Assembly: GCA_963727805.1 (NCBI GenBank)
Contig: CAVSHF010000005.1
Coordinates: forward strand, 1-64,000
Direction of reading: 5' to 3'
From: an uncultured Nitrospiraceae bacterium
GTDB taxonomy: Bacteria; Nitrospirota; Thermodesulfovibrionia; Thermodesulfovibrionales; Dissulfurispiraceae
Length of the DNA stretch: 64,000 nt
Shown: piece after piece, positions 1 through 64,000 of the stretch
How positions within the stretch are numbered: the first letter of the stretch is position 1
Layout of the letters: each line of letters starts with the position of its first letter
Made by a program: the position numbers and the translations under genes
The notes under the pieces: model-generated
What the model was told of the DNA's origin: nothing
The model's input: only the letters and a program-made list of their open reading frames with translations
The model's database searches: none

Positions 1-1443
1 GACCCTATGATTAAAAAGTAGAAGACAAGTCCCCCGATCGGATATGTTGTATCTGGAGAGAATCAACAAACCGAAAGAAGGAGGACTTGTCATGAATAAG
101 ATTAGCAAACTTAATTTTAAGGGTCAACAGATTTATGTCGGCATGGATGTTCACAAGAAGAGTTGGAGCGTTAGTATTTTTACGGATGCGTTTGAACATA
201 AGACCTTTACGCAGCCCCCTGAGGTGGACACATTGGTGAATTATCTCAAACGCAATTTTCCTGGTGCGTCATACAAATCGGTCTATGAAGCCGGCTACTG
301 TGGTTTCTGGATTCACGATCGACTGCAAGAACATGGGGTACAGTGTCTTGTAGTCAATCCGGCCGATGTGCCTACAAAGGACAAGGAGCGAACAAAGAAA
401 ACCGACCGAGTGGACTGCCGCAAGCTGGCAAGAAGTCTCCGAAGCGGAGAGATCGAGGGCATATATGTTCCTTCCCGTCCCAAGGTGGAAGACCGTAGCC
501 TTATCAGAACTCGACAAAGTATGGTCAAGAAACAGACGCGCTGTAAGAACCAGATCAAGTCTATATTGCATTTCTACGGAATCCAAATACCGGAAGAACT
601 GGCAAACGGTAACTGGTCCAAGCGCTTCATTACGTGGATTGAAGATATAAGGATGGAACGGGCCAGCGGCAATTTTGCATTGAAAGTTCATTTGGAGGAA
701 CTCAATAACATGCGGAAGCTAATTGCTGATATTACCCGTGGCATCCGTAACCTTGCCAACTCGGATGAGTACCGGCAGAATGTCCGCCTGCTGAAGACCG
801 TGCCGGGGATTAGTACTCTGACCGCCATGATACTACTTACGGAACTGTATGAACTCAGTCGTTTCAAGAATTTCGACAAACTTTGCAGTTACGTCGGACT
901 TATTCCTGATACGGATTCTAGTGGGGAAACGGAACGGAAAACCGGCATAACCAACAGACGGAATGCTCAGCTTCGTGGCATATTGATTGAGAGCTCCTGG
1001 GTGGCGGTACGCAAAGACCCAGCTCTGCTGATGACTTTTCATACACTGTGCAAGAAGATGCCGAAGACCAATGCAATCGTCCGAATTGCCAGGAAACTGT
1101 TAAACAGGATTCGGTACGTCTTAAAGAACCAGCAAGAATATGTATCGGCTGTTGTTCAGTAGAGTGTGATGATAAAGCATGGGAGCATATCTTCAAACTG
1201 ACGTGTACCGTGGGTATCGCATTTTGATTACTACAGCGGCTCAAAAGATGCTGACTGTCCACTCACAGACTACGAACCCACGTCTTCAAATACATGACCA
1301 AGGTAATGCAGCGTCTTCATTAATGAAGGCTGTCTGCTCATAGAAGATTGGGTTTGAGGATGGCACCTGTTATAACGACATTACAGCATACTACGCGGGG
1401 GTAGACACGGGATTAGAAAAGTCTTGCTTTTTTAACATAGAAG
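1..1443 (+). mobile_element. IS110/IS1111-type insertion sequence (left end probably just outside window)
   Basis: DEDD transposase; imperfect sub-terminal IR CTATG(A)TTAAAAA at ~5 and ending ~1440; ~280-nt downstream non-coding region. Confidence 0.75.
92..1162 (+). CDS. IS110 family transposase
   Basis: YVGMDVHK, YEAG, KTDRVD and SYVGLIP...SSG motifs; start after GGAGG RBS. Confidence 0.92.
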   Translation: MNKISKLNFKGQQIYVGMDVHKKSWSVSIFTDAFEHKTFTQPPEVDTLVNYLKRNFPGASYKSVYEAGYCGFWIHDRLQEHGVQCLVVNPADVPTKDKERTKKTDRVDCRKLARSLRSGEIEGIYVPSRPKVEDRSLIRTRQSMVKKQTRCKNQIKSILHFYGIQIPEELANGNWSKRFITWIEDIRMERASGNFALKVHLEELNNMRKLIADITRGIRNLANSDEYRQNVRLLKTVPGISTLTAMILLTELYELSRFKNFDKLCSYVGLIPDTDSSGETERKTGITNRRNAQLRGILIESSWVAVRKDPALLMTFHTLCKKMPKTNAIVRIARKLLNRIRYVLKNQQEYVSAVVQ

Positions 1444-1756
1444 TAATCAAGATACTCCTCGACACGGTGAAGACGCTTTGATTTTATCGGTAATCATCGG
1501 GTTCGATATTCACACCCACTCAAGCAGTGATCATTATTATGAACATCTCAGAAGTGAAGATATTAAATATAATCTGTTCGTCTCGGATAGTGATACGGCG
1601 TAATGTACATCCTGCTGAATCATCAGATGCGATATTGATACCGGCACTTCAGAAGCCTTATCAAGCCTAATTAGACAGCAAGCGGCGCAGAATAGTCTCT
1701 AAATCTTTGCGGAATTGGTCCAGAGCCAAAGGCTTCTGAATATAGTCGCTAGCACC

Positions 1757-2137
1757 TCAGGCCTTTTGGCCAAGAAACTTTTTGAGCTTCTTTATCTCAT
1801 CAGGAGTCATCTTGATCGTGGTCTTCGGCACCTCGCTTGAGACCTCGGCCATGACCTTCCACATCTCTGGTCTGACAAATCCGTAGGTGTCGACGAATGA
1901 CTGCATATCCGAGTTGAGATAAGGGATGAGCTTCCTTATATCTGAAGCCGCCTCTTCCATCCTGTTTAGTAGAGAGAAAGCTGTGCCTCGGGCCAAAAGA
2001 GCCAGACTGAAGTCGGCTTTCAGGTCCATTGCTTTGTTGAAATCAATTATGGCAGCTTCGTTTTTACCAGACATCATGGAAGCCATGCCTCTGATCGATG
2101 TGGAGGGGAAAGCTAATATATTCAGAGATATCGTCAC
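1757..2137 (-). CDS. TPR-repeat protein, probably 5'-truncated
   Basis: AIIDFNKAMDLKADFSLALLARG TPR pattern; no clear start. Confidence 0.5.
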   Translation of the reverse strand: MTISLNILAFPSTSIRGMASMMSGKNEAAIIDFNKAMDLKADFSLALLARGTAFSLLNRMEEAASDIRKLIPYLNSDMQSFVDTYGFVRPEMWKVMAEVSSEVPKTTIKMTPDEIKKLKKFLGQKA

Positions 2138-2169
2138 CGAGGGAAGAACAGGGTATTAGTGATTAAAGT

Positions 2170-2591
2170 ATGAACTCTAGCTTGAAAATAACCTCGTTTG
2201 TTTTTATATTTGTAATTCTGCTTTTTTCTTATGCCTATGCTGAAAATAAAGTTTCAGAAGGCTACGATGAAAATACCGAGGTCACCATAAAGGGAACGAT
2301 CAAGGATATTGACCGTGGAATGAGAGGCCCAGTGATTGTTTACTGCAGGCTGGCAACAAGAACTATCAGGTCATAACGGCGCCGCCACGGTATATCGCCC
2401 AAGAAGGCATTGAACTCAGACCTGGAAGTTCGTATGCAGTGACCGGCTCAAAATTTATCTCCCGTGACGGCAATCCCTATATCATCGCAAGCCGCCTAAA
2501 AGACTTGTCTACCGGGGAGATAACGCAACTCAGGGATTCATCCTGCATGCCTCTGTGGAAGGGAATACGAATGAGTAGAAGCATGAATTAA
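2170..2591 (+). pseudogene. Frameshifted exported OB-fold-like protein
   Basis: Signal peptide then YDENTEVTIKGTI; continues in another frame after ~2340 (NYQVITAPP...VTGSK...LRD...PLW) to a stop at 2591. Confidence 0.6.
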
Positions 2592-2644
2592 TAATATTAA
2601 ATAGCATTAGTTCGATTGCCTATGCATAGCCGCGCTCAGTTGCT

Positions 2645-2863
2645 TTATGATAGCTTTGACAATACCTCTTTAATCATTGCAATATTTTCTTTAAGTTGCC
2701 CTAACCTTTCCTCATCCTTTCTTACCTCGCGGCCGCCAATATGCGCCGAAGTATATATGAAGTTGAAGTTTATCGTTTCCTCTAGATCTTCGAATTCGGT
2801 CTGCAAACGTGCTAGCAATGTCTTAAGTGCAGCGGCGTCAACTGAATTGCAGTCCATCGGCAT
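2645..2863 (-). CDS. Small hypothetical coiled-coil protein
   Basis: 72-aa ORF with AAGGA RBS. Confidence 0.55.
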   Translation of the reverse strand: MPMDCNSVDAAALKTLLARLQTEFEDLEETINFNFIYTSAHIGGREVRKDEERLGQLKENIAMIKEVLSKLS

Positions 2864-3001
2864 TTCCTTTTATTTATACATCAATTCTGTATCGCTATGA
2901 TAACAGGGCGGTGCGCAGACGCACAATATTTTTAAATAAAAAACGTACTGGTCTTCCTGACCTTGAAATATAAAATAGGTTATATTGGATGCGATTCGGT
3001 C

Positions 3002-3547
3002 CTAATTTAGGACAAAGTGATCTCTTCTGTTTTTTGTCCAGCACTCCTCTGTGCTTTGGGTGCAGAGGGGCTTTTCTTTTCCGTAGCTGATAGTGTCAAT
3101 ACGTGCTGATGGAATGCCTGCCGAAATCAGGTATTGTTTTGCAGCATTTGCTCTCTTATCGCCGAGGGCGAGATTGTACTCCTTTGTGCCTCTCTCATCG
3201 CAGTTACCCTCAATGATGACTTTCAGTTTCGGATGCTTCATAAAGACATTAGCCAAATCATTGAGTATAGGTTTTGCGTCGGCTTCCAGATCATATTTAT
3301 CAAAATTAAAATGAATATCCTTCAGCTTCGCTTGGATTTCCTTTTTCAAGCGCTCCATTTCCGCTAGTCCTTTTTCATTTATATTTTCCGGCGGCACCAC
3401 CTGACCTGCTGTTCGTGCAGCAACGGGTTTGCTCTCAACCACTGTAGCCGGCTTTTGAACGGGAGTCTCACTCTGCACAACTGCTTTGTGAGCGCATCCC
3501 GCACCTATCATTCCGACTATCATCGAAACCACAATAAGCTTTTTCAT
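3002..3547 (-). CDS. pal: Peptidoglycan-associated lipoprotein (OmpA-like C domain)
   Basis: Lipobox GAGC; IHFNFDKY, IEGNCDERGTKEYNLALGDKRA, SYGKEKP, KNRR. Confidence 0.9.
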   Translation of the reverse strand: MKKLIVVSMIVGMIGAGCAHKAVVQSETPVQKPATVVESKPVAARTAGQVVPPENINEKGLAEMERLKKEIQAKLKDIHFNFDKYDLEADAKPILNDLANVFMKHPKLKVIIEGNCDERGTKEYNLALGDKRANAAKQYLISAGIPSARIDTISYGKEKPLCTQSTEECWTKNRRDHFVLN

Positions 3548-3679
3548 TCGTCCTCCTAAAAAGATAATTTCGCTTCCTAAATTGACGTGAATAATATTCA
3601 TGACAATTTTCGGATTGTCCATAAATGGCATAATGGATCTCTTAAAAAGAGATGTAATAAATTTCGTGAAATTAGCTGC

Positions 3680-4114
3680 TCATGTGGATTGAGGCGGAGA
3701 CAGACCTGAAAACAATAGTGGGTAATTATCGTAGGAGCTAAATGTGGAAAGCCTGGATAATGACAACGAGGGATCACTAAAAAATGTCAAATGCTCATTC
3801 AGCTTTGCTATGTCTGCAAGGCGGATAAGGTTAGAGACCTTGTCATCTGAAAGAATTGCTCTTTTCTTCAGGAGTAGAACTCCGGCAATTGGCTGGGGTT
3901 TTTCCTTGCTATGCTTTGACTCGAGAGTCAAGCAGATAAGCTCATAAAGAAAAATATGTGAGTCCGTTCGATATGCTGAGCCGGTTCCTGCTGCATGAAG
4001 ACTTTCAGATGACCGTATAGCGTAAACACAAAGAAGCGGTGATGCCGCATAAATGGAAAAATATAGAACGATAGCGAGACTTAAAATCCGCTTTCTATTG
4101 CAAAACGATGGCAT
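3680..4114 (-). CDS. Hypothetical membrane-anchored protein ending in FSGLSPP
   Basis: N-terminal hydrophobic helix; C-terminal SPP motif; lies upstream of pal. Confidence 0.55.
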   Translation of the reverse strand: MPSFCNRKRILSLAIVLYFSIYAASPLLCVYAIRSSESLHAAGTGSAYRTDSHIFLYELICLTLESKHSKEKPQPIAGVLLLKKRAILSDDKVSNLIRLADIAKLNEHLTFFSDPSLSLSRLSTFSSYDNYPLLFSGLSPPQST

Positions 4115-4529
4115 AGACTCCTTAGTTTTCCACAAATTCCAAATCAGATGATGACATAATAACATAGAACATTTGATCATTCTACTCCGCCATTTGCCGC
4201 GTCGAAGTTCAGAGTTCATTCATCGTATGCTTTCTTCGGGACGTAAGTTTGGGAGACAACTGTTTGTTTATCTTTTCAAGAAATATATAAATTTAAACAT
4301 TACGAGTAGAAGGTTTTTCCAGAAACAAGTTTCAAGGACTGAAATGCTGTATTTTTACCGAAAAGTTTGCAAGATTGAACAAGCAAGGAGTCCTGATCGA
4401 AAGAGACTTGCTTGACATAATTGACGAATCCTCCGCAACCGGAAAATATCCTGAGGATCTCTTTTTGTCAAGATGCATCCCAAAGCATAAATTCTGTTCT
4501 GCCTGACAGAATATTACGGTTATCCTTTC

Positions 4530-4793
4530 ATGGAATACGATGAAGATATTATGGTTTCTTCAAAAATAGTGCGGATAATGGATTTGGAGCGAATGAAAAA
4601 GGTTCTATGGATCCCGTTCTACTCAGGCAACGATCAGGCCGAAGTCATTGCATGCAATCCCGACGCTTCCTGTATCGTTGAAGTAAAACAGACCCTGAAC
4701 GTCAAGATAGTCAGCTTTTTCGTAGCGCTTCCTGCAGATATTATCAGGATCATCAAGAACAACCTTGACCTGAATCCTAATTTCTGTGTTTAA
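4530..4793 (+). CDS. Hypothetical protein
   Basis: 87-aa ORF only. Confidence 0.35.
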   Translation: MEYDEDIMVSSKIVRIMDLERMKKVLWIPFYSGNDQAEVIACNPDASCIVEVKQTLNVKIVSFFVALPADIIRIIKNNLDLNPNFCV

Positions 4794-5442
4794 GCAGGCC
4801 GCACTCAGCTTACAAAGTGACGTACCATCCTTGGCGAGAGCGGAACGATTTGCCTATTGAATATTATGCGCAGAGATTCAAAGAGGGAAACTATGAGTTG
4901 ATGGAGGACGGAGGCGAGAAGTAAAAGCTCACGCAGATTCGGTCCATATGCAAGGTGCACACTTAAAAAGACAGAACTGCCTGGATCCTTATAATAGAAG
5001 CACTAAAGAGATTTTGCCGAATATGACGAACCCTAACAGCTGAAGCGATAACAATTAGCAGGTGATACTATTTATTTTTTTCTGGTTCATAAAGGAATTG
5101 CAGGGTTTGGATCGGCGGAACCTAAGTCTGATAGTTTTGGTGAAAAACGCAATTCACAATTCTTCATAATTTCTTCATCACAGCTTCACAGTTATTTTGC
5201 ATAATTATATGATGCGATTGTCCTCAACCATAAAGAATTCATGTCCTCGTTGTCTTGATGCTGCTTTCACGCCGAAGCACCAAGCAGTAGCAGTATTAGG
5301 GACATAAGCGTTGACGACCAATAGTTACACAACTGCACATTTATATATGGGTGTCTTTAGGCAAAAAAAGGGGGAGGTTGATGACTGACCCGCATATTGA
5401 CAAAGCTCTTGAGGATTTGCTTAATATTAGTCAGAGGTATAT

Positions 5443-5856
5443 GTGAATAACCGCAAGATATATAAGATCAGCACGGCGTTAGGGGTCTGTCTTGCCACAT
5501 TTCTATTTGCACACTGTGCAGTGGCCGACAGCAAAACAGTTCATGGAACTTTCATTCTCAACGGGGCAGTTTCTCCGGCATCAGTAATCCAGCATATCGT
5601 CGATAAAGTTCCATATAGTGCTTTTGCTCACAAGGGCGGCGTGAACCCCCATTCTAATGTCCCAATATGCCTTTGCAAGATGGGGATGGTCCTTGATGAC
5701 GATTGGATCGAAAAGATTACAGTCTCCAAACCTGCTGCAAAATTTGCAAAGCCGCCCCTTTATTTATGCGGTCAGTTCCCGGTAATACTTTCAGAACTGA
5801 CATCATCACAAGGGTTCTACTTATCGTCCTCAGACCTTTCCCCGCCTTCTTTATAG
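5443..5856 (+). CDS. Hypothetical exported protein ending in SSDLSPP
   Basis: GAGG RBS, TTGACA promoter-like element upstream, signal-like N-terminus. Confidence 0.55.
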   Translation: MNNRKIYKISTALGVCLATFLFAHCAVADSKTVHGTFILNGAVSPASVIQHIVDKVPYSAFAHKGGVNPHSNVPICLCKMGMVLDDDWIEKITVSKPAAKFAKPPLYLCGQFPVILSELTSSQGFYLSSSDLSPPSL

Positions 5857-6096
5857 TTCTATTGCCGGGAAACAAGTGACTCTAAAGTTTTTGATTAGAA
5901 GTCGAAGAACAACAATGATTTTCGAAGGCGGAATCTCATTTATGTTCACTGATCTTGCTAATCAATAAAGAGTTTATCCTCACCAGCATTACAAGTTTCC
6001 CTGCGCAACACAAATGTCATTCCTAAAATAAGGGTTCATCGAATCAACTTACGAACTGTAGGATGATATAGAAATTGTTTAAATGGAGGAAATACC

Positions 6097-6690
6097 ATGA
6101 AAAATAATGGAACAAGCGAAAATATCATTACTAAAACGAAATCGAACGGAAAAGCATTAAAAGCTCACGACCAAGGCAGTAAACATAAAGTAGCTCCTGT
6201 CGCAACTGTGCGGAATAATGACAGATCTCGCGTAGATCATAGTCCGCAAATGAAAAACCTTGTTTGGAGCTACCATTTAATTACGGTGCTGACGGCCAAA
6301 GGTCGGGACATTACGATTTTGACGATCTTCGATGAGCATACCAAGGAATGTCTTTACAGCCTTGCTGCTAATCATATAACAACTGAAAATGTGATCGATG
6401 ATTTATTCAATCTTTTTCTGCATCGAGGTATTCCAAAATATCTTATTGCGTTCACTGACAATAACTCGATGCCTAGCTCCATTTGTGAATGGCTGGAAAA
6501 GCTCGAACTTATTAGTACTTTTGTGGAGTTGAAGCAATACGGAGAAAACGGATATGGCGTATTGTTCAAGGGCAAATTTGTTAAGAACCTTCTTAACGAA
6601 AGAAGTTTTGCATCATTAGCTGATGTTCAGTTATGGGCAGCAAACTGGATGTATCAGCATAACCGCTCGGTTAATCTTGAGCGGTCATAG
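6097..6690 (+). CDS. Degenerate IS3-like integrase core (rve) protein
   Basis: WSY..., LTIFDEHTKECL, RGIP...DN and ENGY motifs, but catalytic residues are altered. Confidence 0.6.
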   Translation: MKNNGTSENIITKTKSNGKALKAHDQGSKHKVAPVATVRNNDRSRVDHSPQMKNLVWSYHLITVLTAKGRDITILTIFDEHTKECLYSLAANHITTENVIDDLFNLFLHRGIPKYLIAFTDNNSMPSSICEWLEKLELISTFVELKQYGENGYGVLFKGKFVKNLLNERSFASLADVQLWAANWMYQHNRSVNLERS

Positions 6691-6742
6691 AAACACGAAC
6701 ATTATTCTAAAATTCGCATATCGACACTGGAGGTTAGGAAAT

Positions 6743-8212
6743 ATGTGTAGGCAAATCAGGAAGACGAGTATCATCGCTGTGTTTTTCTCACTCATCGGGC
6801 TGATATTGGGACTTGGCATTTCGTCGAGTTTGAATATGAATTCAAATGCATATTCAGAGGAACCCAGGATATCCAATGAGACAATCCATATCCTCTCAAA
6901 GACGAATGAGGCCATGGCAGAGGTCGCTGCAGCCGTCAAGCCGGCGGTCGTCAATATATCATCCACACGAACCATAAAATCACAGGGCATCGAGAATCAT
7001 TTCTTTAACGATCCTCTTTTCAGGCGGTTCTTCGGCGAACAATTCGGCGGGTTGGAACACCCCCGTGAATTCAAACAGGCTAGTTTAGGTTCAGGGGTAA
7101 TCGTTGATAAGGATGGCTATATTCTCACCAATAACCATGTGGTAAAGGATGCCGACGAGATCAAAGTAAAGCTTTCGGACAAGCGGGAATTCAAAGGAAA
7201 GGTCATAGGTACTGACCCTAAGACAGACCTTGCAGTCGTCAAGATCGAAGCACATAAACTGCCGGTGTTGAAACTCGGAGACTCCGATAAGATGAAGGTG
7301 GGTGAGACTGTACTTGCAGTAGGCAACCCATTTGGGTTGAACCAGACGGTAACATCGGGAATCGTAAGCGCTGTCGGAAGGGCTGATGTGGGAATAGCTG
7401 ATTATGAGGATTTCATCCAGACGGACGCAGCCATAAATCCTGGCAACTCGGGCGGTGCGCTGGCAAATATTAACGGAGAATTGGTAGGAATCAACACAGC
7501 CATTTTCAGCACGTCGGGGGGCTACCAGGGGATAGGCTTTGCTATACCCAGCAATATGGCTAAAGCAGTGCTGAGCAGTCTCATCAAGAACGGGAAGGTT
7601 GTCAGGGGATGGCTCGGGGTTTCCATTCAACCGATAACTGCCGAACTCGCGAAGCAGTTCGGCCTGAAGGAAGAGAAAGGAGTTCTTATAGGCGACGTCA
7701 CCGAAGAAAGTCCGGCCGACAAAGCGGGTATAAAAAGAGGGGACGTCATTATTGAATACAATGGAACCCCGATCTCTGAACCGGCGCTGCTCAGGAACCT
7801 TGTGGCAGGTACTGCGCCCGGTGCTGAGGTCTCGCTCAAGCTGCTGCATGAAGGAAAGTCTCATTCCATAAAGGTGACTGTAGGCGAATTGCCGATATCT
7901 CTACAGAAAATAAGCAAGGAATACGACAATCTTCTTAAGTGCGTTCAGGTGCAAGACCTCACCCCCGAAATCAGGAAGGAGTTGGACATACCAAAGCAAG
8001 TAAATGGCGTTATAGTCTCGAACGTCGAAGGTGGCAGTACCGCGGAAGGCATACTGACCCGCGGCGACATACTCCTTGAGATAGACAAGAATAGAATTGG
8101 ATCACTGAAGGATTATGAAAAGGCGGCATCTGCGATCAAGTCTGGCGAGAACATCCTATTGCTCATATTCAGAAACGGAGCGACCTTTTACGCGACGGTT
8201 TCGGCTCATTAA
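6743..8212 (+). CDS. DegP/DegQ (HtrA) serine protease with two PDZ domains
   Basis: LTNNHVV, DLAVVKI, IQTDAAINPGNSGG. Confidence 0.95.
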   Translation: MCRQIRKTSIIAVFFSLIGLILGLGISSSLNMNSNAYSEEPRISNETIHILSKTNEAMAEVAAAVKPAVVNISSTRTIKSQGIENHFFNDPLFRRFFGEQFGGLEHPREFKQASLGSGVIVDKDGYILTNNHVVKDADEIKVKLSDKREFKGKVIGTDPKTDLAVVKIEAHKLPVLKLGDSDKMKVGETVLAVGNPFGLNQTVTSGIVSAVGRADVGIADYEDFIQTDAAINPGNSGGALANINGELVGINTAIFSTSGGYQGIGFAIPSNMAKAVLSSLIKNGKVVRGWLGVSIQPITAELAKQFGLKEEKGVLIGDVTEESPADKAGIKRGDVIIEYNGTPISEPALLRNLVAGTAPGAEVSLKLLHEGKSHSIKVTVGELPISLQKISKEYDNLLKCVQVQDLTPEIRKELDIPKQVNGVIVSNVEGGSTAEGILTRGDILLEIDKNRIGSLKDYEKAASAIKSGENILLLIFRNGATFYATVSAH

Positions 8213-8295
8213 ACGACGCAGAGTGTATGGCTCTAATGTATAAATGAAGAACAAGCTTTTGGGTATATCCAAGGGAAATGGAAGAGAGGTGAAAT

Positions 8296-8598
8296 ATGCA
8301 TATCATACAGGTCAAAAAGAAAGATAATATGAATATTGAGTTGCAAGCTGAGGAGGTGGGTGCAAGCGCCCTGAAGGCGTCATCTCAAAATGCTGATCAA
8401 ACTTTGGCAAAGAAATTCCAAGAGCCGAGGGTTCTTGTTGAATGTGACTTCATTGTTGAAGTCAGCCAGTCGGTGGCATCAAAGGGTAAACATGCAGACT
8501 ATATCCAGCAGTTGCTAAGAGGCATGCTGGAGCGGAACAAAAATATCAAGAATATCTTCGACATAGACGCCTTCGAACCGTGCACGAAAGGAGCATAG
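8296..8598 (+). CDS. Hypothetical protein
   Basis: ORF with GAGG RBS. Confidence 0.45.
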   Translation: MHIIQVKKKDNMNIELQAEEVGASALKASSQNADQTLAKKFQEPRVLVECDFIVEVSQSVASKGKHADYIQQLLRGMLERNKNIKNIFDIDAFEPCTKGA

Positions 8599-8759
8599 TG
8601 CAGTTTCTTTTGAAGTCCATCGGGTCCACCGCCCTGGGCATGCTGGGCGGGTGGCTCGGTGGCTTAATAGGCTTCAGTACCGGATTATATATCAGCATCG
8701 TCCTTAGCGTAGTGGGCTGGTACCTGACAAAGCATTTTTGTGATGAGTACTTGGGATAG
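8598..8759 (+). CDS. Small glycine-rich membrane protein (53 aa, not in ORF track)
   Basis: AAGGAG RBS, GTG start, GMLGGWLGGLIG hydrophobic segments. Confidence 0.55.
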   Translation: MQFLLKSIGSTALGMLGGWLGGLIGFSTGLYISIVLSVVGWYLTKHFCDEYLG

Positions 8760-8850
8760 TCAGGAGCATCAACGGGCAACGAACGATTCCTTGGAATCCC
8801 ATTTTTAAGCAAGGTATCAGATTTCTTGTACAGGTAAAGGTTATTTTCAC

Positions 8851-8896
8851 AAATCACCAAATTCCCGGTACTGATAAAATCGATGATAGTCAGTCG
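8851..8896 (-). repeat. Type-B dispersed site (inverted copy)
   Basis: AAATCACCAAATTCCCGGTACTGATAAAATCGATGA is reverse-complement-like to the 10148/17952/63481 copies. Confidence 0.75.
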
Positions 8897-8959
8897 CACC
8901 AATTGTTTCTGGAGAAGAGCGCCGGTATGGACTTCGCGACGAAAGCTTGTGTAACGAGC

Positions 8960-9078
8960 CGTATCCCTGTGGTAACGATAACGACATGTACCCTCACTCG
9001 TCAAATTATCGGCAGTGAGGGAGAGTACGAACGGTAATCATCGCACCGCAAGAAATTTGAAAATAGCGACTTGTCGGT
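8960..9078 (+). repeat. ~120-bp non-coding repeat (inverted copy at ~58370-58490)
   Basis: Shares ACGACATG..TCGTCAAATTATCGGC.GTGAGGGAG.GTACGAA.GGTAATCATC..ACCGCAAGAAATTTGAAAAT. Confidence 0.75.
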
Positions 9079-9226
9079 ATTATCTCGAACAGAGCACTAA
9101 AGACTTCCGGTCGTACACTCCCGTGCATTCGGGATACCCTCGCCCAATAGTTACTTCTATGTGAGATCTAATGCAGAAACAACAATACCTCCTATACAGC
9201 CGGAAAGAAAAAAGGTAAAATATTTA

Positions 9227-10102
9227 ATGCCTGAATACGAAGGGACCGTGATCCGGCCCCCTAGCGAGGCCGACAGCCTTATCTTCCAATTCACCATCGG
9301 GTGTTCCCACAACCAGTGCGTATTCTGCCCCGCTTACAAGCAGAAGCAATTTCGCATCCGCAGCATCGCGGAAATGGAACGGGATATCTTGAATTGTGTT
9401 TCGGGGTTCAACAGCACGCGGCGGATCTTTCTTGCTGACGGCGACGCCCTTGTAGCTCCGCAGCAAGACCTGCTCGCGTTGTTCGCGCTTCTCCGGCATC
9501 ATTTCCCACGGCTCCAGCGGATCGGAATGTATGCGAACGCACGGAGCATCTTGGGCAAGAGCGTGAACGAACTGTCGAATCTCCGTGAGCAAGGTCTCGG
9601 CATCCTCCACCTCGGCGTCGAATCCGGAGATGACACGTTGCTCGCATGGATGCGGAAAGGCGTGACCGCCGCAGAGACGATCGAGGCGTCCCGCCGCGTA
9701 AAAAAGGCAGGCATCAAGTTGTCGGTAACAGTGTTGCTCGGCATCGGCGGCAGCACCGGGAGCATACAACACGCACGCGCGACGGGAAAGCTGCTTACAG
9801 AGATCGGGCCGGATTATGTGGGCGCGCTCACGACCATGGTGGTTCGCGGTACGCCGCTTTATCTGCTCCAGGAATTAGGGGATTTTATGCTGCCGGACTC
9901 CTTTGCTATTCTGGAGGAGCTTGCGGAAATGATCGAGCATACAGAGATGCGCGGGCTTTTCTTTGCAAACCATGCTTCGAACTACTTGCCGGTACGGGTC
10001 AGAATGCCGCAGCAGCGAGACGAAGCGGTAAAGATGATCCGTGAGTTCGTGCAGAAGGGTGATGCGTTCTCTTTGAAACCCGAGCGATTGCGGAGACTGT
10101 AA
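9227..10102 (+). CDS. Radical SAM protein
   Basis: IRPPSEA, GCSHNQCVFC, FLADGDAL, GVESG, NHASNY. Confidence 0.9.
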   Translation: MPEYEGTVIRPPSEADSLIFQFTIGCSHNQCVFCPAYKQKQFRIRSIAEMERDILNCVSGFNSTRRIFLADGDALVAPQQDLLALFALLRHHFPRLQRIGMYANARSILGKSVNELSNLREQGLGILHLGVESGDDTLLAWMRKGVTAAETIEASRRVKKAGIKLSVTVLLGIGGSTGSIQHARATGKLLTEIGPDYVGALTTMVVRGTPLYLLQELGDFMLPDSFAILEELAEMIEHTEMRGLFFANHASNYLPVRVRMPQQRDEAVKMIREFVQKGDAFSLKPERLRRL

Positions 10103-10147
10103 CGCAGGAAAACTTTTCTTTGAAGACTTCGAAGTCACAAGATGTAA

Positions 10148-10241
10148 CTACTGAAAGTCATTGATTTTACCGGTACCAGTAATTTGGTGATTACCCAGAT
10201 AACCTATCATCACCGGTTTGTCGAGTGTCTCCTTGTAACAC
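10148..10241 (+). repeat. Type-B dispersed site, interrupted by IS21
   Basis: CTACTGAAAGTCATTGATTTTACCGGTACCAGTAATTTGGTGATT; colinear with the 63481 copy for ~100 bp. Confidence 0.8.
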
Positions 10242-10456
10242 TGCGTATTTCGGAGCATCGCGACCAGTCATTTCGGTCCATCGCGACCACCTGTTTCGGA
10301 GTATCGCGACCACCCATTTCGGACTGAGCGCGACCACTTTTGGTCGTAGTCCGAAACGAGAGGTCATATAGGAGCTGACGAGAGCGTCGTCTTAGTTGGA
10401 TATAGCAGGGGGTTATAAGTCATTGTTTCTTCTTGACCATTCATCAAGGAGGCACA

Positions 10457-12001
10457 ATGTCCACCCCGACCATAACCATGCAAAAGACGAGAGAGATATT
10501 AAGACTACACTTCGACCTGAAGCTACCCAAGCGGCAGATTGCCCGCTGTGTGAAGGTTTCGCACAGCACCGTCGTAAAGTATCTTGAGAAGGCGGAACAG
10601 GCGGCGATCACCTGGCCGCTGCCCTCTGATCTCGACGACACCGGACTTGAGCAATTGCTGTTCGGCAAGGAATCTGTTGCCCGGGATACAGTCCGGCCAC
10701 TTCCGGCAATGGATGAACTCCACAGGGAACTGAGGAAGAAGGGCGTAACGCTCTATCTCCTATGGCAGGAGTACAAAGAGAAGTACCCCGACGGGTATCA
10801 ATATACTCAGTTCTGCGAGCATTATCGGCGCTGGGCCGAGACCGTTGAAGTCAGCATGCGACAGGTTCATCGTGCAGGCGAAAAGCTCTTCCTGGACTTC
10901 GCGGGCAAAACCATCCCCATCATCAATCCCCTGACGACGGAAGTTTACGAAGCCCAGATCTTCGTCTCAGTACTTGGTGCCAGCAACTATACTTATGCCG
11001 AAGCGGTGCTGCGTCAAGACATCCCGTCCTGGATCAGCTGCAATATAAACGCCCTGGAGTTTATAGGTGGGGTCCCTATGATTATGGTGCCTGACAATCT
11101 CAAGGCTGCAGTGACTAGGGCCTGTCGATACGAGCCGGAACTGAACGCCACATACCAAGAGTTCTCCGCCCATTATGGCACAGTCATCATCCCTGCCAGA
11201 GCAGCAAAGCCAAAGGACAAAGCCAAGGGCGAATCAGCCGTGCTCGTTGTTACTCGATGGATACTTGCGGCCCTTAGAAACCGAACCTTCTTCAGCCTGC
11301 GCGAGTTGAATGAAGCAATCCGAGAGCTCCTTGAGCGACTCAACAATCGTCCCTTCAAAAAGCTGCCCGGATGCAGACGCGAGATGTTTGAGGCGATCGA
11401 CAAGCCGGCATTGAGACCGCTTCCACTGGAACGATACCAATATGCCCAGTGGAAGAAAGCCACCGTCAACATCGACCATCACATCGAGGTCGAAGGTCAC
11501 TGCTATAGCGTTCCTTATCAACTTGTTAGAAAGCAGGTTGACGTCAGGATGACTATGAATACAGTAGAGATTCTATTCAAATCCAGGCGAGTAGCCCTGC
11601 ATCAAAGAAGCTTCCAGAAGGGAGGCTTCACGACGATCGCAGAGCATAGACCCAAGTCCCATCAGCGTTATCTTGAGTGGTCGCCATCGAGGATCATCCA
11701 TTGGGCTGCAAGTACAGTAGGCCCGCATACTGCAGAACTGCTTGAACAGATCATGCTCGCCAGGCCGCATCCCGAACAGGGATACCGCTCATGCCTCGGA
11801 ATCATGAGACTTGGCAAACGATACTCTGCCGAGCGGCTTGAGGCCGCAGCTCAAAGGGCACTCCTTATCAGGTCGTTCTCATACAGAAGCGTTAACTCAA
11901 TCCTTGAGCATGGCATTGACCAGCTACCGATAACCGAAGACAAGGAGGTGACAGCTATCGTCTATCACGACAACATCAGGGGCAGCGATTACTACAACTG
12001 A
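10457..12001 (+). CDS. istA: IS21 transposase
   Basis: HRAGEKLFLDFAG, VPDNLK, KPKDKAKGE. Confidence 0.93.
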   Translation: MSTPTITMQKTREILRLHFDLKLPKRQIARCVKVSHSTVVKYLEKAEQAAITWPLPSDLDDTGLEQLLFGKESVARDTVRPLPAMDELHRELRKKGVTLYLLWQEYKEKYPDGYQYTQFCEHYRRWAETVEVSMRQVHRAGEKLFLDFAGKTIPIINPLTTEVYEAQIFVSVLGASNYTYAEAVLRQDIPSWISCNINALEFIGGVPMIMVPDNLKAAVTRACRYEPELNATYQEFSAHYGTVIIPARAAKPKDKAKGESAVLVVTRWILAALRNRTFFSLRELNEAIRELLERLNNRPFKKLPGCRREMFEAIDKPALRPLPLERYQYAQWKKATVNIDHHIEVEGHCYSVPYQLVRKQVDVRMTMNTVEILFKSRRVALHQRSFQKGGFTTIAEHRPKSHQRYLEWSPSRIIHWAASTVGPHTAELLEQIMLARPHPEQGYRSCLGIMRLGKRYSAERLEAAAQRALLIRSFSYRSVNSILEHGIDQLPITEDKEVTAIVYHDNIRGSDYYN

Positions 12002-12018
12002 ACAACACAAGGAGGTTT

Positions 12019-12771
12019 ATGAACAACCAGACAGTAGAGAAGCTCTACCATATGAAGTTGAGCGGAATGGTTACGGGCTTCAATGAGCAACGTGAGCAGC
12101 CCTCCATGACGGAGCTGTCCTTTGATGACCGCTTCGCCATGATCGTAGAAAGAGAGTGGCTGTACCGGGAAAACAGAAAACTCGCCATAAGGCTCAAGGC
12201 GGCGAAACTAAAAAGGCAAGCGACTATTGAGGACGTTGACTACAGGCACTCAAGGGGTCTCGACAAGTCTCTTATTCTCTCTTTGGCAAACTGCGAGTGG
12301 ATCAAGAACCACCACAACGTTATCATCACGGGGCCTACGGGCATTGGCAAGAGCTACCTCGCTGAAGCATTTGCACAAAAAGCCTGCCGTGAAGGAATGA
12401 CGGCAATCTACTACCGCTATCCACGGCTCTTCAGGGAGCTCGCAATAGCGAGAGGAGACGGCAGTTACCTGAAACTCTTGAACAAGATAGCCAAGACAGA
12501 GCTTCTCGTTATCGACGATTGGGGCTTATCTTCAATGAATGAGGCAGAGAGAAGGGACTTCCTGGAAGTCATAGAGGATCGGCACGGACTCAGATCAACG
12601 CTAATAACGAGCCAGTATCCTGTTTCAAAGTGGTTTGAGTTGATCGGAGAACCGACGCTGGCCGATGCCATACTCGATAGGATCATTCACGCTGCGCACA
12701 AGATCACGCTGAAGGGAGAGTCGATGCGGAAAAAGAAGCAAAACTTGACGCATCGCGACCACTCCGAGTAA
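12019..12771 (+). CDS. istB: IS21 helper ATPase
   Basis: GPTGIGKS, LLVIDDWG, ADAILDRI. Confidence 0.95.
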   Translation: MNNQTVEKLYHMKLSGMVTGFNEQREQPSMTELSFDDRFAMIVEREWLYRENRKLAIRLKAAKLKRQATIEDVDYRHSRGLDKSLILSLANCEWIKNHHNVIITGPTGIGKSYLAEAFAQKACREGMTAIYYRYPRLFRELAIARGDGSYLKLLNKIAKTELLVIDDWGLSSMNEAERRDFLEVIEDRHGLRSTLITSQYPVSKWFELIGEPTLADAILDRIIHAAHKITLKGESMRKKKQNLTHRDHSE

Positions 12772-13155
12772 TATGACTAACCCCAGTGCGACGACGTTCT
12801 CGCAGTGGTCGCCATCGACCGAAACAGCTGGTCGCCATCACCGAAATCCGCACACCTTGATCTGTATCGCTGAGCAATAAGGTGTACTCAAAGTACTGGT
12901 GGTTTCGATAAGTCGCAACTCCATGAAGAGTAGCCACAAAGTCGCATTTCTGCATGGAGAGTTCTGGTATCACTTGCATAGAAAACTATCGAAAGCTCGT
13001 TCTCGACTGCAACCTCTATCTAGGGCAATTAGCGTTTTTCAAATGTCACTAAGATCGCCGCTGGATAGAAAAGTGAAAAAAGCAATGGATGGTAAGCGAC
13101 AATTGGTCACATCGAGCAGGGACAGGCATTCACCCACGTCCCTGCTCGATGCACA

Positions 13156-13530
13156 TCAACAACCTTCAATCTTCTTCTTTTTGGCTGGCTTCCCTTTTAT
13201 AGTTTTCATATAAGCGACCATGTTTGTCATGTCCTGAGACTTTGTATCGAGGGCTTTACCCTTCAAAGCCATGACTACACAAGTGTTGATGGCTTCCTCC
13301 AAGGTCTTATGCTTTCCTCCCGGCGTCTGCCATTCTTTCTTCTCCCCCACGCCCTCCAATCCCTTGCCGGCTGGATGGCAGGTGTTGCATGATTTACCGG
13401 ATGTGCCTCCGCCTAGCTTCGGATCATTGAAAAGGGCCTTCCCCCTTTCTATGTCGCCTGCTGCAAAGCAAAATGACGCTATTAGGCTAAGAGCCACCAT
13501 AGCCATAAGCCCGATTTTAATGCCTTTCAT
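13156..13530 (-). CDS. Exported monoheme cytochrome c
   Basis: Signal peptide, GKALF, CNTCH. Confidence 0.85.
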   Translation of the reverse strand: MKGIKIGLMAMVALSLIASFCFAAGDIERGKALFNDPKLGGGTSGKSCNTCHPAGKGLEGVGEKKEWQTPGGKHKTLEEAINTCVVMALKGKALDTKSQDMTNMVAYMKTIKGKPAKKKKIEGC

Positions 13531-13568
13531 TTTTGTCACCTCCTTTCCTCTCGTCATGTGATCTGCGT

Positions 13569-15017
13569 CTATTCGCAGGCCCTGCCCTTAAGACTGAAGA
13601 AAAACTTGAGCGTATTTTTCACCTTGTCCGAAAAAATCTTCCCAGAAAAGTAGTTGCCCACAACCCTCTTGTTAATCTCAGCAAGGGTCGGATAGGGATG
13701 CACTGCACCGGCAAGGGCAGAGAGCTTTACTCCACCGTTCAGCGCAGCCACCCATTCACTAATAAGTTCCCCAGCATGGAGTCCGAGTATCTGCACGCCA
13801 AGCGGTTTATCCCTTTCATCGAGAATAAGCTTGATCCTGCCAAGTCCTTCTCCCTCAGTCAGGCCTCTGTCGTTCATTCTAAACTCCTCTGTCCATATAG
13901 AATACTTCAGTCCCGTCTCCTTGACCGCGTTCTCGTTCATTCCTATGCTCGCAAGCTCAGGATCTGTATAGGTGCACCAGGGGAGAAAAGTGTAGTTAAC
14001 CTTACGAGGCAGATGCAATATCGCATTCGTCAGTACTACGCCACCCTCATAGCCTGCTGCATGTGTGAACTGATATGTCCCGGTAACGTCCCCTGCGCCA
14101 AAGATATGTTTCTGTGTTGTTCTGAGTCTGCTGTCAAGCTTGAGTCCTTTGCCGTCGTAAGCAACCCCAGCATTTTCCAGCCCCAGCCCTTTGAGATTCG
14201 GCTCGCGTCCGAGGGCGACGAGGATCGCTTCGGCTCTGATTACCTCGTTAGTTCCGTCTTTAGATTTGATCGTAACCTCCCGCTCTGAGCCAAGGTCTTT
14301 GACGGAGAGGATGGTTGTATTGAGATAATACTTCACTCCTTCAGCAGCAAGTGTCTGCATCACGGCGTCAGCCATATCCCTATCCTCTTTGCCGAGGATC
14401 TGGCCGCTGCGCTGAATAACCGTAACGTCAGTGCCGAGTCTGCAAAATGCCTGCGCCATTTCGGTCGAGATGGGACCAGCGCCAAGCACAATCATCGACT
14501 TTGGCAAGCGATCAAGATAAAAGATATCTCTGTTGGTTAGAAATGGTGTCTGCTCAAGACCTTCAAACTTTGGAATTGCAGGTGATGAACCGGTAGCAAT
14601 GACCCAGTTCTTAGCTGTGATATCCTTCCCATTCAGATTAACGGTTCGTTCGTTCTTGAATGTGGCTACGCCGAATTCGACTTTTGCACCAAGTTCGCAG
14701 AATCTCTCCACAGAATCATGTTTTTGAATGGTTGCGATTACCGCCTTTATCCGGTTCGAGACATCCCTGAAATCAACAGGTCTTATCTCATGCCTTGGAA
14801 GACCAAAGCTGGTGGCGTTGTGCATGAGGTGATATACATGGGCTGTCTTTATCAATGTTTTGCTGGGGACGCAGCCATAATGAAGACAGTCGCCTCCGAG
14901 TTTGTCTTCTTTATCGATAAGTAGCGTCTTTGCACCGAACTGTGCCGCCCCTGCTGCAATCGTCAGCCCAGCAGACCCACCACCGATAATACCGATATCA
15001 TAATCGTTTAAAGACAT
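13569..15017 (-). CDS. Pyridine nucleotide-disulfide oxidoreductase (MerA/LpdA-like)
   Basis: GGGSAG, GGDCLHYGCVPSK, GAGDV, HPYPT. Confidence 0.9.
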   Translation of the reverse strand: MSLNDYDIGIIGGGSAGLTIAAGAAQFGAKTLLIDKEDKLGGDCLHYGCVPSKTLIKTAHVYHLMHNATSFGLPRHEIRPVDFRDVSNRIKAVIATIQKHDSVERFCELGAKVEFGVATFKNERTVNLNGKDITAKNWVIATGSSPAIPKFEGLEQTPFLTNRDIFYLDRLPKSMIVLGAGPISTEMAQAFCRLGTDVTVIQRSGQILGKEDRDMADAVMQTLAAEGVKYYLNTTILSVKDLGSEREVTIKSKDGTNEVIRAEAILVALGREPNLKGLGLENAGVAYDGKGLKLDSRLRTTQKHIFGAGDVTGTYQFTHAAGYEGGVVLTNAILHLPRKVNYTFLPWCTYTDPELASIGMNENAVKETGLKYSIWTEEFRMNDRGLTEGEGLGRIKLILDERDKPLGVQILGLHAGELISEWVAALNGGVKLSALAGAVHPYPTLAEINKRVVGNYFSGKIFSDKVKNTLKFFFSLKGRACE

Positions 15018-15218
15018 GGTACCCCCTTAGTTGTTTTCGATAAGGTTATCCGCTGAGAAGTGGGCAGCATACCACTTCTGTAACTCCTGATTACTTGTTA
15101 GGTAACGTCCTCCACCCCAAGACAGCCGACCGATTCAAACGAAGGCGCGAGAATCCACTGCTCGTGTCCATAATTTTCCAGTTCTCTTTTGCTATGACTC
15201 CGTACCTCCCTTGTCATT

Positions 15219-15941
15219 TCACTTATTCGATTTTGCATCACCATACTTCTTCTCTTTTCTGATCTTATAGATAGAAAGCATTTTCTTGACAACGAGAGGA
15301 AAGAGCCCCAGAAGCGCAAAGGAGATGATCAACCCCGGAGAAAGAATTCCAGAGAGCGAGTCGATCTTTGCTATTTCCTTACCTGCATTCACATATACTA
15401 CGGTCCCAGCCAACATTCCAATCTGAGAAACCCAGTAGAAGGTTCTAAGCGGCATCTTCGTGAGCCCCATAACAAGATTGATAAGCCAAAAAGGAAAGAT
15501 AGGGATCAATCGTAAAGTAAACAAGTAAAAATTTCCCTCCATCGCGATCCCCTCGTTGACCTCTTTGAGCTTGTCTCCAAACCTCCCCTGTACCCAGTCT
15601 CGTAAGACAAAACGAGATACGAAACACGCTAAGGTTGCACCGATTGTGCTTGAGAAGGAAACTACAATGGTGCCTATCAATAATCCGAAAAGCGCTCCCC
15701 CTGCAAGAGTCATGATTGCGGCACCTGGCAAAGATAATGACGTCACGAGGATATAGATAACCATATATGCCGAGATCACGATGAGGCGGTGATTGGCGTA
15801 GAGGACAGCCAAAGTCGCCTGAGACGCCTTGACATAAGAAAGGGTAAAATACTGTCCGAGGCCGAGCACCTTAAAGAGTACTGCCAGTCCGACCACGAGG
15901 GTTACAACTATTATCCTCTTTGTGATGTTTTTATTAATCAC
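15219..15941 (-). CDS. TVP38/TMEM64 (DedA-like) membrane protein
   Basis: LSLPGA, LRLIPIFPF, SQIGMLAGT. Confidence 0.88.
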   Translation of the reverse strand: MINKNITKRIIVVTLVVGLAVLFKVLGLGQYFTLSYVKASQATLAVLYANHRLIVISAYMVIYILVTSLSLPGAAIMTLAGGALFGLLIGTIVVSFSSTIGATLACFVSRFVLRDWVQGRFGDKLKEVNEGIAMEGNFYLFTLRLIPIFPFWLINLVMGLTKMPLRTFYWVSQIGMLAGTVVYVNAGKEIAKIDSLSGILSPGLIISFALLGLFPLVVKKMLSIYKIRKEKKYGDAKSNK

Positions 15942-15989
15942 TCTTTTTGCCTTGACCCCTCATGATCGGGTAATCCTGGGCCAACATTG

Positions 15990-16598
15990 TCAATGCCCCG
16001 CCGAGCTCCCCCACAACTCCTCAAGCCGGTGGTCACGACCGCACCTGCCACGGTAGTATTTATAGCGGATCGGGTTCTTCTTATAATAATGCTGATGGTA
16101 GTCCTCGGCGGGGTAGAACTCAGTCGCTTGCACGATCTCGGTAACAATTGGCTCCTTGAAGGGTTTGCTCTTCTCTAATGTCTCCTTCGACTTCATTGCC
16201 AACCGCTTCTGCTCCTCATTATGATAAAAAATAGCGCTGCGATACTGATGCCCCGTATCGCAGAACTGCCGGTCCTTGACAGTCGGATCGATATTGTGCC
16301 AAAACACGTTGAGGAGCTTATCATACGTCACTTTTGTAGGATCATAAACGACCTGAACTGATTCGGCGTGCCCAGTCCCGCCTGCGGATACTTCTTTGTA
16401 AGTAGGATTTTTTTTCTGACCGCCAGTGTAGCCCGATGTGACTGAAATAACACCCGGAATCTGGTCAAAGGGGTGCTCCATGCACCAAAAGCAGCCACCA
16501 GCGAAGGTTGCTTTCTCAAGATTCCGTTCCGCCATGACCATCGTCATGGTTAAAAGCGCCGCCGACAGTCCTATTACCAAGATAATGAGAGTTTTCAT
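15990..16598 (-). CDS. msrA: Peptide methionine sulfoxide reductase A (exported)
   Basis: FAGGCFWC, GYTGG, TGHAE, AEDYHQHY. Confidence 0.95.
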   Translation of the reverse strand: MKTLIILVIGLSAALLTMTMVMAERNLEKATFAGGCFWCMEHPFDQIPGVISVTSGYTGGQKKNPTYKEVSAGGTGHAESVQVVYDPTKVTYDKLLNVFWHNIDPTVKDRQFCDTGHQYRSAIFYHNEEQKRLAMKSKETLEKSKPFKEPIVTEIVQATEFYPAEDYHQHYYKKNPIRYKYYRGRCGRDHRLEELWGSSAGH

Positions 16599-16713
16599 AG
16601 TCGTTCCTCCTCAATAATTGTTACAAGTAAATGCTCTTCGAGCTGGGTTGCTATCAGACAGCTGTATTAATACTGGCGATTTCAACCCTGTTATTGAAAA
16701 TATGGTCATTTAA

Positions 16714-17010
16714 CTATTTAACTGTTCCGAGATAAGTACCAGCCTTCTTTAAGGCCCGTTCCATTTCCTCAATCGTAATCACTGCTGGATCATAATAGAC
16801 GGTGTTTATTTCTTTAAAGTATTGAAAGCCTTTTTCGACCCTCGTCACTCCCTTCAGCCCTTCCAGGGCCTCCTTGCCAACGTCAAATCATTTGACATAG
16901 AAGATCACCTCAGATGTTACAGCATCCAGTGCGAGGGAAACCCCATAACCTGGAATGAGGAACATCGCTAGAACAAAAAGAGTCAGAGACTGAACGATTC
17001 GCTTCTTCAT
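16714..17010 (-). CDS. Putative selenoprotein with HMA-like fold (in-frame TGA at codon 41)
   Basis: Signal peptide-FYVK-TGA-FDVGKEALEGLKGVTRVE...VYYDP; reading frame open on both sides; hairpin GCCCT-GGA-AGGGC 18 nt after the TGA. Confidence 0.65.
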
Positions 17011-17303
17011 ATCATCACCTTCCCTTCAGTTTACTCTCTAGCCACGTTGTGTCAAGTGCTCATAAGCTAATATCCATTCGCCGTGTTCGTTCAAACGAGG
17101 ACCAGTCTAATCGAACTTAACGATTGTGATCTGAATAAAACCATGCAGAACTTTAGCATCAAGAAAAATATCATGAGGAGCTTGGCAAATCAACGTACTA
17201 TGTCCAGAAGAATCAGATCCCGGTGAAACTCAAGCTCGAAAAATATAGCCTCATCTGTGGCAGCAACTTTTATCTTATCCATTGTCTTGATATACTTATA
17301 TTC

Positions 17304-17906
17304 ATGAAAAAGAATTATCTCATTCACTTGCTTATCGGCATCCTCCTTCCGTCAGTCATCATTATGAATGCCTGTTCACAGAATTCTGATCGGCCAGTAA
17401 CGAAGGTCTCTGACACCGCATCAACAGTAGTCTCCGCCAAGGATGCTGCCAATGATCCATGGAGAACCTACGTGAAACCATCTAAAGAAGAGTTGAAAAA
17501 GAAACTTACCCCAATGCAATACAAAGTGACTCAGGAAAAAGGCACGGAGCCGCCTTTCAGAAATGAATACGATGACAACAAGAAGGAAGGTATCTATGTC
17601 GATATCGTATCCGGGGAGCCGCTGTATAGTTCAATAGATAAATTTGATTCAGGAACAGGGTGGCCGAGTTTTACAAAGCCGCTCGAACCCGGCAACATAG
17701 TCGAAAGAGAAGATCGTGGGCTTTTTACGACGAGGACGGAAGTACGCAGCAAGCATGCCGACTCTCATCTTGGGCACGTTTTCACCGATGGTCCCAAGCC
17801 GACCGGATTGCGTTATTGCATGAACTCAGCGGCCCTACGCTTCATCCCTAAAAAGGATCTCGAAAAAGAGGGATACGGACAATACCTGCAACTGTTTCAA
17901 AAATAG
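17304..17906 (+). CDS. msrB: Peptide methionine sulfoxide reductase B (lipoprotein-like N-terminus)
   Basis: [29 protein letters not shown]. Confidence 0.95.
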
Positions 17907-17951
17907 CCCCGAACCGCCTCTCGCCATATCTCCGACCAAACCACAAAACTC

Positions 17952-17995
17952 CTACTGAAAGTCTTTGATTTTACCAGTATCAGGAATTTGGTGAC
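17952..17995 (+). repeat. Type-B dispersed site
   Basis: CTACTGAAAGTCTTTGATTTTACCAGTATCAGGAATTTGGTGA. Confidence 0.8.
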
Positions 17996-18293
17996 AGCTG
18001 TTAGAAATATTGATTCTGTGCTTTCTTTAAACAGGGCAAGCCTGCATTCAAGGGTATGTTAGTTATAAACAGTCTGTATGATCAAATTTTCTGCATATAT
18101 CCCCAGCATGTTTACCGAACAACCTCTGTCTGGCTGCCTGTCCGAATGTGTTAGTTGCCGGCACTAAACATTCACACGAAATATCGAGACATACGTTTAC
18201 CCCACCTCTCTAAAGCATTTTTTTTTGAGTGCTTTGGGAGGCAATCAACGGTCAGAAGGACGCTTTCGCACGTATCAAATGCGTCAATTAACA

Positions 18294-18665
18294 TTAAAGG
18301 GTTTGCTTGATCGAAGTTACCGTAACTTCAAGGACACGAGTTAAAAAGGAGAATTTAGCCTTCATCATATCGAATTCTGCACCTGAGGATATGAATTTTG
18401 CAGTCCCCTCAATAAGGAAACCAGCACCAAGTCCTCTATGCCCATTTACTTCTTTACTCCCGACGGTGAGCAGAACTTTATTATTCTTAAGCACTTTCTT
18501 TTCAGTCTTTCTCATCGCATAAGCAGGAATGAGCAGCCTTCCGTCGTTTGGGATTACGAGATAGGTATTCCAGGTATTTACCACGTGCGCTTCATTATCA
18601 GCGCATGAAACTATAGAAACAACGCCTTCTTTACTTATTACCTCCAAAAACTTGTCTGTGAACAT
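18294..18665 (-). CDS. FMN-binding / pyridoxamine 5'-phosphate oxidase family protein
   Basis: EGVVSIVS, HVVNTWN, GFLIEGTA. Confidence 0.8.
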   Translation of the reverse strand: MFTDKFLEVISKEGVVSIVSCADNEAHVVNTWNTYLVIPNDGRLLIPAYAMRKTEKKVLKNNKVLLTVGSKEVNGHRGLGAGFLIEGTAKFISSGAEFDMMKAKFSFLTRVLEVTVTSIKQTL

Positions 18666-18803
18666 ATTCACGCTCCCCCCTGAAATTTTATTATGGATAT
18701 AATGTATCCATGATGTATAATATAATATGCTGAAAGAATAGTCAATACATTCTTTCATAAAAAAGTTATACTATTTTGCCGAAATCGTGAGAGGAGATAA
18801 TAG

Positions 18804-19292
18804 ATGCAATTCAGTGTTGGGGTTGAATATGCGTTTCATTCACTTTTTTACCTGGTTGATCTGCCTGAACACAAAACAATAGGAATCAGGGAAATAGCTA
18901 AGTTGCATGGAATTACCGAAACGTATCTCTCGAAGATTTTTGCAAAACTCAGAAAAGCTGGAATTGTCCGATCAGTTGCCGGTGTAAAGGGGGGCTACGA
19001 GTTAGCAAAAAGAGCGGAGGATGTCTCCTTTTGGGATATTATAGAGGCAATTGAAGGGACGTCTCATTTATTTCAATGTGCGGAGATTCGCAAGAAGAAC
19101 ATTTTTGTCACTGATCCCAGAATATATACGGATAAGTGTCCTTGCCTAATAAAGGTGGTCATACAGGAAGCAGAGGAGCTAATGCGAGACAAACTTAGGA
19201 AGAAGTCACTTCATTGGTTGTACAGACAAGTACATAAGGATTTTTCAGTGGAGAAAGAAAAAGCAATAGCTGGTTGGTTAAAAAAGTTATAA
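18804..19292 (+). CDS. Rrf2 family transcriptional regulator
   Basis: VEYAFH, YLSKIF..L.KAGIV.S..GVKGGY.LA; divergent from the FMN-binding gene. Confidence 0.9.
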   Translation: MQFSVGVEYAFHSLFYLVDLPEHKTIGIREIAKLHGITETYLSKIFAKLRKAGIVRSVAGVKGGYELAKRAEDVSFWDIIEAIEGTSHLFQCAEIRKKNIFVTDPRIYTDKCPCLIKVVIQEAEELMRDKLRKKSLHWLYRQVHKDFSVEKEKAIAGWLKKL

Positions 19293-19645
19293 CCTTTCAG
19301 CAATCGCTTCAACACGTAGCGGCTAGTTCATCATGTGTTAGTCATCAACTGCTCAGCGGAATGACGCTTATTCGGAATCGAGCCGGACACCTCAATGCGG
19401 CTAATGTAAGTATAGCGACATGGAAGCGATAGAACTATTCCGGGTGAAGTTTGAAGGGACTATCGATGATTTCCATTTCTACCCACCAGTGTAAAAAGGA
19501 TACCCTCCGGTGTTGCTTCCTGTGAGCAGGCATTAAGCGTCGAGAAATTTCCCGATACAAGGTTAGCAGGCGAAATCATCGAAAGTAAATAATCGTCCAC
19601 CATAGAGACTTCTTGGTGACATTGAGATACGACCACTGTGATGTG

Positions 19646-19705
19646 CTACTTAAAGTCATCGCCTCAGAGACACGGCATATCATACAAGCTTTCTTCCAGA
19701 AATCT
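19646..19705 (+). repeat. Type-A dispersed site
   Basis: CTACTTAAAGTC-N30-GCTTTCTTCCAGAAATC. Confidence 0.8.
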
Positions 19706-19864
19706 ATATTGAAGTTTTCTCCGATAAGGTGCGCTGTACACCTGATCATTGTCATCAGCATCCTATGCTCAAGACTGATGATTTCTGAAATAATCTGATA
19801 CTTTCGTGCCAGTCATAAAGATGCCATGCTTAACGAAAATTGTGATCTATGTTTTTTTGCCAAA

Positions 19865-19969
19865 TTAGTTCATGCAGTATCTACCTCGCTGAAGCACGAA
19901 GCCGAAAATAATGCCGTCTAGGATACCACTCGTCAACAATCTGTAATGCTCATGCTGGATTACCTCCAT
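19865..19969 (-). pseudogene. YeeE/YedE N-terminal fragment
   Basis: GIIFGFVLQRGRYCMN followed by a stop. Confidence 0.5.
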
Positions 19970-20154
19970 GTTGCATCTCCTTATTATTTCAATTCCGAGA
20001 CAGATAGCGAAGTGTGCTGCCAGATATTCACTTTTTTTAATTTGCATTACAAATTCCGTTAAGAAATCTTCATAATTTATTAATCTTCTCTTAATAAAGT
20101 CGCGCTATAATAGTTGGTAATAATTAGATTATAGTCTTGCTCTTAGAAAACTTG

Positions 20155-20240
20155 AGTGTTGAAAAAGGCTACCTACCCGCGAGGATAGGGCGCAAAGATA
20201 CGGGTCCCTCGGTATCGAAGGATTGCCGGTCTGCCATGAC
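20155..20240 (+). ncRNA. c-di-GMP-I (GEMM) riboswitch
   Basis: GGCTA-CCTACC-CGCGAG-GATAGG-GCGCAAAG...GGGTC...GATTGCCGGTCTGCC matches the GEMM-I pattern. Confidence 0.8.
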
Positions 20241-20263
20241 AATATTTCGATGCAGTTATGTAC

Positions 20264-20297
20264 GCCCGCTTCTTCGGACAAAGGAGCGGGCTTTTTT
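20264..20297 (+). terminator. Intrinsic terminator (riboswitch expression platform)
   Basis: GCCCGCTTCTT...AAGGAGCGGGC followed by T6. Confidence 0.85.
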
Positions 20298-20639
20298 GTA
20301 CCGATCAATCGTATAAAGCATTAGAAGCAGAGGCACAAGCCTAAGCTTTGTATAGCTTATAGCTTTGCTCGGAAAATCTCCTGTGAGTCCGATCTGTTTT
20401 GCACTTTTAGATGTCGAGTACTTTTCCAGTTTGATTAGCTGTCTGCATTGTTTCTTGAGGTGTCCGAATGGCAGATTCTAATGCAGTAAAAAAGAGCAAA
20501 CTCGGGATGAGATCTGGAAGATGTGCCGTAAATATCTTTTCCAGTCGTCATAAAAAGCTGGGATAGCAGTATGGATGAAACTTAAGATAATCTATATAAA
20601 ACAAAGGTGCGTGCGGCTTTGAAGCTTCGGCCCAAGAAC

Positions 20640-21959
20640 ATGAATATAGCCAAAAAAATATTGCTCGGTTACGGGATTCTTCTAATCCTAGTCTTTTTCC
20701 ATCTCGTTTATGCCCTTTCGAGCATCGATCAGATGGACAACATCAATACAACTATCACGAAGGTCAATCAACCCCTTCATGAACTCACAGGCGAGCTTGC
20801 CGAAAATCTCCTGGAACAGGAATTTTACAGTCAGCGTCTTGTAATCCTGAATAATGAAGAGAGTTTCGAGCTCTTGCAGATGAAATTCCGGGACTTTGAC
20901 AATCTTCTAAATCAGATTGGTTCGATCAACAGCACTTTTGTCCCAGTCCGGAAGCTGTCCGAAAAGTGTGCAGTTTTCCGTGTCCTTTTGTACGAGCACT
21001 ATGGCTCACTGAATGCGGCCCTTGCCCTGTCAAGGCAGAATATTGATCTTGTCGGTGAGAAGCGGGAGGAACTTATAGAAAACGCCAAACATGTCGGTAC
21101 CGAGATACGCCGGGACCAGAACAGCAGGATCGAACTGAGCGGAGAGATCGGGACAAGGGCGTATCGGCTGCTTTTGGTCTTCGGCATTGGGTCGATCTTT
21201 ATGGCAGCAGGTATCACATTCTTACTTGCGCGCTCCATTGCACGCGCCGTCGGTCAACTGAAACTATCGACGAGGCAGATCGCGGCCGGTAAGTTTGAGG
21301 AGGTCAGGTGCCTGATGCGTGCCGACGAGTTCGGCGATGTGTCGCGAAGCATTGCAGGAATGGCCAGGAAGCTTGCGCACCTCGAAAAACTTTATCTCGC
21401 TACCAATCCCCTTACGCTGCTGCCTGGAGGACTCGCTATCGATGATACCCTTAAATCACGCCTTGACGCAGGCGTGCCAACGGCTCTCTGCGTTATCGAC
21501 CTCGATAACTTCAAGGCCTTCAATGACCGGTATGGCTACTCGCGGGGCAATGAAGTCATTCAGACTACAGCAATGATTATAACAGCTGCGGTCAAAGAGT
21601 CGGGAGCAGCCGATGACTTTATCGGGCACATAGGTGGGGACGATTTCATAGTCGTAACTTCGCCGGAAAGGTATGAGGACATCTGCAAGGTCATCATCAG
21701 GAGTTTTGATGAGAATATTCTTTCATTCTATGACCAAGAAGACAGGCAGGGAGGGACCATTGTCGGCGTGAACCGGCAGGGTGTTGAGGTAGTTTTTCCG
21801 CTCATGACCATATCGATAGCAGTTGTAACCGACCAGGGCGGGTCAATCAAGGAAACACATATTCTGAGCAGGCGGGCTGCCGAGCTGAAGGAACATGTCA
21901 AATCCATGTCAGGCAGCGTCTATGCAGTCGACAAACGACGTTTCAATGAAGAGAGATAA
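20640..21959 (+). CDS. Membrane sensor-HAMP-GGDEF protein
   Basis: Two TM segments, HAMP (DEFGDV), DLDNFKAFNDRYG, GHIGGDDF. Confidence 0.9.
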   Translation: MNIAKKILLGYGILLILVFFHLVYALSSIDQMDNINTTITKVNQPLHELTGELAENLLEQEFYSQRLVILNNEESFELLQMKFRDFDNLLNQIGSINSTFVPVRKLSEKCAVFRVLLYEHYGSLNAALALSRQNIDLVGEKREELIENAKHVGTEIRRDQNSRIELSGEIGTRAYRLLLVFGIGSIFMAAGITFLLARSIARAVGQLKLSTRQIAAGKFEEVRCLMRADEFGDVSRSIAGMARKLAHLEKLYLATNPLTLLPGGLAIDDTLKSRLDAGVPTALCVIDLDNFKAFNDRYGYSRGNEVIQTTAMIITAAVKESGAADDFIGHIGGDDFIVVTSPERYEDICKVIIRSFDENILSFYDQEDRQGGTIVGVNRQGVEVVFPLMTISIAVVTDQGGSIKETHILSRRAAELKEHVKSMSGSVYAVDKRRFNEER

Positions 21960-21962
21960 ATT

Positions 21963-22502
21963 ATGAATAAAGGCTTTTTCACGCATCCGCGCTGCACTGC
22001 CGGCAAAGTCTTTGCGGCAGTCCTCACAGGAATACTTATTCTGATAACCCTTGACGGGTGCGCGATTATTCAGCGCGTACCTGTTGAGAAGGACTGGGTG
22101 AATGAAGAAAAGCGATTGACTGAGAGTATCGCTGCTGAAAGCAATCCCGTCGTTCTCGCTGATTTCTATCTCAGTCGAGCCGGACTGAGGCTGATGGCCG
22201 ATAACCCACAGATCGATTACAGCGGCGCACTGGAAGATTTGAAAAAAGCTGTCGATCTCAAGCCTGAAACAGCTACGCGCAAGGATGTTAGGGATTGGAT
22301 GGCTGTGCTCGGCAGGCTGGCTCATCTCAATCAGGAGGTTGCTCAACTCAAGGCCAAGAATGATCAGACTGGACATCAGAACTGGGCGTTGCGGAGCAAT
22401 GTCGAACAGCTCGCAAAGCAGGATCAGGAACTTCGAAAAACTGTCGAAGGACTTCAGGCATTGGAACTTCAGATGGAGCGGCGTCGACAGGAATTGCGTT
22501 AA
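21963..22502 (+). CDS. Coiled-coil lipoprotein
   Basis: LDGC lipobox; C-terminal coiled coil; translationally adjacent to the GGDEF gene. Confidence 0.7.
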   Translation: MNKGFFTHPRCTAGKVFAAVLTGILILITLDGCAIIQRVPVEKDWVNEEKRLTESIAAESNPVVLADFYLSRAGLRLMADNPQIDYSGALEDLKKAVDLKPETATRKDVRDWMAVLGRLAHLNQEVAQLKAKNDQTGHQNWALRSNVEQLAKQDQELRKTVEGLQALELQMERRRQELR

Positions 22503-22644
22503 AATAACGCATGACTTATCGTGCCGGCAAAGATCAGTTTGACCAGCTTATCGGACAATGCTGGGGGATTCTGCAGTTGTTCGATACGGGTCGGTTTCAC
22601 GCTTTGATTAGGCGGAATGCACGCTCTACTTGCTGCTATCCGCG

Positions 22645-23043
22645 TCAGATGAATGTAATCTCTTGGGTGGCTGAGGCGATTACATAGCAGCGTTCGTTGT
22701 TCGATCTGGCATCCGCCGGAATGACGAAGAGCCCCTGGCGTCTAGGTTGATAACCTGGTGTGATTCCTACAAGAACTTCGCCGTCCCTGAACACCACCCT
22801 GATTCGGCGCCCAACCGGAGTGCAAGCTGGGTCAAACTCGTTCTGGTTGACGTGCTGCGGATCGCCTGCGAAGTCCTTCACAAAGAACAACGATTTCATA
22901 TCCTTCGTGAAGATTTCGACAGGCTTCGCCCCGGCTGGTGCGTGCGTCACACTCACATGAAAAATATCTTTCCCCGGGGAGAAGTCGGCTGTCATGCCCT
23001 TGATCATCTGACCGTCAATTAACCTTACTACGACTTTGTTCAT
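22645..23043 (-). CDS. Conserved hypothetical protein (duplicated V.F.DG...G unit)
   Basis: KVVVRLIDG...KSLFFVKDF.G...RVVFRDGE; GAGG RBS. Confidence 0.7.
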   Translation of the reverse strand: MNKVVVRLIDGQMIKGMTADFSPGKDIFHVSVTHAPAGAKPVEIFTKDMKSLFFVKDFAGDPQHVNQNEFDPACTPVGRRIRVVFRDGEVLVGITPGYQPRRQGLFVIPADARSNNERCYVIASATQEITFI

Positions 23044-23119
23044 CGGTTCCTCCTCTCGAAAAGCTATGGCGACAACCAATTCTCATTCTTGCTCTGCTAG
23101 CCATCTGCCACCAATCCAT

Positions 23120-23200
23120 GACAGTCAAACGAATGAGCTCACTGAGAGGCGTGGGCAGTTTTACGCCGATCCCTTATCCCTGCATGGTGGCTATCACAAG
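23120..23200 (-). repeat. Degenerate attC-like site
   Basis: GGATCGGCGTAAAACTGCCCACGCCTC core shared with sites near 36133, 62267 and 62641. Confidence 0.5.
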
Positions 23201-23217
23201 CCGAGGCTTCCGCCCGC

Positions 23218-23700
23218 TCACTTGGAGCATTGGGAGGTGAGCACCTCACATCGCTGGCCATGGTCTTTGGCGCACTCTTTCATGGCGACGTTTCGCGCCT
23301 CGCCTTGGGATTTGCCTAGACCCCAATAGCCGACCTTGGTGTCGCCGCGCACCACCACCGCCCCGCACTGGTTCTTGAACCACACCATCACTTCGCAATC
23401 GTTGCCATATTGACGACATTTCTGCATGGCCACGCTTTCGGCCTTAGCCCGACTGCCCCAGCCATGGGAAGTGCCATACGCCTGGTTGGCGCGGCCATAG
23501 GCGATGGCGCCAAAGTCGGGGGTGGCGTAGGTTCCCTTGTCAGTACAAGTCTGCGTATACTCGACGCATCGACCCTGATCATATCTGCTGCAGCTGGTCC
23601 AGCAATCTCGCCAGCCCCATGCCGGTGCGCTCCCAGCGAGCACGGTGGCCAGGCCGATAAGGAGGAATCGCCAGGTTCTCATTTTGCACCCCCATTTCAT
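23218..23700 (-). CDS. DUF4189-like Cys-rich secreted protein
   Basis: FGAIAY...A...C...C.V..WF.N.CGA. Confidence 0.75.
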   Translation of the reverse strand: MKWGCKMRTWRFLLIGLATVLAGSAPAWGWRDCWTSCSRYDQGRCVEYTQTCTDKGTYATPDFGAIAYGRANQAYGTSHGWGSRAKAESVAMQKCRQYGNDCEVMVWFKNQCGAVVVRGDTKVGYWGLGKSQGEARNVAMKECAKDHGQRCEVLTSQCSK

Positions 23701-24197
23701 GTAAACATACCTTCCTTCATATTTATAAATGTTCTCTGTAATTAGCAGATTATATCAAATAGCAATGAGTAATATTATGGAAAGTTTAACAGGCAACAGA
23801 TACTGTGAGATTCTTACGGAAATAAACAACCGGAGAGAATCGCTGGACTGCCGACTTCTTGGTGTTCTCGAAAACTAACCACTGGGAAGTTCGAATAAGC
23901 GTCAATCCGCTGCGAAGTTGCGGATTGACGTGTGAAGGACTAAGCCGCTGTGCGGATATGTCAATTCAATCGAAGATTATCCTTCCTTATACTATCGGCA
24001 GTGGCATCTTTTAGGATATATAGGAGCAAGTCTTGCTGAACAAGGCTGATAGGCAGCGTCTTTAATGCCCCTGTTTGACCTTTGCGATGATGTGCAAGGG
24101 CCGAAAGTGGCGTTTTCGGACAACAAGACCGTGTTGCGAAAAGAGATGTTTTTTTCGCGGGGCGATATTGAGGCGATTTTTGAAACGACCACGGTTT

Positions 24198-25394
24198 TCA
24201 TCGGCATTGCTCCGGAGGATCGTTGCAGCGGCGGGGAGGCAGAATCTCAATTCGGCGCATCTTGCCTTTTTTGCAAACGGGGCAGGTGGTGACGTCAATG
24301 CCGCAGATCCTTAGCAGCTGTTCCTGCCAGGTCTCAGGCTTGTCCTGCTCTTTCATTACGGTGTTGTGACTGTCAAGAAGCTCGCGGCATGCAGCAATGT
24401 TATCTCTACGTTTCCTGTTTGCCAGCAGGCCGAAGTGCCTTATCCGAACGTATCGATTCGGCAGTACATGCAGAAGGAATCTTCTGATGAACTCATCGGC
24501 CTGCAGAGTCATCACCTTGTGCTTATCGTCATCTGCGTAATCACGCCATTTGAACGAGACCTTGCCGTTTTCGGCCTCGATTATACGATTGTTGCTGATG
24601 GCGATCCTGTGCGTATATCGGCCGAGATATTGCAGGACGCCGCCAACTCCGTCGAAGGGCGGTTTGCAGTAGACAACCCACTTCTTGTGATAAAGCTTTC
24701 TTCTGAGCATCTCGAAGGTATGGGAATCGCCGAGATGACTTATTCCTCCGGGAAAGATAAGATCACCCGCTTCAAAGATCCTTTTCAGATGATCGAGGAA
24801 CTTTCCCCGGAACAACGCCGACATTACCCTGACCGGAATGAAGAAGCCTTTGCGGCAGGATACCCAACTGTCTCCGTCGCAAGACAGGCCGCCTCCGGTG
24901 ACGACACAGTGGATATGGGGATGGTCCATCAGATTCTGCCCCCAGGTATGAAGGATGCTGATGAAGCCGATGCGGGCACCGAGATGCTTCTGGTCATTTG
25001 AGAGTTCGGTGAGAGTTTCGGAGACACAACGGAACAGCAGATCATACATGACCTTCTGATTCATTATGACAACCGGATTGAGTTCCGACGGGATAGTGAA
25101 AACTACATGGAAGTACTGGATGGGCAAAAGGTCCTGTTGTCTGGCCTCAATCCACTGTTCTTTTTTCAGGGTCTGGCATTTGGGACAGTGCCTGTTCCGG
25201 CAGGAGTTGTAGGATATCTCGACGTGGCCGCAATCCTCGCACTTGTCCCTATGGCCTCCGAGTGCTGCCGTCCTGCATATCTCCACGGCGTGCATGGCCC
25301 GCAGATGACGAAGAGGCAAGGAATGAGACTGCCGATAATCGGAGCCGTAGCGGCGTAAGATATCCGCCACCTCCACACCACGAGACTGGCGCAT
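24198..25394 (-). CDS. IS91 family (Y2 HUH) transposase with Zn-binding domain
   Basis: CRTAALGG, SCRNRHCPKCQ, HTWG...HPHIH, YLGRY. Confidence 0.93.
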   Translation of the reverse strand: MRQSRGVEVADILRRYGSDYRQSHSLPLRHLRAMHAVEICRTAALGGHRDKCEDCGHVEISYNSCRNRHCPKCQTLKKEQWIEARQQDLLPIQYFHVVFTIPSELNPVVIMNQKVMYDLLFRCVSETLTELSNDQKHLGARIGFISILHTWGQNLMDHPHIHCVVTGGGLSCDGDSWVSCRKGFFIPVRVMSALFRGKFLDHLKRIFEAGDLIFPGGISHLGDSHTFEMLRRKLYHKKWVVYCKPPFDGVGGVLQYLGRYTHRIAISNNRIIEAENGKVSFKWRDYADDDKHKVMTLQADEFIRRFLLHVLPNRYVRIRHFGLLANRKRRDNIAACRELLDSHNTVMKEQDKPETWQEQLLRICGIDVTTCPVCKKGKMRRIEILPPRRCNDPPEQCR

Positions 25395-25415
25395 CTGGAT
25401 TTACGGCTCAGAGTG

Positions 25416-26261
25416 CTACAGATATTTTTTAGTTGCTATGTCCAGCGGACTGACAACTTTTGCCAGATTCATCTTGCTGACATGAAGATAAACGGTCGTG
25501 GTCGTCGGTGACCTGTGCCCAAGAAGCAGTTGGACATGATGAAGACTAGTCCCCGCCTCGATAAGGTGTGTCGCAAAACTATGCCTCAGAGTATGCACGC
25601 AAGCATTCTTTGCGATGCCGGCGCGTTTCTTGGATTTTTGGAATATCTGGTAGATGGAGCTTATAGTGATATGGGTGTTGTCCTTCTCGCCTTCAAATAA
25701 CCACTCCTCCGGGCGATATTCCCTCCAATACTGTCTTAAGCACTCAAGGGCAGTCTGCGATAAGATGGAGTAACGGTCCTTTGCCCCTTTTCCAAGACGG
25801 ACATAAACCAGCATACTCTTGCTGTCGATATCTGTCACCTTCAGTCGCGCAGCTTCACTTATTCTCAACCCGGCAGAATAGGTGATCATCAGAAGCGCCT
25901 TGTGCTTGATGTTTTCAGTGACTGAGAAAATCGCCTGGACTTCGGACAAATCCAAAACGAGAGGCAGCTTCTTCTGGGCTTTCGGATATTGAATATTATT
26001 GACTACATCCGCACGATTCAGGGTCGTATTATAAAGGAACTTGATCCCGGCCACATAGGTTCTGTATGTCCCCCTCGTTAAACCCCTTTCTTCCATAAGA
26101 TGAACCAGATACTGCTTCACTTCCTCTGTACTCAGTTCTTCAGGAGACTTGCCGAAATAATTCTCAAGGTTACCGACTTCCCGGAGATATTTCCTTTGGA
26201 CACCAAGCGTAATGCCCTTCAACTGAAGATCCTGCAGCAACCGTTCTTTCAACGCGCTCAT
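25416..26261 (-). CDS. Tyrosine recombinase associated with IS91-like transposase
   Basis: YSAGLRISE, GKGAKDR, HTLRHSFATH, LLGH, TTVY; no IntI-specific insertion. Confidence 0.92.
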   Translation of the reverse strand: MSALKERLLQDLQLKGITLGVQRKYLREVGNLENYFGKSPEELSTEEVKQYLVHLMEERGLTRGTYRTYVAGIKFLYNTTLNRADVVNNIQYPKAQKKLPLVLDLSEVQAIFSVTENIKHKALLMITYSAGLRISEAARLKVTDIDSKSMLVYVRLGKGAKDRYSILSQTALECLRQYWREYRPEEWLFEGEKDNTHITISSIYQIFQKSKKRAGIAKNACVHTLRHSFATHLIEAGTSLHHVQLLLGHRSPTTTTVYLHVSKMNLAKVVSPLDIATKKYL

Positions 26262-26447
26262 AATACAATCTCCTTTGAAACTGTTTTCTGCCAGCTCATG
26301 CCGGCAGCACAGCAAAGAGAGATTGTAAAAAGACTTCGATGGTTCAACAAAGAAATGTGATCAGGCAAAAGTGGCTATTCGAAAAAGATGGTACTACTAC
26401 TGATAGGCCCTTGCTAATCGAATCCACCGCGCAGCGGTTTAGTCCTA

Positions 26448-26507
26448 CTACTTAAAATCTCAATCGAGGCGCATGGTGCCTGGGGTAGAGATTATTCCTG
26501 GAAATCG
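26448..26507 (+). repeat. Type-A dispersed site
   Basis: CTACTTAAAATC-N30-GATTATTCCTGGAAATC. Confidence 0.85.
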
Positions 26508-26551
26508 TTGTGCAAGCAGCCACCCAAAGTTATCTCTCGCCGTCAATTTTC

Positions 26552-26580
26552 TTGACAATGGCGCCATTTTCTGCTGTAAT
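26552..26580 (+). promoter_or_regulatory. sigma70-like promoter within repeated module
   Basis: TTGACA-17-TGTAAT; same arrangement at 29049-29077. Confidence 0.65.
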
Positions 26581-26624
26581 GTGAGAAAACTCGGTAATAA
26601 CAATGTTGGGGCAAGGATCAAAGA

Positions 26625-27002
26625 ATGATCACTGAGAACGAATTAACTGAAGCCTTTGATAAGGCTCTGATTAAAGGACCAGAGAATTTGGATGGACGTG
26701 ATCGTCAACTTTACCTCATTCAGGATTTCATACTTGAGTGGGAAAACGGGGCTTTTACTGGATACTTATATAATAAGATTCCAGATTGGAAATATATTAA
26801 CGAGACAATTTCAGCCATGAAGACTCATGGGTTAACCGATCTGTCAAACATTGTAAAAGAAGCAGTCGACCTTTTTCAAAACTATGAGGAACCCTATCCT
26901 ACAACCACTTGGTCAGGCGTTCTTAAATTGTATGATCCATCTGGCAAATTGCAGGATTTGGACGGCAAATGCAAGAATCTTACTAACTATGGAATACACT
27001 AA
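26625..27002 (+). CDS. Hypothetical protein (DUF4375-like), cassette-like gene
   Basis: E.ENG.F..Y.YN; preceded by GTTGGGG and followed by an attC-like site. Confidence 0.7.
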   Translation: MITENELTEAFDKALIKGPENLDGRDRQLYLIQDFILEWENGAFTGYLYNKIPDWKYINETISAMKTHGLTDLSNIVKEAVDLFQNYEEPYPTTTWSGVLKLYDPSGKLQDLDGKCKNLTNYGIH

Positions 27003-27005
27003 TAA

Positions 27006-27066
27006 CCCCAACAATTTGCTGCAACTGAGCGCAAAAAGCCGCGCTTGGTGAGCCCTATGTAATATT
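27006..27066 (+). repeat. attC-like site
   Basis: ACCCAAC...GCTGCAACTGAGCGC...GCGC...GTGAGC...GTAATAT directly after the stop codon. Confidence 0.55.
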
Positions 27067-27245
27067 GTTTGTTTCTTTCGGCAATTATCGAATGCGTGAT
27101 ACTTGCGCTAGTAATGACTTCTTGGTGAAATTATTGACCCGATAGTCAAAAAAGGTGATCACCCAAATCGATTGTTTCTGCACGTACCCTTGATTGCCGG
27201 CTTGCTCTGTTTAAAAAAAATACAGTATCAAGGTTTCTAATGGCT

Positions 27246-27295
27246 ATCACCAAATTCCTGATACTGGCAAAAGAAATGACTTTCTTAGTTACATC
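27246..27295 (-). repeat. Type-B dispersed site (inverted) downstream of recombinase
   Basis: ATCACCAAATTCCTGATACTGGCAAAAGAAATGACTTTC-TTAGTTACATC; matches the reverse complement of 10141-10192. Confidence 0.8.
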
Positions 27296-27485
27296 CAATG
27301 GCCGGGCTCCAATGATACCTCTGAGTCAGTATAGGCAGTCTATGCTCAAGAGTAGTGATTTCTATAATAATCTGGTACCTTTTGACATGCTTCGGCATAT
27401 AAACCCAGTAGCGATACGGCAGTTAAAGTACAATCGTCGCTCTTAAACTCTGCAGACCTTGGCAATCGAAATTTAGTTTATGTTC

Positions 27486-28325
27486 CTATTTACCATGCAG
27501 AATGTCCATCCACCTGATGGCCTCGGTGTCGCTGATCTTTCCCAAGTAGATCTGGGTAGTTTTCAGATCCTGATGCCTGAGTAAGACTTTTGAGATGATC
27601 TCAAGTGGGACACCATTCCTGCTGGCATAAGTAGCTGAGTGCCTTCGAAGATCATGAGGCGATATGCTTACGTTCAACTTCATGCCGAGTCCGGTGACCA
27701 GGTTCCATACCGTACTGTAACAAACAGGAAACACCCTGTCGGACGGGGACAGTTTCTGACTGGCAATATACTCAGCTAACCTAACAGAGATATGTTCTGG
27801 CATGAAGGCCAACTCCTCGTCCTTGCCCGATTTGGGGCCTTGGATAATGATTTTCCGGCCGGAGACATCTGCTGCGCGAAGGTTAAGAACTTCCCCAATT
27901 CTTAGCCCGCAGCGCGCTTGAAGTTCCAGTATTAGCCGATCTCGGGTATTTTTGGACTTGAAGATGATCTCATCCACTGTTTCTTTGTCCAGAATCTTTC
28001 GGGGCCGATGTTGGGCCATTTTGAATGTTTTTGACAGTGATGCCGTACTGCAGGGACTCTTGATGTTCAAGTCGGTAGCTTCGATGATGTAGTTAAAAAA
28101 CGATTTTATCTGAGCATACCGGAGATGGCGCGTGGACCTGCTCAAACGTTCGGTGCACTCCTCTAGAAATCTGCAGATGTCATCGGAAGATACAGACTCC
28201 ACCGGTTGATCAGAAAAGCTCATCTGTAACTGGGTTAGAAACCCTCCGTAACTCCTTATGGTATTTTTCTTCACGTTACCCTTCTGATGCTGCTTGAAGA
28301 GTTCAACTGCCTCTCGGATAGTCAT
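27486..28325 (-). CDS. Stand-alone Xer-like tyrosine recombinase (279 aa)
   Basis: GLRIGE (R), PKSG (K), HDLRR (HxxR), LRH, TQIY (Y); GGAGG RBS; all catalytic residues intact. Confidence 0.92.
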   Translation of the reverse strand: MTIREAVELFKQHQKGNVKKNTIRSYGGFLTQLQMSFSDQPVESVSSDDICRFLEECTERLSRSTRHLRYAQIKSFFNYIIEATDLNIKSPCSTASLSKTFKMAQHRPRKILDKETVDEIIFKSKNTRDRLILELQARCGLRIGEVLNLRAADVSGRKIIIQGPKSGKDEELAFMPEHISVRLAEYIASQKLSPSDRVFPVCYSTVWNLVTGLGMKLNVSISPHDLRRHSATYASRNGVPLEIISKVLLRHQDLKTTQIYLGKISDTEAIRWMDILHGK

Positions 28326-28497
28326 ATCACACCTCCGTTGTTTAGCCAGGGTCTGCATAGTTTCAGTGTACGACACAATCAGCCATGTGGTATTATTGTG
28401 CCAATCATGAGCGAAAAACGCCCAAGAGTGGCAGTCAATATGATATTGGAAGAAATGCATCTTTAATAACAGTTATCCGGTGAGGGGGTATCTAGAC

Positions 28498-28821
28498 ATG
28501 GCCGAGATGACGTGGTCCAAGACTGAAAAAGAATTAGCACGCCGGATATTTGACAACGCGTATCGAAGGGAGTGTGATTCGATCGCCGCTAGGCTCAAGG
28601 AAATGATTGCATGGGTGTCCAAGCCATCCGACATGTGGGAAATTCATAACTATCTCACTGAGCAAAGGGACTTAACTGACGCCAAATACGATTACAGATA
28701 TAGTAGGCTCATATTAGTGTTCGCACAACTCTTGGATGAGGGATGGATCAATGAGAAGGATCTCGAAGGGCTGCGCGAAGAGAAGATTGATAAAATAAAA
28801 AAGATGGCTGCATTTAGATAG
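28498..28821 (+). CDS. Conserved small hypothetical protein
   Basis: WSKTEK...AY.RE...YDYRYS.L..VFA.L..EGW. Confidence 0.7.
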   Translation: MAEMTWSKTEKELARRIFDNAYRRECDSIAARLKEMIAWVSKPSDMWEIHNYLTEQRDLTDAKYDYRYSRLILVFAQLLDEGWINEKDLEGLREEKIDKIKKMAAFR

Positions 28822-28945
28822 TACTGGTCTCCATTCTGTAAAAACTGGATGTTGCCCCAAAACTTCTTCTGAAAGGCTTCAATGCGCAGAGTATGACGAA
28901 ATCAATGATTATCAAAATTTATTATTGAAATCGGATTCGCGCTAA

Positions 28946-29100
28946 CTAATTAAAATCTCCATCGTGGCACATTGGGTTCGAGGGAAAGATTATTTCTGGA
29001 AATCGTCGCTGCCATGGCACCCAACGTCATCTTTCGCCGTCAGTTTTCTTGACAATGTCGTCATTTTCTGCTGTAATTTTAAAAGCTCGTTAATAACATT
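28946..29100 (+). repeat. Type-A site plus promoter module (paralog of 26448-26600)
   Basis: CTAATTAAAATC-N30-GATTATTTCTGGAAATC...TTGACA-17-TGTAAT...TAATAACA. Confidence 0.85.
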
Positions 29101-29196
29101 CTTACGATATGTCAGCCGGCTCGAAGAAGATAATAATTTGAGTAGTCGGCATTTGTCCCTTCATCGAGCAAATATGCCGGCACAGTCATGAAGAGG

Positions 29197-30297
29197 TTAC
29201 TTTTTTGCGCCGGCTTTCTTTAACATCTCGACCAGATATATGCGTTGCCAGGCAATAGCAGCTCTTAGAGCGGTAGTATTATTATTGCTCCTCGCATTAA
29301 CATCTGCTCCCTTATCGATAAGGAGTTTAACAACTTTTTCCTGGCCTGCCGCCCTTGATTTACTCTTGGTCTCGGTGCATGCCAGCATTAATGGGGTAAG
29401 ACCTCCGCCGCCCTTCGCGTTCAGATCCGCACCTTTGTCAATGAGGATCTTTGCCATATCGCTATTCCCCGCAAATGCAGCGTTCCCTAAAGCGGTTCCA
29501 CCCGTATTATCTTTTGCATTGACATCAGCTCCATTATCGACAAGCAGTTTGACAACGTCTAATCGGCCATCTGCCGTTTCCTTGTCATCCAACAAACACG
29601 CCAACATTAATGCAGTATATCCGGCTTGGTCCTTCGCGTTCAAATCCGCACCGCTGTCAATAAGGATCTTTGCCATGTCCACCATGCCAGAATCTGCGGC
29701 CGCCATTAAAACGGTTTTGCCTTTTTTATCTTTAGCCTTAACATCGACACCTTTTGCAATTAGCATTTTTAAAATCTCGGGGGTTTTATTATTGTAAACG
29801 GCAACAAAGAGCATATTCATTCCTGTAGTGGGCTCTACAAAATTAACATCTGCTCCCCTATCAATAAGTAGCTTTACTATCTCTACGCTAGGACTGGTCG
29901 TCGTGTGCGTTTCTGCACCAGTAACATACTCATAAGACTTGCCGTTGACCGCATAAATTAAAGCCGTTCTACCAAAAGAATCTTTTGCATTCACGTCAGC
30001 CTTATTGTCTAACAGCAGTTTTACAATTTCTATCCTCTGATTAGTTATCGCGACCATGAGAGGAGTCATCCCAATCCTGTTAGTATCCTTATCGTTAACT
30101 CCAATGCCTGCTTTGATGAACAAGTCTACCGTTTCTTTGTTGCCAGCAGCGATCTCCTTCATAAAACTCGCGCGCGAGTATTGAAGCCCTTTTCGTTCAA
30201 CATCCTTCTTATAGTCTTCACTGCCTTTACAACCACCTATCAGAAATAAGATGGAGCACAAGCACAATGACATCATTATTTTTACTAGCTTATTCAT
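29197..30297 (-). CDS. Ankyrin-repeat lipoprotein
   Basis: IGGC lipobox; multiple GADVNAKD..G.T.L repeats. Confidence 0.92.
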   Translation of the reverse strand: MNKLVKIMMSLCLCSILFLIGGCKGSEDYKKDVERKGLQYSRASFMKEIAAGNKETVDLFIKAGIGVNDKDTNRIGMTPLMVAITNQRIEIVKLLLDNKADVNAKDSFGRTALIYAVNGKSYEYVTGAETHTTTSPSVEIVKLLIDRGADVNFVEPTTGMNMLFVAVYNNKTPEILKMLIAKGVDVKAKDKKGKTVLMAAADSGMVDMAKILIDSGADLNAKDQAGYTALMLACLLDDKETADGRLDVVKLLVDNGADVNAKDNTGGTALGNAAFAGNSDMAKILIDKGADLNAKGGGGLTPLMLACTETKSKSRAAGQEKVVKLLIDKGADVNARSNNNTTALRAAIAWQRIYLVEMLKKAGAKK

Positions 30298-30547
30298 ATG
30301 CGCCTCCTCGACTGTACCTCCTAAATGGTACTTGACAGCGAAACAATTTTCAAGGAAATCTTTTGAGTTAGATTCTTGGGTACTTTCGACCAGTTTATGC
30401 TTCCATTTTTAACTTTCGGCCAATTTATGAGTACAGTCATATTGTGTGCGATGGAAGTTATTAATGGCGCAAGCGCCACTTTTGACTTCCACTCTGAGCA
30501 GGCCTCTTGAATTCCGAAATTAATCGTCGAAATCGGATCCTCGATAA

Positions 30548-30652
30548 CTACTTAAAGTCATTACCGCAGTGATACGGCTCATTACTCAAGTTTTCGTTCG
30601 GATGTCGATACCTGCGCTCGTCGGTTGAGAATGTTTGTGCCTACTGAAAGTC
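30548..30652 (+). repeat. Type-A site followed 93 bp later by a type-B start
   Basis: CTACTTAAAGTC at 30548; CTACTGAAAGTC at 30641. Confidence 0.75.
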
Positions 30653-30967
30653 CGCACATTGCGATAGACCGTCGCAATGTGAATTTCTGAGAATAACCTT
30701 TATCAGCAAGGCAGTCTCGCTCAAAAGAGTGAAAATAAAAATATTTGTTGCCGACATGTATGCAAAGAAGTATCATTGTGTCTAGGATGGCTCTATGGAA
30801 GCAAGATCGAGTTGAGGGACGAAATATTATATTGCAGACCTGACCCCGATGATTATTCTTTCCCCCATTGCATGTTACAATGACTCATGAATAACGAAGG
30901 ATCCATACTGATTTTTAAAGCACCCTCCTGTCCCTCGACCGGTCCAGCCTGCTGATTTGATATCTCT

Positions 30968-31654
30968 ATGCTGACACCTCCATATCTTGTCAATGAACAC
31001 TATGATGACCGTTACTTTGATGTTGTAAATGCCATTGAAAAGGCCAAGCATATCTATTTTGAGGGCACATGCATTATCGACATGCTTAAAAAACGCTCCG
31101 GGCTCAGCATTGGCGAAACGGGCTTTGGCGCTGGTCGCCTGCTTATCTCGCTCATGGATTATTTAGACGACTCCGACATGACTGACATTGCGATAACCTA
31201 CAACTCCGCAGAACTGCATCCAATCTCCAGCGAGCGTATGGCATCCATACTGGAAGGATTCATTGAACCTGTCGGACATTTAATAGATCAGCTCGTGCGG
31301 GCATACGGCAGCATTGATACAACAAGATCCGGATGGCACCAAATACAACTGACCCAGCCTTTTGGCACAATTACCCTTAATCTCTACATCGGCGAAGCCC
31401 TCGAAATGGTCAACGCACTTGCAACGCGCTGCGACGCCTGGTTTTTGGACGGCCATGGACCAAAGAAAAATCCAGCCATCTGGCGGCCTGAGCTGCTTAT
31501 GGCGATCGGAGAAAAAACAGCTTCTGGCGGGACTTGCGCCACATTTACAGTCGCGGGAGCTGTCCGCCGCGGCCTCGCATCAGCAGGATTCAGTGTTGAA
31601 CAGGTCCCCGGCTTCGGCGGGAAAAAGGCTGTGCTTAAAGGAGTGAAGAATTAG
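30968..31654 (+). CDS. MnmC N-terminal-like (MnmD) methyltransferase domain protein
   Basis: IGETGFGAG, DAWFLDG..PKKNP, TFTVAG.VRRGL, GFGGKK. Confidence 0.8.
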   Translation: MLTPPYLVNEHYDDRYFDVVNAIEKAKHIYFEGTCIIDMLKKRSGLSIGETGFGAGRLLISLMDYLDDSDMTDIAITYNSAELHPISSERMASILEGFIEPVGHLIDQLVRAYGSIDTTRSGWHQIQLTQPFGTITLNLYIGEALEMVNALATRCDAWFLDGHGPKKNPAIWRPELLMAIGEKTASGGTCATFTVAGAVRRGLASAGFSVEQVPGFGGKKAVLKGVKN

Positions 31655-31832
31655 AAATGAAAATGCAGGCAAAAAGGGGCAGACTGATATCAAGAACATT
31701 ACGGTGTGTCCATCAAGAGCAGCACCCTTATCTATAAGAAGATTAATTATTTCGTTATCCAGGCTGTGAGCGGCATTATATTTAATGTGTGGAAATAAAG
31801 GAGAAATCATGATAGGCTTACAACAAACGACA

Positions 31833-32162
31833 TCAGAATATTTTTAAGATGATAAAAGCGACTGTCACATATAGGATGAATCCAGTTATGAGCGAGGAGA
31901 CAAAGCCAACTCGCGGCGACAAATAAATAATAGAAAAAATATACATCAACCATGGGAAGAGCATAATGATCAGCCCTTTGGCATAAGGTACAATACCCTT
32001 CTGTCCAACTTCATTATAAATAGTAAGGAATGTGATAAGAGTGATAACAGGCATAGTGGCAAGAAATGCTGCGAGAAGACTCTTGGTATGACTAGCAAAA
32101 TAAGTAACGCTACTTATTACTATCCCACCGATTAAGAAGTAAAGAATATATTTTAAGGTCAT
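31833..32162 (-). CDS. Small membrane protein (DUF3147-like)
   Basis: FLIGG...AAFLATMP; four hydrophobic segments. Confidence 0.65.
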   Translation of the reverse strand: MTLKYILYFLIGGIVISSVTYFASHTKSLLAAFLATMPVITLITFLTIYNEVGQKGIVPYAKGLIIMLFPWLMYIFSIIYLSPRVGFVSSLITGFILYVTVAFIILKIF

Positions 32163-32250
32163 ACAATTTTACTTTCAAAATTAATGCATTTGTCGGCAAA
32201 AGCGAAGTGACACTCCCACGCGGCAAGCCGCGGGGCATCTTGAGCGCAGC

Positions 32251-32679
32251 TCAAAAGAGCTGCGCAGGCCCTTGCTCATCTTGACGATGATGCCTTATAT
32301 ACTTTTCGACAATTTGCCGAGTCATACGGTCTCCGACAGTTCGGGCGAAATATCTATCCTCCCACAACTGCCCGCTCCACAATCGTTGCTTGATTCGAGG
32401 GAACTCACGAAACAGCTCCCTTGCGCTTATACTTTTCAGTGCCCTAACAACTTGCCCAATTGAATACTTCGGATGAAACGACATCAGTATATGAACGTGG
32501 TCTACTCCGACTTCCATCTCCTGTATCTCAAATTCATACTCGTCGCTGATTTCACGAAAGAGCTGTTCCGCTCGTTGCCTAAGTTCAGCATCCTGAAATA
32601 TTGTCTTGCGTCGTTTCGGACACCATACCAGGTGGTATGTCGTGTCGTAGACCACATGACTCGCCCTTTTGAGTGCCAT
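32251..32679 (-). CDS. tnpA: IS200/IS605 Y1 transposase
   Basis: YHLVWCPK, DHVHI, LKSISAR, LW...YF, YI..H. Confidence 0.92.
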   Translation of the reverse strand: MALKRASHVVYDTTYHLVWCPKRRKTIFQDAELRQRAEQLFREISDEYEFEIQEMEVGVDHVHILMSFHPKYSIGQVVRALKSISARELFREFPRIKQRLWSGQLWEDRYFARTVGDRMTRQIVEKYIRHHRQDEQGPAQLF

Positions 32680-32785
32680 ACCATATGTTATACCACACTA
32701 CGCAAGGGCCTTAGCGGATAAGGGAGACTCCCTGTCTCCCTTATAACCCTCTAGGCAAGGCATGCATTCATCCCACGCGGCAAGC

Positions 32786-34466
32786 AGGCTGTCCGACAAT
32801 TATCAAGTTATCCGGTGGTAGAATATATTTAAGAACGATATCAAGGAGTACACCCGATGGCATACATTGAGTCGTATGGAGGGCAATCCTGGCTACTGCC
32901 GCCGAGTTTAGAAGATATGATACCCGAAGATCATATTTGTTTTCTCATTGAAGGATTGGTTGACTCCCTGGATTATGGTTGCTTCGATATCCGCTATTCA
33001 GGTGCCGGACATCCGGCATATCATCCAAAAATGCTGGTGAAGTTGCTGATCATGGGAGTTCTGGACAGGGTGCGCTCATCTCGTCGACTGGCACGCAATG
33101 CCAGAGAGAACGTGGTGTATATATATTTGGCGGAGAAGCTGACTCCTGACTTCAGGACTATCAGCGATTTCAGAAAGAACAACCCTGATCTACTAAAGGA
33201 AGTCTTCAAGCACACAGTTAGTTTTGCCAAAGAGGAAGGATTGTTGGATTTGTCGCATCTGTCGACAGATGGAACCAAAGTGAAGGCAAATGCATCAAAC
33301 AGGCGAGTATTAACAAAAGAGGAGTTGGCGGTTCTGAGAAGCTTTGTCGATGGTGAGCTTCAGGAGTGGGCAGAGATTGATGAGAGTGAGGATCGGCAGT
33401 TCGGTGAACTACGGGGTAGCGACCAACTGTCCCGGCAGGGCAAAAAACTTGTTCAGAAAGCTGCACAGTACTATGTTAAGAGGGCTAAAGAAGAAGGGCA
33501 TGTTTTTATAGGTCGACTCAGAGAAGGTCTTCAAGGAGCTCAAGACAAAGTTAATGAGGAAGGGCTAAAGCAGGTAAGCACGACAGATCCTGATAGTCGT
33601 TTTATGAAAAATAAGAAAGGCAGGATAGAGCTTTCTTATAATCCTCAGGTGACAGTGGATAAGGGTGGGTTCATTTTGGCTAGTGACGTGGGGCAGAATG
33701 CTGCAGATGTCAGCCAGTTGCAACCTCAGGTTATACAAACCACAGAGAATCTTGGCGGAATTGCTGATAGTATTATTTGGAGTTTTGATTCTGGATATTT
33801 TAGCGGTGAGAACATTGCATTTCTATCGGACAGGAAGATAGATGCATACATGCCTGACAATAGTGGGACGCGGGCAAACAACCCATACGACAAGAAGAAC
33901 TTTACATACAATAAACAAAGGGATGAGTATATTTGTCCTGCTGATCACCCGCTAACATTCTTGGGCGAACATTTTGACAGACAGAGGGACAAGATGGTGA
34001 GAGTCTATCGTGGTCAGAGATGCTTGGGATGTGAGCATCAGCGACTGTGTACCAAACAGAAGGACGGCATACGCTCTCTGAAGGTGTTCCCTCACGAAGT
34101 TCACTGCAATGCGATGACTGAAAAAATGAAAACGCCTGCAGCAAGATATATATATAAGCTTAGACAACAGATTGTTGAACCTGTGATCGGCGATATCAAG
34201 GAGAACAAAGGATTGCGAACATTTCTGACGAGAGGAATTAATTCGGTAAGGTCGGAATTTAACCTTGCCTGTACGGCAGTAAATCTGAAAAAGATATGGG
34301 AATGCCTGAAGGGAAGAGGAAAGCCTCCGAAAGAGGGCAACTACTGCCATACGCCAAGGAAGCTTTTGCTGGAGATACTATGTATAAAGCAGATAGCCCC
34401 GTTATGTTTTCAGGATGGCGAGGCATCCGTCATTTGTCTCTAATTTCGATAATTGTCGGACAGCCT
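32786..34466 (+). mobile_element. IS1182 family element, copy 1
   Basis: IR AGGCTGTCCGACAATTATC; flanked by GCAAGC on both sides. Confidence 0.92.
32857..34443 (+). CDS. IS1182 family transposase
   Basis: PAYHP.ML, SSRRL, PDFRTISDFR, DGTKVKANAS, VEPV.G.IK. Confidence 0.93.
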   Translation: MAYIESYGGQSWLLPPSLEDMIPEDHICFLIEGLVDSLDYGCFDIRYSGAGHPAYHPKMLVKLLIMGVLDRVRSSRRLARNARENVVYIYLAEKLTPDFRTISDFRKNNPDLLKEVFKHTVSFAKEEGLLDLSHLSTDGTKVKANASNRRVLTKEELAVLRSFVDGELQEWAEIDESEDRQFGELRGSDQLSRQGKKLVQKAAQYYVKRAKEEGHVFIGRLREGLQGAQDKVNEEGLKQVSTTDPDSRFMKNKKGRIELSYNPQVTVDKGGFILASDVGQNAADVSQLQPQVIQTTENLGGIADSIIWSFDSGYFSGENIAFLSDRKIDAYMPDNSGTRANNPYDKKNFTYNKQRDEYICPADHPLTFLGEHFDRQRDKMVRVYRGQRCLGCEHQRLCTKQKDGIRSLKVFPHEVHCNAMTEKMKTPAARYIYKLRQQIVEPVIGDIKENKGLRTFLTRGINSVRSEFNLACTAVNLKKIWECLKGRGKPPKEGNYCHTPRKLLLEILCIKQIAPLCFQDGEASVICL

Positions 34467-34744
34467 GCAAGCCGCGGGGCACTCTGCAAAGGCTTTCGGT
34501 AGTCGCCCTAAAATAGCAAGAAATGCAAGCAAAATAGCTATGACAATGAGAAAGATAAACCACCATTTCGTCGGTTTCGCGAGTGATCCTGAAGGATTCT
34601 TCACTAGACCGAAGGTTTTAATATTTTTCCCCATCCTTACATGATTAGTATAACCTATTGATGTCGTATACAAAAGCCATTGACTAGTATTTTGGGGACA
34701 ACGTTCATCTACACCCGCAAAGCTTTATTTCAACCTAGAAACTT

Positions 34745-35445
34745 CTACTTATAATCGCGAGTCCGCCCGTTAAGCTACAGATACGATGGTCGAGTAGGCC
34801 GGTGGAATCGCACCACCAGCCCCTCACAGATTCCGTACGTGAACCTCTCGATTCATACGGCTCGTGTCAATCATCAAGTTGAGTCTTTGCAGTCTCAACC
34901 ATACACATTGAGCGATAGTTCCTCCTGGTCACCCAGTTGACTGGTACTCTTTGTGGATTGACCCATCCCCTTCCCTCCACGGCTTATTATCACCGCTTCA
35001 TCGGTACTATTGGACGGTCCGACCCCTTCACCTGCATCGATACTTTCCCCCTTCGTTTGCACTTATAGGGTTTTCTCTTAGCATCAGATGAAGAGTTCCC
35101 GCGTTCCACACAGGAGCCTAGATCAGCTTCATGCCGCCTCTATGCCGGACGCCGTTCAGGCAGTAAACAGGTATCTCCTGAACTAATCCTGATGCAAAGT
35201 AAGAACATCAGTTTTGACGTCGTCCTTTTCCTTTCGACACCTCATCAGCGGTTCGCTTACGCTCATCTCTCTGATCCATCCCTGACACGATCTAGTCGTG
35301 CCTTTTCCTTTAACGCTCACCACCGGAGCCTTTCGACTACAGCAGCTTAAGGTGGGTTGAAGCCTGCTCCTGCAAGCCGGCTTCGAGGGGCCAACCCTCA
35401 TCTTCCTGTGCAGCCTCGTGGCGCACTTACGACCGGAAAGTATCT
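34745..35445 (+). repeat. Type-A site interrupted after +44 by an ORF-less intron
   Basis: CTACTTATAATC...TG|intron|TTACGACCGGAAA. Confidence 0.8.
34789..35426 (-). ncRNA. ORF-less group II intron, copy 1 (638 nt)
   Basis: 5' GTGCG; domain V GAGCCGTATGAA...CACGTACGGA; 3' ...CTCGAC; 5' domains highly similar to the RT intron at 45111-46945. Confidence 0.9.
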
Positions 35446-35503
35446 TGCTCAGTTCTCAAACCGAATCCTTTGCTGCCGAATGTCACAAGGTATAGCGACC
35501 TAG

Positions 35504-36094
35504 TCAGTTTGCGCCCGCTGGTTGGCCTTTCCTATCAATCCCCATGGAAGGGCTGCGATCATGCTTGCTTGCTCTCGCTCTATCAGCAATTGACCTGATT
35601 TCACCCAAAAAATCTTTCATTGCTATTTCAGTTTCGTTCTGAATACTCCCCATAATATAGCTGTTCGTTTTTTTAACAGCATCGTTGATAACTTTCAGTT
35701 CGCGCTGACCTTCCGGGGTTTTGTAATGCGCGATTGCAGCACGCATATCACTTTCTGGCAGCCCATCAACTAAGGATGCTGAATATATTCTTGCTGCCTC
35801 CGCCGAATTCCAGGAATTAGTAACTCTGTGACCAAACTCCTGCGCCGCTACTTTAAATTCTTTCAAGGCTGAGTCGGGTATATTCGGATTGGAGTTCTGA
35901 AGCTGTGCAATGATGCCATCCATTTGTCCCTCAACCATTTTGATTGTATCCTTGCGTACCGATTCTAGCATTGAATCAAATCCAAGAACCTGCATCAAAT
36001 CTTTTGCTAGTTCCGTTTGGTCTGCCGCTAATGCAATATTTGATGTCGTACCAATCAGAATAACAACCACAAACATAATAATTTTCTTCATAAT
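35504..36094 (-). CDS. Exported hypothetical protein (DUF2059-like)
   Basis: Signal peptide; Y...L...D......HYKTPEGQ. Confidence 0.65.
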   Translation of the reverse strand: MMKKIIMFVVVILIGTTSNIALAADQTELAKDLMQVLGFDSMLESVRKDTIKMVEGQMDGIIAQLQNSNPNIPDSALKEFKVAAQEFGHRVTNSWNSAEAARIYSASLVDGLPESDMRAAIAHYKTPEGQRELKVINDAVKKTNSYIMGSIQNETEIAMKDFLGEIRSIADRARASKHDRSPSMGIDRKGQPAGAN

Positions 36095-36112
36095 CATCTC
36101 CTTTTGTCTTGC

Positions 36113-36178
36113 CACTAAGAATCTCACTGGGAGGCGTGGGGAGTTTCACGCCGATCCAGTGAAGCGTGATGTTATATC
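36113..36178 (-). repeat. attC-like site between lepB and the next gene
   Basis: Minus strand ATATAAC...TCACTGGATCGGCGTG...CACGCCTCCCAGTGA...CTTAGTG imperfect palindrome. Confidence 0.65.
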
Positions 36179-36185
36179 GGCTTTA

Positions 36186-37034
36186 TTATTGAACAGGCTT
36201 ACCAATCCTGTCCCAACGAACCTCGCGATTCACTTTATCCCATGACCAATACAAACTCATGACCTTGCCCTCAATTGTATCCTTTGGAACATAGCCCCAG
36301 AAGCGGCTATCGTAGCTCTGATCACGATTGTCGCCCATAACGAATAATTTTCCCGGCGGAATGGTAACTGGACCAAAATTGTCTCTTGGGTCTCGAAAAC
36401 TGCTGGAATCAGTATTGATCTTGTAAGGTTCTGATTGTTCTTTACCATTAATATAAAGTCTTTTGTCTCTGATCTCGACAATATCGCCTTCAACAGCAAT
36501 GAGTCTTTTGAGCCAAGCACGTGAGGGATCCTCAGGATAGGGGAATATGATGATGTCGCCACGCTTTGGTTCTGCAGTTTTATATATTAATTTGTTCACC
36601 AGAATATGATCGCCGAGTAGCAATGTCGGCATCATGGCACCGGAGGATATGTTGTATGCCCGAATCAAATTGGCTTTTACGCCAGCAGATACAAGCGTTG
36701 ATACCAAAAATGATAAAACAACAACGTAGCCAACATATACAAACCATCTGTTATATTTTGCTACTTCGTAGTTCTCTTTATGTTTTTTTGCGATTGATAC
36801 CGCGTCGACGACACAAAAGACGATAAAAGCTAGGCCGCCAACTAACGCGAAGACCAAGGAAGCAGGGTTGGGTACAATGATAAGCACTGAAACTGCAAAG
36901 ACAATCAATAAACATTGCTCAATACCGAATAATATCAGACCTCTTTTGGGGCTGCCCGAGTATAGGTGACCAAGACCCCTTGTCAGTAATGTTAGTAGTG
37001 CAGCGATCCATGGTCGCCTGGGCTTATTGGTCAC
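36186..37034 (-). CDS. lepB: Signal peptidase I (accessory copy, cassette-like)
   Basis: MMPTL..GD, KRLI, GDNRDQSYDSRFWG; box B reads SGAM instead of the usual SGSM. Confidence 0.85.
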   Translation of the reverse strand: MTNKPRRPWIAALLTLLTRGLGHLYSGSPKRGLILFGIEQCLLIVFAVSVLIIVPNPASLVFALVGGLAFIVFCVVDAVSIAKKHKENYEVAKYNRWFVYVGYVVVLSFLVSTLVSAGVKANLIRAYNISSGAMMPTLLLGDHILVNKLIYKTAEPKRGDIIIFPYPEDPSRAWLKRLIAVEGDIVEIRDKRLYINGKEQSEPYKINTDSSSFRDPRDNFGPVTIPPGKLFVMGDNRDQSYDSRFWGYVPKDTIEGKVMSLYWSWDKVNREVRWDRIGKPVQ

Positions 37035-37168
37035 AGTATGCCCCCCAATATTTGATAAATAACAATTATTAAGCCAACTTGGTATTTACTGCCAAAAGTA
37101 TATCACATTGCAACGGAGATTAGAACAAAATCCATTAAAAGTATTTGTCACAATTGCGTTCGTGTGTT

Positions 37169-37228
37169 CTACTTATCATTGCGATTGCGTCACCCACGCC
37201 GCGGACGCTATGTTTCAGCTGATAATTG
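37169..37228 (+). repeat. Type-A dispersed site (divergent)
   Basis: CTACTTATCATT-N30-TGTTTCAGCTGATAATT. Confidence 0.6.
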
Positions 37229-37344
37229 TCAATATTTGAGCCGGAGCATCGCAAATCTTAATTCCTCGACGCCCCGGCTAAGGGGAAGGTCTTGCTGCGT
37301 TGATCTCCTATGTCAGAACTCTGGATGTTGTTTGTCTGCTCCGC

Positions 37345-37527
37345 TTATTTCCTCTTTAAGCCAGGCGCCCTTAGTGCCAGTCTCGGTCTGATGGTGGGAA
37401 CAACACGTTCAAACTGGCGGGGCCGATCTTCCTCTCGCATGTACCCTCTGGCAGTCTGGAATTCACCAGCCTCGGCAAAGGTAATAGCTAAAAACATATT
37501 TTCTAGATTCTTTCCAAATGTTTTCAT
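37345..37527 (-). CDS. Small hypothetical protein (AITFAEAGE motif)
   Basis: AAGGAG RBS; sigma54-like promoter upstream. Confidence 0.65.
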   Translation of the reverse strand: MKTFGKNLENMFLAITFAEAGEFQTARGYMREEDRPRQFERVVPTIRPRLALRAPGLKRK

Positions 37528-37574
37528 AATAATCTCCTTTGGTACTTACATTTTGATATCGTCGATATTTACAT

Positions 37575-37591
37575 AGCATTTATCATGCCGA
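37575..37591 (-). promoter_or_regulatory. Putative sigma54 -24/-12 promoter
   Basis: CGGCATGATAAATGCT (GG-N10-GC). Confidence 0.55.
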
Positions 37592-37867
37592 TTTGCATTC
37601 TGTGGATATATAAGGAATTAGCTCGGAATTAAACGCTCACAGGCGTTTCAATTTGTAATAATTTAATTAAGCATAGAGCACCCGTCTATGTAGGAATGGG
37701 CTTCCCTTTGTATGTTTGATGGCAAATATCAGATTAACGGGAGCAACGTTGCATTAATTATTTCCCCATTGCTAATTGCAACATACGGAGTGGAAATAAC
37801 CATATTACTGATGCTACTGAATTAGCAGACTTGCAGATGGCATCGAGAACTTGCTCGTTCGGTGTTT

Positions 37868-37927
37868 CTACTTAAAATCTCGATCATGTCATTTGGGGCC
37901 AGAGCTGGAGAATATTTCTGGCAATCA
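37868..37927 (+). repeat. Type-A dispersed site
   Basis: CTACTTAAAATC-N30-GAATATTTCTGGCAATC. Confidence 0.8.
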
Positions 37928-38053
37928 TCGCATTAAACCATGTCGAAATATGAAGCTAATTTGACCGAAACACCACGACGTGTCAGACTTAATCATTCCC
38001 GCATGCATTAGGGAAATCAACATTCTGGTTTTTGATGGTAAAGTAACAGTGCT

Positions 38054-38641
38054 ATGAAAAAGCTCGGCCGGTCATTTTTTCATCAAGACGCGATCAAGCT
38101 TGCGCGCGCTTTGATCGGAACAATTCTCGTGCATCGTGTTCGGGGCAAGGAATACCGGGCGCGCATCGTAGAAACCGAAGCATATCTCGGCCCCAATGAC
38201 CTTGCTTCCCACTCCTCCAAAGGCAGAACAAAACGGACCGAGGTCATGTTCGGCCCTGCTGGTCATGCGTACGTCTACCTCATCTACGGGATGTACAACA
38301 TGTTCAATATTGTCGCGGGTGAAACTGGCAAACCACAGGCCGTGCTCATCCGCGCGGCCGAACCTCTCGATGAGTGGCGAGCTGATCTTTCCGGCCCTGG
38401 CAAACTCACGCGCGCTCTCAAAATCACTCGCTCTTACAATAGCATGGATCTATGCGGCGACAGGTTGTATCTTCTCTCCGGTTCCCGAATACGACTGCGG
38501 ATAAAAAGAAGTAAACGTATCGGCATTGAGTACGCAAAAGAATGGAAAGATATGCTGTTGCGTTTTTATGATGCGGATAGTCCAGCAGTGAGTGGCAATG
38601 TAAGCTGCCGGACACGCCCCAGTAATGCCATGCTAATATGA
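38054..38641 (+). CDS. mpg: 3-methyladenine DNA glycosylase (MPG/AAG)
   Basis: RIVETEAY, MFGPAGHAYVYLIYGM, AVLIRA, GPGKL, RIGI. Confidence 0.92.
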   Translation: MKKLGRSFFHQDAIKLARALIGTILVHRVRGKEYRARIVETEAYLGPNDLASHSSKGRTKRTEVMFGPAGHAYVYLIYGMYNMFNIVAGETGKPQAVLIRAAEPLDEWRADLSGPGKLTRALKITRSYNSMDLCGDRLYLLSGSRIRLRIKRSKRIGIEYAKEWKDMLLRFYDADSPAVSGNVSCRTRPSNAMLI

Positions 38642-38759
38642 AAAAAAAAGGAACAGTAACGGGCATGGACAACACGGAAACAAGCGCAGGCATTACCGGG
38701 CGGCATGCGGAGTCTAAGTGGGACGTCTCAGCTACCCGATCCTCGATAACTACTCCTAC

Positions 38760-40405
38760 CCCAGTTAATTCATAAATTTTCAGAACTGAGCCGAATTGAA
38801 GCTGTTTCATCGCTGAGAGCACGGTAGAATGGATTGTCAGTCAACTTTTTGAGGTGACGAGAGGCTTGTGGTCGCATGCAATACGATGTATGGGACACTG
38901 CAGCCCTGTTTTGAGCGCACTTCACCCGTTGGAACTTTACTGTGCTTTTGGGCTTCGGGAAATTTCAGCAGGTATCAGCGGCAAGTCGTCGATATGCCAA
39001 GGCAAAGATGTCTTTCCAAGGATAGCCGCTCGCCAGGCGGAACCATACCCGTCTGGCTGTCTGAACTACTTGGCCGCCGATCTTTAAGATCCTTGTCCTG
39101 AGCTGCTGAATCTGCATCGATGAGAACTCTGTTTCAGCAAGCGCTTGTCTGAGCCGCAGTACGAGCCAATATGCAGCCATGTGCAGAAAAAGCCTGAACT
39201 GATTGGCAGCAAAACGATGGCAACTTAACCGATCCGCCTTCAGCCCGTTTTTGAATTCATCAATGCGCACCTCGCAAGTGCCACCGCGCTCTGTGTAGAA
39301 CTCGTAGAGTTGTTTGGCCTCCATAGAAAGATTCGTCACCACAAACCGACGGTTTGGTCCCTGCGGCAGCCATTCGGCCTTCATGATTACTCGGCGTTCT
39401 TTTTCCCAGCTCTGTGCCTGATAAAAACCCTCTGCAAAGAGTCGTTGCTTCTGTCCTGTCTTTTCGTGGAGAGATTGTACCTTCTCAAGAAGTCTTTCGA
39501 TCATTCGCTCCAGTACGTCGTTGCGAATAAGGCCGATTACATAACTCAGCTTTTCTTTCTCGCAGTACTCATATAAGGCCGGGATCGCAAACCCCGCGTC
39601 ACCTCGTATGATGATCTCAGCATTGGGAAACGCTGCCTGGAGCTTCGCCACTATCCGCTTCAAGATTGAAACCACGCCATAACTTGCGTGTCGATTGCCT
39701 GCCCTCAATACTGCTGTGATCATCTCTCCTGTATCAGCATCATAGACCAACAAAGGATGATACATATACTGATCATAGTAGCCGTGAAAAAAGGTGAGCT
39801 GTTGGTCCCCATATGTAGGATCGTCGGTGCCGTCGACATCAATGATGATTCGCTTTGGCTTACGCTTCCGGTTGCGACGGACATACAGATCAACAAACCA
39901 CTGCCCCATCCGATAAAGATCTTCTTGGGTTACGGTGTTCTCCAACCTCGACAGTGTAGGCTGCGATCCCAGTTCCTTGTCGCTTGGCATCCTGCCGCAA
40001 GCTGCTTTCAATGCGGGATCTTTCCTCAGAAAGTTCGCGTCATTGCAGTCTTCATAGCCTGCCACTATCTGATATATTCGCTGTCTCAGAAGAGTCAACA
40101 AGTCATGATCTGTGTACCGACAATCCCGCCGGTCTGTGATGCAGCTCGCCAATCCTTTCAAGAGTCCCAATGCTTGATCGGCCTGCCTGACAAGCAGAAG
40201 TCCGGAGTCAGATGTGATCTCTCCGCCTCCAAAATCCACCGTCAGTTTGCGCTTCCGCAGGAATGAAAATCCAAGCTGTTCTGTGTTACACTTTGTCATA
40301 GTAGCCAATGTCCTTTCTTGGGTTTTTGTTGCTCGCACCTTCAATAATACCAAGGTTCAAAGGACGTTGGCTATTTTTTTGCCGATTATTTATGAATTAT
40401 CTGGG
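38760..40405 (-). mobile_element. IS1380 family element inserted in a type-A site (site starts at 38750)
   Basis: IR CCCAG(T/A)TAATTCATAA; 4-bp CTAC duplication. Confidence 0.92.
38965..40299 (-). CDS. IS1380 family transposase
   Basis: F.GG.ITSDSG, GYED.ND, SQPTLSRLEN, RGDAGF, Y..RG..E..I.E.K. Confidence 0.93.
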   Translation of the reverse strand: MTKCNTEQLGFSFLRKRKLTVDFGGGEITSDSGLLLVRQADQALGLLKGLASCITDRRDCRYTDHDLLTLLRQRIYQIVAGYEDCNDANFLRKDPALKAACGRMPSDKELGSQPTLSRLENTVTQEDLYRMGQWFVDLYVRRNRKRKPKRIIIDVDGTDDPTYGDQQLTFFHGYYDQYMYHPLLVYDADTGEMITAVLRAGNRHASYGVVSILKRIVAKLQAAFPNAEIIIRGDAGFAIPALYEYCEKEKLSYVIGLIRNDVLERMIERLLEKVQSLHEKTGQKQRLFAEGFYQAQSWEKERRVIMKAEWLPQGPNRRFVVTNLSMEAKQLYEFYTERGGTCEVRIDEFKNGLKADRLSCHRFAANQFRLFLHMAAYWLVLRLRQALAETEFSSMQIQQLRTRILKIGGQVVQTARRVWFRLASGYPWKDIFALAYRRLAADTC

Positions 40406-40778
40406 CTACACATCACCGCAGGGATATTGCTCATTATTCAAGCTTTCTTCCGGTAATCTAGACCGAAGCTCTTCCAATGGAAATCTTACCTGCACCTGAT
40501 ACACAACATTCGGCCATCTAAGAGACAGTGTTGGTTTCCAGTATAATCTGCTAAAACATTTTGTCTCAATTCCTTCCTGTACACCGCAAGAAGAGCACCA
40601 TGTGAGGCACTGCGATTTTTGTCTGATAAGTAACGAGCCAAAGGAGATACATGAGATGCGACCTGCACCGGGATTATTGTGCTTGTCGTCTCATCCATTT
40701 GGGGCTATAGTGTTAGTACAAAGGTGAGTGGTGAGTATTGCAATGCACTGCAGTGAACTTAGAGGAAGGAGAAACACA

Positions 40779-41873
40779 ATGAACCGGTCTATTAAAGAAT
40801 TGACAAGGATCTTGTTGGTTGTTGCCATTCTTGCTGGTGGGACGCGGTCTGGAACTTCGGATGTCTTGGCCCAGGAGATTGATGGCAATGCCGCGAACGC
40901 CCAAAAGCTCGCCATGGAAGAATTCATAGTGCCGACGGCGGACCCCGGCATCAGTCTTTACCTGCGCAACAAGCATCCGCAAGGGGTAATGCAGTTCCCA
41001 GGCGAAAAGATCCTGCTCTTCGTGCATGGTGCCACCTACCCCGCCGAGACCACGTTCGATCTAAAGCTGAACGGCCTGTCCTGGATGGACTACATCGCGA
41101 GCCATGGCTATGACGTGTATCTGGTCGACGTACGCGGGTACGGCAAATCCACGCGCCCGCCCGAGATGGACAAGCCGGCTTTGGACAACGAGCCAATCGC
41201 CCGCACCGAGACCGCGGTCAAGGACGTTAGTGCGGCTGTGGATTTCATCCTTAAGCGTCGCGGCGTTTCGAAGATCAACCTACTGGGCTGGTCATGGGGC
41301 ACCGCCATCATGGGCTGGTACACCGCGCAGAACAACGACAAAGTCAACCGGCTGGTGCTCTTCGCACCAAAATGGATCCGCAACACCGCAGCGCTCACGG
41401 ATCCTGGCGGCAAGATCGGTGCCTACCGCACCGTGTCGCGCGACGCTGCGAAAGCCCGCTGGCTCACGGGCGTGGCGGAGGACAAGAAAGCGGCCTTGAT
41501 CCCGCCGGGCTGGTTCGATGCATGGGCGGACGCCACCTTCGCGACCGACCCGGCGGGCTCGAAGCAAACACCCCCCGTGCTGCGCGCGCCCAACGGGGTG
41601 GTGCAGGACGAGCGCACGTTCTGGAGTGCGGGAATGGCGTTGTACGACCCTGCAGGGATCCGCGTCCCTACCTTCCTGGCGCACGCCGAGTGGGATGCCG
41701 ACCTGCCGAGCTACATGCTGCACGCCTACTTCGCCAAGCTGACTAGTGCACCCTATAAGCGATACGTCGAAATAGGCGAAGGCACGCACACGGTCTTTAT
41801 GGAGAAGAACCGCATGCAACTATTCCGGGAGGTTCAGCAGTTCCTCGATGAAAGACTCAAGCCTAACCAGTGA
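40779..41873 (+). CDS. Exported alpha/beta hydrolase
   Basis: FVHGAT, DVRGYGKS, GWSWG nucleophile elbow, GTH. Confidence 0.88.
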   Translation: MNRSIKELTRILLVVAILAGGTRSGTSDVLAQEIDGNAANAQKLAMEEFIVPTADPGISLYLRNKHPQGVMQFPGEKILLFVHGATYPAETTFDLKLNGLSWMDYIASHGYDVYLVDVRGYGKSTRPPEMDKPALDNEPIARTETAVKDVSAAVDFILKRRGVSKINLLGWSWGTAIMGWYTAQNNDKVNRLVLFAPKWIRNTAALTDPGGKIGAYRTVSRDAAKARWLTGVAEDKKAALIPPGWFDAWADATFATDPAGSKQTPPVLRAPNGVVQDERTFWSAGMALYDPAGIRVPTFLAHAEWDADLPSYMLHAYFAKLTSAPYKRYVEIGEGTHTVFMEKNRMQLFREVQQFLDERLKPNQ

Positions 41874-41890
41874 CACTCCCCGTGGCTAGC

Positions 41891-43571
41891 AGGCTGTCCG
41901 ACAATTATCGAAATTAGAGACAAATGACGGATGCCTCGCCATCCTGAAAACATAACGGGGCTATCTGCTTTATACATAGTATCTCCAGCAAAAGCTTCCT
42001 TGGCGTATGGCAGTAGTTGCCCTCTTTCGGAGGCTTTCCTCTTCCCTTCAGGCATTCCCATATCTTTTTCAGATTTACTGCCGTACAGGCAAGGTTAAAT
42101 TCCGACCTTACCGAATTAATTCCTCTCGTCAGAAATGTTCGCAATCCTTTGTTCTCCTTGATATCGCCGATCACAGGTTCAACAATCTGTTGTCTAAGCT
42201 TATATATATATCTTGCTGCAGGCGTTTTCATTTTTTCAGTCATCGCATTGCAGTGAACTTCGTGAGGGAACACCTTCAGAGAGCGTATGCCGTCCTTCTG
42301 TTTGGTACACAGTCGCTGATGCTCACATCCCAAGCATCTCTGACCACGATAGACTCTCACCATCTTGTCCCTCTGTCTGTCAAAATGTTCGCCCAAGAAT
42401 GTTAGCGGGTGATCAGCAGGACAAATATACTCATCCCTTTGTTTATTGTATGTAAAGTTCTTCTTGTCGTATGGGTTGTTTGCCCGCGTCCCACTATTGT
42501 CAGGCATGTATGCATCTATCTTCCTGTCCGATAGAAATGCAATGTTCTCACCGCTAAAATATCCAGAATCAAAACTCCAAATAATACTATCAGCAATTCC
42601 GCCAAGATTCTCTGTGGTTTGTATAACCTGAGGTTGCAACTGGCTGACATCTGCAGCATTCTGCCCCACGTCACTAGCCAAAATGAACCCACCCTTATCC
42701 ACTGTCACCTGAGGATTATAAGAAAGCTCTATCCTGCCTTTCTTATTTTTCATAAAACGACTATCAGGATCTGTCGTGCTTACCTGCTTTAGCCCTTCCT
42801 CATTAACTTTGTCTTGAGCTCCTTGAAGACCTTCTCTGAGTCGACCTATAAAAACATGCCCTTCTTCTTTAGCCCTCTTAACATAGTACTGTGCAGCTTT
42901 CTGAACAAGTTTTTTGCCCTGCCGGGACAGTTGGTCGCTACCCCGTAGTTCACCGAACTGCCGATCCTCACTCTCATCAATCTCTGCCCACTCCTGAAGC
43001 TCACCATCGACAAAGCTTCTCAGAACCGCCAACTCCTCTTTTGTTAATACTCGCCTGTTTGATGCATTTGCCTTCACTTTGGTTCCATCTGTCGACAGAT
43101 GCGACAAATCCAACAATCCTTCCTCTTTGGCAAAACTAACTGTGTGCTTGAAGACTTCCTTTAGTAGATCAGGGTTGTTCTTTCTGAAATCGCTGATAGT
43201 CCTGAAGTCAGGAGTCAGCTTCTCCGCCAAATATATATACACCACGTTCTCTCTGGCATTGCGTGCCAGTCGACGAGATGAGCGCACCCTGTCCAGAACT
43301 CCCATGATCAGCAACTTCACCAGCATTTTTGGATGATATGCCGGATGTCCGGCACCTGAATAGCGGATATCGAAGCAACCATAATCCAGGGAGTCAACCA
43401 ATCCTTCAATGAGAAAACAAATATGATCTTCGGGTATCATATCTTCTAAACTCGGCGGCAGTAGCCAGGATTGCCCTCCATACGACTCAATGTATGCCAT
43501 CGGGTGTACTCCTTGATATCGTTCTTAAATATATTCTACCACCGGATAACTTGATAATTGTCGGACAGCCT
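41891..43571 (-). mobile_element. IS1182 family element, copy 2 (inverted)
   Basis: Same IRs, same 1681-bp length and identical protein to copy 1; GCTAGC on both flanks. Confidence 0.92.
41914..43500 (-). CDS. IS1182 family transposase
   Basis: Identical protein to 32857-34443. Confidence 0.93.
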   Translation of the reverse strand: MAYIESYGGQSWLLPPSLEDMIPEDHICFLIEGLVDSLDYGCFDIRYSGAGHPAYHPKMLVKLLIMGVLDRVRSSRRLARNARENVVYIYLAEKLTPDFRTISDFRKNNPDLLKEVFKHTVSFAKEEGLLDLSHLSTDGTKVKANASNRRVLTKEELAVLRSFVDGELQEWAEIDESEDRQFGELRGSDQLSRQGKKLVQKAAQYYVKRAKEEGHVFIGRLREGLQGAQDKVNEEGLKQVSTTDPDSRFMKNKKGRIELSYNPQVTVDKGGFILASDVGQNAADVSQLQPQVIQTTENLGGIADSIIWSFDSGYFSGENIAFLSDRKIDAYMPDNSGTRANNPYDKKNFTYNKQRDEYICPADHPLTFLGEHFDRQRDKMVRVYRGQRCLGCEHQRLCTKQKDGIRSLKVFPHEVHCNAMTEKMKTPAARYIYKLRQQIVEPVIGDIKENKGLRTFLTRGINSVRSEFNLACTAVNLKKIWECLKGRGKPPKEGNYCHTPRKLLLEILCIKQIAPLCFQDGEASVICL

Positions 43572-43794
43572 GCTAGCCACGGGGCATCTATAACACAGCG
43601 GAAGACCGCTGTGTAGGTTCTGGACTACGCCAGAACCTCAGAGGATAAGGGGAACTTCCAGTCCCCCTTATAACCCTCCGGCAAGGATGCCATTCATCCC
43701 ACGCGCCAAGGCGCGGGGCATTCTGGCATGGCTTTGGTAATTGTAGACCGGACAAGCCCGGTATGGAAGTCGCGAACCGACACGAACGATGAGA

Positions 43795-43866
43795 GGGCTA
43801 ACCACCGTCATGCGCACTGACGCGCGCAACAGTGGCTCCTGCCGGTGATGCGGAGTGTTATGCACT
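43795..43866. repeat. attC-like site
   Basis: GGCTAAC...GCACTGAC...CCGGTGATGC...GTTATGC. Confidence 0.55.
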
Positions 43867-44021
43867 CAGCGGACTATATTTCGGGTAACCGCCTTCAGTG
43901 TATTCAGGATACCAGCCGGCGATGATTCCTGTGAGCATCTGTTGCCGCAATGACAACACCTCAGCCCTCTCGCTGATTATGTTTATAACTGAAATAACTA
44001 TCGAAAGCAGATTCTCAGTAA

Positions 44022-44082
44022 CTACTCATAATCTCGAGTCCGCTCGATATGGTACAGATACTAGGTTACGACCGGTAATTGT
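44022..44082 (+). repeat. Type-A dispersed site
   Basis: CTACTCATAATC-N30-GGTTACGACCGGTAATT; close copy at 44551. Confidence 0.85.
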
Positions 44083-44178
44083 TACCCAGCTTAGATCATG
44101 GCGTACTTGCACTTTAGGCGTAAATCTACTTCTTCCGTTAATGATGATGCCTTTGGCCCGTCCCTGCTTTCAGCCCTA

Positions 44179-44475
44179 TCATATGAAGAAGTAGCCAATA
44201 TAACTCACCAATAAAACTAAGGGAGGCACCGCGATGGCTAAACGCGCAGTCAGAGAATTCAGTTGTTTACTCATCACTGCTGTTATGATATATATTGTCC
44301 ATGTCGCTACTCCACACCAAAACATGGCACTGGCTAAATGAGTCCAGAGTTGCCAAGACTGAAGGTCGCCAATGCCTGCTTTATCCATCGCGGTATCCGC
44401 TCTATATATGGCATATATAAAGCAACCTATGCTGATGAGCTGAGTTGCCCACAGAATGAGAAAGACCTTCTTCAT
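44179..44475 (-). CDS. Small membrane protein
   Basis: Three hydrophobic segments; sole gene between two type-A sites. Confidence 0.65.
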   Translation of the reverse strand: MKKVFLILWATQLISIGCFIYAIYRADTAMDKAGIGDLQSWQLWTHLASAMFWCGVATWTIYIITAVMSKQLNSLTARLAIAVPPLVLLVSYIGYFFI

Positions 44476-44550
44476 TTATCTATCACCATAACGCTAAATA
44501 TGTGACATTATCTATTGTCACCTTTCTGCAAATATAGCACAAATTTAGTA

Positions 44551-44612
44551 CTGCTTATTATCTCGAGTCCGCTCGTTATGGTAAAGAGACTAGGTTACGA
44601 TCGGTAATTGTT
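44551..44612 (+). repeat. Type-A dispersed site
   Basis: CTGCTTATTATC-N30-GGTTACGATCGGTAATT. Confidence 0.85.
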
Positions 44613-45110
44613 AAGCCTTCCCACCCAAGTGACCAGATTATTGCCAAGGTCGTCCCGTCGGACTCCTTTCTTCTTTGATAAATCCGCACGGCACTGCTGG
44701 TTCATTTATTTAGTTGCTGTTGCTTGACTCTGCCTGTTTCGTGATAGAATTGAGAAACCATAGAATAATCTTAAAGGAGACTATTAGATCAAGGAGTTGA
44801 TAAATGGAGAGAAATATTCAACGCGAATTTATGGCAGCGCCGTGGTTTGTCGGTCTTTGGGCAGTTTGGGGAGCTGCATGTTTACTCACTGTATTTCTAA
44901 AATTGCTAATGGGTAAATGGATAATTGCAACATGCTATTTAATAATGGCTTCCTCAATGGCTTTTCTTGTTTATAGATTTTTAAATAACCCAATAATTAA
45001 ATTCCGCATTGACTCAATTGAAATTCTGAACGGGCCTATGTTCTCTGTGAGACATATCTCGAACTCTGATATTTCGCGTCTCGAAAATAAGAGCAATTCT
45101 AAATATAGGA

Positions 45111-46945
45111 GTCGAGTGGCGCGAGGGAATCTCACCCTCACGCTCTCCCAGATCCGGACGTGACAGTCTCCCGTCATCCGGCTCCTATCATCCAGCCTAA
45201 GGTTGAAACCCAGCAATCCAATGGGCGAACAGAGAAGGCTGTCGACAGGCTATCTGTCTCAACCATATTGTCGCCCTCCGGTTATTGGATTTAAACCATT
45301 TGTATTTCCTTTGCATGCATCGGACTAGAATACTATTGAAAGTTTTGAAGATCGGGTACAGTGCAGATTTGTAGTACTGACCATAGTAGTTGATCCAACC
45401 CCGAAGGACTGGATTACAGAAACGTGAAAGCTCTTCAAGGCTCTTGTCACTGCGCCGGTGAATGAACCAACTCCTCATGACTCCACGAATTGCACTGGAC
45501 GCCTTATTACTCACAGCTGGGCTGAAGTTCACAAAGTAATTTCCAGACCGACTCTTTGATCTCCGGGGTCGAAAAGTGTACCCGAGAAAATCAAAGCTCT
45601 CATTCAGGTAACTCTCTTGTCTCAATCCATCCTTACAATAGACAATCTTTGTCTTTTCAGGATGAAGCTCCAGCTTGCACTGCGTAAGCCGCCGTCCAAT
45701 CTCCGTTCTGAGCCATTTGGCTTGCTTCTCACTTTTACAGTGCACAATAGCGTCGTCGGCGTAACGCTCGAAAGGAATGGTTGGAAAGTTTCGTTTCATC
45801 CACTCATCAAACGCATAGTGGAGGAAAAGATTAGCGAGCAGTGGACTTGCGACACCCCCTTGGGGAGTGCCCTTGTCACGGCTCACTCGCGTTCCGTCTT
45901 TCAATTGGGCAGGGGCCTTAAGCCATCGCTCAATGTATAACAGAATCCACTTGCATTCAGTATGCTTTCTAACAGCACGCATAACGAGGTCGTGATCCAG
46001 ATTATCAAAGAACCCTTTGATGTCTAAGTCCACAACCCAGTCATAACGCCAGCATCTCTGACGTGCTACCCCTACCGCTTCAATCGCTGACTTTCCCGGC
46101 CTGTATCCATAGGAATCCTGATGAAAATGAGGCTCCACTTCAGGCTCCAGATACATCTTAACCACCATCTGCGCAATCCGATCTCCTACCGTAGGAATAC
46201 CCAGAGGCCTTATACCTCCGTTATCCTTCGGTATTTCCACGGTGCGCACCGGTGGCGGAAAGTAGCTCCCCGACGACATCCGATTCCAGAGCTTGTAGAG
46301 ATTATCCTTAAGATTCCTCTCAAACTCCTCGATCGATTCCCCATCCACGCCAGCAGCACCACCATTTGCCCTTACCCGTCTAAAGGCTTCCAATACTACT
46401 TGCTTAGAAATACTAAACGGCTTTGCCTTACTCAATAGCTCCTCCCAACAAATGGTTGACTATTCAATAAAGCTGGACGATGTAGCCCCTTTGCTCCGGT
46501 CCCATTACGAACCTTCATCGCTACTGCTGGCTACTCCGCCTCTGTGCTCCGCATCGGTACTCTCATTCTCATGGGGCCACCACTTGAACTTCTCCCTTAG
46601 CATCGGAGCGACAGTTTCCCACGTTCCACACAAGAGCCTGGATCAGCTTCATGCCGCCTTTATGCCGGACGCCGTTCAGGCAGTAAACAGGTATCTCCTG
46701 AACTAATCCTGATGTAAAATAAGATACATCAGTTTTGACGTCGTCCTTTACCTTTCGACACCTCATCAGCGGTTCGCTTGTGCTCATCTCTCTGATCCTT
46801 ACCTGACACGATCTTGTCGTGCCTTTTCCTTAACGCTCACCACACTGGCTCTTTACCAGTGCAGCTTAAGGTGGTTTGAAGCCTGCTCCTGTAAACCGGC
46901 TTCGAGGGGCCAGCCCTCATCTTCTTGTGCAGCCTCGTGGCGCAC
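45111..46945 (-). mobile_element. Group II intron, bacterial class D (RmInt1-like)
   Basis: GTGCG 5' end; domain V GAGCCGGATGAC...CACGTCCGGA; ...CTCGAC 3' end; RT ORF inside. Confidence 0.92.
45197..46435 (-). CDS. ltrA: Group II intron reverse transcriptase/maturase without endonuclease domain
   Basis: AAGVDG, RPLGIPTVGDR, GTPQGG, RYADD, FDFLGY, LRGWINYY. Confidence 0.95.
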   Translation of the reverse strand: MSKAKPFSISKQVVLEAFRRVRANGGAAGVDGESIEEFERNLKDNLYKLWNRMSSGSYFPPPVRTVEIPKDNGGIRPLGIPTVGDRIAQMVVKMYLEPEVEPHFHQDSYGYRPGKSAIEAVGVARQRCWRYDWVVDLDIKGFFDNLDHDLVMRAVRKHTECKWILLYIERWLKAPAQLKDGTRVSRDKGTPQGGVASPLLANLFLHYAFDEWMKRNFPTIPFERYADDAIVHCKSEKQAKWLRTEIGRRLTQCKLELHPEKTKIVYCKDGLRQESYLNESFDFLGYTFRPRRSKSRSGNYFVNFSPAVSNKASSAIRGVMRSWFIHRRSDKSLEELSRFCNPVLRGWINYYGQYYKSALYPIFKTFNSILVRCMQRKYKWFKSNNRRATIWLRQIACRQPSLFAHWIAGFQP

Positions 46946-47164
46946 TTATCTTGGCAAATCATAAATCAATTGCACTTCCTATTAAATGGTTGAAAAAGGT
47001 GGAGCGCAAATTGGTAATTTCTGAAATAGAAAAAAGAGTTACTAAGACGGTCAGTAAAAATGTCGGATGATTTTCCCAATAAAATTATACGCTTGGCAAT
47101 CTTCACTGCTGTTGACTGCAGCTATCATCATTTGGTGGGATCGAGAACAGACCACTGAAAATTC

Positions 47165-47224
47165 CTACTTAAAATCTCCATCTCTGCATATGAGGCGCGG
47201 GGTGGAGATTATTTCTGAAAATCT
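47165..47224 (+). repeat. Type-A dispersed site
   Basis: CTACTTAAAATC-N30-GATTATTTCTGAAAATC. Confidence 0.85.
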
Positions 47225-47241
47225 AGACTGACGCTCTTCTC

Positions 47242-48186
47242 CTAGAAATACCGCCTGCACCAAAGACACTGACTGAGACTACACAGTTTATACGATTTGC
47301 TCCGTTTTGAAGCCATTGGCTGTCGTTTCATAGTAAAGATTAAAAGGGTCCCGCTGACAATACCGGTTAATAATCCACTGGCTAGTGAAACAGTATAGTG
47401 ATAAATAGATAGAACCAGGTCTGCGGTCTCTTTGCTTGTAAAATAGAACTTCATGGCTCCAAAAATAACGGATAAGAGTACATTCATCATGAAATAGCAG
47501 CTGAATCCCGTCAGGCCGGCAAGGACAAGCAGCCATGTTTGTGTCCTATCCCTTCGGGCCATACCAAGAGACAAGCCGATTCCACATCCCATTAATGCAT
47601 GAGCCAGAGTTAAAGGGTATCCTGGCACCAACACCCAGGCAATACGAGACAGTCTCTCCGGATATAATGCATCGAGGATCAAGAATCCATAGGACATGCA
47701 CACCATATAGCCTATGCCACAAGTTATCGCTCCAACCAAGACGGACAATTTAAGCCGGGGATTGTAATTGCGCTTTAGAAGATAAAATACGGTTAATGCG
47801 CTACCGACTGAGTAAATCGCACAACCCACATACAATGGATAGATCGAATGTGTCAGCCGGTAGAGGACCGGTCTTACGATAACCTCAATAACGGCCCAGA
47901 GAAGTCCTAACCCCAAACCGTCCGGATATAGATGTGTTGCAAGCTCTCTGGAGCATTCAGCAAGCCAAGCCCTCACAGATGGGCTCTGGGTTGCATCCAT
48001 ATCGACAAGTACCGGATGATTTCTCTGCTCAGGCAGGCTGCCTGTGCGCTCCAGCAGCGTCTCGCGAATGGCGTCAAAGGCTTCATCTGTCCATTCGTCC
48101 CTGTTGTTGCGGACCCAAATGGCTTCAATCTCCTCCGTCTCCATCCTGGCTATGCTGGCATGCACTTCCGATAAGTCGCTGTCCAT
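47242..48186 (-). CDS. Multi-pass membrane hypothetical protein
   Basis: N-terminal EWTDEAF motif followed by ~6 TM segments. Confidence 0.65.
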   Translation of the reverse strand: MDSDLSEVHASIARMETEEIEAIWVRNNRDEWTDEAFDAIRETLLERTGSLPEQRNHPVLVDMDATQSPSVRAWLAECSRELATHLYPDGLGLGLLWAVIEVIVRPVLYRLTHSIYPLYVGCAIYSVGSALTVFYLLKRNYNPRLKLSVLVGAITCGIGYMVCMSYGFLILDALYPERLSRIAWVLVPGYPLTLAHALMGCGIGLSLGMARRDRTQTWLLVLAGLTGFSCYFMMNVLLSVIFGAMKFYFTSKETADLVLSIYHYTVSLASGLLTGIVSGTLLIFTMKRQPMASKRSKSYKLCSLSQCLWCRRYF

Positions 48187-48439
48187 TACTCCCTCTTTAT
48201 CCCCGCACGTGAAATGGATTGCCCCGTGTTACGTTCCTGTATGAATATATGCCCATGCGACCTTCCTTTTATCATCTTTTCGCAACCTACAGCACAAATT
48301 TGTTCCTACTTATAACCTTTAAAAAAGCCTACCATGAGTACACTGATGGGTACGAGCGCAAATCTTGAGTGGTCGGTTAGCAATAACACCGACTTATTCT
48401 CAGTTATTGAAAGCTGCAACTACTGACGATTTGCGAGAG

Positions 48440-48511
48440 TACCACGCGGAAAGCCCGGCTTCAGGCGCGCAGCACTTGAGGCGCGTCGATCTGAAAGCCG
48501 CTGTTAGGTGG
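48440..48511. repeat. attC-like site downstream of GC-rich gene
   Basis: CGGCTTCAG-GCGCG...GCGCG-TCGATCTGAAAGCCG-CTGTTAGGT palindrome. Confidence 0.55.
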
Positions 48512-48645
48512 CAGCCCCATATGCATGTGCCTGGCGAGTGTCGGCTTTCGGCACATAAACAGTCAGTAAATCACAAGCGTTGCTGCGCTGTCCTTTCGAC
48601 GCCGTTCTTTACCCTCAGGTGAACAAGCGGAGCTCCGTGTCGCGC

Positions 48646-49995
48646 TCAGCGCTTCCACTCGTCGTGTGCGGCTTTGATCGCACCCGGAAAGGCGACAACG
48701 TCCGACGGAAACACCTCGATAAACAGACTGTTTGCGCTCCGCCCCGCCCCCCCTTGCGGATACATGCCCCGGCGGAGCATCTTGAGGAAGGACTGCTCGT
48801 CGCACGGGATTGGGTTCTGCAACTTCTCCAAGAATCCCTTGCCTCGCCCACCGCAGGCTGCGCCCTTGCCGTTCTTGCCGAGCCACATGTTGGTCTGCCA
48901 GGCGACCCCCACGTTGTTGGCGCGCGCCAAGGCGACAGTTCGCTGGTCCGCAGGCTCATCAGCAATCAGGAAGCAATCCTGCACCACGAAGTGCCCCGGG
49001 AGAGCCTTCGCGGCCGTGCGAACCAACTCGTCGAGCAGTTGGTCATTGATCCCCAGCGCCTGAAGCCGCGGCCTCGGTCGCCCGTCTTCGCCAATGGGCG
49101 GGAACGCGAACTGGACGATAATGGGGAGAACGACCGCCGTGCTGGGGAAGTACCGTTCGAACGACGCGGCGATCCCCGCCATCGCGCGGACCACGAGCGA
49201 TGGTCGATACCCGGCCTCTTGCCACACGCGCGGCTGGTCGTTGACGCACTGGCTTCTGGCTTCCGCGGGGGTCGCACCAGGCAGTCCGAGTTCCTCCGTG
49301 AGGGTTTGGATGCCCGTGAGCTTGATGAAGACGACGTCGCGGTCATAGCCCGTCTCCCGCAGGTGAGCGGCCAGCTGCTCCAGCATGCCAGCGAATGCCA
49401 CCTGGTAGCCGGCATCCCAAGGTGGAGGCATCGAAATCCTCTGGCAGGGTTCGTTGCCACCATGGTAGTTCACGGCGAAATCGAGGCGCCGGAGGGCAAG
49501 GCCGTGCGGAGGCTTCTCGAACAGCCACTCCGGATTGCCTTTGCCTGCTATGACTGAGAGCTCTACCGCCAGATGGTGTGACCGCGCGAGCGCGAGCTGG
49601 CGGTCCATCGCCGTGAAGTCGTAGGTCTTTCGCGTCGGCGAAATCTCTGCCCAAGTGAAGTGCACACCGATCCCATCGACCCCCGGGACGGCGAGAGCTT
49701 TGTCGAAGTCGCCGTTCTGGATCATCCATTTGGTGGGCCACACGAAGATACCGCGGGCGGAGTCATTCCTGGGGTTCGGGTTCAAGCTTGCCCGGCATGC
49801 GGCCGAGAGTTCTGAAGAGTGTTGCTTGAGGCACGCGATGATTCGCCCCCCACCGGGCTGGACATCCTTGCATAGGGCTTGCGCTTCGGCCTGGCACGGC
49901 CAAGGCTCCGGAGTCGCGGCCCACGCTTGCGAGGCGCAAATGATAATCCCGACCATGATCGTAGAGATCGACAGTTCGATTCTTTTCATCGCCAC
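48646..49995 (-). CDS. Secreted glycoside-hydrolase-like protein with Cys-rich repeat
   Basis: C......LC..VQPGGGRI..CLK...ELS..C repeat; W.EI.P....YDF..MD and P.W TIM-barrel-like motifs; GC-rich. Confidence 0.65.
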   Translation of the reverse strand: MAMKRIELSISTIMVGIIICASQAWAATPEPWPCQAEAQALCKDVQPGGGRIIACLKQHSSELSAACRASLNPNPRNDSARGIFVWPTKWMIQNGDFDKALAVPGVDGIGVHFTWAEISPTRKTYDFTAMDRQLALARSHHLAVELSVIAGKGNPEWLFEKPPHGLALRRLDFAVNYHGGNEPCQRISMPPPWDAGYQVAFAGMLEQLAAHLRETGYDRDVVFIKLTGIQTLTEELGLPGATPAEARSQCVNDQPRVWQEAGYRPSLVVRAMAGIAASFERYFPSTAVVLPIIVQFAFPPIGEDGRPRPRLQALGINDQLLDELVRTAAKALPGHFVVQDCFLIADEPADQRTVALARANNVGVAWQTNMWLGKNGKGAACGGRGKGFLEKLQNPIPCDEQSFLKMLRRGMYPQGGAGRSANSLFIEVFPSDVVAFPGAIKAAHDEWKR

Positions 49996-50195
49996 TCCAT
50001 CGGAACTTGCAAGAACGTGTTTGCTACGCGAGTCGTCCGTAGGCCCGCTTTGGGTCGAAAGCAGCCGCTCTACTCATCGGGGCACCGAACATTATTTTTT
50101 ATGTCGCATGCGTCTTTTTGTTCATTATATCTTGCATGCCTTGTCCCGTCCTATTCCTGAAGTGATAACGCAAAAAGCCATGGGGCGCGGCAGTG

Positions 50196-50393
50196 TTATT
50201 CCTCGTCCCTCTTGCGCGTGTTAGGCGGAGATATTCCCCTTTTTTTCATTTCTTTAGTAACCGTTGCCGGAATGGGACGGCACCCGCAGTATTTTGCATG
50301 TTCACGGTGCCATTCAAGCCTTTGTTCCATTGTGGCTTTGGCAGGCATCCGGTTCTCGAGATGCCAATCTCTATTTAACTTTGACTCTTTCAT
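50196..50393 (-). CDS. Small hypothetical protein
   Basis: LN.DWH..N.MP..AT.EQR..WH.EHA..CGCRPIP. Confidence 0.65.
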   Translation of the reverse strand: MKESKLNRDWHLENRMPAKATMEQRLEWHREHAKYCGCRPIPATVTKEMKKRGISPPNTRKRDEE

Positions 50394-50492
50394 GATTAAG
50401 GGTGGATCAACCTTCAATGCACGTTATTCCATTTGGAATTATGCCATAAGAATAATTCTAAATGGAATGATCCCTAAGCAGAGTCTCGACTC

Positions 50493-50552
50493 CTACTTAA
50501 AATCATCATCGTGAGGACACTGCTCATTATGCAAGATTTCTTCCAGAAATCT
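50493..50552 (+). repeat. Type-A site interrupted at +58..60 by IS1111
   Basis: CTACTTAAAATC-N30-GATTTCTTCCAGAAATCT; resumes AGACTGAAGCTCTTC at 52145. Confidence 0.85.
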
Positions 50553-52144
50553 GATATGTATTAAACCTGTCAAGTGCTGATGATCAGCGTCTTTGTTTTT
50601 TTGTTATAACCTCCTTTTTGGATCATACATTTGGGTCAGGACAGCAGCGATAAACGACGGTAGATCACTCTGATATGCGCGGGTTGGATACCGCATGACT
50701 TGTCTTCGTCGTGGAGCTGCCTGTGTCTAGAGTCGAGGGTCAGCCTTTAAGAAGGCGCCTCTTAGATTTCCCGAGGGTTCTCCCAACCGGCTGCTATCCT
50801 GGCCAAAATGCACACCCGTCGAATCAATGTCCACAGTTGTCTAAGTTTAGAAGAACACATTTATGATTACGAAGCCACTAGGGGCAACAACTTTCTTCTA
50901 CTGTGCATGTTTGCATGTTATGCAACTTTCACCGCAGCACTATTGTTCTTTCCCATAACCTCGCGACCAATAGCCCAAATAAACCCTGCCAACTCCCTTG
51001 CCACTGCAGTGCATGCCTGCACCTTTAGTTTTCCCTTTTGTGTCAGATGCCAGTATCGGCCGCACAAACGTTTTTGCGCTTTCCACGCAATTGCCTGTAC
51101 CGCCTCACTTGCCTTTTCGGCCCTCCGTTGAAGATGAGCTGTTTTCCTAGCAGCAAAACGATAGCTCCAAGAAGCCTCTACAAGTAACCTGCGAACATGT
51201 CCATTGCCTGTTTTGGTAATGCCTCCTCTTTTTTGACGATTACCGCTTGAATCCTCGCTCGGTACTAATCCAAGATAAGCCATTAATTGTCGAGGACTTT
51301 CAAAACGGTTTATATCTCCAATCTCTGATACAATCGTCATCGCCGTTACAAGCTTAACTCCCCGTAATGCCATCAATGCTTCCACCACAGCTCCCAACGA
51401 CCATCCCGCAAGCGCTTTGATCATCTGTTCTTCCAGCGATACCACGCGTCCCTGAAGGTGTTTAACTGCATCTATATACTCTTGAAAGACGATCTGCTGG
51501 ATAGGACTTTCAAAGCTGATCTTTTCAAGCCAGCGGAAATGTGCTTGTGTCCATTTATTTTCGCCGGAGTAGATTCTTTTATTTCGCAACAAAAAGCCGT
51601 TCAATCGTTGCCGGGCACGCCGTTCCATGCTCTTCATATCTTCACGAATTCGTGTGAGGTCTCTAATCGCCTCTTGTTGCTGATCAGGAACCCACACCGC
51701 TGTCAGTTCATTTGCTCTAAGTAAACGCACCAGTGTCACAGCATCGCGCCGATCTGTCTTCACTCGATCTCCGGCTTTCTTCGGTATTAATGAAGGGGCT
51801 ATAACATCGCATCGATGCCCCATGTCCGTTATTTGCCGATATACTCCGTATCCGCACGGTCCAGCCTCATAACAAAAAACAGCCCGACTTCCAGATGGCA
51901 CTACCTTTTTTACCAGCTTCGTTATAGCCTCGGCTGTATTGGCAATCTCCCCATAGTATCGGGGCACTCCATGCTTCCCTGCCGTTGCTACTGCTATCTT
52001 TTCCATGTGTACGTCCATGCCGATAAATGTGCTAAAATTCTTCATAACCTGTCCTCCTTAATTGTGGCTCTGAGCCTTTGGTTTCGTTACCTTAAAGCTT
52101 AACCCACGTCCTTTAAGGTTGGACAGGTTTAATACATTATGTCT
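50553..52144 (-). mobile_element. IS1111-type IS110 element
   Basis: 16-bp sub-terminal IR ATGTATTAAACCTGTC located 7 and 3 nt from the ends; TCT core; long downstream non-coding region. Confidence 0.9.
50918..52045 (-). CDS. IS110 family transposase
   Basis: IGMDVH, YEAGPCG, KTDRRDA, YLGLVPSEDSSG. Confidence 0.95.
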   Translation of the reverse strand: MKNFSTFIGMDVHMEKIAVATAGKHGVPRYYGEIANTAEAITKLVKKVVPSGSRAVFCYEAGPCGYGVYRQITDMGHRCDVIAPSLIPKKAGDRVKTDRRDAVTLVRLLRANELTAVWVPDQQQEAIRDLTRIREDMKSMERRARQRLNGFLLRNKRIYSGENKWTQAHFRWLEKISFESPIQQIVFQEYIDAVKHLQGRVVSLEEQMIKALAGWSLGAVVEALMALRGVKLVTAMTIVSEIGDINRFESPRQLMAYLGLVPSEDSSGNRQKRGGITKTGNGHVRRLLVEASWSYRFAARKTAHLQRRAEKASEAVQAIAWKAQKRLCGRYWHLTQKGKLKVQACTAVARELAGFIWAIGREVMGKNNSAAVKVA

Positions 52145-52590
52145 AGACTGAAGCTCTTCTCCTGAAAATATAGCCGACACTTGGATCGCCTATCCGCAGC
52201 AGTTGGCAGCAGTTGAAGGTCAGCACGAATGCGTGAGGGCTGAGGGCCATCTACTTGACCCGTTTCCAGACGCTGTAGTTGGTTCCGCCAATGGTTGTGG
52301 TGGGGTTAGTTCTCTTCAGTTCGTCTCCGATGACGGTAATGATCCGCGTCTGATCTTTACCATCCCAGTTGGGGAACGTACACCCGTCGATGTGTAGAAT
52401 TACCGTGTGCTCCTTCTCGCTCGCCACCGCGTACGTGCCGAAAAAGACAAAGGACCCTTGGACAACAGCTTGGTTCTCCTCGACGGTTCCTTTCATGCGG
52501 TTGTTGGCAGCGAATTGCGGGAGGTTCGCTCGCATGATAATGTTTGCGAAGCGGCCATCGGGCGTAAAGATCATGGAGCCTTTCGGATTA

Positions 52591-53695
52591 TTAACTCGGC
52601 AACTAAACAGGTCAATAGAATGTTAAGATATAAGCATGGAAAAGACCGATGCGCGAAAATTAAGTCAGGATGCACAGTATCAGATTCGGCGACAGGTAGT
52701 GAAGTTACGTCAGCGTGATATGTCATACGCCGAGATAGCCAACGTGGTAGGAGTTGCTTTATCTTATGCCTGTCGAGTCTACAAGCGATATGAGCGTGAG
52801 GGGCTGCAGGGGATATCCAAGGGACAGCGAGGTCGCAGGACAGGGCAGCAGAGGACACTTGGCACAGAGCAAGAGGCGGCAGTTAAGAAGACGATACAGG
52901 ATAGGACGCCCGATCAGCTGAAGATGCCTTTTGCCCTGTGGACCCGTCAGGCGGTACAGGAGCTAATCAAGCGTGAGCACGGCATAACAATGCCAATCCG
53001 GACGGTTGGGGAATATCTTATGCGGTGGGGTTTTACGCCGCAGAAGCCAATCCGTAAGGCATATGAGCAGAGACCAGAGTGCGTTCAGAAGTGGCTTAAG
53101 GAGCAGTATCCCGAGATAACCAAGCGCGCAAAGGATGAAGGCGCTGAAATCAGCTGGTGTGATGAGACCGGACTGCGTAATGACGAAAACAGGGCCAAGG
53201 GGTATGCGCCAAAAGGGAAAACACCTACCATCCGGCTCAATGTGAATCGGACGAGTATGAGTATGGTTTCGGCAATTACGAATCAGGGTAAGGTGCGGTT
53301 CATGATATATAAAGATGCAATGAATGCAGATCTGATGATCCAATTCATGGAGAGACTGGTTCGGGATGCGGGACGAAAAGTGTTCTTGATAGTGGATAAC
53401 CTGAAAACTCATCACAGCAAGGTCGTCAAGCAATGGCTTCAGGAGCACACAGAGCAGATCGAGGTTTTCTACTTGCCTTCCTACTCACCGGAACTGAACC
53501 CTGACGAATATCTGAACTGTGACCTCAAATACGCTGTGCATTCAGGCTTGCCGGCACGCAACAACAAAGAATTGAAACGGAAGATGGTCTCACATATGAG
53601 AAAACTTCAAAAACTGCCCGGCCGCGTTAGAAAATACTTTGAACATCCGAGGATAAGGTATGCAGCATAGTTTACATATTAAATTGCCGGGTTAA
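52591..53695 (+). mobile_element. IS630 family element
   Basis: TA duplication; IR TTAAC(T/C)CGGCAA. Confidence 0.9.
52636..53670 (+). CDS. IS630 family transposase
   Basis: WCDETG, VDNLKTH, LPSYSPELNPDE. Confidence 0.95.
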   Translation: MEKTDARKLSQDAQYQIRRQVVKLRQRDMSYAEIANVVGVALSYACRVYKRYEREGLQGISKGQRGRRTGQQRTLGTEQEAAVKKTIQDRTPDQLKMPFALWTRQAVQELIKREHGITMPIRTVGEYLMRWGFTPQKPIRKAYEQRPECVQKWLKEQYPEITKRAKDEGAEISWCDETGLRNDENRAKGYAPKGKTPTIRLNVNRTSMSMVSAITNQGKVRFMIYKDAMNADLMIQFMERLVRDAGRKVFLIVDNLKTHHSKVVKQWLQEHTEQIEVFYLPSYSPELNPDEYLNCDLKYAVHSGLPARNNKELKRKMVSHMRKLQKLPGRVRKYFEHPRIRYAA

Positions 53696-54185
53696 TAGGA
53701 CCGAACTGATCGATCTTCTTGCCGTTCTGCTCGTTATACATTGAGACGAGAAGCCAGGTTCCCTGGATCTGCTGTGCCAAACTGGGACCCTTGTCCTGGG
53801 CCCAGACATCAGACGCTCTAGACAGCGCCCCACTAGCAAGAACGGCAACAACCAACAAGACCTTTATCGCTTCCTTAATAGACCAGTTCATTGTGTTTCT
53901 CCTTCACTAAGTTCAGCACAGTCCATTACATTACCTTCCTGTTGCATAAAATATTCTTTGATTGCCTGTCCGCAGCAGTTGAAAGCCAGCAAGAATGTGT
54001 GAGGCATCTTAGTTATACTGTCTTTGTTCCATCACACAATTATACTCCTGGATGAGCGTATCATTTCAAGAACGTTACAACATAGCGAGCTTTCTTCCGG
54101 TAACATTTATCCATCTTCTCTGCTAAAATGGTGAGGAGTACAGACGTTTTTTCTAATATACAGTGACCAGTATAAAAGAGGAGGA

Positions 54186-54464
54186 ATGATGGCTAACTAT
54201 AAAATCAAATGTGAAGCTATCGACATCCGCGGTGAATCCGGAATTTGCCCAGGTTCAGCCAAATGCAAAAAGGGGGAAACTTATATCCTGACAGCTCGAA
54301 CACCTGAAACCATAGGAATGTGCGGGCGAGCATTTGCTGCCATACATCCAATGGCATTTGCCATGCGGTGGTCGGAGAAGATGGAGTGGGAGAAGGGTGA
54401 CCACGTTAATGTCATTTGTCCAGACGGTTTCGTGACATACAGACTCTCGAGAATAAAAGAATAG
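54186..54464 (+). CDS. Small Cys-containing protein (TIGR04076-like)
   Basis: C...GMC.RAF..I.P...CPDG.V.Y.L.R. Confidence 0.65.
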   Translation: MMANYKIKCEAIDIRGESGICPGSAKCKKGETYILTARTPETIGMCGRAFAAIHPMAFAMRWSEKMEWEKGDHVNVICPDGFVTYRLSRIKE

Positions 54465-54500
54465 GCTGACAATTTGATGGCAAGAAATCGCTGCAAATAA

Positions 54501-54560
54501 CTACTTATAATCGCGAATCTGCCCACCACGTCACAGATGCTTTATTACAACCGGAAGTCC
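54501..54560 (+). repeat. Type-A dispersed site
   Basis: CTACTTATAATC-N30-TATTACAACCGGAAGTC. Confidence 0.75.
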
Positions 54561-54639
54561 TCAGTGATTCAGTTCTCGGAGAGGCAAGGGCAGTGTTGCC
54601 TATCCAATTCAGTGCGGCGCCACATACGGGTTAGCTGGT

Positions 54640-55290
54640 CTATTGCCAAGAGTTTACGGCTGCTTCAGTCTGCTTCAGCATATCTTTCATCAGCTCACGC
54701 AGGCTATCAGCCATAGTCACCTTCATTGCTTGTTCGATGAATGTCACCTGCGATCCAGTATACTCCTTATCCGCGTCTGTGACTCCCTTCTCGAACTTCT
54801 GGTCAAGAAGGACTTTACCTTTCTGTTCGAACGTTACATGTAAGGAACTGATTCCCGCAACACGGATAATCAGAAAGCCGACTGACTGGGAACACAATGC
54901 ATGAATTTCCGTCTTCATAATGACATCATCGGGTCCTGTGGGTGTGGTCGAGACCTCCGAGAATAGGTTCGAGGCCTGAAGCTCTTTTGCCAATCTCTGC
55001 TGGATTATCTGTGAGGCATCCGTCCCCCACAAAGGATCAGTTGAACAGCCCATCCATTTCGTACCAGCCACATGCTCACTATAGTGCAGGGAACGCTGAT
55101 CAACTGGGGTTGATATCAAAAGGACATGAGGATAACTTGTCTTGGCTGTATAACCGGTTGGAGTCTCCGGAAACGATAGGGAGGCGCCAGGGACACGCAA
55201 CGCAGAACGGTTACACCCGCAACCGAAAAATACGATGACTATCAAAAAAGCAGAAAAAAAAGAACCAGCGGATTTTGCCTTTGGCGTCAT
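54640..55290 (-). CDS. Hypothetical lipoprotein
   Basis: Hydrophobic signal followed by FGC. Confidence 0.7.
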   Translation of the reverse strand: MTPKAKSAGSFFSAFLIVIVFFGCGCNRSALRVPGASLSFPETPTGYTAKTSYPHVLLISTPVDQRSLHYSEHVAGTKWMGCSTDPLWGTDASQIIQQRLAKELQASNLFSEVSTTPTGPDDVIMKTEIHALCSQSVGFLIIRVAGISSLHVTFEQKGKVLLDQKFEKGVTDADKEYTGSQVTFIEQAMKVTMADSLRELMKDMLKQTEAAVNSWQ

Positions 55291-55374
55291 ATTCTCTCCT
55301 TTCTTGATTCTACGGCTTTCCCCAGGTGGTTCAGTTACTATTTTGCTTAACCGTGGGAAATATTATCAATCAGC

Positions 55375-55444
55375 CTACTTATAACTACTTAAAGTCATCG
55401 CCGCAGCGATACGGTTCAAGGCTCAAGATTTCTTCCCGTAATCA
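55375..55444 (+). repeat. Type-A site with duplicated start (CTACTTATAA-CTACTTAAAGTC)
   Basis: Box 2 GATTTCTTCCCGTAATC at +43 from 55385. Confidence 0.85.
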
Positions 55445-55547
55445 AGAGGTATGCCTTTCCCAGTGAGAATGCGGTATACACCGACTCCCATTTAGAGGAC
55501 ACATGTCAAGTAACAAAACATCTGCGTTCGAAGTTTTTTTGACTTCT

Positions 55548-57003
55548 CTCATTGTTATGAGCTCCGATGATCATTACCATTGCCGTTTTTTCTTTGAGAT
55601 TCGGCTCCAGTATTAACTGTGCCAGACTCCCATCAGGATCAAAGCCACACCCAGAGATCACTCCCCGAAGAGGGCCCCTTCCGCTTCATAGCGGTCCAGA
55701 AAACCTTCGGATCCGTGCCGGGTCCATTTCGAATTTGCTATTCTTATGGTTTTGATTCACCAGTCCTATAGGGCTCCCGGCCCAGCCAGTAAGGATACCG
55801 GTAACTCTTATGTTGCTGGGTGAGACAGTGTTCCAATCTAACCGTTGGTTTAGTTCCAGTCGGTGTACAGGTTAGCTGCTTCACCCAGTTCTTCATGCAA
55901 ATGCTTTATCAGTCATAAACGGAACTCCATCCCTCATAATGTAATACGCCGCCCTCGCCAGTTTATGTGACAGTGCACTGTGCGCAATCGGTGCGTTTGT
56001 CCTCCTCAGCTTCCGGTCATAATAAGCCCTTGCTTCAGAGTCAAAGCGCCGTGATAGCTCTCCTGCCTCGGCAAATGCCCAGGACAGATACTTGTTGCCG
56101 TTCTTCCTGTTATTTGTCCCTTTCTTTTTGTCATTGCTGAATCTAGCGGCGGGGACCTTCCGGCAGTACGACACATAGTTGCCAACATCTGCAAAGCGAT
56201 CAATAGGACCCGTCTCCATCATAATCGTCAACGCCAGGACCCTTCCAACTCCCGGCATAGTTAAAAGAAGATTATATGGCCGCTTGAGATCTATCTTTTT
56301 TTCTACGGCCACTTCTATTGCTGTGATCTGCCTTCTCAGTGAGTCAATCGCATCTTTACTTACCTTACCGACAAGGGATAGATCATCGTCACCTGCCAAT
56401 AGTGGTGTCACCCGATCCTTCTTCAATGCCTTTATATCATTTGTCTTCATCTTTGCACCTATGTTCCTGGCAACGATGTTTTGAAGGCTCAAGATGAGTG
56501 ATGTCCTCAACCTCACCAGATGCCCGCGCTTCCTCAGAAGATCTCTCAGAGGTCTTTGCTCCTTTGGATAAATGAATCCCTCAGGCAGTATCTTTAGTCT
56601 CAGCATCTCGGCAAGCCAGAACGCATCATCTTCGTCATCTCCATGCTTGAGTCCACAATACTGCTGCACTCTGGAGGGATTCGCCAAGTGGACCCGATAG
56701 CCTTCCCCCATCAGAAGATCTACCAACCAGTACCAATTGTATGTCGATTCCACAACAATCCCTTCAACATCCTTCTTCAACGGTCTGAGCGTCTCTAAAA
56801 TCAGACTCGGATCGTTCCGGAGTTTCTTCTTCCATAGCCTTCGCCCATCCTCATCGATGATCCCCACATATGAATTGTTTGAATGAAGATCAAAACCTGT
56901 GTACAGTCTCATACAGCACCTGCTTAAGGTTAAGATTGTTTCTCTTACCTCAAGCATACCGCTAACCGATATGCTCGGGGAGGTCCCCTCTATATGATTA
57001 TCT
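55548..57003 (-). mobile_element. IS110/IS1111-type element (downstream boundary tentative)
   Basis: Transposase plus ~345-nt downstream non-coding region; removal at TCT gives GACTTCTACTCTACAC. Confidence 0.65.
55893..56912 (-). CDS. IS110 family transposase
   Basis: GFDLHS, VVESTYNWYW, K..D..DA, SYCR.VP...S. Confidence 0.92.
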   Translation of the reverse strand: MRLYTGFDLHSNNSYVGIIDEDGRRLWKKKLRNDPSLILETLRPLKKDVEGIVVESTYNWYWLVDLLMGEGYRVHLANPSRVQQYCGLKHGDDEDDAFWLAEMLRLKILPEGFIYPKEQRPLRDLLRKRGHLVRLRTSLILSLQNIVARNIGAKMKTNDIKALKKDRVTPLLAGDDDLSLVGKVSKDAIDSLRRQITAIEVAVEKKIDLKRPYNLLLTMPGVGRVLALTIMMETGPIDRFADVGNYVSYCRKVPAARFSNDKKKGTNNRKNGNKYLSWAFAEAGELSRRFDSEARAYYDRKLRRTNAPIAHSALSHKLARAAYYIMRDGVPFMTDKAFA

Positions 57004-57253
57004 ACTCTACACTGCGGATATTTTGCCACAGTAACAGTTACCGTTTGTAACCCTCGCACCAAGACCACAATTCAAAATGCGGTGTTCATGTCGTAAATCT
57101 CACCGAAGTAGATCAGCAGAGCCAGGTTAACGCCCCCACTTCAAGCAGTCAATAAGCACAATAAACCTGTGATTGCTAACGGTAGTAGGACATTTCCTCG
57201 GGGTCACCGTGGGAATGTTTCACTGTCAATCGCCATTTCTGCTACTATCTACT

Positions 57254-58162
57254 ATGTCACATGCAAACAGTTCCTTAAGAGCGATTATCTATGCCTTGGC
57301 GGCAAATTTAGGAATTGCGGCGGCGAAAGGGCTTGCCGCATGGTATACGGGGTCAAGTGCCATGCTCGCGGAAGCCATTCATTCAGCAGCTGACTCTGCC
57401 AATGAGATTCTCTTGCTGCTTGGCCTCAGAGAGGCGCGGCGGCCGGTCTCCGATGAGCATCCACTGGGGCATGGAAAGGCGATCTATTTCTGGTCAGTCA
57501 TTGTCGCGATCATGCTTTTTAGCATGGGCGGTATCTTCGCAGTGTCCGAAGGCCTGCACAAGCTGCACTATCCAAAGATGCCTCAGTCGCCGTGGGTCGC
57601 GATGGTGGTGCTGGTTGTTTCGATGCTGCTGGAGATCAGTTCTCTGCGTGGGGCCCTTGCAGAGGTTAGGAAGGTACAGGGCAAGCTTTCTTTAACAAAA
57701 TGGTTCAGGGTGAGCAGGCAAAGCGAGCTTATTGTTGTGGTTGGCGAAGACATTGCGGCTCTCGTGGGACTCTCCCTTGCTATGGTAGCTGTTCTCACGA
57801 CGATTTTGACAGCAAACCCACTCTTTGACGCGCTGGGCACTATCGCGATCGGTCTGGTCCTCGTGCTTGTCGCCGTTGCCGTCGGCATAGAAGTGAAGAG
57901 TCTACTGATCGGTGAGAGTGCAGACCCGGAAATGAAGGCCTCTCTACTGGATTTCCTTTCAGGTCGGCCGGAGGTCGACCATGTCTACAATCTCATTACT
58001 CTCCAACTTGGCAGCGAACTCATGATCGCAGTTAAGGTGAGAATGCATGAAGACGCAAGTGCCGCCAGACTGATTGCAGATATCAACAACGTTGAGGCTG
58101 CAATAAAGGAGAGATTTCCCATGGTGCGCTGGATTTTTTTTGAACCTGATGTAACCGATTAG
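57254..58162 (+). CDS. Cation diffusion facilitator transporter
   Basis: AEAIHSAAD, HPLGHGK, EDIAA, FFEPD. Confidence 0.9.
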   Translation: MSHANSSLRAIIYALAANLGIAAAKGLAAWYTGSSAMLAEAIHSAADSANEILLLLGLREARRPVSDEHPLGHGKAIYFWSVIVAIMLFSMGGIFAVSEGLHKLHYPKMPQSPWVAMVVLVVSMLLEISSLRGALAEVRKVQGKLSLTKWFRVSRQSELIVVVGEDIAALVGLSLAMVAVLTTILTANPLFDALGTIAIGLVLVLVAVAVGIEVKSLLIGESADPEMKASLLDFLSGRPEVDHVYNLITLQLGSELMIAVKVRMHEDASAARLIADINNVEAAIKERFPMVRWIFFEPDVTD

Positions 58163-58369
58163 GCCTGCTCAATATCCTAAACTCTCCCCCGGTGAGGCCG
58201 TAATAGTGTCTTGCCTCATGAAGTATGCTTGTGCATATCTTCTTATGCAATTTCTCTTCTTGCCGCCCCCCCACTGCCCGCGAAGATGAACCCAAATGTC
58301 GAACCGCAAACTTGATAAGTAGTAGACGAAGTCTTGCGGGATTAAACCTCGCTGAGACCTGTAGCTTTC

Positions 58370-58490
58370 ACCAACAAGTTTCGATTTTCAAATTTCTTGC
58401 GGTTTGATGATTACCCTTCGTACCCTCCCTCACCGCCGATAATTTGACGAACGGGGGTGCATGTCGTAACCATCGCGGAGGCCATATCAC
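58370..58490 (-). repeat. Inverted copy of the 8960-9078 repeat
   Basis: Direct by-eye alignment. Confidence 0.75.
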
Positions 58491-58862
58491 GGTTGCCGAT
58501 GTGGTTCTAATAAAATTTTCAGATTTCCGAGTACCACACATTTGATGATTTGCGGAATCAATCATCGTATCGAATGCTGCGACGAAGTTTACAAGAAAAA
58601 CCTATCGTTTTTCCGAAATGTAGAACTCGATAAAGAAAGCTGTTTGCATGGGAGATATTCGTGTCCATAAAAGAAGTGTTTTATGAACAGTTCCCTTACG
58701 AAAAATATCTTCTTGATTAGGCATTAAAAAAGTAAATCGATATTCTATAGATATGTAAGTAATGCCTTCAATGGCTATTGGCGGTTACAGAACTTTCAAC
58801 TAAAGTTCTGTAACTGATTAATAACTGGTGTGATTACACATAGACAATGAAAGGAGATCAAT

Positions 58863-59582
58863 ATGGCTGGAATACCTGATTCGACTGTAAAGACAATAGT
58901 TCTCGTCCACGGCGGCTTTGTGGATGGCTCCGGTTGAGAAGCAGTCTATAAAATCCTCAGGAAAGACGGCTACACCGTCAGCATAGTTCAGAATCCAACG
59001 ATATCACTCGCGGATGATGTTGCCGTAACCAAGCGCGTTCTAGCGACGCATAGCGGTCCCGTGATTCTCGTTGGCCACTCCTACGGAGGAGCGGTAATCA
59101 CAGAAGCCGGCAACGATCCAAAGGTCGCTGGGCTTGTTTATATCACCGCCTTTGCTTTGGATAACGGTGAGTCGGTATCGTCGCTTATTAAGGACCCGCC
59201 GCCGGGCGCTCCTGTGCCGCCGATACTGCCACCGCAGGACGGCTATCTGTTCCTCGACAAGGAGAAGTTCCCTTCCTCATTCGCTGCCGACGTAGATGCG
59301 GAAAAGGCCGCGTTCATGGCTGACTCTCAAGTTCCATGGAGCGTCGAAGCACTCAGTGGCACGATCAGTGAGGCGGCTTGGAGAACCAAGCCGAGTTGGT
59401 ATTTGGTCGCCACCGAAGACAAGATGATCCCACCGCCGGCCCAGCGTTTTATGTCTAAGCGCGCGGGTTCGACGGTCGTCGAGGTTCCGGGCAGCCACGC
59501 GATCTATATGTCGCAACCAAACGCCGTTGCAATGCTGATTGAAAGTGCCTCTAAAGAAGCGAACAAAAAAGCTGGTTCCTAG
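58863..59582 (+). pseudogene. alpha/beta hydrolase with nonsense mutation
   Basis: LVHGGFVDGSG*EAVY: TGA at 58935 where Trp is typical; GHSYGG motif. Confidence 0.8.
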
Positions 59583-59870
59583 TATTTAGCAAGTTGATGC
59601 ATGGATTACAAATGCAGTGGAAATTAACCACTTAGAATTGAAGTTCAACGCCTACCAACGTGGAGTTATAATCTCCTCGCAATCAAGAGCGGCACCCTTT
59701 TCTGGAAAATGTGGGCTCCACCGACGAGTCTTGAATTTTACTTTCACCAGGCAGAATGATTTTCAGTTGTACTGTAGCTCACCGACAGAAAATTGACGTT
59801 ACGTATAGCATGTCGAAATCATCGATAGTAAATAATCGCCCACCATAGAGACTTCTACTCCTACACATCA

Positions 59871-61292
59871 AATATGGTATAACCAGAGTATGGACGGTTG
59901 TTAACCGTTCATAAGGGGCAGGAGGACGTGGTTTCCTACAGGGTCAAGAATCCTTTAATAAGTCAGTCCCCTGTCTCCCAAAGCCATGATAAATTGATAG
60001 GGCTACGAGCTCTTGTAAAGATGGAGATATGGTTGGGAGGCATTCCTGCCTAAGGTCCTATGCGGGAGGTGGTTGGAAATGAGCAAAGCATTCGTTGGCA
60101 TCGATGTGTCAAAAGAGCACTCGACTGCCCAAAGCATCGACAGTGACGAAAAGAAGCTTTTTTATTTAAGGTTCTCAATGGACTCAGCGGGGTTCGCAGA
60201 GCTTCGGACTGCTATTAAAGGATGCGGGGTGAACCCGGAGGATATTGTAGTGGCGATGGAGTCCACCGGCTGTTATCATATCAATCTCTTTTCCTTTCTA
60301 TGTGCGGAGGGACTTCGTTGTGCGGTAGTAAATCCGCTTCTGATATCCAAATTTGTTCAGGGATCATTGAGAAAGACCAAGACAGATAAGAAGGATGCGA
60401 TGACCATAGCGCAGTTTCTTCTGAACAATGAGAAGAAGCTGTGCGTGGTAACGTCATCCCAAGATGCGCAGGATCTGAGGGATCTGGCCAGGGAACGAGA
60501 GTCTCAGTCATGGATGATTGCATCACTTAAGAATGACCTCAAACGGCTGCTGCAGAGCACCTTCCCCGAGCTTGAGACACTCCGCAAGAATATTTACACT
60601 GAGACGATGCTGAACTTTGTTCGACAGTATCCATCGGCCAGATTAATCCGGGAGGCAAAGAGGAAAGATATCGACAAAGCACTCATCTGCCCCGGGGAGA
60701 AGCGCAAAAGAGTCCAGATTAGCGCCGACGATCTTATTGAGGCGGCAAAGCGTTCGGTGGGCTCAGCTGCTACAGCGAAGGAGCTTATCGTCTCTGAGAA
60801 GGCAACCACGATCCTGTATCTTCAGGAAAAGTGTGAGAAGATTACCGAGGCATTGGTGGATGCGTGTGAGGCAACACGGATCGAAGATCTTGAGATAATG
60901 AAGACGCTCGACGGGGTGAAAAACATCCTTGGCAGCAGCTTTCTAGCGGAGATGGGAGAGTTGTCCAACTTTAAATCATATAAGAGCTTGATAGCATACA
61001 TGGGGTTCGATCCATCGACTCATCAATCGGGGAAGCATGTGGGGCCAAGCAAAATATCCAAACGAGGGAATCGTCATATGAGGCGCATCACCCATATAAT
61101 GACACTCGGTTCAATAAAATCTGACAATATATTCAGAGAATATTATCTCAGAAGGATAGCCGAAGGATTGCCTAAGATGAAGGCATTAATGGCGACTTCT
61201 CACAAGCTAATAAGAGTGATCTTCTCTATGCTTACACATAGGATGCCGTTTAAAAAGGAGGTGGCTGCTGTATAGTTGACTTATTATCAACA
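59871..61292 (+). mobile_element. IS110-group element inserted at a CA core in a type-A site (site starts at 59855)
   Basis: Removal restores CTACTCCTACACAT-CA-CCGCAGGGATATTGCT, matching the IS1380-free site at 38750. Confidence 0.85.
60079..61275 (+). CDS. IS110 family transposase
   Basis: VGIDVSK, MESTG, KTDKKDA, YMGFDP..HQSG. Confidence 0.93.
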   Translation: MSKAFVGIDVSKEHSTAQSIDSDEKKLFYLRFSMDSAGFAELRTAIKGCGVNPEDIVVAMESTGCYHINLFSFLCAEGLRCAVVNPLLISKFVQGSLRKTKTDKKDAMTIAQFLLNNEKKLCVVTSSQDAQDLRDLARERESQSWMIASLKNDLKRLLQSTFPELETLRKNIYTETMLNFVRQYPSARLIREAKRKDIDKALICPGEKRKRVQISADDLIEAAKRSVGSAATAKELIVSEKATTILYLQEKCEKITEALVDACEATRIEDLEIMKTLDGVKNILGSSFLAEMGELSNFKSYKSLIAYMGFDPSTHQSGKHVGPSKISKRGNRHMRRITHIMTLGSIKSDNIFREYYLRRIAEGLPKMKALMATSHKLIRVIFSMLTHRMPFKKEVAAV

Positions 61293-61444
61293 CCGCAGGG
61301 ATATTGCTTATTAATCAAGGTTTCTTTCGATAATCAAGACAATTACTGTCTGCGTTATTGGATTGATTTCGGGATTTTATGGTATGTGTAACCGATATCC
61401 CGAAATCGGAAAAGCTTCTTGAGATAAGATTCAGCTCCTCACGC

Positions 61445-61774
61445 TTATCGACTTACTTTGGCGGCAACAAGACGATTCAAGCTTACTCCAGTTTCAGCAG
61501 ATTCGATAGCAAGCAATCTGTGTGTTTCGGGTGTAACGCGAACCACAAATTTTCCACTGTAGTGCCGATTTGCGATCGGTTCTGGAATAGGCTCTCCAGT
61601 CTGTTTCATATCATTAACCGCCTCGGCGACAACTTTGCGGATGCCTTTCAGGGCAGCTTCGGGCGTTTCTGCTAACCAACTTAAGCTTGGAAATTCGGCA
61701 CAAAGTCCGACATACTCCTCGTCGTCTGTCGACCAAGTCACCCTATATGTATAATGATCATTCTTCAATTCCAT
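61445..61774 (-). CDS. hicB: HicB family antitoxin
   Basis: EFPSLSW.A.TPE.AL, YSGKF.VR.....H..L. Confidence 0.88.
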   Translation of the reverse strand: MELKNDHYTYRVTWSTDDEEYVGLCAEFPSLSWLAETPEAALKGIRKVVAEAVNDMKQTGEPIPEPIANRHYSGKFVVRVTPETHRLLAIESAETGVSLNRLVAAKVSR

Positions 61775-62018
61775 AATTCACCTCCAAGATCTCAATGGCT
61801 TTAATCACCTGTTTTACCTGATAGCTCTTAGCTTTCCCTTTAGCATTTTGAATGTTTATCCGCGGATCTCCCTGCCAAGGCGTTCTATATATTCTATGAC
61901 TGCTTCCTTTTTGCCTAGCAGCGCCAAAGTAGTGGTCACAGACGGTGCATAAGTCAGCGAATCTGACATTGCCAGGATTATTCTTCATCTGTGAAACCAT
62001 TTCAGCAATGTTTGGCAT
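61758..62018 (-). CDS. hicA: HicA family toxin
   Basis: NP.NVRF.DL, GSSH, AK.YQVKQV; overlaps hicB. Confidence 0.85.
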   Translation of the reverse strand: MPNIAEMVSQMKNNPGNVRFADLCTVCDHYFGAARQKGSSHRIYRTPWQGDPRINIQNAKGKAKSYQVKQVIKAIEILEVNYGIEE

Positions 62019-62187
62019 GGTTTAATTATAGTATCAATAATAGTACTATGTCAATGGCTGTCAATATAAATATCAACATTGCACTTGAAAATCTAAGGTA
62101 TGACGAATCAGCATGATAATCCGACGGCCATTTATTTATTGCGGACGGGCGGATGGATAAACAATGGATGTGCCCAGTTCTCAGTAA

Positions 62188-62246
62188 CTACTTAAAATCA
62201 ATACCTGAGGGCTTCCTGAATGTACTTGTGAGTACGTGGAAATCAT
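62188..62246 (+). repeat. Type-A dispersed site (divergent)
   Basis: CTACTTAAAATC...GAGTACGTGGAAATC. Confidence 0.6.
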
Positions 62247-62314
62247 CGGCGGTTCAGTTCGCCCCGAGGCGTGGCAATTTTACACCGATCCACGAAGCGC
62301 TTCGTTATGGAGCC

Positions 62315-62614
62315 TTATTCTTTCTCATCCTCTGGATACCAAGTAAACCCTGGCTCAACTTTTCCGTTTAACCCGTCAAAACTCTTCAGTTCGACAATAT
62401 CTTCAACATAAAACAGCGGCGGATCGTCTTCTTTATTATGAAGTTGGGTGTTAATGTCCTCTCTTCTTCTTATAGTCTCTATCGCCTTTAATGCGGCGTC
62501 ATCAGGATTAGTCGCCTCAACCTGACATGATGTATAGAAACCATGTCTGGCATTCCCATTGCCAAGGTTTATGATGAAGTTATGACCATTTATCAATACG
62601 CGATATTTATTCAT
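62315..62614 (-). CDS. Hypothetical cassette-like protein flanked by attC-like sites
   Basis: GGCGTG..TTT.AC.CCGATCC cores at ~62267 and ~62641, each ending GTTATG. Confidence 0.65.
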   Translation of the reverse strand: MNKYRVLINGHNFIINLGNGNARHGFYTSCQVEATNPDDAALKAIETIRRREDINTQLHNKEDDPPLFYVEDIVELKSFDGLNGKVEPGFTWYPEDEKE

Positions 62615-62749
62615 ATTGTTAGGCATAAAGCTCAACGGGAGGCGTGTGAAGTTTCACGCCGATCCCGCGCAGCGCCTTGTTATGTTTCATTTCTTTTAAT
62701 CGTACACGTCCCTTTGTCATCTTTCTGAGACTATAACACAAAATTACTT

Positions 62750-63580
62750 CTACTTATAATCTCCAATGCGGGGAAACTGCTCATTTTGTAAGGGTCGAGT
62801 AGGCCGGTGGAATCGCACCACCAGCCCCTCACAGATTCCGTACGTGAACCTCTCGATTCATACGGCTCGTGTCAATCATCAAGTTGAGTCTTTGCAGTCT
62901 CAACCATACACATTGAGCGATAGTTCCTCCTGGTCACCCAGTTGACTGGTACTCTTTGTGGATTGACCCATCCCCTTCCCTCCACGGCTTATTATCACCG
63001 CTTCATCGGTACTATTGGACGGTCCGACCCCTTCACCTGCATCGATACTTTCCCCCTTCGTTTGCACTTATAGGGTTTTCTCTTAGCATCAGATGAAGAG
63101 TTCCCGCGTTCCACACAGGAGCCTAGATCAGCTTCATGCCGCCTCTATGCCGGACGCCGTTCAGGCAGTAAACAGGTATCTCCTGAACTAATCCTGATGC
63201 AAAGTAAGAACATCAGTTTTGACGTCGTCCTTTTCCTTTCGACACCTCATCAGCGGTTCGCTTACGCTCATCTCTCTGATCCATCCCTGACACGATCTAG
63301 TCGTGCCTTTTCCTTTAACGCTCACCACCGGAGCCTTTCGACTACAGCAGCTTAAGGTGGGTTGAAGCCTGCTCCTGCAAGCCGGCTTCGAGGGGCCAAC
63401 CCTCATCTTCCTGTGCAGCCTCGTGGCGCACTTACGACCGGAAATCGAGACCAGCGCTTGTCGGTAGAGAATGTTATAGCCACCTGAAAGTCATCTATTT
63501 TACCAGTACCAGAAATTTGGTGATTTCCCGAACAAACTACCATGACCGCTTAGTTGAGTGCTTCCTAGTTACACGCTGAG
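62750..63580 (+). repeat. Type-A site interrupted after +44 by an ORF-less intron, followed by a type-B site at 63481
   Basis: CTACTTATAATC...GG|intron|TTACGACCGGAAATC; CACCTGAAAGTCATCTATTTTACCAGTACC. Confidence 0.8.
62794..63431 (-). ncRNA. ORF-less group II intron, copy 2 (638 nt)
   Basis: Appears identical to 34789-35426. Confidence 0.9.
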
Positions 63581-63583
63581 GCC

Positions 63584-63613
63584 CTCAATGCCGGTAAAAT
63601 AACCGGCATTGAG
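63584..63613. terminator. Hairpin, probable terminator
   Basis: CTCAATGCCGGT-AAAATA-ACCGGCATTGAG. Confidence 0.55.
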
Positions 63614-63691
63614 ATGGCAAACAGAATGAGATATCTTTTGAGCCCAGACAAAAAAAGGTCAGCGGCTCTCCTTATGGACCATTCCCCGCAA

Positions 63692-64000
63692 CTATTGCAA
63701 CTGCAGGTTGAACACAACGTTGTCTATCTTACTCGCCGCCTTGATGGTAAAGGTCATGGTCCACCATCCGGGCATACTGAACTTTATTCCCTCGACAAGG
63801 TAAGTACCGTCACCGAGGTTTTTGGTCACCTTCGGCTCTGTGGGGAGACCGTGGCCATGTTCCGGCATACCACCGTTGACAGTGATCTCTGCATCCTTTA
63901 CTGGCTGACCATCAATTGTCTCGACCTTCAGTTTCCAGCTTATGATTTTATTTACAGGAATCACTTCAGGGTCACTGAAATAGGTGACCTTGAAACTGCC
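63692..64000 (-). CDS. FixH/YtkA-like protein (5' part outside window)
   Basis: GGMPEHGHGLPT.P.V....GDG.Y.VEG.KF.MPGWW. Confidence 0.75.
   Translation of the reverse strand, partial: GSFKVTYFSDPEVIPVNKIISWKLKVETIDGQPVKDAEITVNGGMPEHGHGLPTEPKVTKNLGDGTYLVEGIKFSMPGWWTMTFTIKAASKIDNVVFNLQLQ

Follow-up and report, generated by a model that had tools for sequence, protein, structure and literature searches.

Unrelated mobile-element lineages insert at fixed points of one short repeat in an uncultured Nitrospiraceae bacterium

The window, a stretch of 64,000 nucleotides from contig CAVSHF010000005.1 of an uncultured Nitrospiraceae bacterium (assembly GCA_963727805.1), carries an array of gene units of 0.2-4.2 kb with GC contents of 38.5-57.8%, interspersed with copies of a short repeat, and 33% of it is mobile DNA. 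The type A repeat, about 65 nt long, consists of box 1 (CTACTTAWARTC), a 32-nt interior of variable sequence and fixed length, and box 2 (TTAYNNYCNGNAATC), and is often trailed by a linker and a type B module. Genome-wide nhmmer searches revealed 49-52 copies of type A and 30 of type B; 16 of the former, all on the same strand, lie at 19.6-62.8 kb of the window. Comparison with shuffled sequence, together with the nhmmer searches, establishes the family as real: the box 1 12-mer, at up to two mismatches, matched 21 times against 6.2 expected, a count reached in none of 100 shuffles, and 20 of the 21 matches were on the plus strand. Most sites carry no insertion and lie away from any element. 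Such sites in the window include the following, along with one that adjoins an element (26448).

8841-8979, minus strand: type A and type B composite (type A 8926-8979, type B 8841-8896; nhmmer)
17952-18007, plus strand: type B site
19646-19707, plus strand: type A site
26448-26508, plus strand: type A site
30548-30700, plus strand: type A site (30548-30611) and type-B-like module (box 1 at 30641)
37868-37929, plus strand: type A site
44022-44610, plus strand: two type A sites (44022-44084 and 44551-44610)
47165-47228, plus strand: type A site
54501-55447, plus strand: two type A sites (54501-54562 and 55385-55447) flanking a 216-aa ORF

The repeat is neither attC nor REP. No palindrome or stable fold was found among 39 copies (mean z about 0, both strands), box 1 and box 2 are direct and not inverse repeats, no RYYYAAC/GTTRRRY cores were seen when the alignments were read, and the best integron integrase match in the genome scored 86.5 bits against a cut-off of 265. 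These observations make it extremely unlikely that the locus is an ordinary chromosomal integron or CALIN with attC repeats, and the case another one of IS1111-attC elements and group IIC-attC introns, even though single-gene units of mixed GC lie between its same-strand repeats, these units vary in content (a HicB antitoxin is among them), and attC sites are targeted by the same element classes (PMC3001079, in the part available). An intergenic element of REP/BIME-like or regulatory kind, protein-binding or RNA and kept by the host, with the cassette look arising from ordinary recombination between copies, is a somewhat better but still unlikely explanation. It agrees with the conserved boxes and their fixed spacing, with the presence of Y1 transposase genes in the genome and with the available part of PMC1525189, where REPs are established hot spots of IS110-family elements. 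Besides the missing palindrome and fold, what speaks against it is a total of only about 80 copies, strongly clustered and co-oriented regardless of gene direction, and a distribution essentially limited to the source genome and one close relative (a count of 21, where none of 40 relatives has more than 4).

For the background, random 220-nt genome windows were scored against the repeat models at a threshold of 12 bits, which 142 of 19,996 (0.7%) reached; IS1182, as a negative control, IS1380 and IS21 served as internal controls. In the copy mapping and enrichment check proposed in an earlier note on this DNA, IS110c, the ORF-less introns and the IS1111-like element were enriched over this background, whereas IS1380, IS21 and IS1182 were not. 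The elements of the IS110 family and the sites that they interrupt are the following.

1-1271, plus strand: IS110a, transposase ORF 44-1162, truncated by the contig start (Pfam DEDD_Tnp_IS110 and Transposase_20)
1270-1447, plus strand: fragments of two further IS110-family elements, 1342-1447 being the right end of IS110d (BLAST to C3:1101732-1105174 and C5:438082-441526)
1443-1495, plus strand: type A site cut inside box 1 (begins ..TAATC), box 2 at 1481-1495 (PWM, exact offset 33, P about 5e-5)
55548-57003, minus strand: IS110b, single full copy, with box-1-like flanks of the scarred kind
59855-61340, plus strand: type A site split after CTACT by IS110c (IS 59860-61281, transposase 60073-61275, guide-like patches about 59930-59965)

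All genomic copies of IS110c were mapped, and all eight lie within box 1, with CTACT as the left flank and TATWATC or GAAARYC as the right one. Each rebuilt box 1 had a PWM P of at most 2e-5, and 6 of the 8 rebuilt targets reached 12 bits (P about 4e-12). The insertion had been placed at a CA core at +15/16 of site 59855, but CCTACACATCA is the element's own left end in all eight copies; the junction therefore lies between CTACT and T/G, at +5/+6 of an ordinary box 1. Since the triplet shared at the junction is ACT, the usual CT core is not established. Two of the IS110c copies have an identical left flank and are possibly not independent. The first IS110 of the window, thought to end before TAATCAAGA, ends at 1271, where a 100% identical copy (C4:2895-1625) stops at the equivalent position; what abuts TAATCAAGA is the remnant of IS110d, a different family member whose full copies carry a 448-aa transposase (Pfam). 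Box 2 stands at offset 33 from three of three IS110d right ends, and this element inserts at the 3' part of box 1. The flanks of IS110b, GACTTCT and ACTCTACAC, read as previously quoted.

The IS1111-like element was found in the repeat in all three of its copies, each with a rebuilt target of at least 12 bits (P about 4e-7).

50493-50552, plus strand: type A site with the IS1111-like element directly 3' (rebuilt site 53 bits)
50553-52144, minus strand: IS1111-like element with inverted repeats that are subterminal and, downstream of its transposase gene, a long non-coding end

Its span agrees with the insertion at TCT (+58..60) of site 50493 that had been proposed. The element inserts at AAATCT / AGAC, just beyond box 2, and a diverged relative at CT / ACTTAAAG, where box 1 begins.

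Guide-like patches occur in both IS110/IS1111 lineages; they match the flanks and vary with the target subtype. At the left end of IS110c, patch 1 (..CTAC) is identical to the left flank for 4-7 nt, the match exceeding the invariant CTAC by at least 2 nt in only five of the eight copies. Patch 2 reads AATAAGT, ACTAAGT or TATCAGT where the target is ACTTAT.., and TTTCAGT where it is ACTGAAA; all eight copies show 0-1 mismatch over 8 nt, and a small hairpin lies between the two patches. The downstream end of the IS1111-like element carries GAAATCT and TCTAGA in the copies at the end of box 2, and TGACT.. and AAGTAGA in the copy at the start of box 1. These matches follow the strand order published for IS110 and IS1111 (PMC11187229 and PMC11208160, in the parts available). 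Judged from sequence, these elements are probably guided by their own non-coding (bridge/seek) RNA: one short patch corresponds to the left flank and the other to the complement of the right one, and both vary among sub-lineages as the target subtype does.

Compact group II introns adjoin box 2 through their 5' junctions, at offset 0 in 9 of 13 cases (each P < 0.001). One further junction lies at box 2 with P about 0.012, which brings the count to 9-10 of 13, and three of the 13 fail the ungapped box 2 PWM.

34745-35443, plus strand: type A site split after +44 by an ORF-less intron (34789-35426, minus strand; Rfam RF01999/RF00029 and junctions)
45111-46945, minus strand: group II intron with an RT/maturase ORF (45197-46435), 5' end adjoining box-2-like TTATCTTGGCAAATC (P about 0.012)
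62750-63574, plus strand: type A site split after +44 by a second ORF-less intron (62794-63431, minus strand), followed by a linker and a type B site (63481-63574)

Joining the flanks of both ORF-less introns restores full sites, as expected from the reported insertions after +44, and rebuilt targets of ORF-less introns reached 12 bits in 6 of 11 cases (P about 6e-11). The introns insert on the opposite strand, right beside box 2, and presumably home through base pairing with box 2 in the 5' exon.

A composite of an IS91 transposase and a tyrosine recombinase (IS91c) is present in eight genome copies of about 100% identity.

23892-26447, minus strand: IS91c (Pfam and NCBIfam NF033538, 473 bits), right end adjoining box 1 of site 26448
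57041-57100, plus strand: degenerate type A site, empty counterpart of the IS91c insertions at C3:887341 and G003:C2:1411181

In 6 of the 8 copies the recombinase-side end stands exactly against box 1, with a box-1-like start (P at most 0.047) and box 2 at +43/44 (P at most 0.0054). The composite had been noted beside site 26448 with a gap of 2 bp; the empty paralogue at 57041 and the filled orthologue in genome G003 place it against box 1 with a gap of 0 bp. Because only 2 of 8 targets of IS91c and 6 of 11 of the ORF-less introns reached 12 bits with the whole-site HMM, part of the association signal rests on box-level motifs in degenerate sites. IS91c may use its own recombinase or a sequence preference. 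Members of the IS91 family with a second, phage-integrase-type ORF are known (ISfinder family notes); they likewise have a tyrosine recombinase upstream of the IS91 Y2 transposase, but differ from the exact contact with box 1 observed here. In the titles and abstract openings covered, with subscription journals mostly outside their scope, no description of a box-1-type site preference of IS91 composites was found.

Other elements of the window behave differently. IS1380 and IS21 are each in the repeat in one of three copies and at unrelated sites in the other two, and IS1182 is in none of seven; these three are not specialists, their hits lying within chance.

10148-10241, plus strand: type B site interrupted at +94 by IS21 (rebuilt site 58 bits)
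10242-12852, plus strand: IS21 (istA/istB; Pfam and copy flanks)
31703-32771, minus strand: IS200/IS605-like element inserted after TTAC, boundaries approximate (Y1 transposase 32290-32652)
32772-34479, plus strand: IS1182-like element, the negative control
38750-40463, plus strand: type A site with a scar, reading CTACT, 11 nt that equal the left end of IS110c, then the site interior; IS1380 (38760-40405, CTAC duplicated) splits it
41878-43584, minus strand: second IS1182-like copy

The start of IS21 fits the position of about +93 given before, and the CTAC duplication bears out the placement of IS1380 at +7..10 of site 38750. Site 38750 itself is not a box 1 variant, since CCTACACATCA is the IS110c left end; it looks like a scar retaining 11 nt of that end. 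The earlier note's central claim, that several unrelated families have entered one repeat family, holds and is even stronger than stated there, with several details in error.

The array, at 20-65 kb, might be a dispensable foreign island that tolerates any insertion, so that elements come to lie near dense repeats which they do not recognise. The mobile share of the window and its non-specialists (two IS1182 copies, IS630, and the IS200/IS605-like, IS1380 and IS21 elements) are in line with such a regional effect. Genome-wide copy maps largely refute it and leave it highly improbable: the specialists sit at the same nucleotide of the repeat in copies on three contigs, outside the array (C3:794983, C3:879420, C3:1099932, C5:399200 and C3:2245956), and the guide patches match the flanks, against the 0.7% of random windows. 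It is likewise very improbable that the repeat is debris of the elements (solo ends, excision scars or DNA carried along by one-ended IS91-type transposition), so that a shared origin would replace targeting. No site lies inside any element (nhmmer), most are uninterrupted, near-identical element copies have widely different flanks, and an orthologous empty site is known for IS91c. This holds although IS91-family elements are able to move adjacent DNA, site 38750 and the IS110b target retain bases like the IS110c end, and homology blocks often start at box 1 and extend rightwards over a variable distance.

Homology that starts or stops at box 1 suggests a cassette junction, on which some recombinase would act.

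27233-27284, minus strand: inverted type B site lying 3' of the recombinase gene, with which it is conserved in G003
27486-28460, minus strand: single-copy 324-aa tyrosine recombinase within the array (Xer-like; below all curated cut-offs, integron integrase included)
28946-29008, plus strand: type A site whose box 1 marks the end of homology with the G003 recombinase unit
62188-62261, plus strand: type A site with divergent interior, homology with G005 ending at box 1

For the methyltransferase unit, homology with G003 begins at 30641, and the left flanks vary independently of the interiors (r = 0.04 over 1081 pairs). Against this reading, the array genes run in both orientations, two shared units (MPG and the left edge of 61420-62200) have edges 38-80 nt off box 1, and no such repeats were found near homologues of the 324-aa recombinase at four loci in other genera. 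The repeat probably joins the units of a cassette-like array, recombination taking place at box 1, a conclusion drawn from homology breaks and less certain than the targeting.

Integron cassette arrays harbour IS1111-attC elements and group IIC-attC introns, reportedly treated by Tetu and Holmes in 2008. The likeness to these specialists that had been pointed out holds for behaviour only: as far as the available part of PMC3001079 describes these elements of integron cassette arrays, IS of the IS1111 type and compact group II introns, ORF-poor or ORF-bearing, specialise on the junction repeats of a gene-module array, with the introns on the strand opposite to the site orientation. The repeat itself fails the attC and integron definitions tested; IntI, the attC hairpin and R/L boxes are absent, and box 2, a conserved sequence, takes the place of a stem-loop as the intron 5' exon. 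REP sequences are targets of the IS110-family elements IS621, ISPa11 and ISPpu9/ISPpu10 (Tobes and Pareja 2006, PMC1525189; PMC11208160; PMC11187229). In the available parts of these sources the parallels are a multi-copy intergenic host repeat hit by IS110/IS1111 at one fixed position and orientation, a non-coding RNA with two short target matches (here, guide-like patches) and natural retargeting between relatives. Unlike REPs, the present repeat is not palindromic, does not fold and forms clustered same-strand arrays instead of being dispersed; at least four IS110/IS1111 lineages enter it, at four different points, besides the introns and the IS91 composite.

Altogether, at least five unrelated kinds of element have repeatedly landed at fixed positions of a single short repeat lying between gene modules. 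It is likely that this lineage-specific repeat is a preferred landing site of several unrelated mobile-element lineages, each with its own fixed point and mechanism. The repeat may have attracted them by being multi-copy, conserved and intergenic in a dispensable, foreign-looking module array, where insertions would cost little. That the targeting independently supports a function of the repeat, as had been argued, is too strong: such specialisation needs only a conserved multi-copy sequence, as with REPs, and shows the abundance of the repeat, not its function. This is a new case of mobile elements that specialise on an abundant sequence of their host.

The 3.9-Mb genome in five contigs (G000), whose contig C5 opens with the window, carries a repeat family of two modules. 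In the alignment of copies, type A (about 65 nt) consists of box 1 (CTACTTAWARTC), an interior that keeps a constant length of 32 nt across several unrelated sequence types, and box 2 (TTAYNNYCNGNAATC), the boxes being direct and not inverse repeats that end in AAATC. Many type A copies continue after box 2 into a linker with a third box of the form ..GGAAATC.. and then into the type B module, which reads C[TA][AC]CTGAAAGTCATCGATTTTACCAGTACCAGGAATTTGGTGATTACC... and is conserved to about +135. Searches with nhmmer revealed 49-52 type A and 30 type B copies genome-wide; 16 type A hits, all on the same strand, lie between 19.6 and 62.8 kb of the window, and smaller co-oriented clusters occur at C3:775-797 kb, C5:564-567 kb and C3:28-29 kb. 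The box 1 word CTACTTAAAATC, allowing up to 2 mismatches, is matched 21 times in the window against 6.2 expected, 20 of these on the plus strand, and the exact box 1 pattern has 21 occurrences in G000 and no more than 4 in any of 40 relatives (control pattern, 6 times). Contig C5 begins within the element IS110a and contig C3 within a type A site, so that the assembly breaks at these repeats.

Mobile DNA makes up 21,270 bp of the window, or one third, and includes the following elements of relevance to the repeat.

1..1271, IS110a, IS110-family element
1342-1447, right end of IS110d, IS110-family element
23892-26447, IS91c, composite of an IS91 transposase and a tyrosine recombinase
50553-52144, IS1111-like element
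55548-57003, IS110b, IS110-family element
59860-61281, IS110c, IS110-family element

The targets rebuilt from all copies of an element were compared with a background in which 142 of 19,996 random 220-nt genome windows reached at least 12 bits against three repeat models.

Table. Rebuilt targets reaching at least 12 bits, with binomial P
IS110c: 6/8, P 4e-12
ORF-less intron: 6/11, P 6e-11
IS1111-like: 3/3, P 4e-7
IS91c: 2/8, P 1e-3

When the background was raised eightfold, to an intergenic-like level, IS110c, the ORF-less intron and the IS1111-like element still remained below 2e-4 and IS91c did not. The observation of the earlier note, that several unrelated families have inserted into the repeat, is partly confirmed. 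IS1380 and IS21 are not specialists: one of three copies of each, the window copy, lies in the repeat, and IS1182 has none of its seven there. We state with high confidence that one repeat family is a specialised target of several unrelated elements; the further inference of that note, from being a target to being functional, is not supported.

The element IS110c is present in eight copies genome-wide that are 88-99% identical, with a left flank of CTACT in all eight and a right flank of TATTATC, TATAATC, GAAAGTC or GAAAACC. Joining these flanks (5+7 nt) restores box 1 in 8/8 copies, each at P <= 2e-5, two of which (C3:794983 and C3:802324) share an identical left flank and are possibly non-independent. 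The 11 nt CCTACACATCA, previously placed within the site, are carried by every copy and are therefore the left end of the element. DEDD transposases (DEDD_Tnp_IS110 and Transposase_20 domains) are encoded by ORFs 44-1162, 50918-52045, 55893-57068 and 60073-61275 and by two further members. The non-coding DNA of IS110c, 213 nt upstream of the transposase gene and about 6 nt downstream, is of the IS110 type. Across the eight aligned left ends, variation is concentrated in two patches. Patch 1, ..TTTCCTAC, ..TTAACTAC, ..TTTGCTAC or ..CTTTCTAC, is identical to the left flank over 4-7 nt, and in five of the eight copies the match exceeds the invariant CTAC by at least 2 nt. Patch 2 reads AATAAGT/ACTAAGT for ACTTATT.. 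targets, TATCAGT for ACTTATA.. and TTTCAGT for ACTGAAA..; over 8 nt its reverse complement agrees with the right flank of every copy with no more than one mismatch. A short hairpin lies between the patches, the fold as a whole being not significant (z = -1.5). For IS110c the usual CT core is not established, because the triplet that its junctions have in common is ACT, and the patches ..CTAC and ..AGT suit AC as a core just as well as CT.

In the IS1111-like element, subterminal inverted repeats of 12 bp (ATGTATTAAACC/GGTTTAATACAT) are combined with a downstream non-coding end of 365 nt, as is typical of IS1111. The window copy and a split copy on C3 are inserted at AAATCT/AGAC, just beyond box 2, and a copy of 84% identity at C5:121909 has CT/ACTTAAAG, the start of box 1, as its insertion point. 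The downstream end follows this shift: copies at the end of box 2 carry GAAATCT and TCTAGA, and the copy at the start of box 1 carries TGACT.. and AAGTAGA instead, in each case matching their own flanks. The bottom-strand match comes first in IS110c and the top-strand complement first in the IS1111-like element, the same order as that described for the IS110 and IS1111 families in PMC11187229. With guides defined according to PMC11208160, the patches of both elements would be the guides of putative bridge/seek RNAs.

Further IS110-family elements were found at the repeat or beside it. IS110b, a single-copy element, has the flanks quoted in the earlier note. The end of IS110a, tentatively placed there before the right half of box 2, lies at 1271. 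Pieces of two more elements, with 418-aa and 448-aa transposases, occupy 1270-1447; the right end of the 448-aa element (IS110d) adjoins, in 3/3 places, a type A site truncated within box 1, with box 2 at an offset of exactly 33. These nested elements adjoin IS110a, and their full copies lie at C3:1101732-1105174 and C5:438082-441526. IS110a seems to insert into or beside the nested elements and not into the repeat. Site 38750 is composed of CTACT, the 11 nt that open the left end of IS110c, and the site from about position 17 (38750-38759, 40406-40463). It looks like the scar of an imprecise loss of IS110c via ATCA microhomology, with IS1380 inserted afterwards. The target of IS110b (57004-57040) is similar to this scarred site. 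At C3:2245956-2248043 and C5:399200-401300, single sites host two specialists each: IS110c within box 1, and at box 2 an ORF-less intron.

The group II introns are directed to the other end of the type A module. The two ORF-less introns of the window, reported after +44 of sites 34745 and 62750, were confirmed at their junctions. Among 13 intron 5' ends genome-wide, nine abut box 2 at offset 0 (P < 0.001), a tenth, that of the window's ORF-bearing intron, reaches P ~0.012, and three fail the ungapped box 2 matrix, two of them being one base shorter. In 9-10 of the 13 copies the last bases of the 5' exon are the box 2 complement (GATTTCCNGAAAGTAA), and the introns are likely to pair with this conserved 5' exon, ending ..GTAA. 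The introns match RF01999 (110-123 bits) and RF00029, and the 412-aa intron ORF contains RVT_1 and GIIM only; ribozyme domains together with a compact RT/maturase lacking an endonuclease domain would place them in group IIC. That group inserts just behind a stem-loop, either a terminator or the bottom strand of an attC; no stem-loop was found beside the target here, the sites being without significant fold.

The composite IS91c occurs in eight copies, with its recombinase-side end adjoining box 1. Positional matrices revealed a box-1-like start (P <= 0.047) followed by box 2 at +43/44 (P <= 0.0054) in six of the eight right flanks, and since only two of the targets reach 12 bits with the whole-site HMM, most of them are degenerate members of the family. 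A degenerate site at 57041-57100 is empty in the window, and an IS91c end lies precisely there in the same-genus genome G003. The transposase matches PF04986 and PF14319 as well as NF033538 (473 bits, cut-off 125), and is predicted to be a Y2 HUH enzyme with an N-terminal zinc domain, as in the IS91 family. This family inserts next to a GTTC/CTTG-type tetranucleotide; the far-end flanks of IS91c end in GTT, CTT, GTA, ATT or GTG, with no clean tetranucleotide. No published description of a site preference for such a composite was found in literature listings that mostly exclude subscription journals.

Specialised insertion of this kind is known from two other classes of repeat. Same-orientation sites that separate mostly single-gene units are an integron-like trait of the present family, with genes, however, on both strands. 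The attC reading is ruled out by the lack of an integron integrase over cut-off in the genome (best TIGR02249 score 86.5 bits versus a cut-off of 265), both recombinases of the window falling below all curated cut-offs, by the lack of a fold (mean z -0.1 to +0.3 for 39 copies, each strand being tested under RNA and under DNA parameters) and by the direct orientation of the boxes. An attC is an imperfect palindrome, folded as a single strand, whose inverse core sites are RYYYAAC ... GTTRRRY, and judged by eye these are not seen in the repeat alignments. REP/BIME units are short palindromes with a stable hairpin, present in hundreds of dispersed intergenic copies and associated with a cognate RAYT transposase. 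The present repeat lacks a palindrome and its copies are clustered and few (~52 + 30), and a REP-like nature is improbable; the Y1 transposase genes of the genome lie within IS200-like multi-copy units. A terminator or other structured RNA was likewise dismissed, as Rfam gave only introns and one riboswitch, shuffling gave z ~0, and alifold returned no consensus fold in a weak run whose alignment had one empty row. The riboswitch, of the c-di-GMP-I class (20157-20238, plus strand), scores 48 bits against a gathering score of 35. The ORF downstream of it (20607-21959, plus strand) encodes a HAMP-GGDEF diguanylate cyclase, so that a c-di-GMP sensor would precede the gene of a c-di-GMP synthase. 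Recurrent minus-strand strings (type A ..GDDFK*, type B ..GNHQIPGTGKIDDFQ) had suggested a protein-coding repeat, which was dropped: the translations have no third-position excess and no long ORFs, and the frame is not maintained from A to B. Most of the 26 type B copies read on the minus strand share a peptide-like string, ..CYKEAID.A.MIVFFGNHQIPGTGKIDDFQ (e.g., 10148-10241 and 63481-63574), which may be left over from the end of a gene or have arisen by chance.

IS110/IS1111 elements are known to specialise on REPs (PMC1525189), and attC is the established target of IS1111-attC elements and group IIC-attC introns (PMC3001079), whereas the repeat described here is unfolded, array-forming and not attC. 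It differs further in how many independent lineages use one repeat and at how many points they insert, in putative guides retargeted between repeat subtypes, in an intron target of the sequence type and in a site-specific IS91-recombinase composite.

With mobile DNA removed, the units between sites measure 0.2-4.2 kb with a GC content of 38.5-57.8% and carry unrelated genes on both strands, among them those for an ankyrin protein, a methyltransferase, an MPG glycosylase, a hydrolase, a cation efflux protein, a signal peptidase and HicB, FRP-like, DMP19-like, lipocalin-like and YtkA-like proteins. The unit 48306-50493 stands out with 57.8% GC versus 38.5-55% in its neighbours and with long overlapping ORFs on both strands, for which no Pfam or NCBIfam match was obtained. 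Five units have counterparts of 89-95% identity at unrelated places in the relatives' genomes G003 or G005.

27201-28958, recombinase and FRP-like protein
30641-31702, methyltransferase
38017-38712, MPG glycosylase
57041-58328, cation efflux protein
61425-62200, HicB unit

Core genes of these genomes are ~73-80% identical, a difference indicating that single units have been exchanged horizontally in the recent past. An IS200/IS605-like element (Y1 transposase 32290-32652, minus strand; three identical copies) starts right after TTAC at 31702/31703, the point up to which the methyltransferase unit is homologous to G003, and directly abuts IS1182.

That the repeat is a junction between modules is plausible but unproven. 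The 32-nt interior assorts independently of the 32 nt to the left of box 1 (r = 0.04, 1081 pairs), as illustrated by sites 34745 and C5:566703, which share 94% identity on the left side and 28% on the right. Homology begins or ends at box 1 at 28946 (G003), 62188 (G005), 30641 (G003, C5:450606), 26448/28946 and 65433/C3:790714, although a start of homology at the repeat is partly expected for any repeat family. Against a junction, two edges, one of the MPG unit and the left one of 61420-62200, are set off from a box 1 by 38-80 nt. For isolated copies no orthologous empty sites were obtained, members of the genus being ~65-80% identical with little synteny.

A rather doubtful extension of the junction reading is that the repeat would be the recombination site of an unrecognised gene-cassette system without integron integrase, parasitised by the elements. 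Box 1 would then be the core of a double-strand crossover and the AAATC-type boxes accessory binding sites. An Xer-like tyrosine recombinase would exchange the units, either the one carried by IS91c or a 324-aa enzyme encoded by a separate single-copy gene (27486..28460, minus strand); the IS110/IS1111 elements, group II introns and IS91 composite would exploit the repeat as their relatives do attC. The 324-aa recombinase lies between an inverted type B site and a type A site, both in the window and in G003, and has homologues in 9 of 41 genomes, including G000. Its loci in other genera, situated on short contigs, gave no HMM match (G024, G028, G007, G023) and no repeat family (G024, G028, G007).

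The repeat thus offers a natural case in which several RNA-guided IS110/IS1111 lineages would have redirected their guides to different positions on, and subtypes of, a single host repeat, which is useful for understanding how bridge/seek-RNA specificity evolves. Compact group II introns that home to a conserved sequence and not to a hairpin, and site-specific placement of an IS91-tyrosine recombinase composite, are further aspects of this case. An unfolded, array-forming repeat with box 1 acting as a module junction provides, in an uncultured lineage, a testable candidate for a cassette system that is integrase-independent or Xer-like.

Follow-up and report, generated by a model that had tools for sequence, protein, structure and literature searches.

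What are the short, similarly oriented repeats that recur between unrelated genes along this stretch of an uncultured Nitrospirota chromosome, and do they have anything to do with how those genes came to lie side by side? In the 64,000 nucleotides analyzed (hereafter the window), a one-way row of about 20 short conserved sites marks the joins of swappable accessory-gene modules. The first-pass annotation had described a co-oriented array of bipartite motifs, each with a box 1, a spacer and a box 2, and the array is real. The box-1 pattern CTACTYAWARTC matches the window 12 times, exclusively on the + strand and against an expectation of 0.08, and none of 100 shuffled windows yielded 12 or more matches. 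When a sequence-only model (R1) derived from 14 of the window copies is run on the window with filters off, it recovers 18 strong copies at E <= 8e-6, all on the + strand, and the top minus-strand matches are weak (E = 0.002-0.003, at 8923-8979 and 9094-9130). The units are listed here with strand and evidence.

19634..19713, + strand: junction unit, subfamily B; core at 19646, box 2 at +43 (R1, E=2e-12)
26436..26513, + strand: junction unit, subfamily A (R1)
28933..29011, + strand: junction unit, subfamily A; core 28946-28957 (R1; homology breakpoint)
30536..30612, + strand: junction unit, subfamily B; B part extends to 30640 (R1)
34735..34788, + strand: junction unit, subfamily C, left part (core and spacer); box 2 resumes at 35427 (R1)
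37157..37234, + strand: junction unit, diverged (R1, E=7e-11)
37855..37931, + strand: junction unit, subfamily A (R1)
38750..40467, + strand: junction unit, B variant with core CTACTCCTACAC, split by an insertion sequence; right half 40411-40467 (R1)
44009..44086, + strand: junction unit, subfamily C (R1)
44543..44616, + strand: junction unit, subfamily C; 89% identity with the 44022 copy (R1; sequence comparison)
47153..47232, + strand: junction unit, subfamily A (R1)
48298..48372, + strand: junction unit, full copy (R1, E=7e-10)
50481..50553, + strand: junction unit, subfamily B; IS110-family element directly after box 2 (R1)
54490..54569, + strand: junction unit, subfamily C (R1)
55373..55452, + strand: junction unit, subfamily B, with an IS110-family element after it (R1)
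57041..57100, + strand: diverged unit with core CCGTTTGTAACC and dyad at +43; first part of the cation-efflux module (left limit of homology with G003)
59855..61340, + strand: junction unit, B variant, split in the spacer by an IS110-family element; right half 61279-61340 (R1)
62175..62253, + strand: junction unit, diverged (R1)
62744..62784, + strand: junction unit, left part; box 2 resumes at 63432 (R1)

All 17 copies originally listed as full are members of the family, with corrections to some. At 34745 and 62750, a group II intron has displaced box 2 (to 35427 and 63432, respectively), leaving box 1 with just the spacer. Insertion sequences interrupt the copies at 38750 and 59855, and therefore what had been read there as box 2 at +43 is insertion-sequence DNA. 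Conversely, a start at 48306 that had been taken for an isolated box 1 is a full copy by R1. Across the 3.9-Mb genome, R1 finds 52 copies (40 on the + strand and 12 on the - strand) concentrated in a few clusters, including C5 19-67 kb, C5 551-567 kb and C3 775-808 kb, rather than the genome-wide scatter in random orientation that had been held out as evidence against the array. Within the C5 19-67 kb cluster, all 21 copies are on the + strand. Related copies occur in 6 of the 41 relatives searched, this genome being included in the count.

Each unit consists of a 12-nt core (box 1), a fixed 30-nt spacer that is specific to its subfamily, and the box-2 dyad. The fixed spacing between the boxes was described correctly at the outset, as 13 of 14 aligned copies are free of indels there; the spacer, described at the same time as variable, is instead conserved inside subfamilies A, B and C. 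Sequence beyond box 2 frequently belongs to the unit for another 40-190 nt, and many copies extend to about +105; the 26436..26513 unit and the 28946 copy have approximately 160 nt in common. In subfamily B the dyad reads AGATTTCT-TCC-AGAAATCT and forms a hairpin with an 8-bp stem and a 3-nt loop. Upstream of the core, three left-arm families pair freely with subfamilies A, B and C, and [ACG]TAA directly precedes 13 of about 50 units by our own count. The units are not palindromic, and neither terminal inverted repeats nor target-site duplications are evident in alignment A1.

A second repeat of about 125 nt, designated D type, begins with a core-like 12-mer. It is present in the genome in 50 copies in both orientations (24 on the + strand and 26 on the - strand by nhmmer), and the following lie in the window.

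10145..10263, + strand: D-type copy (nhmmer E=1e-30)
17950..17995, + strand: D-type copy, partial (nhmmer E=2e-9)
27232..27284, - strand: inverted D-type copy, 3′ of a DMP19-like gene (nhmmer E=1.6e-8; self-BLAST)
30641..30702, + strand: D-type core, where the methyltransferase module begins (cross-genome homology starts at 30634-30643)
63478..63597, + strand: D-type copy directly after a B part (nhmmer E=1e-31)

The starts at 10148, 17952, 30641 and 63481, previously grouped with the array, do carry the core-like 12-mer, but they are members of this second repeat.

The genes between the sites are accessory and of mixed orientation, in keeping with the modular layout first proposed, and several of the modules lie in different contexts in other genomes. 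Modules containing a recombinase with an FRP-like neighbor, a methyltransferase, an MPG glycosylase, cation-efflux genes or HicAB have counterparts at other places in other genomes with 86-97% identity, versus 75-84% for flanking ordinary genes. The first-pass annotation proposed testing whether breakpoints fall at box 1, and similarity to other genomes and to metagenome contigs does break off there. The recombinase-FRP module matches G003 and contigs of runs X2 and X4 up to the core at 28946-28957; the methyltransferase module matches G004 (97%), G003 (95%) and the same two runs from 30634-30643 onward; and for the cation-efflux module, the breakpoint with G003 is at 57041. The HicAB module is bracketed by the units at 61279-61340 and 62175..62253, and in G010 it is likewise bracketed by units. 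The 5′ edge of the core is thus a real junction of separately inherited modules. The right-hand ends are less regular, with homology ending 26-39 nt before the next core in three modules, and the methyltransferase module lacking a core at its right end in G003 and G004. Contigs aligned to the region revealed no excised circle, including the predicted form with a single reconstituted site, and no empty site or cassette-sized deletion; orthologous empty sites were not found among the relatives, which are about 75% identical and mostly represented by fragmented assemblies.

The same edge of the core is also a landing point for an active insertion sequence, and other mobile elements lie in or beside the units.

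23892..26447, - strand: IS91-family unit, the right end of which exactly abuts the core of the next junction unit (Pfam; flanks)
27486..28460, - strand: divergent tyrosine recombinase of 324 aa, inside the array (Pfam)
34789..35426, - strand: ORF-less group II intron at the foot of box 2 (Rfam RF00029 and RF01999)
45105..46945, - strand: full-length group II intron with RT/maturase at 45197-46435 (homology profiles; ends read)
62794..63431, - strand: second ORF-less group II intron at the same box-2 spot (97% identical to the 34789 copy)

The IS91-family unit encodes a Y2 transposase (24198-25394) and a XerC/D-like tyrosine recombinase (25416-26315), both assigned by Pfam, and is present in eight copies that are 100% identical. 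In six of the eight, the 12-nt core, 30 nt and the box-2 dyad directly follow the element, and the insertion at C3:887339-889894 is at the exact equivalent of the uninterrupted site 57040/57041. The left flanks end in GTTA, AGTA, GGTA, AGTT and similar sequences; no target duplication was seen at these insertions, and the ends of the element have no significant similarity to junction units. All three group II introns in the window (group IIC) are inserted at ...G|TTAY of box 2, the full-length one at the same spot of a degenerate copy (TTATCTTGGCAAATC at 46946). Box 2 is used by both the introns and the IS91-family unit. Further insertions include a DDE insertion sequence at about 38756-40408 that splits the 38750 unit, an IS110-family element at about 50551-52148 directly after box 2 of the 50481 unit, and IS110-family transposases at 55893-57068 (after the 55373 unit) and 60073-61275 (splitting the 59855 unit).

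Taking these features together, we would give about an even chance to a reading in which gene modules have been inserted in tandem and the repeats are their conserved ends or their attachment sites. The set of modules would be specific to this lineage. A module would comprise a 12-nt core (CTACTTAAAGTC-like), the 30-nt spacer, the box-2 dyad, up to approximately 190 nt more in some copies, cargo genes and, on the right, a short arm. Incoming modules, like the IS91-family unit, would enter exactly at the 5′ border of a core already in place, which would generate a one-directional, head-to-tail array. Insertion would be site-specific and guided by the dyad 43 nt away; we infer this guidance because the dyad is common to all six IS91-family target sites and the group IIC introns sit there.

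The enzyme responsible was initially proposed to be a site-specific recombinase; the junctions stand, but no recombinase was found consistently next to the arrays. In the order in which we rank them, the candidates are the Y2 transposase of the eight-copy IS91-family unit, which might act in trans through a single-strand, HUH-type reaction, the XerC/D-like recombinase carried by the same unit, the 324-aa recombinase at 27486-28460, and the host XerCD. The third candidate has a copy in G003 that is 96% identical, with the same FRP-like neighbor and a junction unit after it; its homologs occur in 8 of 40 relatives, and four of these loci are without such sites.

HUH-type single-strand transposition fits the anatomy at least as well as a site-specific recombinase does. 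Transposons of this kind (IS200/IS605, IS91/ISCR) have ends that are not inverted repeats, make no target duplication, use a short specific target and show strong orientation bias. Here, inverted-repeat ends are not evident and duplications are missing at the IS91-family insertions, insertion would be beside a short specific sequence, the units show a strong orientation bias, a small dyad lies at a fixed distance from the junction, and a well-defined core end is paired with less regular right ends. The differences are that the modules contain no transposase, that the ends of the IS91-family unit do not resemble junction units, and that the hairpin is without statistical support from covariation or folding energy, no covariation having been found in the box-2 dyad beyond its consensus. 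These families are not known to form tandem arrays of cargo.

The dif modules of Acinetobacter are also discrete accessory modules, including toxin-antitoxin pairs, that are delimited by short conserved sites and occur in varied contexts. Insertion sequences are described as targeting pdif sites at a fixed distance and orientation (PMC10132070; PMC6449649). Left-arm family (i), alone among the three, has CGATAA at its end, matching the inner part of the XerC arm in the dif site of this genome (...CCGATAA-GATATA-TTATGTTAAAT at C3:516979). However, pdif sites are 28-bp sequences of an 11-nt XerC arm, a 6-nt center and an 11-nt XerD arm, palindromic in their inner parts and better conserved in the XerD arm, that form inverted repeats on plasmids, whereas these units span 60-250 nt, are direct repeats on a chromosome (18 of 18 strong window units, with none of the inverted flanking of dif modules) and carry AAAGTCATC, AAAATCTCC or ATAATCGCG in the position of the XerD arm. 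A cassette-capture system that operates without an integron integrase or attC folding, in which modules with a sequence-defined end are served in trans, most plausibly by the HUH Y2 transposase or the XerC/D-like recombinase of an IS91-family unit with an identical insertion point, is a tentative possibility that we place on the unlikely side. If it exists, it would constitute a third route, beside integrons and Xer-dependent dif modules, for stacking exchangeable genes.

A somewhat less probable reading, which still deserves real weight, is that the repeats are an old, modular, non-autonomous intergenic family of BOX/ERIC/MITE type that moves no genes. Its many copies would offer safe landing pads to sequence-specific insertion sequences and introns, and mobile DNA and rearrangements would accumulate around them. 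Consistent with this are the dispersed D-type companion, in nearly equal numbers on the two strands, the modular and often truncated units, the five kinds of mobile element in or beside them, and the fact that no dedicated enzyme was found. BOX, ERIC and REP/BIME sequences are similarly short, modular, lineage-specific and intergenic, with tens of copies, but their copies are dispersed in either orientation and do not mark joins between exchangeable modules. Moreover, REP elements are palindromic and tied to RAYT transposases, whereas the junction units are not palindromic and the window's sole Y1 gene encodes an ordinary IS200-type transposase. Set against a passive family, the box 1-box 2 units are strongly clustered and oriented 40:12, modules are more alike between genomes than flanking ordinary genes, and the breakpoints fall at the edge of the unit, where homologous exchange would be expected to place them inside it. 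The DNA on the whole of one side of the core differs between genomes, and not the repeat alone: the unit following the FRP module is of A type here, C type in G003 and B type in run X4, with unrelated DNA beyond, and therefore simple repeat insertion does not account for it.

It is improbable that the units are instead a promoter, operator or terminator region shared by a set of accessory genes, in which a common regulator would bind box 2. Box 2 would make a good protein-binding dyad, and TATAAT occurs on the minus strand of B copies and TTGACA-17-TGTAAT, facing +, in two A copies (the 26436..26513 unit and the 28946 copy), but a promoter scan gave no consistent promoter-like sites in the units and the minus strand has no terminator-like site in 44-64 kb. 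Furthermore, a position 3′ of an ORF is commoner among the units than a 5′ one (26 of 36 units are 3′ of a co-directional right-hand ORF and 18 of 36 of a left-hand one), and regulation leaves both the breakpoints at the core and the targeting by IS91-family units unexplained.

Decayed 3′ ends of a protein family were raised early as a counter-explanation, and codon position, stop codons and protein searches all came out negative. In this very improbable scenario, mobile elements bringing replacement 3′ ends would have displaced those of a single gene. The core does read as a minus-strand stop codon (...DFK-stop), with peptide-like translations, but the three minus frames are equally "conserved" with no third-position excess (p=0.26), stops are not depleted (1.35 per 34 codons, versus 1.2-1.5 in four other frames), open frames that terminate in the motif reach at most 58 aa, and neither a longer protein with the motif (three candidates, none scored) nor a Pfam match was found.

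Integrons and CALINs resemble the array in several ways: a one-way array of small accessory modules, a 60-130-nt site after an ORF, a junction at the edge of the site, some units without an ORF, and invasion by group IIC introns and IS110-family elements. IS110-family elements home to attC (IS1111-attC). The cargo is also cassette-like, including a toxin-antitoxin pair, and by our tally about 10 window modules fit the ORF-then-site layout and 7 do not. Group IIC introns are described as homing to attC (PMC3001079). An atypical CALIN with unrecognized attC sites is nevertheless the least probable explanation of all, since none of 21 genome-wide matches to TIGR02249 reaches the 265-bit integron-integrase cut-off (best 86.5 bits per stretch), RNAalifold, run with RNA and DNA parameters on both strands of alignments of 28 and 19 copies, gives no consensus fold or hairpin, single-strand folding energies approximate those of shuffled sequence (26 copies folded at two lengths; mean z -0.13 to +0.15, and no more than 2 of the 26 below -2), and the introns share the strand of the ORF sense instead of lying opposite to it.

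The initial statement that the sites differ from attC, dif, REP and CRISPR repeats is borne out, with no integron integrase, attC-like fold or XerD arm; attC was rejected as a candidate. Sites here are conserved in sequence rather than in fold, with no R″/R′ pairing or single-strand hairpin, and single-sequence folds of 10 sequences gave z values of -1.9 to +0.8. The 27486..28460 recombinase scores 50 bits against TIGR02249, and that of the IS91-family unit 158 bits over two stretches (profile 20-178 and 233-313) with the middle skipped. Also different from integrons is the orientation of the genes, of which roughly a third to half are reversed.

The box-1 pattern described in the first-pass annotation is real, with 12 matches in the window, all on the plus strand, against 0.08 expected. 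A sequence-only model built from the alignment of 14 window copies gives, with filters off, 18 window matches at E <= 8e-6, again all on the plus strand, the best minus-strand matches reaching merely E = 0.002-0.003. Each junction unit comprises a core of 12 nt (CTACTTAAAGTC-like) and a 17-nt dyad, box 2, separated by a spacer of exactly 30 nt that is indel-free in 13 of the 14 aligned copies. The spacer, initially described as variable, is not free to vary, its sequence being kept within each of three subfamilies.

Junction-unit subfamilies in the window, within which the spacer is conserved
26448, 28946, 37868, 47165; plus strand; subfamily A
19646, 30548, 50493, 55385 and two copies split by insertion sequences; plus strand; subfamily B
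34745, 44022, 44551, 54501; plus strand; subfamily C

Many B copies extend to about +105. Left of the core, the sequence falls into a small number of 20-40-nt arm families that recur; one of them terminates in ...TCGATAA.

Across the source genome (3.9 Mb in five contigs, the window being C5:1-64000), the unit model finds 52 units, 40 on the plus and 12 on the minus strand, with clusters at C5 19-67 kb, C5 551-567 kb, C3 775-808 kb, C3 0-61 kb and on C4. All 21 units of the first of these clusters lie on the plus strand. For replication strand as the cause of the orientation the picture is mixed: on C5 as a whole the skew is uniform and 29 of 31 units are on the plus strand, but on C3 orientation is mixed over short distances. 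Among 41 genomes searched, units occur in the source (52), G003 (32), G004 (11), G005 (7), G010 (2) and G001 (1), five of these six belonging to one genus, and the same model finds none in the remaining 35. Scanning one genome per species with the strict pattern gave 11 loci, three of them in two Nitrospirota assemblies; the other eight, each a lone match, come from unrelated genomes that are mostly AT-rich and are taken as chance.

Three independent lines, namely homology breaks, the shuffling of arms and subfamilies, and IS91-family insertions, agree on a junction directly 5′ of the core. All comparisons draw on assemblies that are about 75% identical in ordinary genes and mostly fragmented, together with metagenome contigs. 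A module carrying a recombinase and a fluorescence-recovery protein (FRP) homologue (27200-28945) is 90-95% identical in G003, where it is followed by a C-type unit and then by unrelated DNA; in contigs of two public metagenome runs, X2 and X4, the match stops at 28952-28954, and X4 goes on with a B-type unit. Similarly, homology to a methyltransferase module starts at 30634-30643 in G004 (97%), G003 (95%), X2 and X4, with different upstream DNA in each, and a cation-efflux module starts at 57041, a diverged core. A HicAB module, at 61343-62094 in the window, is flanked by units on both sides here and in G010, a member of another genus. The modules are 86-97% identical between genomes, as against 75-84% for flanking ordinary genes, which points to recent exchange. 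Core subfamilies and arm families are found in many different combinations. The proposal that sites of this kind are junctions of modules moved by a recombinase is supported as regards the junctions, with breaks at the box-1 edge for several modules; a recombinase is one candidate for the mover. A further break within the methyltransferase module, at 31702, is due to an IS200/IS605-type element in its 3′ part (31699-32804; Y1 transposase 32251-32679), which lies directly after TTAC.

In the parts of the region that contigs from four public runs cover (best share 0.38), no module-sized joint is present, and the joints that do occur reflect only insertion sequences that are present or missing and variants of the introns. 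The neighbours of solitary units in genomes of the same genus are too diverged or rearranged to be compared as empty sites.

The third line comes from an IS91-family unit of 2,556 bp (window 23892-26447), which encodes a Y2 transposase and an extra XerC/D-like tyrosine recombinase and is present in eight 100% identical copies in the source genome, in the window and at seven other places. Six of the eight directly abut the 5′ edge of a 12-nt core, followed by the 30 nt and the box-2 dyad; the insertions have no target duplication, and one is the counterpart of the intact site 57040/57041. Since the six targeted cores vary widely, the feature common to the targets is the dyad at +43. As ends of this element the junction units find no support: no alignment exceeds z=3 against shuffles, and an anchored 8/13 match between its left end and the B core is suggestive at most. 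A literature search found no description of IS91 units with such a target.

Taken as a whole, the units could well be the ends of mobile gene modules, or else their attachment sites, a reading to which we give about an even chance and under which each new module would be inserted against an existing core, at its 5′ edge. Their anatomy combines ends that are not inverted repeats, no duplication, a small dyad at a fixed distance, strong orientation bias, one sharp and one looser end, and an insertion point shared with an IS91-family element. Given the traits of the HUH families, a single-strand reaction of the HUH type would fit this anatomy as well as, or better than, one by a tyrosine recombinase. 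The main alternative, a passive repeat family that merely draws in site-specific elements, seems less likely, since whole sides change at the core edge, beyond the repeat itself; were it true, the units would be a lineage-specific repeat family of modest interest.

Several mobile elements do gather at the units. The window's group II introns, three in number and all on the minus strand, occupy one spot, ...G|TTAY, where the dyad has its foot; they share their strand with most neighbouring ORFs. A fourth copy is located in the C3 cluster. Group IIC introns are described as inserting downstream of palindromes and in the bottom strand of attC (PMC3001079). Two ORF-less copies (34741-35439 and 62746-63444) are 97% identical to one another. 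Where they align with the full-length, RT-encoding intron the identity is 84% (34996-35429 against 46513-46948), and they may depend on the protein of that copy. Elements of the IS110 family are found immediately behind box 2 (50551) and inside a spacer (59871), and the core at 38760 is interrupted by a DDE insertion sequence. Mobile modules with a core and dyad would explain why group IIC introns, IS110-family and IS91-family elements gather here, and genome surveys that use group IIC introns as integron markers would call for caution.

Two systems that stack exchangeable single-gene modules at short sites are known: integrons and, on plasmids of Acinetobacter, the dif modules (described in PMC6449649). 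The array here is chromosomal and lacks IntI, folded attC and Xer sites. If the units do delimit mobile modules, cassette stacking would have arisen again with other machinery, and tests could start from a defined substrate, the core with its dyad, and from a handful of candidate enzymes. Literature searches turned up no account of a system like this.

Several other identities were rejected. The first-pass view that the sites are not attC is borne out: no protein of the genome reaches the integron-integrase cut-off, RNAalifold returns no consensus structure for either strand, whether 28 or 19 copies are aligned, and single-strand DNA folding energies equal those of shuffles (26 copies; mean z -0.13 to +0.15; at most 2 of 26 below -2). 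The dyad has no covariation beyond its consensus. The same annotation's exclusion of dif is likewise upheld: the canonical genomic dif (C3:516979, ...CCGATAA-GATATA-TTATGTTAAAT, near the cumulative GC-skew peak) has an XerD arm, TTATGTTAAAT, without counterpart in the units, and its inner XerC-arm hexamer, CGATAA, recurs in only one arm family. Three further dif-like sites with good XerD arms lie at C5:441783, C5:898505 and C4:75870, the XerC side of the last, GGATCTCGATAA, being almost identical to left-arm family (i) of the units. The possibility, also raised at the outset, that the copies are 3′ ends of a decayed protein family proved negative by periodicity, stops and protein search: a third-position excess is absent (p=0.26), stops are not depleted in the ...DFK-stop frame, no open frame that ends in the motif exceeds 58 aa, the motif has no Pfam match, and no longer protein shares it, a search with just three word-sharing candidates that is weak alone. 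Within the window, Rfam at gathering threshold matches just the introns and one riboswitch, and in four other loci one intron and nothing else; a tRNA search found none; and promoter- and terminator-like sites show no consistent placement within the units.

Some of the B copies are followed by a second repeat of about 125 nt, the D type, which starts with a core-like 12-mer, CACCTGAAAGTC or CTACTGAAAGTC. It is a separate and more scattered family of 50 genomic copies in both orientations (24 plus, 26 minus). Its minus-strand translation resembles ...PHFSA..CYKE..GNHQIPGTGKIDDFQ, and the repeat has no codon periodicity.

D-type repeat copies in the window
8840-8896
10145-10263
17950-17995
27232-27284
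58519-58567
63478-63597

Among candidate enzymes, a 324-aa recombinase (27486-28460) sits inside the array, and its neighbour and a junction unit are kept in G003. Homologues occur in 8 of 40 relatives at 62-96% identity (one a short fragment, 82%). Its link to the array is tentative, as no unit was found around the homologues in G024, G028, G007 and G023; the first three also have no repeat array. The recombinase of the IS91-family unit is found in 5 of 41 genomes, three of them with units, a count blurred by fragmented assemblies. Otherwise the genome encodes candidates for XerC and XerD, a further integrase, an integrase pseudogene and, at three loci, four serine-recombinase matches; none of them adjoins the arrays. 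The pseudogene, phage-type and frameshifted, closes the island on the right (L061 7300-9000, that is C5:71.3-73.0 kb; minus strand). Around it are three copies of a short sequence whose translation resembles the T-arm end of a tRNA, and ARAGORN finds no tRNA there. G003 contains many adjacent pairs of tyrosine-recombinase genes (open frames of 333-355 aa), one directly upstream of its methyltransferase module copy, an arrangement reminiscent of recombinase-in-trio elements.

When ORFs of at least 90 aa are counted around 42 units, 26 of 36 right-hand ORFs end toward the unit, running minus relative to it, and the left-hand ORFs split 18/36. Units therefore tend to follow an ORF, as attC does, a loose rule that by our own tally about 10 modules of the window obey and seven do not. 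Cargo beside the recombinase inside the array includes, in this Nitrospirota genome, the FRP homologue (28480-28821, plus strand; PF18032, 85 bits), fluorescence-recovery protein being cyanobacterial, and a DMP19-like protein of the DNA-mimic type (26625-27002, plus strand). Elsewhere in the window, a c-di-GMP-I riboswitch (20157-20238, plus strand; 48 bits against a gathering score of 35) lies upstream of a HAMP-GGDEF gene (20607-21959, plus strand), through which the second messenger may control its own cyclase-type gene.

Follow-up and report, generated by a model that had tools for sequence, protein, structure and literature searches.

A probable non-integron system of cassette shuffling, with a small module-borne tyrosine recombinase as its possible enzyme

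Introduction

How does an island arise in which one short repeat recurs between small genes, with left and right neighbors that seem to be dealt out separately? The window, the 64,000 nucleotides analyzed from contig CAVSHF010000005.1 of an uncultured Nitrospiraceae bacterium (family Dissulfurispiraceae), contains such an island. A sequence-only reading of it proposed hybrid attL/attR-like junctions produced by repeated strand exchange at the CT of CTACT. In our interpretation, the repeats join small gene modules that are arrayed on the chromosome, and a 7-bp core is where the module ends have been mixed; the likely agent is a tyrosine recombinase working on double-stranded DNA. We assign this interpretation, which is drawn from sequence comparison, a probability of roughly 0.68.

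Results

Each junction was built from two dyads. The first spanned 17 bp, with a 5-bp arm on either side of a 7-bp core, and the second followed 46-47 bp to its right. The core in the window's genome was CTACTTA; with the C of CT numbered +1, the bases adjoining the core (-1 and +8) were the least conserved of the site, and the dyad symmetry of cores flanked by arms was centered on the 7 bp. The genome carried approximately 88-90 sites, with 65 PWM matches above 18 bits compared to 1 in the reversed genome, and 66 HMM matches at E<0.05 compared to 0 in the control. Of 82 sites from Nitrospirota, 18 had an extended -10 box at +28. Features of the window are listed in Table 1.

Table 1. Junctions, modules and mobile elements in the window
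Feature	Position	Strand	Details
Two junctions	8838..8988	-	Cores at 8988 (CATGTCG) and 8896 (CGACTGA)
Type-B junction	10148..10205	+	Core CTACTGA
Type-B junction	17952..18009	+	Core CTACTGA
Type-B arm, site in opposite orientation	19560..19618	-	Core 19612-19618; contains the left flank 19571-19613 of the earlier reading; 27-bp linker to junction 19646
Type-A junction	19646..19704	+	Core CTACTTA 19646-19652 and 5-bp arm; linker of 30 bp leads to second dyad (17 bp, core 19693-19699)
IS91-family element	23892..26447	-	Own tyrosine recombinase 25416-26315; inserted directly before core 26448
Junction	26448..26506	+	Core 26448-26454; DMP19-like gene in module up to 27177
Recombinase module	27178..28952		Bounding cores CTGCACG (27178-27184) and CTAATTA (28946-28952); FRP gene inside; decayed minus-strand type-B site near 27289
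Simple tyrosine recombinase, 279 aa	27486-28325	-	Single intact genome copy, within module 27178..28952
Five-dyad run	30509..30698	+	Cores 30514, 30548, 30595, 30641, 30687; spacing 34, 47, 46, 46; contains empty 93-bp module
Junction with intron	34745..35441	+	Core 34745-34751; ORF-less group II intron 34789-35426 (minus strand) in second dyad
Junction	37169..37227	+	Core 37169-37175
Junction	37868..37926	+	Core 37868-37874; methylpurine glycosylase gene in module
Junction split by IS1380	38750..40458	+	IS1380 at 38760-40405, CTAC duplication
Junction	44022..44080	+	Core CTACTCA 44022-44028; then 529-bp single-gene module
Junction	44551..44609	+	Core CTGCTTA 44551-44557; resembles 44022 in its right part (90%) but has an unrelated left flank
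Junction	47165..47223	+	Core 47165-47171
Core and arm	48306..48317	+	No recognizable second dyad
Junction	50493..50551	+	Core 50493-50499; second IS110 family at end of second dyad, to ~52145
Junction	54501..54559	+	Core 54501-54507
Double core	55375..55443	+	Cores 55375 and 55385, 10 bp apart; type-A right part
Head-to-head junction	59809..61335	+	Reversed type-B arm, core 59855, type-A arm; IS110 59860-61278 at ACT of core
Core and arm	62188..62199	+	One gene between two attC-like stretches in module to 62749
Junction, intron and type-B junction	62750..63538	+	Second dyad of junction 62750 interrupted by group II intron 62794-63431; then empty module and type-B junction (63481)

The same module layout is common to many related sediment bacteria. 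Core variants CTACTTA, CTTCCTA and CTTCCTG were each bound to a lineage: genuine sites matching the strict CTACTTA pattern were confined to the window's genus (8 metagenome contigs matched), and the CTTCCTG version was present in 91 of 121 genomes of the order Syntrophales and 59 of 251 of the window's order. The most sites in one genome was 142. A search of viral contigs returned no site matches and no relatives of the 279-aa recombinase in Table 1, and a 20-kb DNA search of 68 genomes of the family returned mostly IS matches. Our literature search, covering main texts and a minority of subscription papers, found these sites described nowhere; a prior report in print is possible.

The sites delimit islands of modules with 1-3 genes each, bounded by direct copies of the core. 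Forty chosen regions held 147 sites, compared to 9 in the control. The co-oriented cassette array typical of integrons was found, both between close neighbors in these regions (85 of 97 pairs) and in the window's island (18 of 22 sites on one strand). Spacing was mostly 0.3-5 kb, cargo was diverse, and sites lay on either side of genes as well as in empty modules. Arrays were spread over many loci with no single platform. A scan of 140 of the 221 cargo representatives identified 1 small recombinase and 0 transposases.

Near-identical modules recurred at separate places with cores as their exact limits. Duplicated blocks respected the core: a 1056-bp block (99.5% identity) in the closed genome G271 ran from core +1 to core +7, and a 355-bp block (98.9%) in G381, where core variants occurred in runs, began at core +1. 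Alignments ended at a core in 15 of 464 cases (2.9 expected), and assembly breaks coincided with cores. Other assemblies paired left flanks of the window with different right parts (34756 with 30548, 34736 with 19646, 44542 with 55384, 59843 with 44019), in contigs from other strains and with a short side of 21-42 nt.

Left and right flanks of 46 sites were unlinked (Mantel r=-0.008, p=0.58), as the sequence-only reading had noted. Within-side correlations at these sites were r=0.52 (right) and r=0.22 (left), with 0 of 2000 permutations reaching either, compared to r=-0.03 across; for Syntrophales-type sites the values were 0.38 and 0.17 within and 0.03 across. Several of its examples also held: 19571-19613 and 59814-59856 are identical at 41 of 43 positions before continuing as TGGTG and ACTCC, GATCCTCGATAA lies upstream of both 30548 and 38750, and TTCTCAGTAA lies upstream of both 44022 and 62188. 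CACAAA.TT does precede 44551, 48306 and 62750, with a fourth copy at 61544 that has no site, and the 10-bp duplicated start at 55375 proved to be a near-duplicate (CTACTTATAA at 55375-55384, CTACTTAAAG at 55385-55394). The 32-nt right part said to be shared by 38750 and 59855 had no contiguous match in the window. At 38750 it emerges only when IS1380 is taken out, and at 59855 what follows CTACT is an IS110 left end, with which all 8 copies of that IS110 begin; that pairing was therefore wrong. The hybrid-junction proposal itself is supported by flank independence, core-bounded duplicated blocks and the recombinant joints.

The crossover point is placed differently. Pairs sharing a left flank differed in 0 of 21 comparisons at each of the 7 core positions and in 6 of 21 at +8, whereas pairs sharing a right part differed at +1 in 15 of 24 and at +2 in 14 of 24, the background rate; CT therefore lies inside a 7-bp core, and this core is inherited together with the left flank. 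Linkage broke at +8 to +11, so that TAA|CT or TT|CT, the proposed crossover, is not the main one. Outside G319, +8 and +10 went with the right part. In G319, +10 went with the left flank (0.96 versus 0.68 background), so the cut is not sharply placed. These comparisons suggest that the core mostly travels with the left flank and that exchange maps to its right half, from +4 to about +8. Only the 19571/59814 pair suggests that strands were exchanged where the core begins on its left side; IS110 occupies the core there.

IS110, IS91 and group II introns all insert into these sites. Copies of the IS110 at 59860-61278 lay within a core in 8 of 8 genome cases, and all 8 copies of the IS91-family element ended before a C-starting core-like 7-mer and arm, with the second dyad present at 6. 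Junction 38750 is likely an IS110 scar, because it starts with 16 nt identical to the left junction of IS110.

The candidate enzyme is the 279-aa recombinase. A 28-homolog alignment showed an intact catalytic set (R142, K165, H224, R227, H251, Y260); the protein has core-binding and catalytic domains only, its best structure match was XerA (E 3e-11), and it scored 50 bits against TIGR02249 (IntI; cut-off 265). The inverted repeats flanking its gene are unlike the sites. Its module has a copy with 89-95% identity and different neighbors in G003; contigs of 3 studies begin at 27176 and contigs of 2 finish at 28952-28954. Site density was 66 per Mb beside the gene versus 3.5 per Mb genome-wide, 40 of 43 recombinase loci were co-oriented compared to 96 of 131 cargo genes, and a site lay 100-125 bp 3' of the stop codon in 15 of 77 loci. 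Genomes with the gene more often had sites (15 of 26 versus 44 of 225, p=7e-5) and were richer in them (median 9 versus 3, p=0.0009), an association that may reflect island-rich or better-assembled genomes, plus kinship.

Few genomes yielded the gene (24 of 121 and 26 of 251), and 10 of 12 genomes with at least 25 sites lacked it. Decayed fragments were found in site-rich G271, G265 and G267; G271 has its 99.5% block, yet just a fragment of the gene. Profile searches found no trace in G297, G319, G390, G381, G344, G227 or G112. From these sequence data, we give about even odds that the enzyme of the arrays is this recombinase, carried on a module and gained and lost.

The other 12 PF00589 matches were XerC/D-like, IS91-linked, TOBE-fused or broken. 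As a common enzyme, the IS91-linked recombinase was rejected (not found in G227, G319 or G381). A 340-360-aa recombinase shared by G390, G349, G297 and G363 was a tRNA-linked island integrase, and a 200-aa recombinase in G319 arrays had no close relative at other loci or in the window's genome. An ESM Atlas search returned generic integrase clusters only.

Discussion

The same cassette arrays could be moved by host XerC and/or XerD with accessory proteins, in the manner of dif modules or Xer-exploiting elements. XerC/XerD are the sole tyrosine recombinases common to all listed site-rich genomes, the linkage minimum is close to a XerC-type cut, core variants are lineage-bound, and positions -1 to +10 match the host XerC arm at 7.8/11 in G319. 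That match falls to 5.0/11 in G271 and 4.2/11 in G000, however, and apart from XerC in G319 the best Xer arm matches equaled reversed controls. Full dif/pdif identity was rejected: host dif was found, and the sites have no XerD arm (2.8-4.4/11), with TTAT at +17 absent from 126 of 126. Moreover, +8 and +10 follow the right part outside G319, and most XerCD-bearing genomes are without sites (192 of 251 and 137 of 151). We consider host Xer unlikely.

Behind it, and also improbable, the modules would be non-autonomous transposons at a fixed 7-bp target duplicated on insertion, or be moved by an RNA-guided IS110-type or another enzyme. Direct core copies around modules, the runs of core variants in G381 and the three element types striking the sites are all consistent with this. 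Transposon tips would not be the least conserved bases, as -1 and +8 are, and in 8 of 8 cases a core variant kept to a single left-end family, a linkage that a copied target would not give. The lack of transposases among scanned cargo and of the IS91 element in the 3 genomes named above also count against it. In a last alternative, which is very improbable, the sites would bind regulators or serve as promoter modules, and their mixed flanks would stem from unrelated genes or IS activity and from no dedicated recombination system: the 17-mers are palindromic, the -10 box recurs and some examples are IS ends, but left flanks fall into families of their own, duplicated blocks end exactly at the core, sites lie on both sides of genes and in empty modules, and assemblies break at cores.

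Recombination of a module array at the core can be compared with known systems. Integrons and CALINs are cassette arrays, some outliving their recombinase (10.1101/030866), and attC recombines as a folded single strand (PMC3458562, PMC2727003). The arrays here likewise have co-oriented 1-3-gene modules, diverse cargo, persistence without a recombinase, and IS and group II introns targeting their sites. Unlike integrons, they have no IntI or single platform, and probably no attI; the sites are dyads whose sequence is conserved around a 7-bp core, accompanied by a second dyad, and a module brings both of its ends and, in many cases, a promoter. Folding like that of attC was not seen at 37 sites on either strand (mean z -0.02 to +0.32 versus dinucleotide shuffles; of the attC-like controls in the window, two scored -2.1 and -4.3 and three gave no signal).

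Acinetobacter pdif/xrs modules are small units between short recombination sites to which IS families home (PMC6449649, 10.1101/2022.12.17.520857). Both traits are shared here, although our arrays have no XerD arm or 11-6-11 layout and are mostly in direct orientation and chromosomal. TnpI of Tn4430 is a simple tyrosine recombinase with a core site and additional TnpI-binding sites (PMC2847244), and IntDOT exchanges strands with only partial identity in the overlap (PMC2817482). The proposed system resembles both, with a simple recombinase, a core plus further sites and exchange despite partial identity.

Tandem accretion of integrative and cis-mobilizable elements (tandem SGI1, modular PAISt) stacks units at a common core and gives hybrid att junctions, with integrase-less members mobilized in trans or in cis. 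Units between direct copies of an att core are common to these elements and our arrays. However, the modules here are 0.1-5 kb, number dozens to more than 140 per genome and do not themselves encode an integrase, an excisionase or transfer functions; among the 140 cargo representatives scanned, derivation from integrase-bearing elements with an arm-binding integrase and transfer genes was not found.

In the array that we favor, modules would leave as circles, any junction could take them up again, and effective exchange would fall between core +4 and about +8 to +11. An accessory binding site that sets polarity may be provided by the second dyad, which may occasionally itself be used, and arrays would often start directly 3' of tRNA genes. 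Gain and loss of the 279-aa recombinase with its module would leave orphan arrays, like the CALINs left by integrons. A bolder claim, which we hold tentatively and at slightly less than even odds, is that this is a third, so far undescribed kind of bacterial gene-cassette system beside integrons and Xer modules. In it, a module able to move itself would carry the 279-aa tyrosine recombinase, and this enzyme would shuffle cassettes of one gene each at 17-bp dyads in double-stranded DNA, each dyad centered on a 7-bp core. Such arrays would reach at least 140 sites in the richest genome, in Nitrospirota and Desulfobacterota, with several IS and intron families specialized on the sites.

The hundreds of natural hybrid junctions are a resource for mapping how far arms can diverge and still be accepted by a simple recombinase, and the very small candidate enzyme and short sites may have use in ordered gene stacking. 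Cassette birth becomes testable, since many modules have their own promoter in the site linker. A cassette-shuffling system distinct from integrons is likely, and a small module-borne tyrosine recombinase possibly drives it. If true, it would give anaerobic bacteria of sediments and digesters a major means of acquiring genes, probably invisible to attC- or dif-based tools.

Results

Genome G000 is 3.9 Mb in five contigs, and the window, which spans 64 kb from the start of contig C5, is an island with small unrelated genes and insertion elements. Its repeat family is far above chance expectation, with 65 matches in G000 against 1 in the reversed genome, and 66 against 0 after known elements were removed. 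When both sub-families were counted, G000 held 88 junctions in about 25 clusters. Each junction is a 17-bp dyad in which a 7-bp core (CTACTTA in G000) is flanked by 5-bp arms, roughly GAYWW on the left and WARTC on the right. A second dyad with core CTTCCRG lies 29-30 bp beyond the first (46-47 bp centre to centre), and at 30514-30693 five dyads follow in series at steps of 34, 47, 46 and 46 bp. Modules between plus-strand junctions range from 93 bp to a few kb, insertion sequences discounted. Many left flanks are arms of other types, some belonging to an oppositely oriented site; 19571-19613 is such an arm, and its copy at 59814 gives a head-to-head junction.

The sequence-only reading had proposed that the flanks of CTACT reassort independently around a crossover at its CT. 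The observation was partly confirmed. The quoted flank sequences were found in the window as given, but the 32-nt right part is not contiguous anywhere in it: at 38750 it arises only once IS1380 is taken out, and the letters after CTACT at 59855 are the left end of IS110 (8 copies, each within a site core). Independent reassortment was upheld. Among 46 intact sites, gapped sites and those with damaged cores being excluded, left and right similarity were uncorrelated (r -0.008, p 0.58), whereas halves of one side correlated (r 0.52 and 0.22).

The kind of event was read correctly, but its place was 4-7 bases off. In a sliding linkage test of 85 sites, the minimum fell at +8 to +11 (+1 being the C of CT); the core showed linkage with the left flank (r 0.08, p 0.003) but none with the right linker (r -0.01), and the right arm behaved in the opposite way. 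Part of this signal was owed to damaged cores, and the test was therefore redone on cleaner CTTCCTG sets. There, same-left pairs differed in 0/21 at every core base and in 6/21 at +8, and a +4 core variant was kept with one left family in 8/8. With G319 set aside, within-genome comparisons had +2 to +7 going with the left and +8, +10 and +12 with the right; in G319, however, +10 went with the left flank, which counts against a sharp cut. Position -1 was loosely tied to either side. From these data we place the exchange beyond +4 but short of about +8 to +11. The pair at 19571 and 59814 suggests that the left core border may be usable too. As a point of exchange, the second dyad is weaker (r 0.29 for linkage over it).

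Modules were also found as units elsewhere. The recombinase module 27178-28952 has an 89-95% identical copy with other neighbours in G003, and assembled contigs start at 27176 in three studies and stop at 28952-28954 in two. Left flanks of the window were joined to other right parts in contigs from other strains, with short sides (34756 to 30548, 34736 to 19646, 37122 to 19644, 44542 to 55384 and 59843 to 44019). G271, a single contig, carries a 1056-bp two-module block twice (99.5%), running from +1 of one core to +7 of another, and G381 has a 355-bp duplicated case of the same kind. Across loci, 15/464 alignment ends lay at a core (expected 2.9).

Pattern searches found 1229 matches in 91/121 genomes of the order Syntrophales (control 15), with up to 142 per genome, and sites in 59/251 genomes of the window's order (control matches 15) and 14/151 of the phylum of G281 (control 1). 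Recombinase loci in Syntrophales records had the same layout with core CTTCCTG. In 40 regions picked because they hold sites, there were 147 sites compared to 9 in the control, and co-orientation was 85/97 for close neighbours and 96/131 for next genes. The 258 proteins near sites formed 221 clusters, of which 140 representatives were scanned; a single small recombinase was among them, the rest being regulators, repeat proteins, enzymes and unknowns. No sites were found in the viral contigs searched.

Three unrelated elements, IS110, IS91 and a group II intron, home to the sites, for which IS families offer a reported precedent (10.1101/2022.12.17.520857). Mobility of the 10 identical ORF-less copies is likely provided by the intron with reverse transcriptase. 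The attC-like stretches are possibly captured integron cassettes; no intact IntI was found in G000. The repeated left flank on C3 could reflect recombination via the IS copies or via the core.

Further features noted (G000, the window's genome; L numbers, loci examined)
Feature	Position	Observation
IS110	window 59860-61278	copies in site core, 8/8
IS91 with recombinase	window 23892-26447	8/8 before core-like 7-mer; also G271, G265, G003
ORF-less group II intron	window 34789-35426, 62794-63431	8/10 in second dyad
Group II intron with reverse transcriptase	window 45113-46945	breaks a plus-strand gene; 5' part 90% like ORF-less copies
attC-like stretches in modules	window 23132-23200, 27001-27066, 36117-36177, 62247-62312, 62622-62686	two fold well
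IS1182 within hairpin end of IS200-like elements	window 32204-34500, 41878-43740	two cases
c-di-GMP-I riboswitch	window 20157-20238	ahead of HAMP-GGDEF gene
Inverted repeat closely bracketing 279-aa gene	window 27440-27485 and 28326-28385; also L027-L104	one arm between -10 box and ribosome site, other right after stop
C-terminal remnant of 279-aa recombinase	G000 C3:2045672-2045752	
Broken phage-type integrase and tRNA fragment	G000 C5 about 71400-72500	island's far end
Same 60-bp left flank with IS110	G000 C3:794967, C3:802308	then different right parts
Chromosomal dif	G000 C3:516959-516986	at GC-skew switch
Same-strand tRNA gene upstream of array start	L228, L233, L236, L237, L240, L244, L247, L249; G000 C3 near 2245900	observed often, at about 10-420 bp upstream	
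Extended -10 box at linker +28, directed into module	L333-L352	18/82 Nitrospirota sites

PF00589 matched 13 proteins in G000. Two of these are Xer-like and eight, identical to one another, are IS91-linked; the others are a TOBE-fused protein, a broken one and the 279-aa protein. The catalytic set of the 279-aa protein is intact and its fold resembles that of XerA; it has at least 2518 relatives, the closest in Nitrospiraceae or Thermodesulfovibrionales records, and it passed none of the named NCBIfam cut-offs. The available text of a recombinase-subgroup survey names no matching group (PMC8138268). Counting for this protein, site density beside its gene was 19 times the genome-wide value, 40/43 loci were co-oriented, a site lay 100-125 bp past its stop at 15/77 loci, and genomes with the gene held more sites, an association that kinship and assembly quality may inflate. 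Against it, the gene was present in only 24/121 and 26/251 genomes and missing from 10 of the 12 site-richest. Fragments in G271, G265 and G267 (56-86% identity) show that the recombinase was once there and has since decayed; no trace was found in G227 or G112. No recombinases other than XerC/D are shared by all site-rich genomes; however, no site checked had a XerD arm, and the XerC arm match was good only in G319. We give even odds to the 279-aa protein being the enzyme of the cassette system. An inverted repeat of at least 11 bp was present at 47/57 recombinase loci (controls 2/57), lineage-specific in each arm; it may mediate RNA pairing over a long distance or act as a self-binding site.

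Discussion

Dyad sites, unlinked flanks, duplicated modules bounded by cores and co-oriented arrays were demonstrated here. A 7-bp core between inverted arms is the established geometry of tyrosine recombinases, and TnpI sets direction through additional sites that it binds itself (PMC2847244). From this geometry and the TnpI analogy, we infer that a recombinase tetramer would pair two junctions, assisted by the second dyad, and that a module would then be excised as a circle, or a circle inserted at any junction. The fact that the core goes with the left flank suggests a single effective exchange near the core's right end with mismatches tolerated elsewhere, much as overlap mismatches are tolerated by IntDOT (PMC2817482).

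Surviving sites in genomes with a decayed recombinase gene resemble CALINs lacking IntI; half of CALINs are reported from genomes without it (10.1101/030866). No account of these sites was found in the literature, the coverage searched being incomplete. Tandem accretion of integrative elements is similar, but these cassette arrays are of far smaller grain. Unlike integrons, the sites form no hairpin and there is no IntI; unlike xrs modules, they have no dif layout. Taken together, the arrays are very probably a gene-cassette system (probability about 0.85), one that would work like an integron or xrs-module array.

Follow-up and report, generated by a model that had tools for sequence, protein, structure and literature searches.

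The window, as we call the whole 64,000-nt stretch of DNA analysed here, comes from the genome of an uncultured Nitrospiraceae bacterium (G000) and carries an array of short repeats of the CTACT type, with the gene of a tyrosine recombinase embedded among them. The question this locus raises is whether that enzyme is the catalyst of the array. The earlier note argued that it, or a paralog elsewhere in the genome, recombines the CTACT sites. We believe this holds up only in part: the coupling of the motif to the gene and the orientation the two share speak for it, but their distribution across genomes, the failure of an analogy with attI and the inverted orientation of the gene in the window speak against it.

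The array is real. All 20 hits of the CTACT motif in the window lie on one strand, against 0.83 expected. Two of its sites are made up as follows.

28946 to 29004, plus strand: array site with Box 1 CTAATTAAAATC (28946-28957), a 29-nt variable stretch and right arm AGATTATTTCTGGAAATC (28987-29004).
26448 to 26506, plus strand: array site with Box 1 CTACTTAAAATC (26448-26459) and right arm GATTATTCCTGGAAATC (26490-26506).

The second of these is followed on its 3' side by a promoter (TTGACA-17-TGTAAT) and then by a DMP19-like gene at 26625-27002. This is how the modules are built: they are small accessory genes with promoters of their own, which stand at variable distances 3' of the right arm. 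There are 43 sites in the genome as a whole, while nine sampled relatives from the same family have neither sites nor the recombinase, and no array synteny was found between the window and the nearest relative. Contig C5 has 24 of its 25 sites on the plus strand, a count that is powerless as a test of replication-strand bias because most of these sites lie in one array.

The sites do not fall into a known class of structured element. Rfam gives no gathering-level match to the sites over the window and, even at E <= 1, no match over positions 26000-31000 or over locus L087. Single-strand DNA folds of 19 sites share no common hairpin, and RNAalifold applied to 33 cores reaching from Box 1 to the right arm returned 0 pairs and no consensus structure. 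Complementarity between the left and right arms is weak, reaching at least 11 of 16 positions in 12/51 sites versus 2/51 when shuffled. The boxes of attC sites have the consensus RYYYAAC...GTTRRRY; a classical attC reading was rejected because inspection by eye gave no consistent GTTRRRY partner around the motif. A sigma-70 or sigma-54 promoter reading of the core from Box 1 to right arm was also rejected, since by eye the spacings do not fit.

Another recombinase in the window needs to be considered as well.

23892 to 26449, minus strand: IS91-family insertion sequence of 2558 bp, encoding a Y2 transposase and a 299-aa tyrosine recombinase of its own.

The earlier note reported no phage or ICE genes nearby. 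This is literally correct, but the IS91-family element with a tyrosine recombinase of its own lies only ~1 kb from the gene. It is present in 8 near-identical copies (99.9-100%) genome-wide. The end of the copy in the window abuts Box 1 at 26448; no other IS end abuts a site, and three others are ~70-250 nt away from one. Its recombinase (25416-26315) was rejected as the array catalyst on account of these distances and of being part of this multi-copy IS, and at 22.7% identity it is unrelated to the 279-aa enzyme. The window also contains four IS110 elements, an IS21, an IS200, two IS5-like elements, an IS1380-like element, an IS630 and three group II introns. In two cases a group II intron is inserted at +44 from Box 1, and sites have received IS ends too.

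The recombinase gene itself can be delimited with some care.

27486 to 28325, minus strand: coding sequence of the 279-aa tyrosine recombinase, with its stop codon at 27486-27488, placed from Pfam and homolog lengths.
28326 to 28460, minus strand: in-frame upstream extension of the open reading frame, with which the full frame would be 324 aa.
28365 to 28370 in plus-strand numbering, read on the minus strand: putative -10 box TACACT, by analogy with homologs.

The open reading frame in full runs from 27486 to 28460, but the gene itself begins with the ATG at 28325. Most of the best 120 homologs listed have exactly 279 aa, so the extension is probably not translated. It holds instead a Shine-Dalgarno sequence, the left arm of an inverted repeat and the putative -10 box. 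Homologs have TATAAT or TACAAT 7-12 nt ahead of the inverted repeat, and by analogy the promoter of the window's gene would lie at 28365-28370. The protein is Xer-like and consists of core-binding and catalytic domains only. Pfam recognises Phage_integrase (7.9e-19) and, at the N-terminus, a SAM-like domain, and the PF00589 score of 68.5 bits against a curated cut-off of 27.1 places it in the tyrosine recombinase superfamily. Among 116 aligned homologs, 115-116 retain R142, H224, R227, H251 and Y260, and all 116 retain K165. The homolog lengths, the Pfam result and these residues confirm the earlier description of an intact 279-aa R-K-HxxR-H-Y recombinase. Its gene is present once in its own genome and has 2,598 homologs at E <= 1e-5 across several phyla.

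Judged by its sequence, this intact gene is neither IntI nor the host XerC/D. With the integron integrase model TIGR02249 it reaches 50.1 bits, where the cut-off is 265, and aligns to model positions 13-180 alone, which bears out the claim that the IntI-type insertion is absent. A second IntI model, NF011946, scores 20.8 against 435, the IntI4 structure 2A3V is matched at E 9.1e-4, and the gene is embedded inside arrays, not placed at the array head beside an attI. The Xer side is closer. The nearest solved structures are XerA (4A8E at 2.4e-22, and 5HXY) and XerD (1A0P at 1.7e-12), and the top NCBIfam match is archaeal XerA (NF040815). One could argue from these relatives that the enzyme is a third housekeeping recombinase of the XerC/D type, resolving chromosome dimers at a dif-like site. 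We consider this very improbable, and the distribution of the gene already contradicts it. Every Xer model scores far under its cut-off (119.5 against 220 for NF040815, 76.4 against 329.6 for TIGR02225 and 67.7 against 335.15 for TIGR02224, the XerD and XerC models), the genome already has two better Xer-like genes (C3:1509022 and C5:138338), and in place of the near-universal vertical inheritance of XerC/D the gene is patchy, with up to 3 copies per genome and near-identical copies between genomes.

The gene is surrounded by the following features.

28345 to 28358, minus strand: IR-L, left inverted-repeat arm ATGCAGACCCTGGC, with the exact 8-nt core TGCAGACC, complementary to IR-R at 12 of 14 positions.
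27450 to 27463, minus strand: IR-R, right inverted-repeat arm, ~25 nt past the recombinase stop.
27357 to 27470, minus strand: recombinase-adjacent site copy, with GATTGCC, GGTCTGCAG, the CTACTGGGTTTA box (27411->27400) and right arm GATTATTATAGAAATC (27372->27357), these boxes being assigned by analogy.
27242 to 27289, minus strand (27289->27242): second inverted CTACT-type site, ACTAAGAAAGTC then CCAGTATCAGGAATTTGGTGATAGCC, 197 nt past the stop.
28464 to 28478, plus strand: junction TAATAACAGTTATCC, in the 5' leader of the FRP-like gene.
28480 to 28821, plus strand: divergent FRP-like small gene, 113 aa from GTG, with an ATG at 28499 (PF18032, 4.5e-24).

A repeat copy begins just past the stop codon in every homolog examined, from Nitrospirota, Syntrophales and other phyla. 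All inspected homolog loci have the same downstream layout of left arm, GGTCT box, Box 1 and right arm, and it is because of this conserved layout that the boxes of the window's adjacent copy can be assigned as above. The wording of Box 1 tracks lineage, being CTTCCTGAAGTC in Syntrophales and CTACTC or CTACTT in Nitrospirota. The earlier note had overlooked this copy right behind the stop. The inverted type-B site that it described about 200 bp downstream is there too; it is of the same module class (family D12) as the sites at 10148 and 17952, and its profile match is weak (E 0.84).

An inverted repeat of 9-15 nt flanks the recombinase reading frame on both sides and covaries between lineages. 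Exact complementary runs of at least 9 nt around the frame occur in 40/59 units versus 2/59 shuffled controls, and compensatory variants (AAAGATCTC, AAAGGCC, GCAGATCCCG) are found among the 59. In the window IR-R overlaps the left-arm-like GATTGCC of the adjacent site (plus strand 27461-27467). None of the 59 units, which come from assemblies and contigs that drop minority forms, has its reading frame inverted relative to promoter and site. The promoter modules upstream of the recombinase find matches solely upstream of other recombinase copies.

The upstream side had been likened to an intI-attI-cassette arrangement. Both the junction and the divergent small gene, a member of the fluorescence-recovery-protein family, are real, but the analogy does not hold. 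None of the 58 homolog loci has TAATAACA in the 300 nt upstream of the recombinase, and among 8 homolog loci checked for a divergent upstream reading frame the FRP-like gene stands beside the recombinase in the nearest relative, L001, only. Nor does the recurrence of TAATAACA in the window exceed chance: its 4 copies compare with 1.41 expected, 6 of 100 shuffles reach 4, and two of the copies are not independent because both hold one position of a repeated promoter module, D14 (87% identical).

The recombinase and its site travel together as a unit. In the window the evidence for this comes from one block.

27200 to 28957, no strand assigned: block shared with locus L001 (89-95% identity) and with metagenome contigs (~98%), containing two inverted sites, the recombinase, the FRP-like gene and Box 1.

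The ~98% copies come from contigs of other freshwater-sediment runs. Comparison of L001 with the DNA beside the window (G000:C5:64001-82000) gives other matches of 65-92%, the longest of which (0.7-2.7 kb) are at 66-79%. The homology of the window to L001 and to contigs X2 and X3 stops within Box 1 (28946-28957) or at its 3' edge. The unit, ~1.0-1.8 kb long, is far more alike between genomes than other genes of those genomes are. One genome has two copies with different flanks that share 99.5% identity between IR-L and the right-arm end (1040 bp), and another genome (G102) has three copies, all inside co-oriented arrays. The gene is present in 8/101 and 13/81 genomes of two orders, a patchy distribution in which MAG binning could misplace short unit-bearing contigs. 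Unit and site together also occur in other phyla (L060 in Ignavibacteria, L043 in CSSED10-310), where the genomes hold 0-2 other repeat copies each. The boundaries of the unit vary. In Syntrophales it reaches from IR-L or GTAGGTG on the left to the right-arm end and measures ~1.0-1.15 kb; the window unit is ~1.76 kb long because the FRP-like gene and the second site travel along. Box 1 is the boundary of unit or cassette in the window and in the cassettes of another genome, G141. No pair of an empty and an occupied site was found.

If the enzyme acts on the repeats, the two should be associated, and here the evidence is divided. In its exact form the window motif shows no enrichment around 80 homolog loci (10 hits in 990 kb), but the lineage-adapted form of Box 1 is enriched, standing behind every homolog's stop codon, so the enrichment that the earlier note proposed as a check exists in the adapted form and not in the exact one. 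A site profile run over the homolog loci found 47 copies, 46 of them co-oriented with the recombinase; 24 of the 47 are outside the training set, and 23 of these 24 are co-oriented. In the window the recombinase runs opposite to the array, unlike in other genomes, where the two are co-oriented. Pairwise searches for further copies of a unit's own site matched 17 times on the plus strand and twice on the minus strand (shuffled queries 1 and 1), at 11/51 loci, and none in 12 of 12 Nitrospirota-type loci. Because the Nitrospirota-type loci gave no pairwise match, targeting of resident repeats amounts to co-location alone, in Syntrophales and in the window's genome.

The distribution across one order of 81 genomes is harder to reconcile with the catalyst idea. 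Sites are present in 58 of these genomes and the recombinase in 13, and 46 of the 58 are without the gene, including 7 of the 8 richest in repeats. These seven (G141, G118, G185, G171, G135, G166 and G113) have from 29 to at least 58 sites each and no homolog, their best tyrosine-recombinase matches being Xer-like at 23-30% identity. In G113 the 29 sites lie on one 2.92-Mb contig, judged from the matches and the fetched region. The expectation that genomes with the motif would have this recombinase family is contradicted by these counts. Sites are present in 12/13 genomes with the recombinase versus 46/68 without, which is not significant (Fisher p 0.096). The median is 7 sites with the gene versus 2 without, with a one-sided Mann-Whitney p of 0.015 that overstates the case because related genomes are not independent. 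The gene is also found in genomes with 0-2 sites. The window-type site model, R2, has 1 match in 100 other genomes of its order and is on that count too lineage-specific for a co-occurrence test there.

Arrays also exist without the gene. In G141 two arrays contain LuxR and PilZ modules whose homology extends from one Box 1 to the next, with the order of HU and PilZ swapped, a cassette-like exchange at the repeat. Its repeats also lie between ordinary genes, among them a 1256-aa GlnE-like and a 790-aa PFL-like gene, and a true IntI in this genome has none of these sites within 36 kb. Two further arrays, L086 and L087, are co-oriented at 10/10 and 6/6 sites.

The reading we lean to, with confidence a little short of even, is that the recombinase may be the integrase of a self-contained mini-element with a site of its own that is similar to the repeats and probably has them as its target. 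The element would consist of its own promoter, the 9-15-nt inverted repeat around the reading frame, the 279-aa Xer-like recombinase and one repeat of the lineage's type after the stop. The enzyme would bind the repeat copy that it carries as an attP-like site in cis and recombine it with resident copies of the same family as attB-like sites, and such recombination would insert the unit into arrays always in the same orientation. A by-product might be recombination between any two repeats, leading to deletion, inversion or shuffling of cassettes. The recombinase would then not have built the array, nor would the array depend on it. The intact catalytic set, the site coupled to the gene in cis, the covarying inverted repeat, the mobility of the unit, its travel with its site into other phyla and the orientation shared with neighbouring repeats are the observations in favour. 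A self-inserting element is likelier than an array builder because the repeats flourish in many genomes without the gene. We infer that the enzyme cleaves at the repeat, and any position of that cleavage is likewise our inference. The inverted orientation of the window unit relative to its array, the inconsistent unit boundaries, the lack of further own-site copies near the Nitrospirota-type units, the risk of misbinned contigs and the missing pair of empty and occupied sites count against a mini-element.

It is unlikely, in our opinion, that the recombinase serves an integron-like platform, acting in trans to capture, excise and shuffle cassettes at CTACT-type sites. Modules are exchanged exactly at the sites, as the divergence of the window from L001, X2 and X3 at Box 1 and the swapped modules of G141 attest, but exchange inside conserved repeats of 80 nt could equally well be homologous recombination. 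The arrays are co-oriented (20/20 in the window as well as in L086 and L087), their modules are small accessory genes with promoters, and the sites attract group II introns and IS ends as attC does. The higher median of sites with the gene, inflated by kinship as it is, points the same way, as does the absence of both sites and gene from the nine relatives of a genome with 43 sites. The gene-free arrays would have to be orphans under such a platform, like integrase-less attC clusters or MITEs minus their partner, yet they are the majority and include most of the richest genomes, site presence does not follow the gene significantly, and the gene turns up where sites are nearly missing. It also sits like a cassette within arrays and not at their head, there is no conserved attI-like feature, and the core has no consensus fold and little arm complementarity. 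Somewhat unlikely too is a passenger reading, in which the repeats are intergenic repeats of the host lineage and the recombinase gene is one frequent module among others. The repeats might then be regulatory, or be moved by homologous recombination, host Xer or another enzyme, and the true substrate would lie elsewhere, for example in the flanking inverted repeat (self-inversion or RNA-level control). That the repeats are abundant and form arrays without the gene, and lie between ordinary genes in G141, agrees with a passive role, and so does the module layout of the gene, which is that of its neighbours (right arm, promoter, gene, next site). The inverted repeat is moreover the most specific conserved non-coding feature of the family. 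But a passenger would not be expected to have a special site class and a covarying inverted repeat fused to its stop across phyla, or to carry the site into genomes without the repeat family, and the single orientation of all 59 units, as far as assemblies and contigs show it, speaks against a self-inverting switch.

It is useful to compare the locus with known systems. As in integrons, one-orientation arrays of 60-150-nt sites bound small accessory-gene modules, the sites serve both as points of module exchange and as hot spots for antisense group II introns and IS ends, and arrays without a recombinase exist. The enzyme here, however, is without the IntI-specific domain (50 bits against 265), its gene stands within the array and has a site joined to its 3' end, where an integron has it at the head next to attI, many modules have their own promoters, and the sites have neither RYYYAAC/GTTRRRY boxes, by eye, nor a supported hairpin. 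With Xer-dif, Xer-exploiting elements and plasmid dif modules the locus shares a simple two-domain recombinase nearest XerA/XerD and short modules between repeated recombination sites. It differs in that the recombinase scores under the curated cut-offs, has a patchy distribution with several copies in some genomes and has moved horizontally, and the sites, compared by eye, have no recognised resemblance to the dif consensus. Xer-exploiting elements encode no recombinase, and this unit does.

As with IS/MITE pairs and REP/RAYT, the repeat family is far commoner and wider than the enzyme gene with the same end sequences. GTAGGTG/GGTGCA, Box 1 and the right arm are common to the short repeats and the gene-bearing unit, and short 'empty' sites (GTAGGTG...Box 1...right arm) look like the unit minus its gene. 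The enzyme here is a tyrosine recombinase, however, not a DDE or HUH transposase, and the repeats are locally co-oriented, not randomly inserted; neither target-site duplications nor defined termini of the unit were found. IS1111-attC elements and group IIC-attC introns are likewise small mobile units found preferentially inside repeat arrays in fixed orientation. They target structured repeat sites and are not known to carry a copy of the target, the former using a DEDD transposase and the latter a ribozyme with reverse transcriptase. Neither the recombinase family nor the repeat is described in the titles and abstracts ranked highest by full-text literature searches, and the supplementary datasets of PMC8138268 may classify the family.

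Even on a conservative reading, two things are newly defined: a repeat family, undescribed so far, whose members mark where modules end and where insertions concentrate, and a recombinase unit whose reading frame is enclosed by an unusual covarying inverted repeat. The locus is also a clear case of a plausible inference, that a catalyst lies next to its sites, being contradicted by genome-wide distribution. A bolder joint claim, which we think improbable as a whole, is that of a second, IntI-independent cassette system with an Xer-like recombinase encoded inside its own composite site (Box 1 and right arm, ~80-150 nt). It would capture and shuffle promoter-bearing modules in anaerobic sediment bacteria of several phyla, its orphan arrays would outlast loss of the gene, and its sites would be landing pads for IS and group II introns. 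An enzyme gene of ~840 bp and a site of ~80-150 bp make a compact substrate set. If the enzyme does recombine the repeats, this would be a widespread system of gene-module exchange, not based on IntI, in anaerobes that are hard to culture.

The recombinase family has a single copy of the repeat tied to it in cis and is found among repeats, and the repeats neither require the recombinase gene nor track it. An earlier note proposed this gene as the catalyst of the array; its observation was largely right and its interpretation half right. The array it described is real. The window holds 20 matches to CTACTTAWARTC with at most one mismatch, all on the plus strand, against 0.83 expected, and none of 100 shuffles reaches 20. 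In a genome-wide search, 21 of the 30 forward-strand matches on this contig (C5) fall within its first 65 kb. About 30-36 variable nt past this motif (Box 1) comes another conserved box, the right arm GATTWYTTCYRGWAATC, and a profile of both boxes finds 43 copies in the genome (G000) at E < 0.01. C5 holds 25 of these, 24 on the plus strand, and smaller co-oriented clusters lie at C3:777-797 kb and C5:564-567 kb. Families D2, D7, D8 and D12, split by the repeat finder, all start at Box 1, and some sequences of these types run on into a sigma-70-like promoter and gene. The sites match no Rfam family and have no consensus fold; left and right arms are weakly complementary, with 12 of 51 sites reaching at least 11 of 16 positions versus 2 of 51 shuffled.

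Inside the array is an oxidative-stress gene run at 13569-18758 (pyridine-nucleotide-disulphide oxidoreductase, MsrA, an MsrB-domain protein, a PNPOx-like protein and an Rrf2 regulator), with sites following the MsrB-domain gene (17952). A c-di-GMP-I riboswitch aptamer (RF01051, 48 bits versus a gathering score of 35) lies at 20157-20238 (+). The array site at 19646 precedes it by about 500 nt, and a HAMP-GGDEF gene (20607-21959) follows it after about 370 nt. The aptamer would be the c-di-GMP-sensing leader of this diguanylate-cyclase-like gene.

The recombinase and its immediate surroundings are as follows.

27486..28460, minus strand: recombinase ORF; catalytic domain Phage_integrase (7.9e-19), core-binding domain N-terminal and SAM-like
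28345-28358 and 27450-27463: arms of an inverted repeat bracketing the ORF

A search of 5.8 billion proteins gave 2,598 relatives at E <= 1e-5. Since most of the best 120 are exactly 279 aa long, the start is the ATG at 28325, which bears out the 279-aa protein assumed earlier. The claim of an intact catalytic set holds as well: in an alignment of near-full-length homologs K165 is kept in 116/116, and R142, H224, R227, H251 and Y260 in 115-116/116. The closest solved protein is archaeal XerA (4A8E, 2.4e-22; 5HXY, 4.1e-15); E. coli XerD matches at 1.7e-12 and the integron integrase IntI4 only at 9.1e-4. Every curated NCBIfam model falls far under its own cut-off.

NCBIfam model scores for the recombinase
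XerA: 119.5 bits, cut-off 220 bits
XerD: 76.4 bits, cut-off 329.6 bits
XerC: 67.7 bits, cut-off 335 bits
IntI: 50.1 bits, cut-off 265 bits, only model positions 13-180 matched

The IntI score agrees with the observation that no IntI-type insertion is present. With 3.89 Mb in 5 contigs and 100% completeness, the genome carries the target in single copy along with two better Xer-like genes, and we find it scarcely credible that the target is a housekeeping Xer. The other tyrosine recombinases are an IS91-linked one in eight copies, one broken fragment and one 363-aa integrase-like gene; there is no IntI among those of the whole genome. The fragment (C5:71919-72134) lies about 7 kb beyond the last array site, outside the window. 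It covers PF00589 positions 93-162 with one TGA, and membership of the target family is not detectable in it.

We compared 80 homolog loci from species-representative genomes of Nitrospirota/Thermodesulfovibrionales, Syntrophales, Syntrophorhabdales and a few other phyla. The expected motif enrichment near homologs is found for a lineage-adapted Box 1 behind the gene but not for the literal window motif (10 matches in 990,283 nt, roughly what chance would give). The region past the stop codon has a common build in all loci inspected: a left arm (GATTACCnnTTGAAA), a GGTCT-containing box, a spacer of about 50-70 nt, Box 1 (CTTCCTGAAGTC in Syntrophales, CTACTC/CTACTT in Nitrospirota lineages), a spacer of about 35 nt and the right arm (ATTTCAAnCGGTAATC). 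With a degenerate Box 1 pattern there are 32 matches co-oriented with the gene and 10 opposite, versus 13 in total on both strands of shuffled loci. The profile HMM of Box 1 and right arm gives 47 matches at E < 0.01, 46 of them co-oriented; 23 of the 47 are training sequences, and among the others 23/24 are co-oriented. One genome (G102) has three recombinase copies, each within a co-oriented site cluster.

The inverted repeat is absent from the earlier note. About 26-45 nt separate its upstream arm from the ATG, and this arm sits directly past a TATAAT/TACAAT box; the downstream arm is about 25-40 nt past the stop codon. Exact complementarity over 9 or more consecutive nt occurs in 40/59 units versus 2/59 shuffled controls (mean run 10.2 versus 6.1 nt), and complementarity is preserved in the lineage variants CCCCAAAGACCTC, GCAGACCCTGGCA, AAAGATCTC, AAAGGCC and GCAGATCCCG. 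The repeat could possibly serve RNA 5'/3' end pairing, or both arms could be recognised by one protein. Orientation relative to promoter and site is identical in 59/59 assembled units, so these give no support for an invertible switch.

Sequence comparisons show this unit of promoter, inverted repeat, recombinase and adjoining site to be mobile. One genome has it twice (L024 and L025), and these copies agree at 99.5% identity across exactly 1040 bp, starting with the upstream repeat arm and ending on the right arm's last base, with different flanks on both sides. A 1758-bp block of the window (27200-28957) is present in the nearest relative, L001, at 89-95% identity; other matches between the adjoining C5:64001-82000 and the genome of L001 have 65-92% identity, with 66-79% for the longest (0.7-2.7 kb), and are scattered over its two contigs, not adjacent. 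The block recurs at about 98% identity on contigs from other freshwater-sediment runs, which depart from the window within Box 1 (28952-28954) and continue as another type of module. The gene is patchy, present in 8/101 genomes of the order and 0/9 of the family of G000, and in 13/81 of a Syntrophales-like order. Box 1 is the module boundary in three comparisons; for the Syntrophales unit it is the right-arm end or a GTAGGTG box. Such varying junctions inside an 80-nt conserved repeat are equally compatible with homologous and with site-specific exchange.

The likeness to an intI-attI-cassette layout did not survive. TAATAACAGTTATCC is located at 28464-28478; TAATAACA does not exceed chance in the window (4 observed versus 1.41 expected, with 6/100 shuffles reaching 4) and occurs within 300 nt upstream of the recombinase at 0/58 homolog loci. 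The divergent neighbor is beside the recombinase only in L001 among the eight homolog loci checked for it. This gene (28480-28821, plus strand) encodes a 113-aa fluorescence recovery protein (FRP) family member (PF18032, 4.5e-24), a cyanobacterial family, in a non-phototrophic Nitrospirota-like genome, and it travels with the recombinase in G000, L001 and metagenome contigs.

The sites are insertion hot spots for introns and IS ends. The window holds these introns and elements, at sites or elsewhere.

34789-35399, minus strand: ORF-less group II intron, identical to the copy at 62794-63404
62794-63404, minus strand: ORF-less group II intron, identical to the copy at 34789-35399
45105-46918, minus strand: group II intron with an RT-maturase ORF (45197-46435)
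23892-26449, minus strand: IS91-family element, 2558 bp, also at seven other places in G000
44-1162, 50918-52045, 55893-57068 and 60073-61275: four IS110-family (DEDD) transposase genes in the 64-kb array

The two identical ORF-less introns are antisense at +44 from Box 1 (34745 and 62750), 43-44 nt past the Box 1 of two different site classes, a placement resembling the use of attC sites by group IIC-attC introns. The IS91-family element codes for a 299-aa tyrosine recombinase of its own besides a Y2 transposase. It has eight near-identical copies (99.9-100%), four of them no more than about 250 nt away from a repeat site; the end of one, the window copy, abuts the Box 1 at 26448. Box 1 is replaced by an IS110 end at 61277, in the site immediately after the IS110 gene ending at 61275, and by an IS1380-like end at 40400. 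Because the IS110 family is known for sequence-specific targeting, the repeats may be IS110 targets.

The distribution of the gene and the sites speaks against the recombinase as catalyst of the array. The site model matches 58/81 genomes of the Syntrophales-like order (E <= 1e-4), and seven of the eight site-richest lack a homolog: G118 and G141 (at least 58 sites each), G185 (52), G171 (47), G135 (31), G166 (30) and G113 (29). A relaxed search of five of those seven found either nothing or Xer-like proteins of 23-30% identity and no others. Where the unit occurs in other phyla, the genomes have 0-2 sites in total, and 12 of 12 Nitrospirota-type loci showed no further nearby copy of the unit's own site. 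Sites occur in 12/13 genomes with the gene versus 46/68 without (Fisher p 0.096), and median counts are 7 versus 2, with the caveat that related genomes are non-independent. That the recombinase is an integron-like catalyst acting in trans, with orphan arrays where it is missing, is improbable in our opinion. G141, which has no copy of the gene, has dense co-oriented arrays (10/10 and 6/6 sites on one strand) among small accessory genes (Usp, hemerythrin, cupin, PilZ, HU, LuxR, FMN reductase), together with two larger genes, one GlnE-like (1256 aa) and one PFL-like (790 aa). Both arrays have LuxR and PilZ modules in common, Box 1 to Box 1. The LuxR module is 87% identical between its loci L086 and L087, with Box 1 at both ends, and paralogous HU and PilZ modules stand in opposite order (L086 10509-12484, L087 9377-11639). 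The two arrays are direct evidence that modules are shuffled where the recombinase is missing. A true IntI is present in G141 (TIGR02249, 481.9 bits; locus L095 16258-17325, G141:C4:42258-43325), broken by one in-frame TAA and followed by co-oriented small ORFs. No site of this repeat family lies within 36 kb of it, and the locus is a classical integron, distinct from the genome's repeat arrays.

The top-ranked matches of a full-text literature search hold no description of the recombinase family or the repeat, nor do the passages on Xer, simple YR and IntDes in PMC8138268, whose supplementary datasets may cover the family. That the unit is a passive module whose enzyme acts elsewhere seems to us unlikely. 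The reading we favor, and hold tentatively, is that the recombinase unit is a mini-element that would integrate itself, with the repeats serving as its landing sites.
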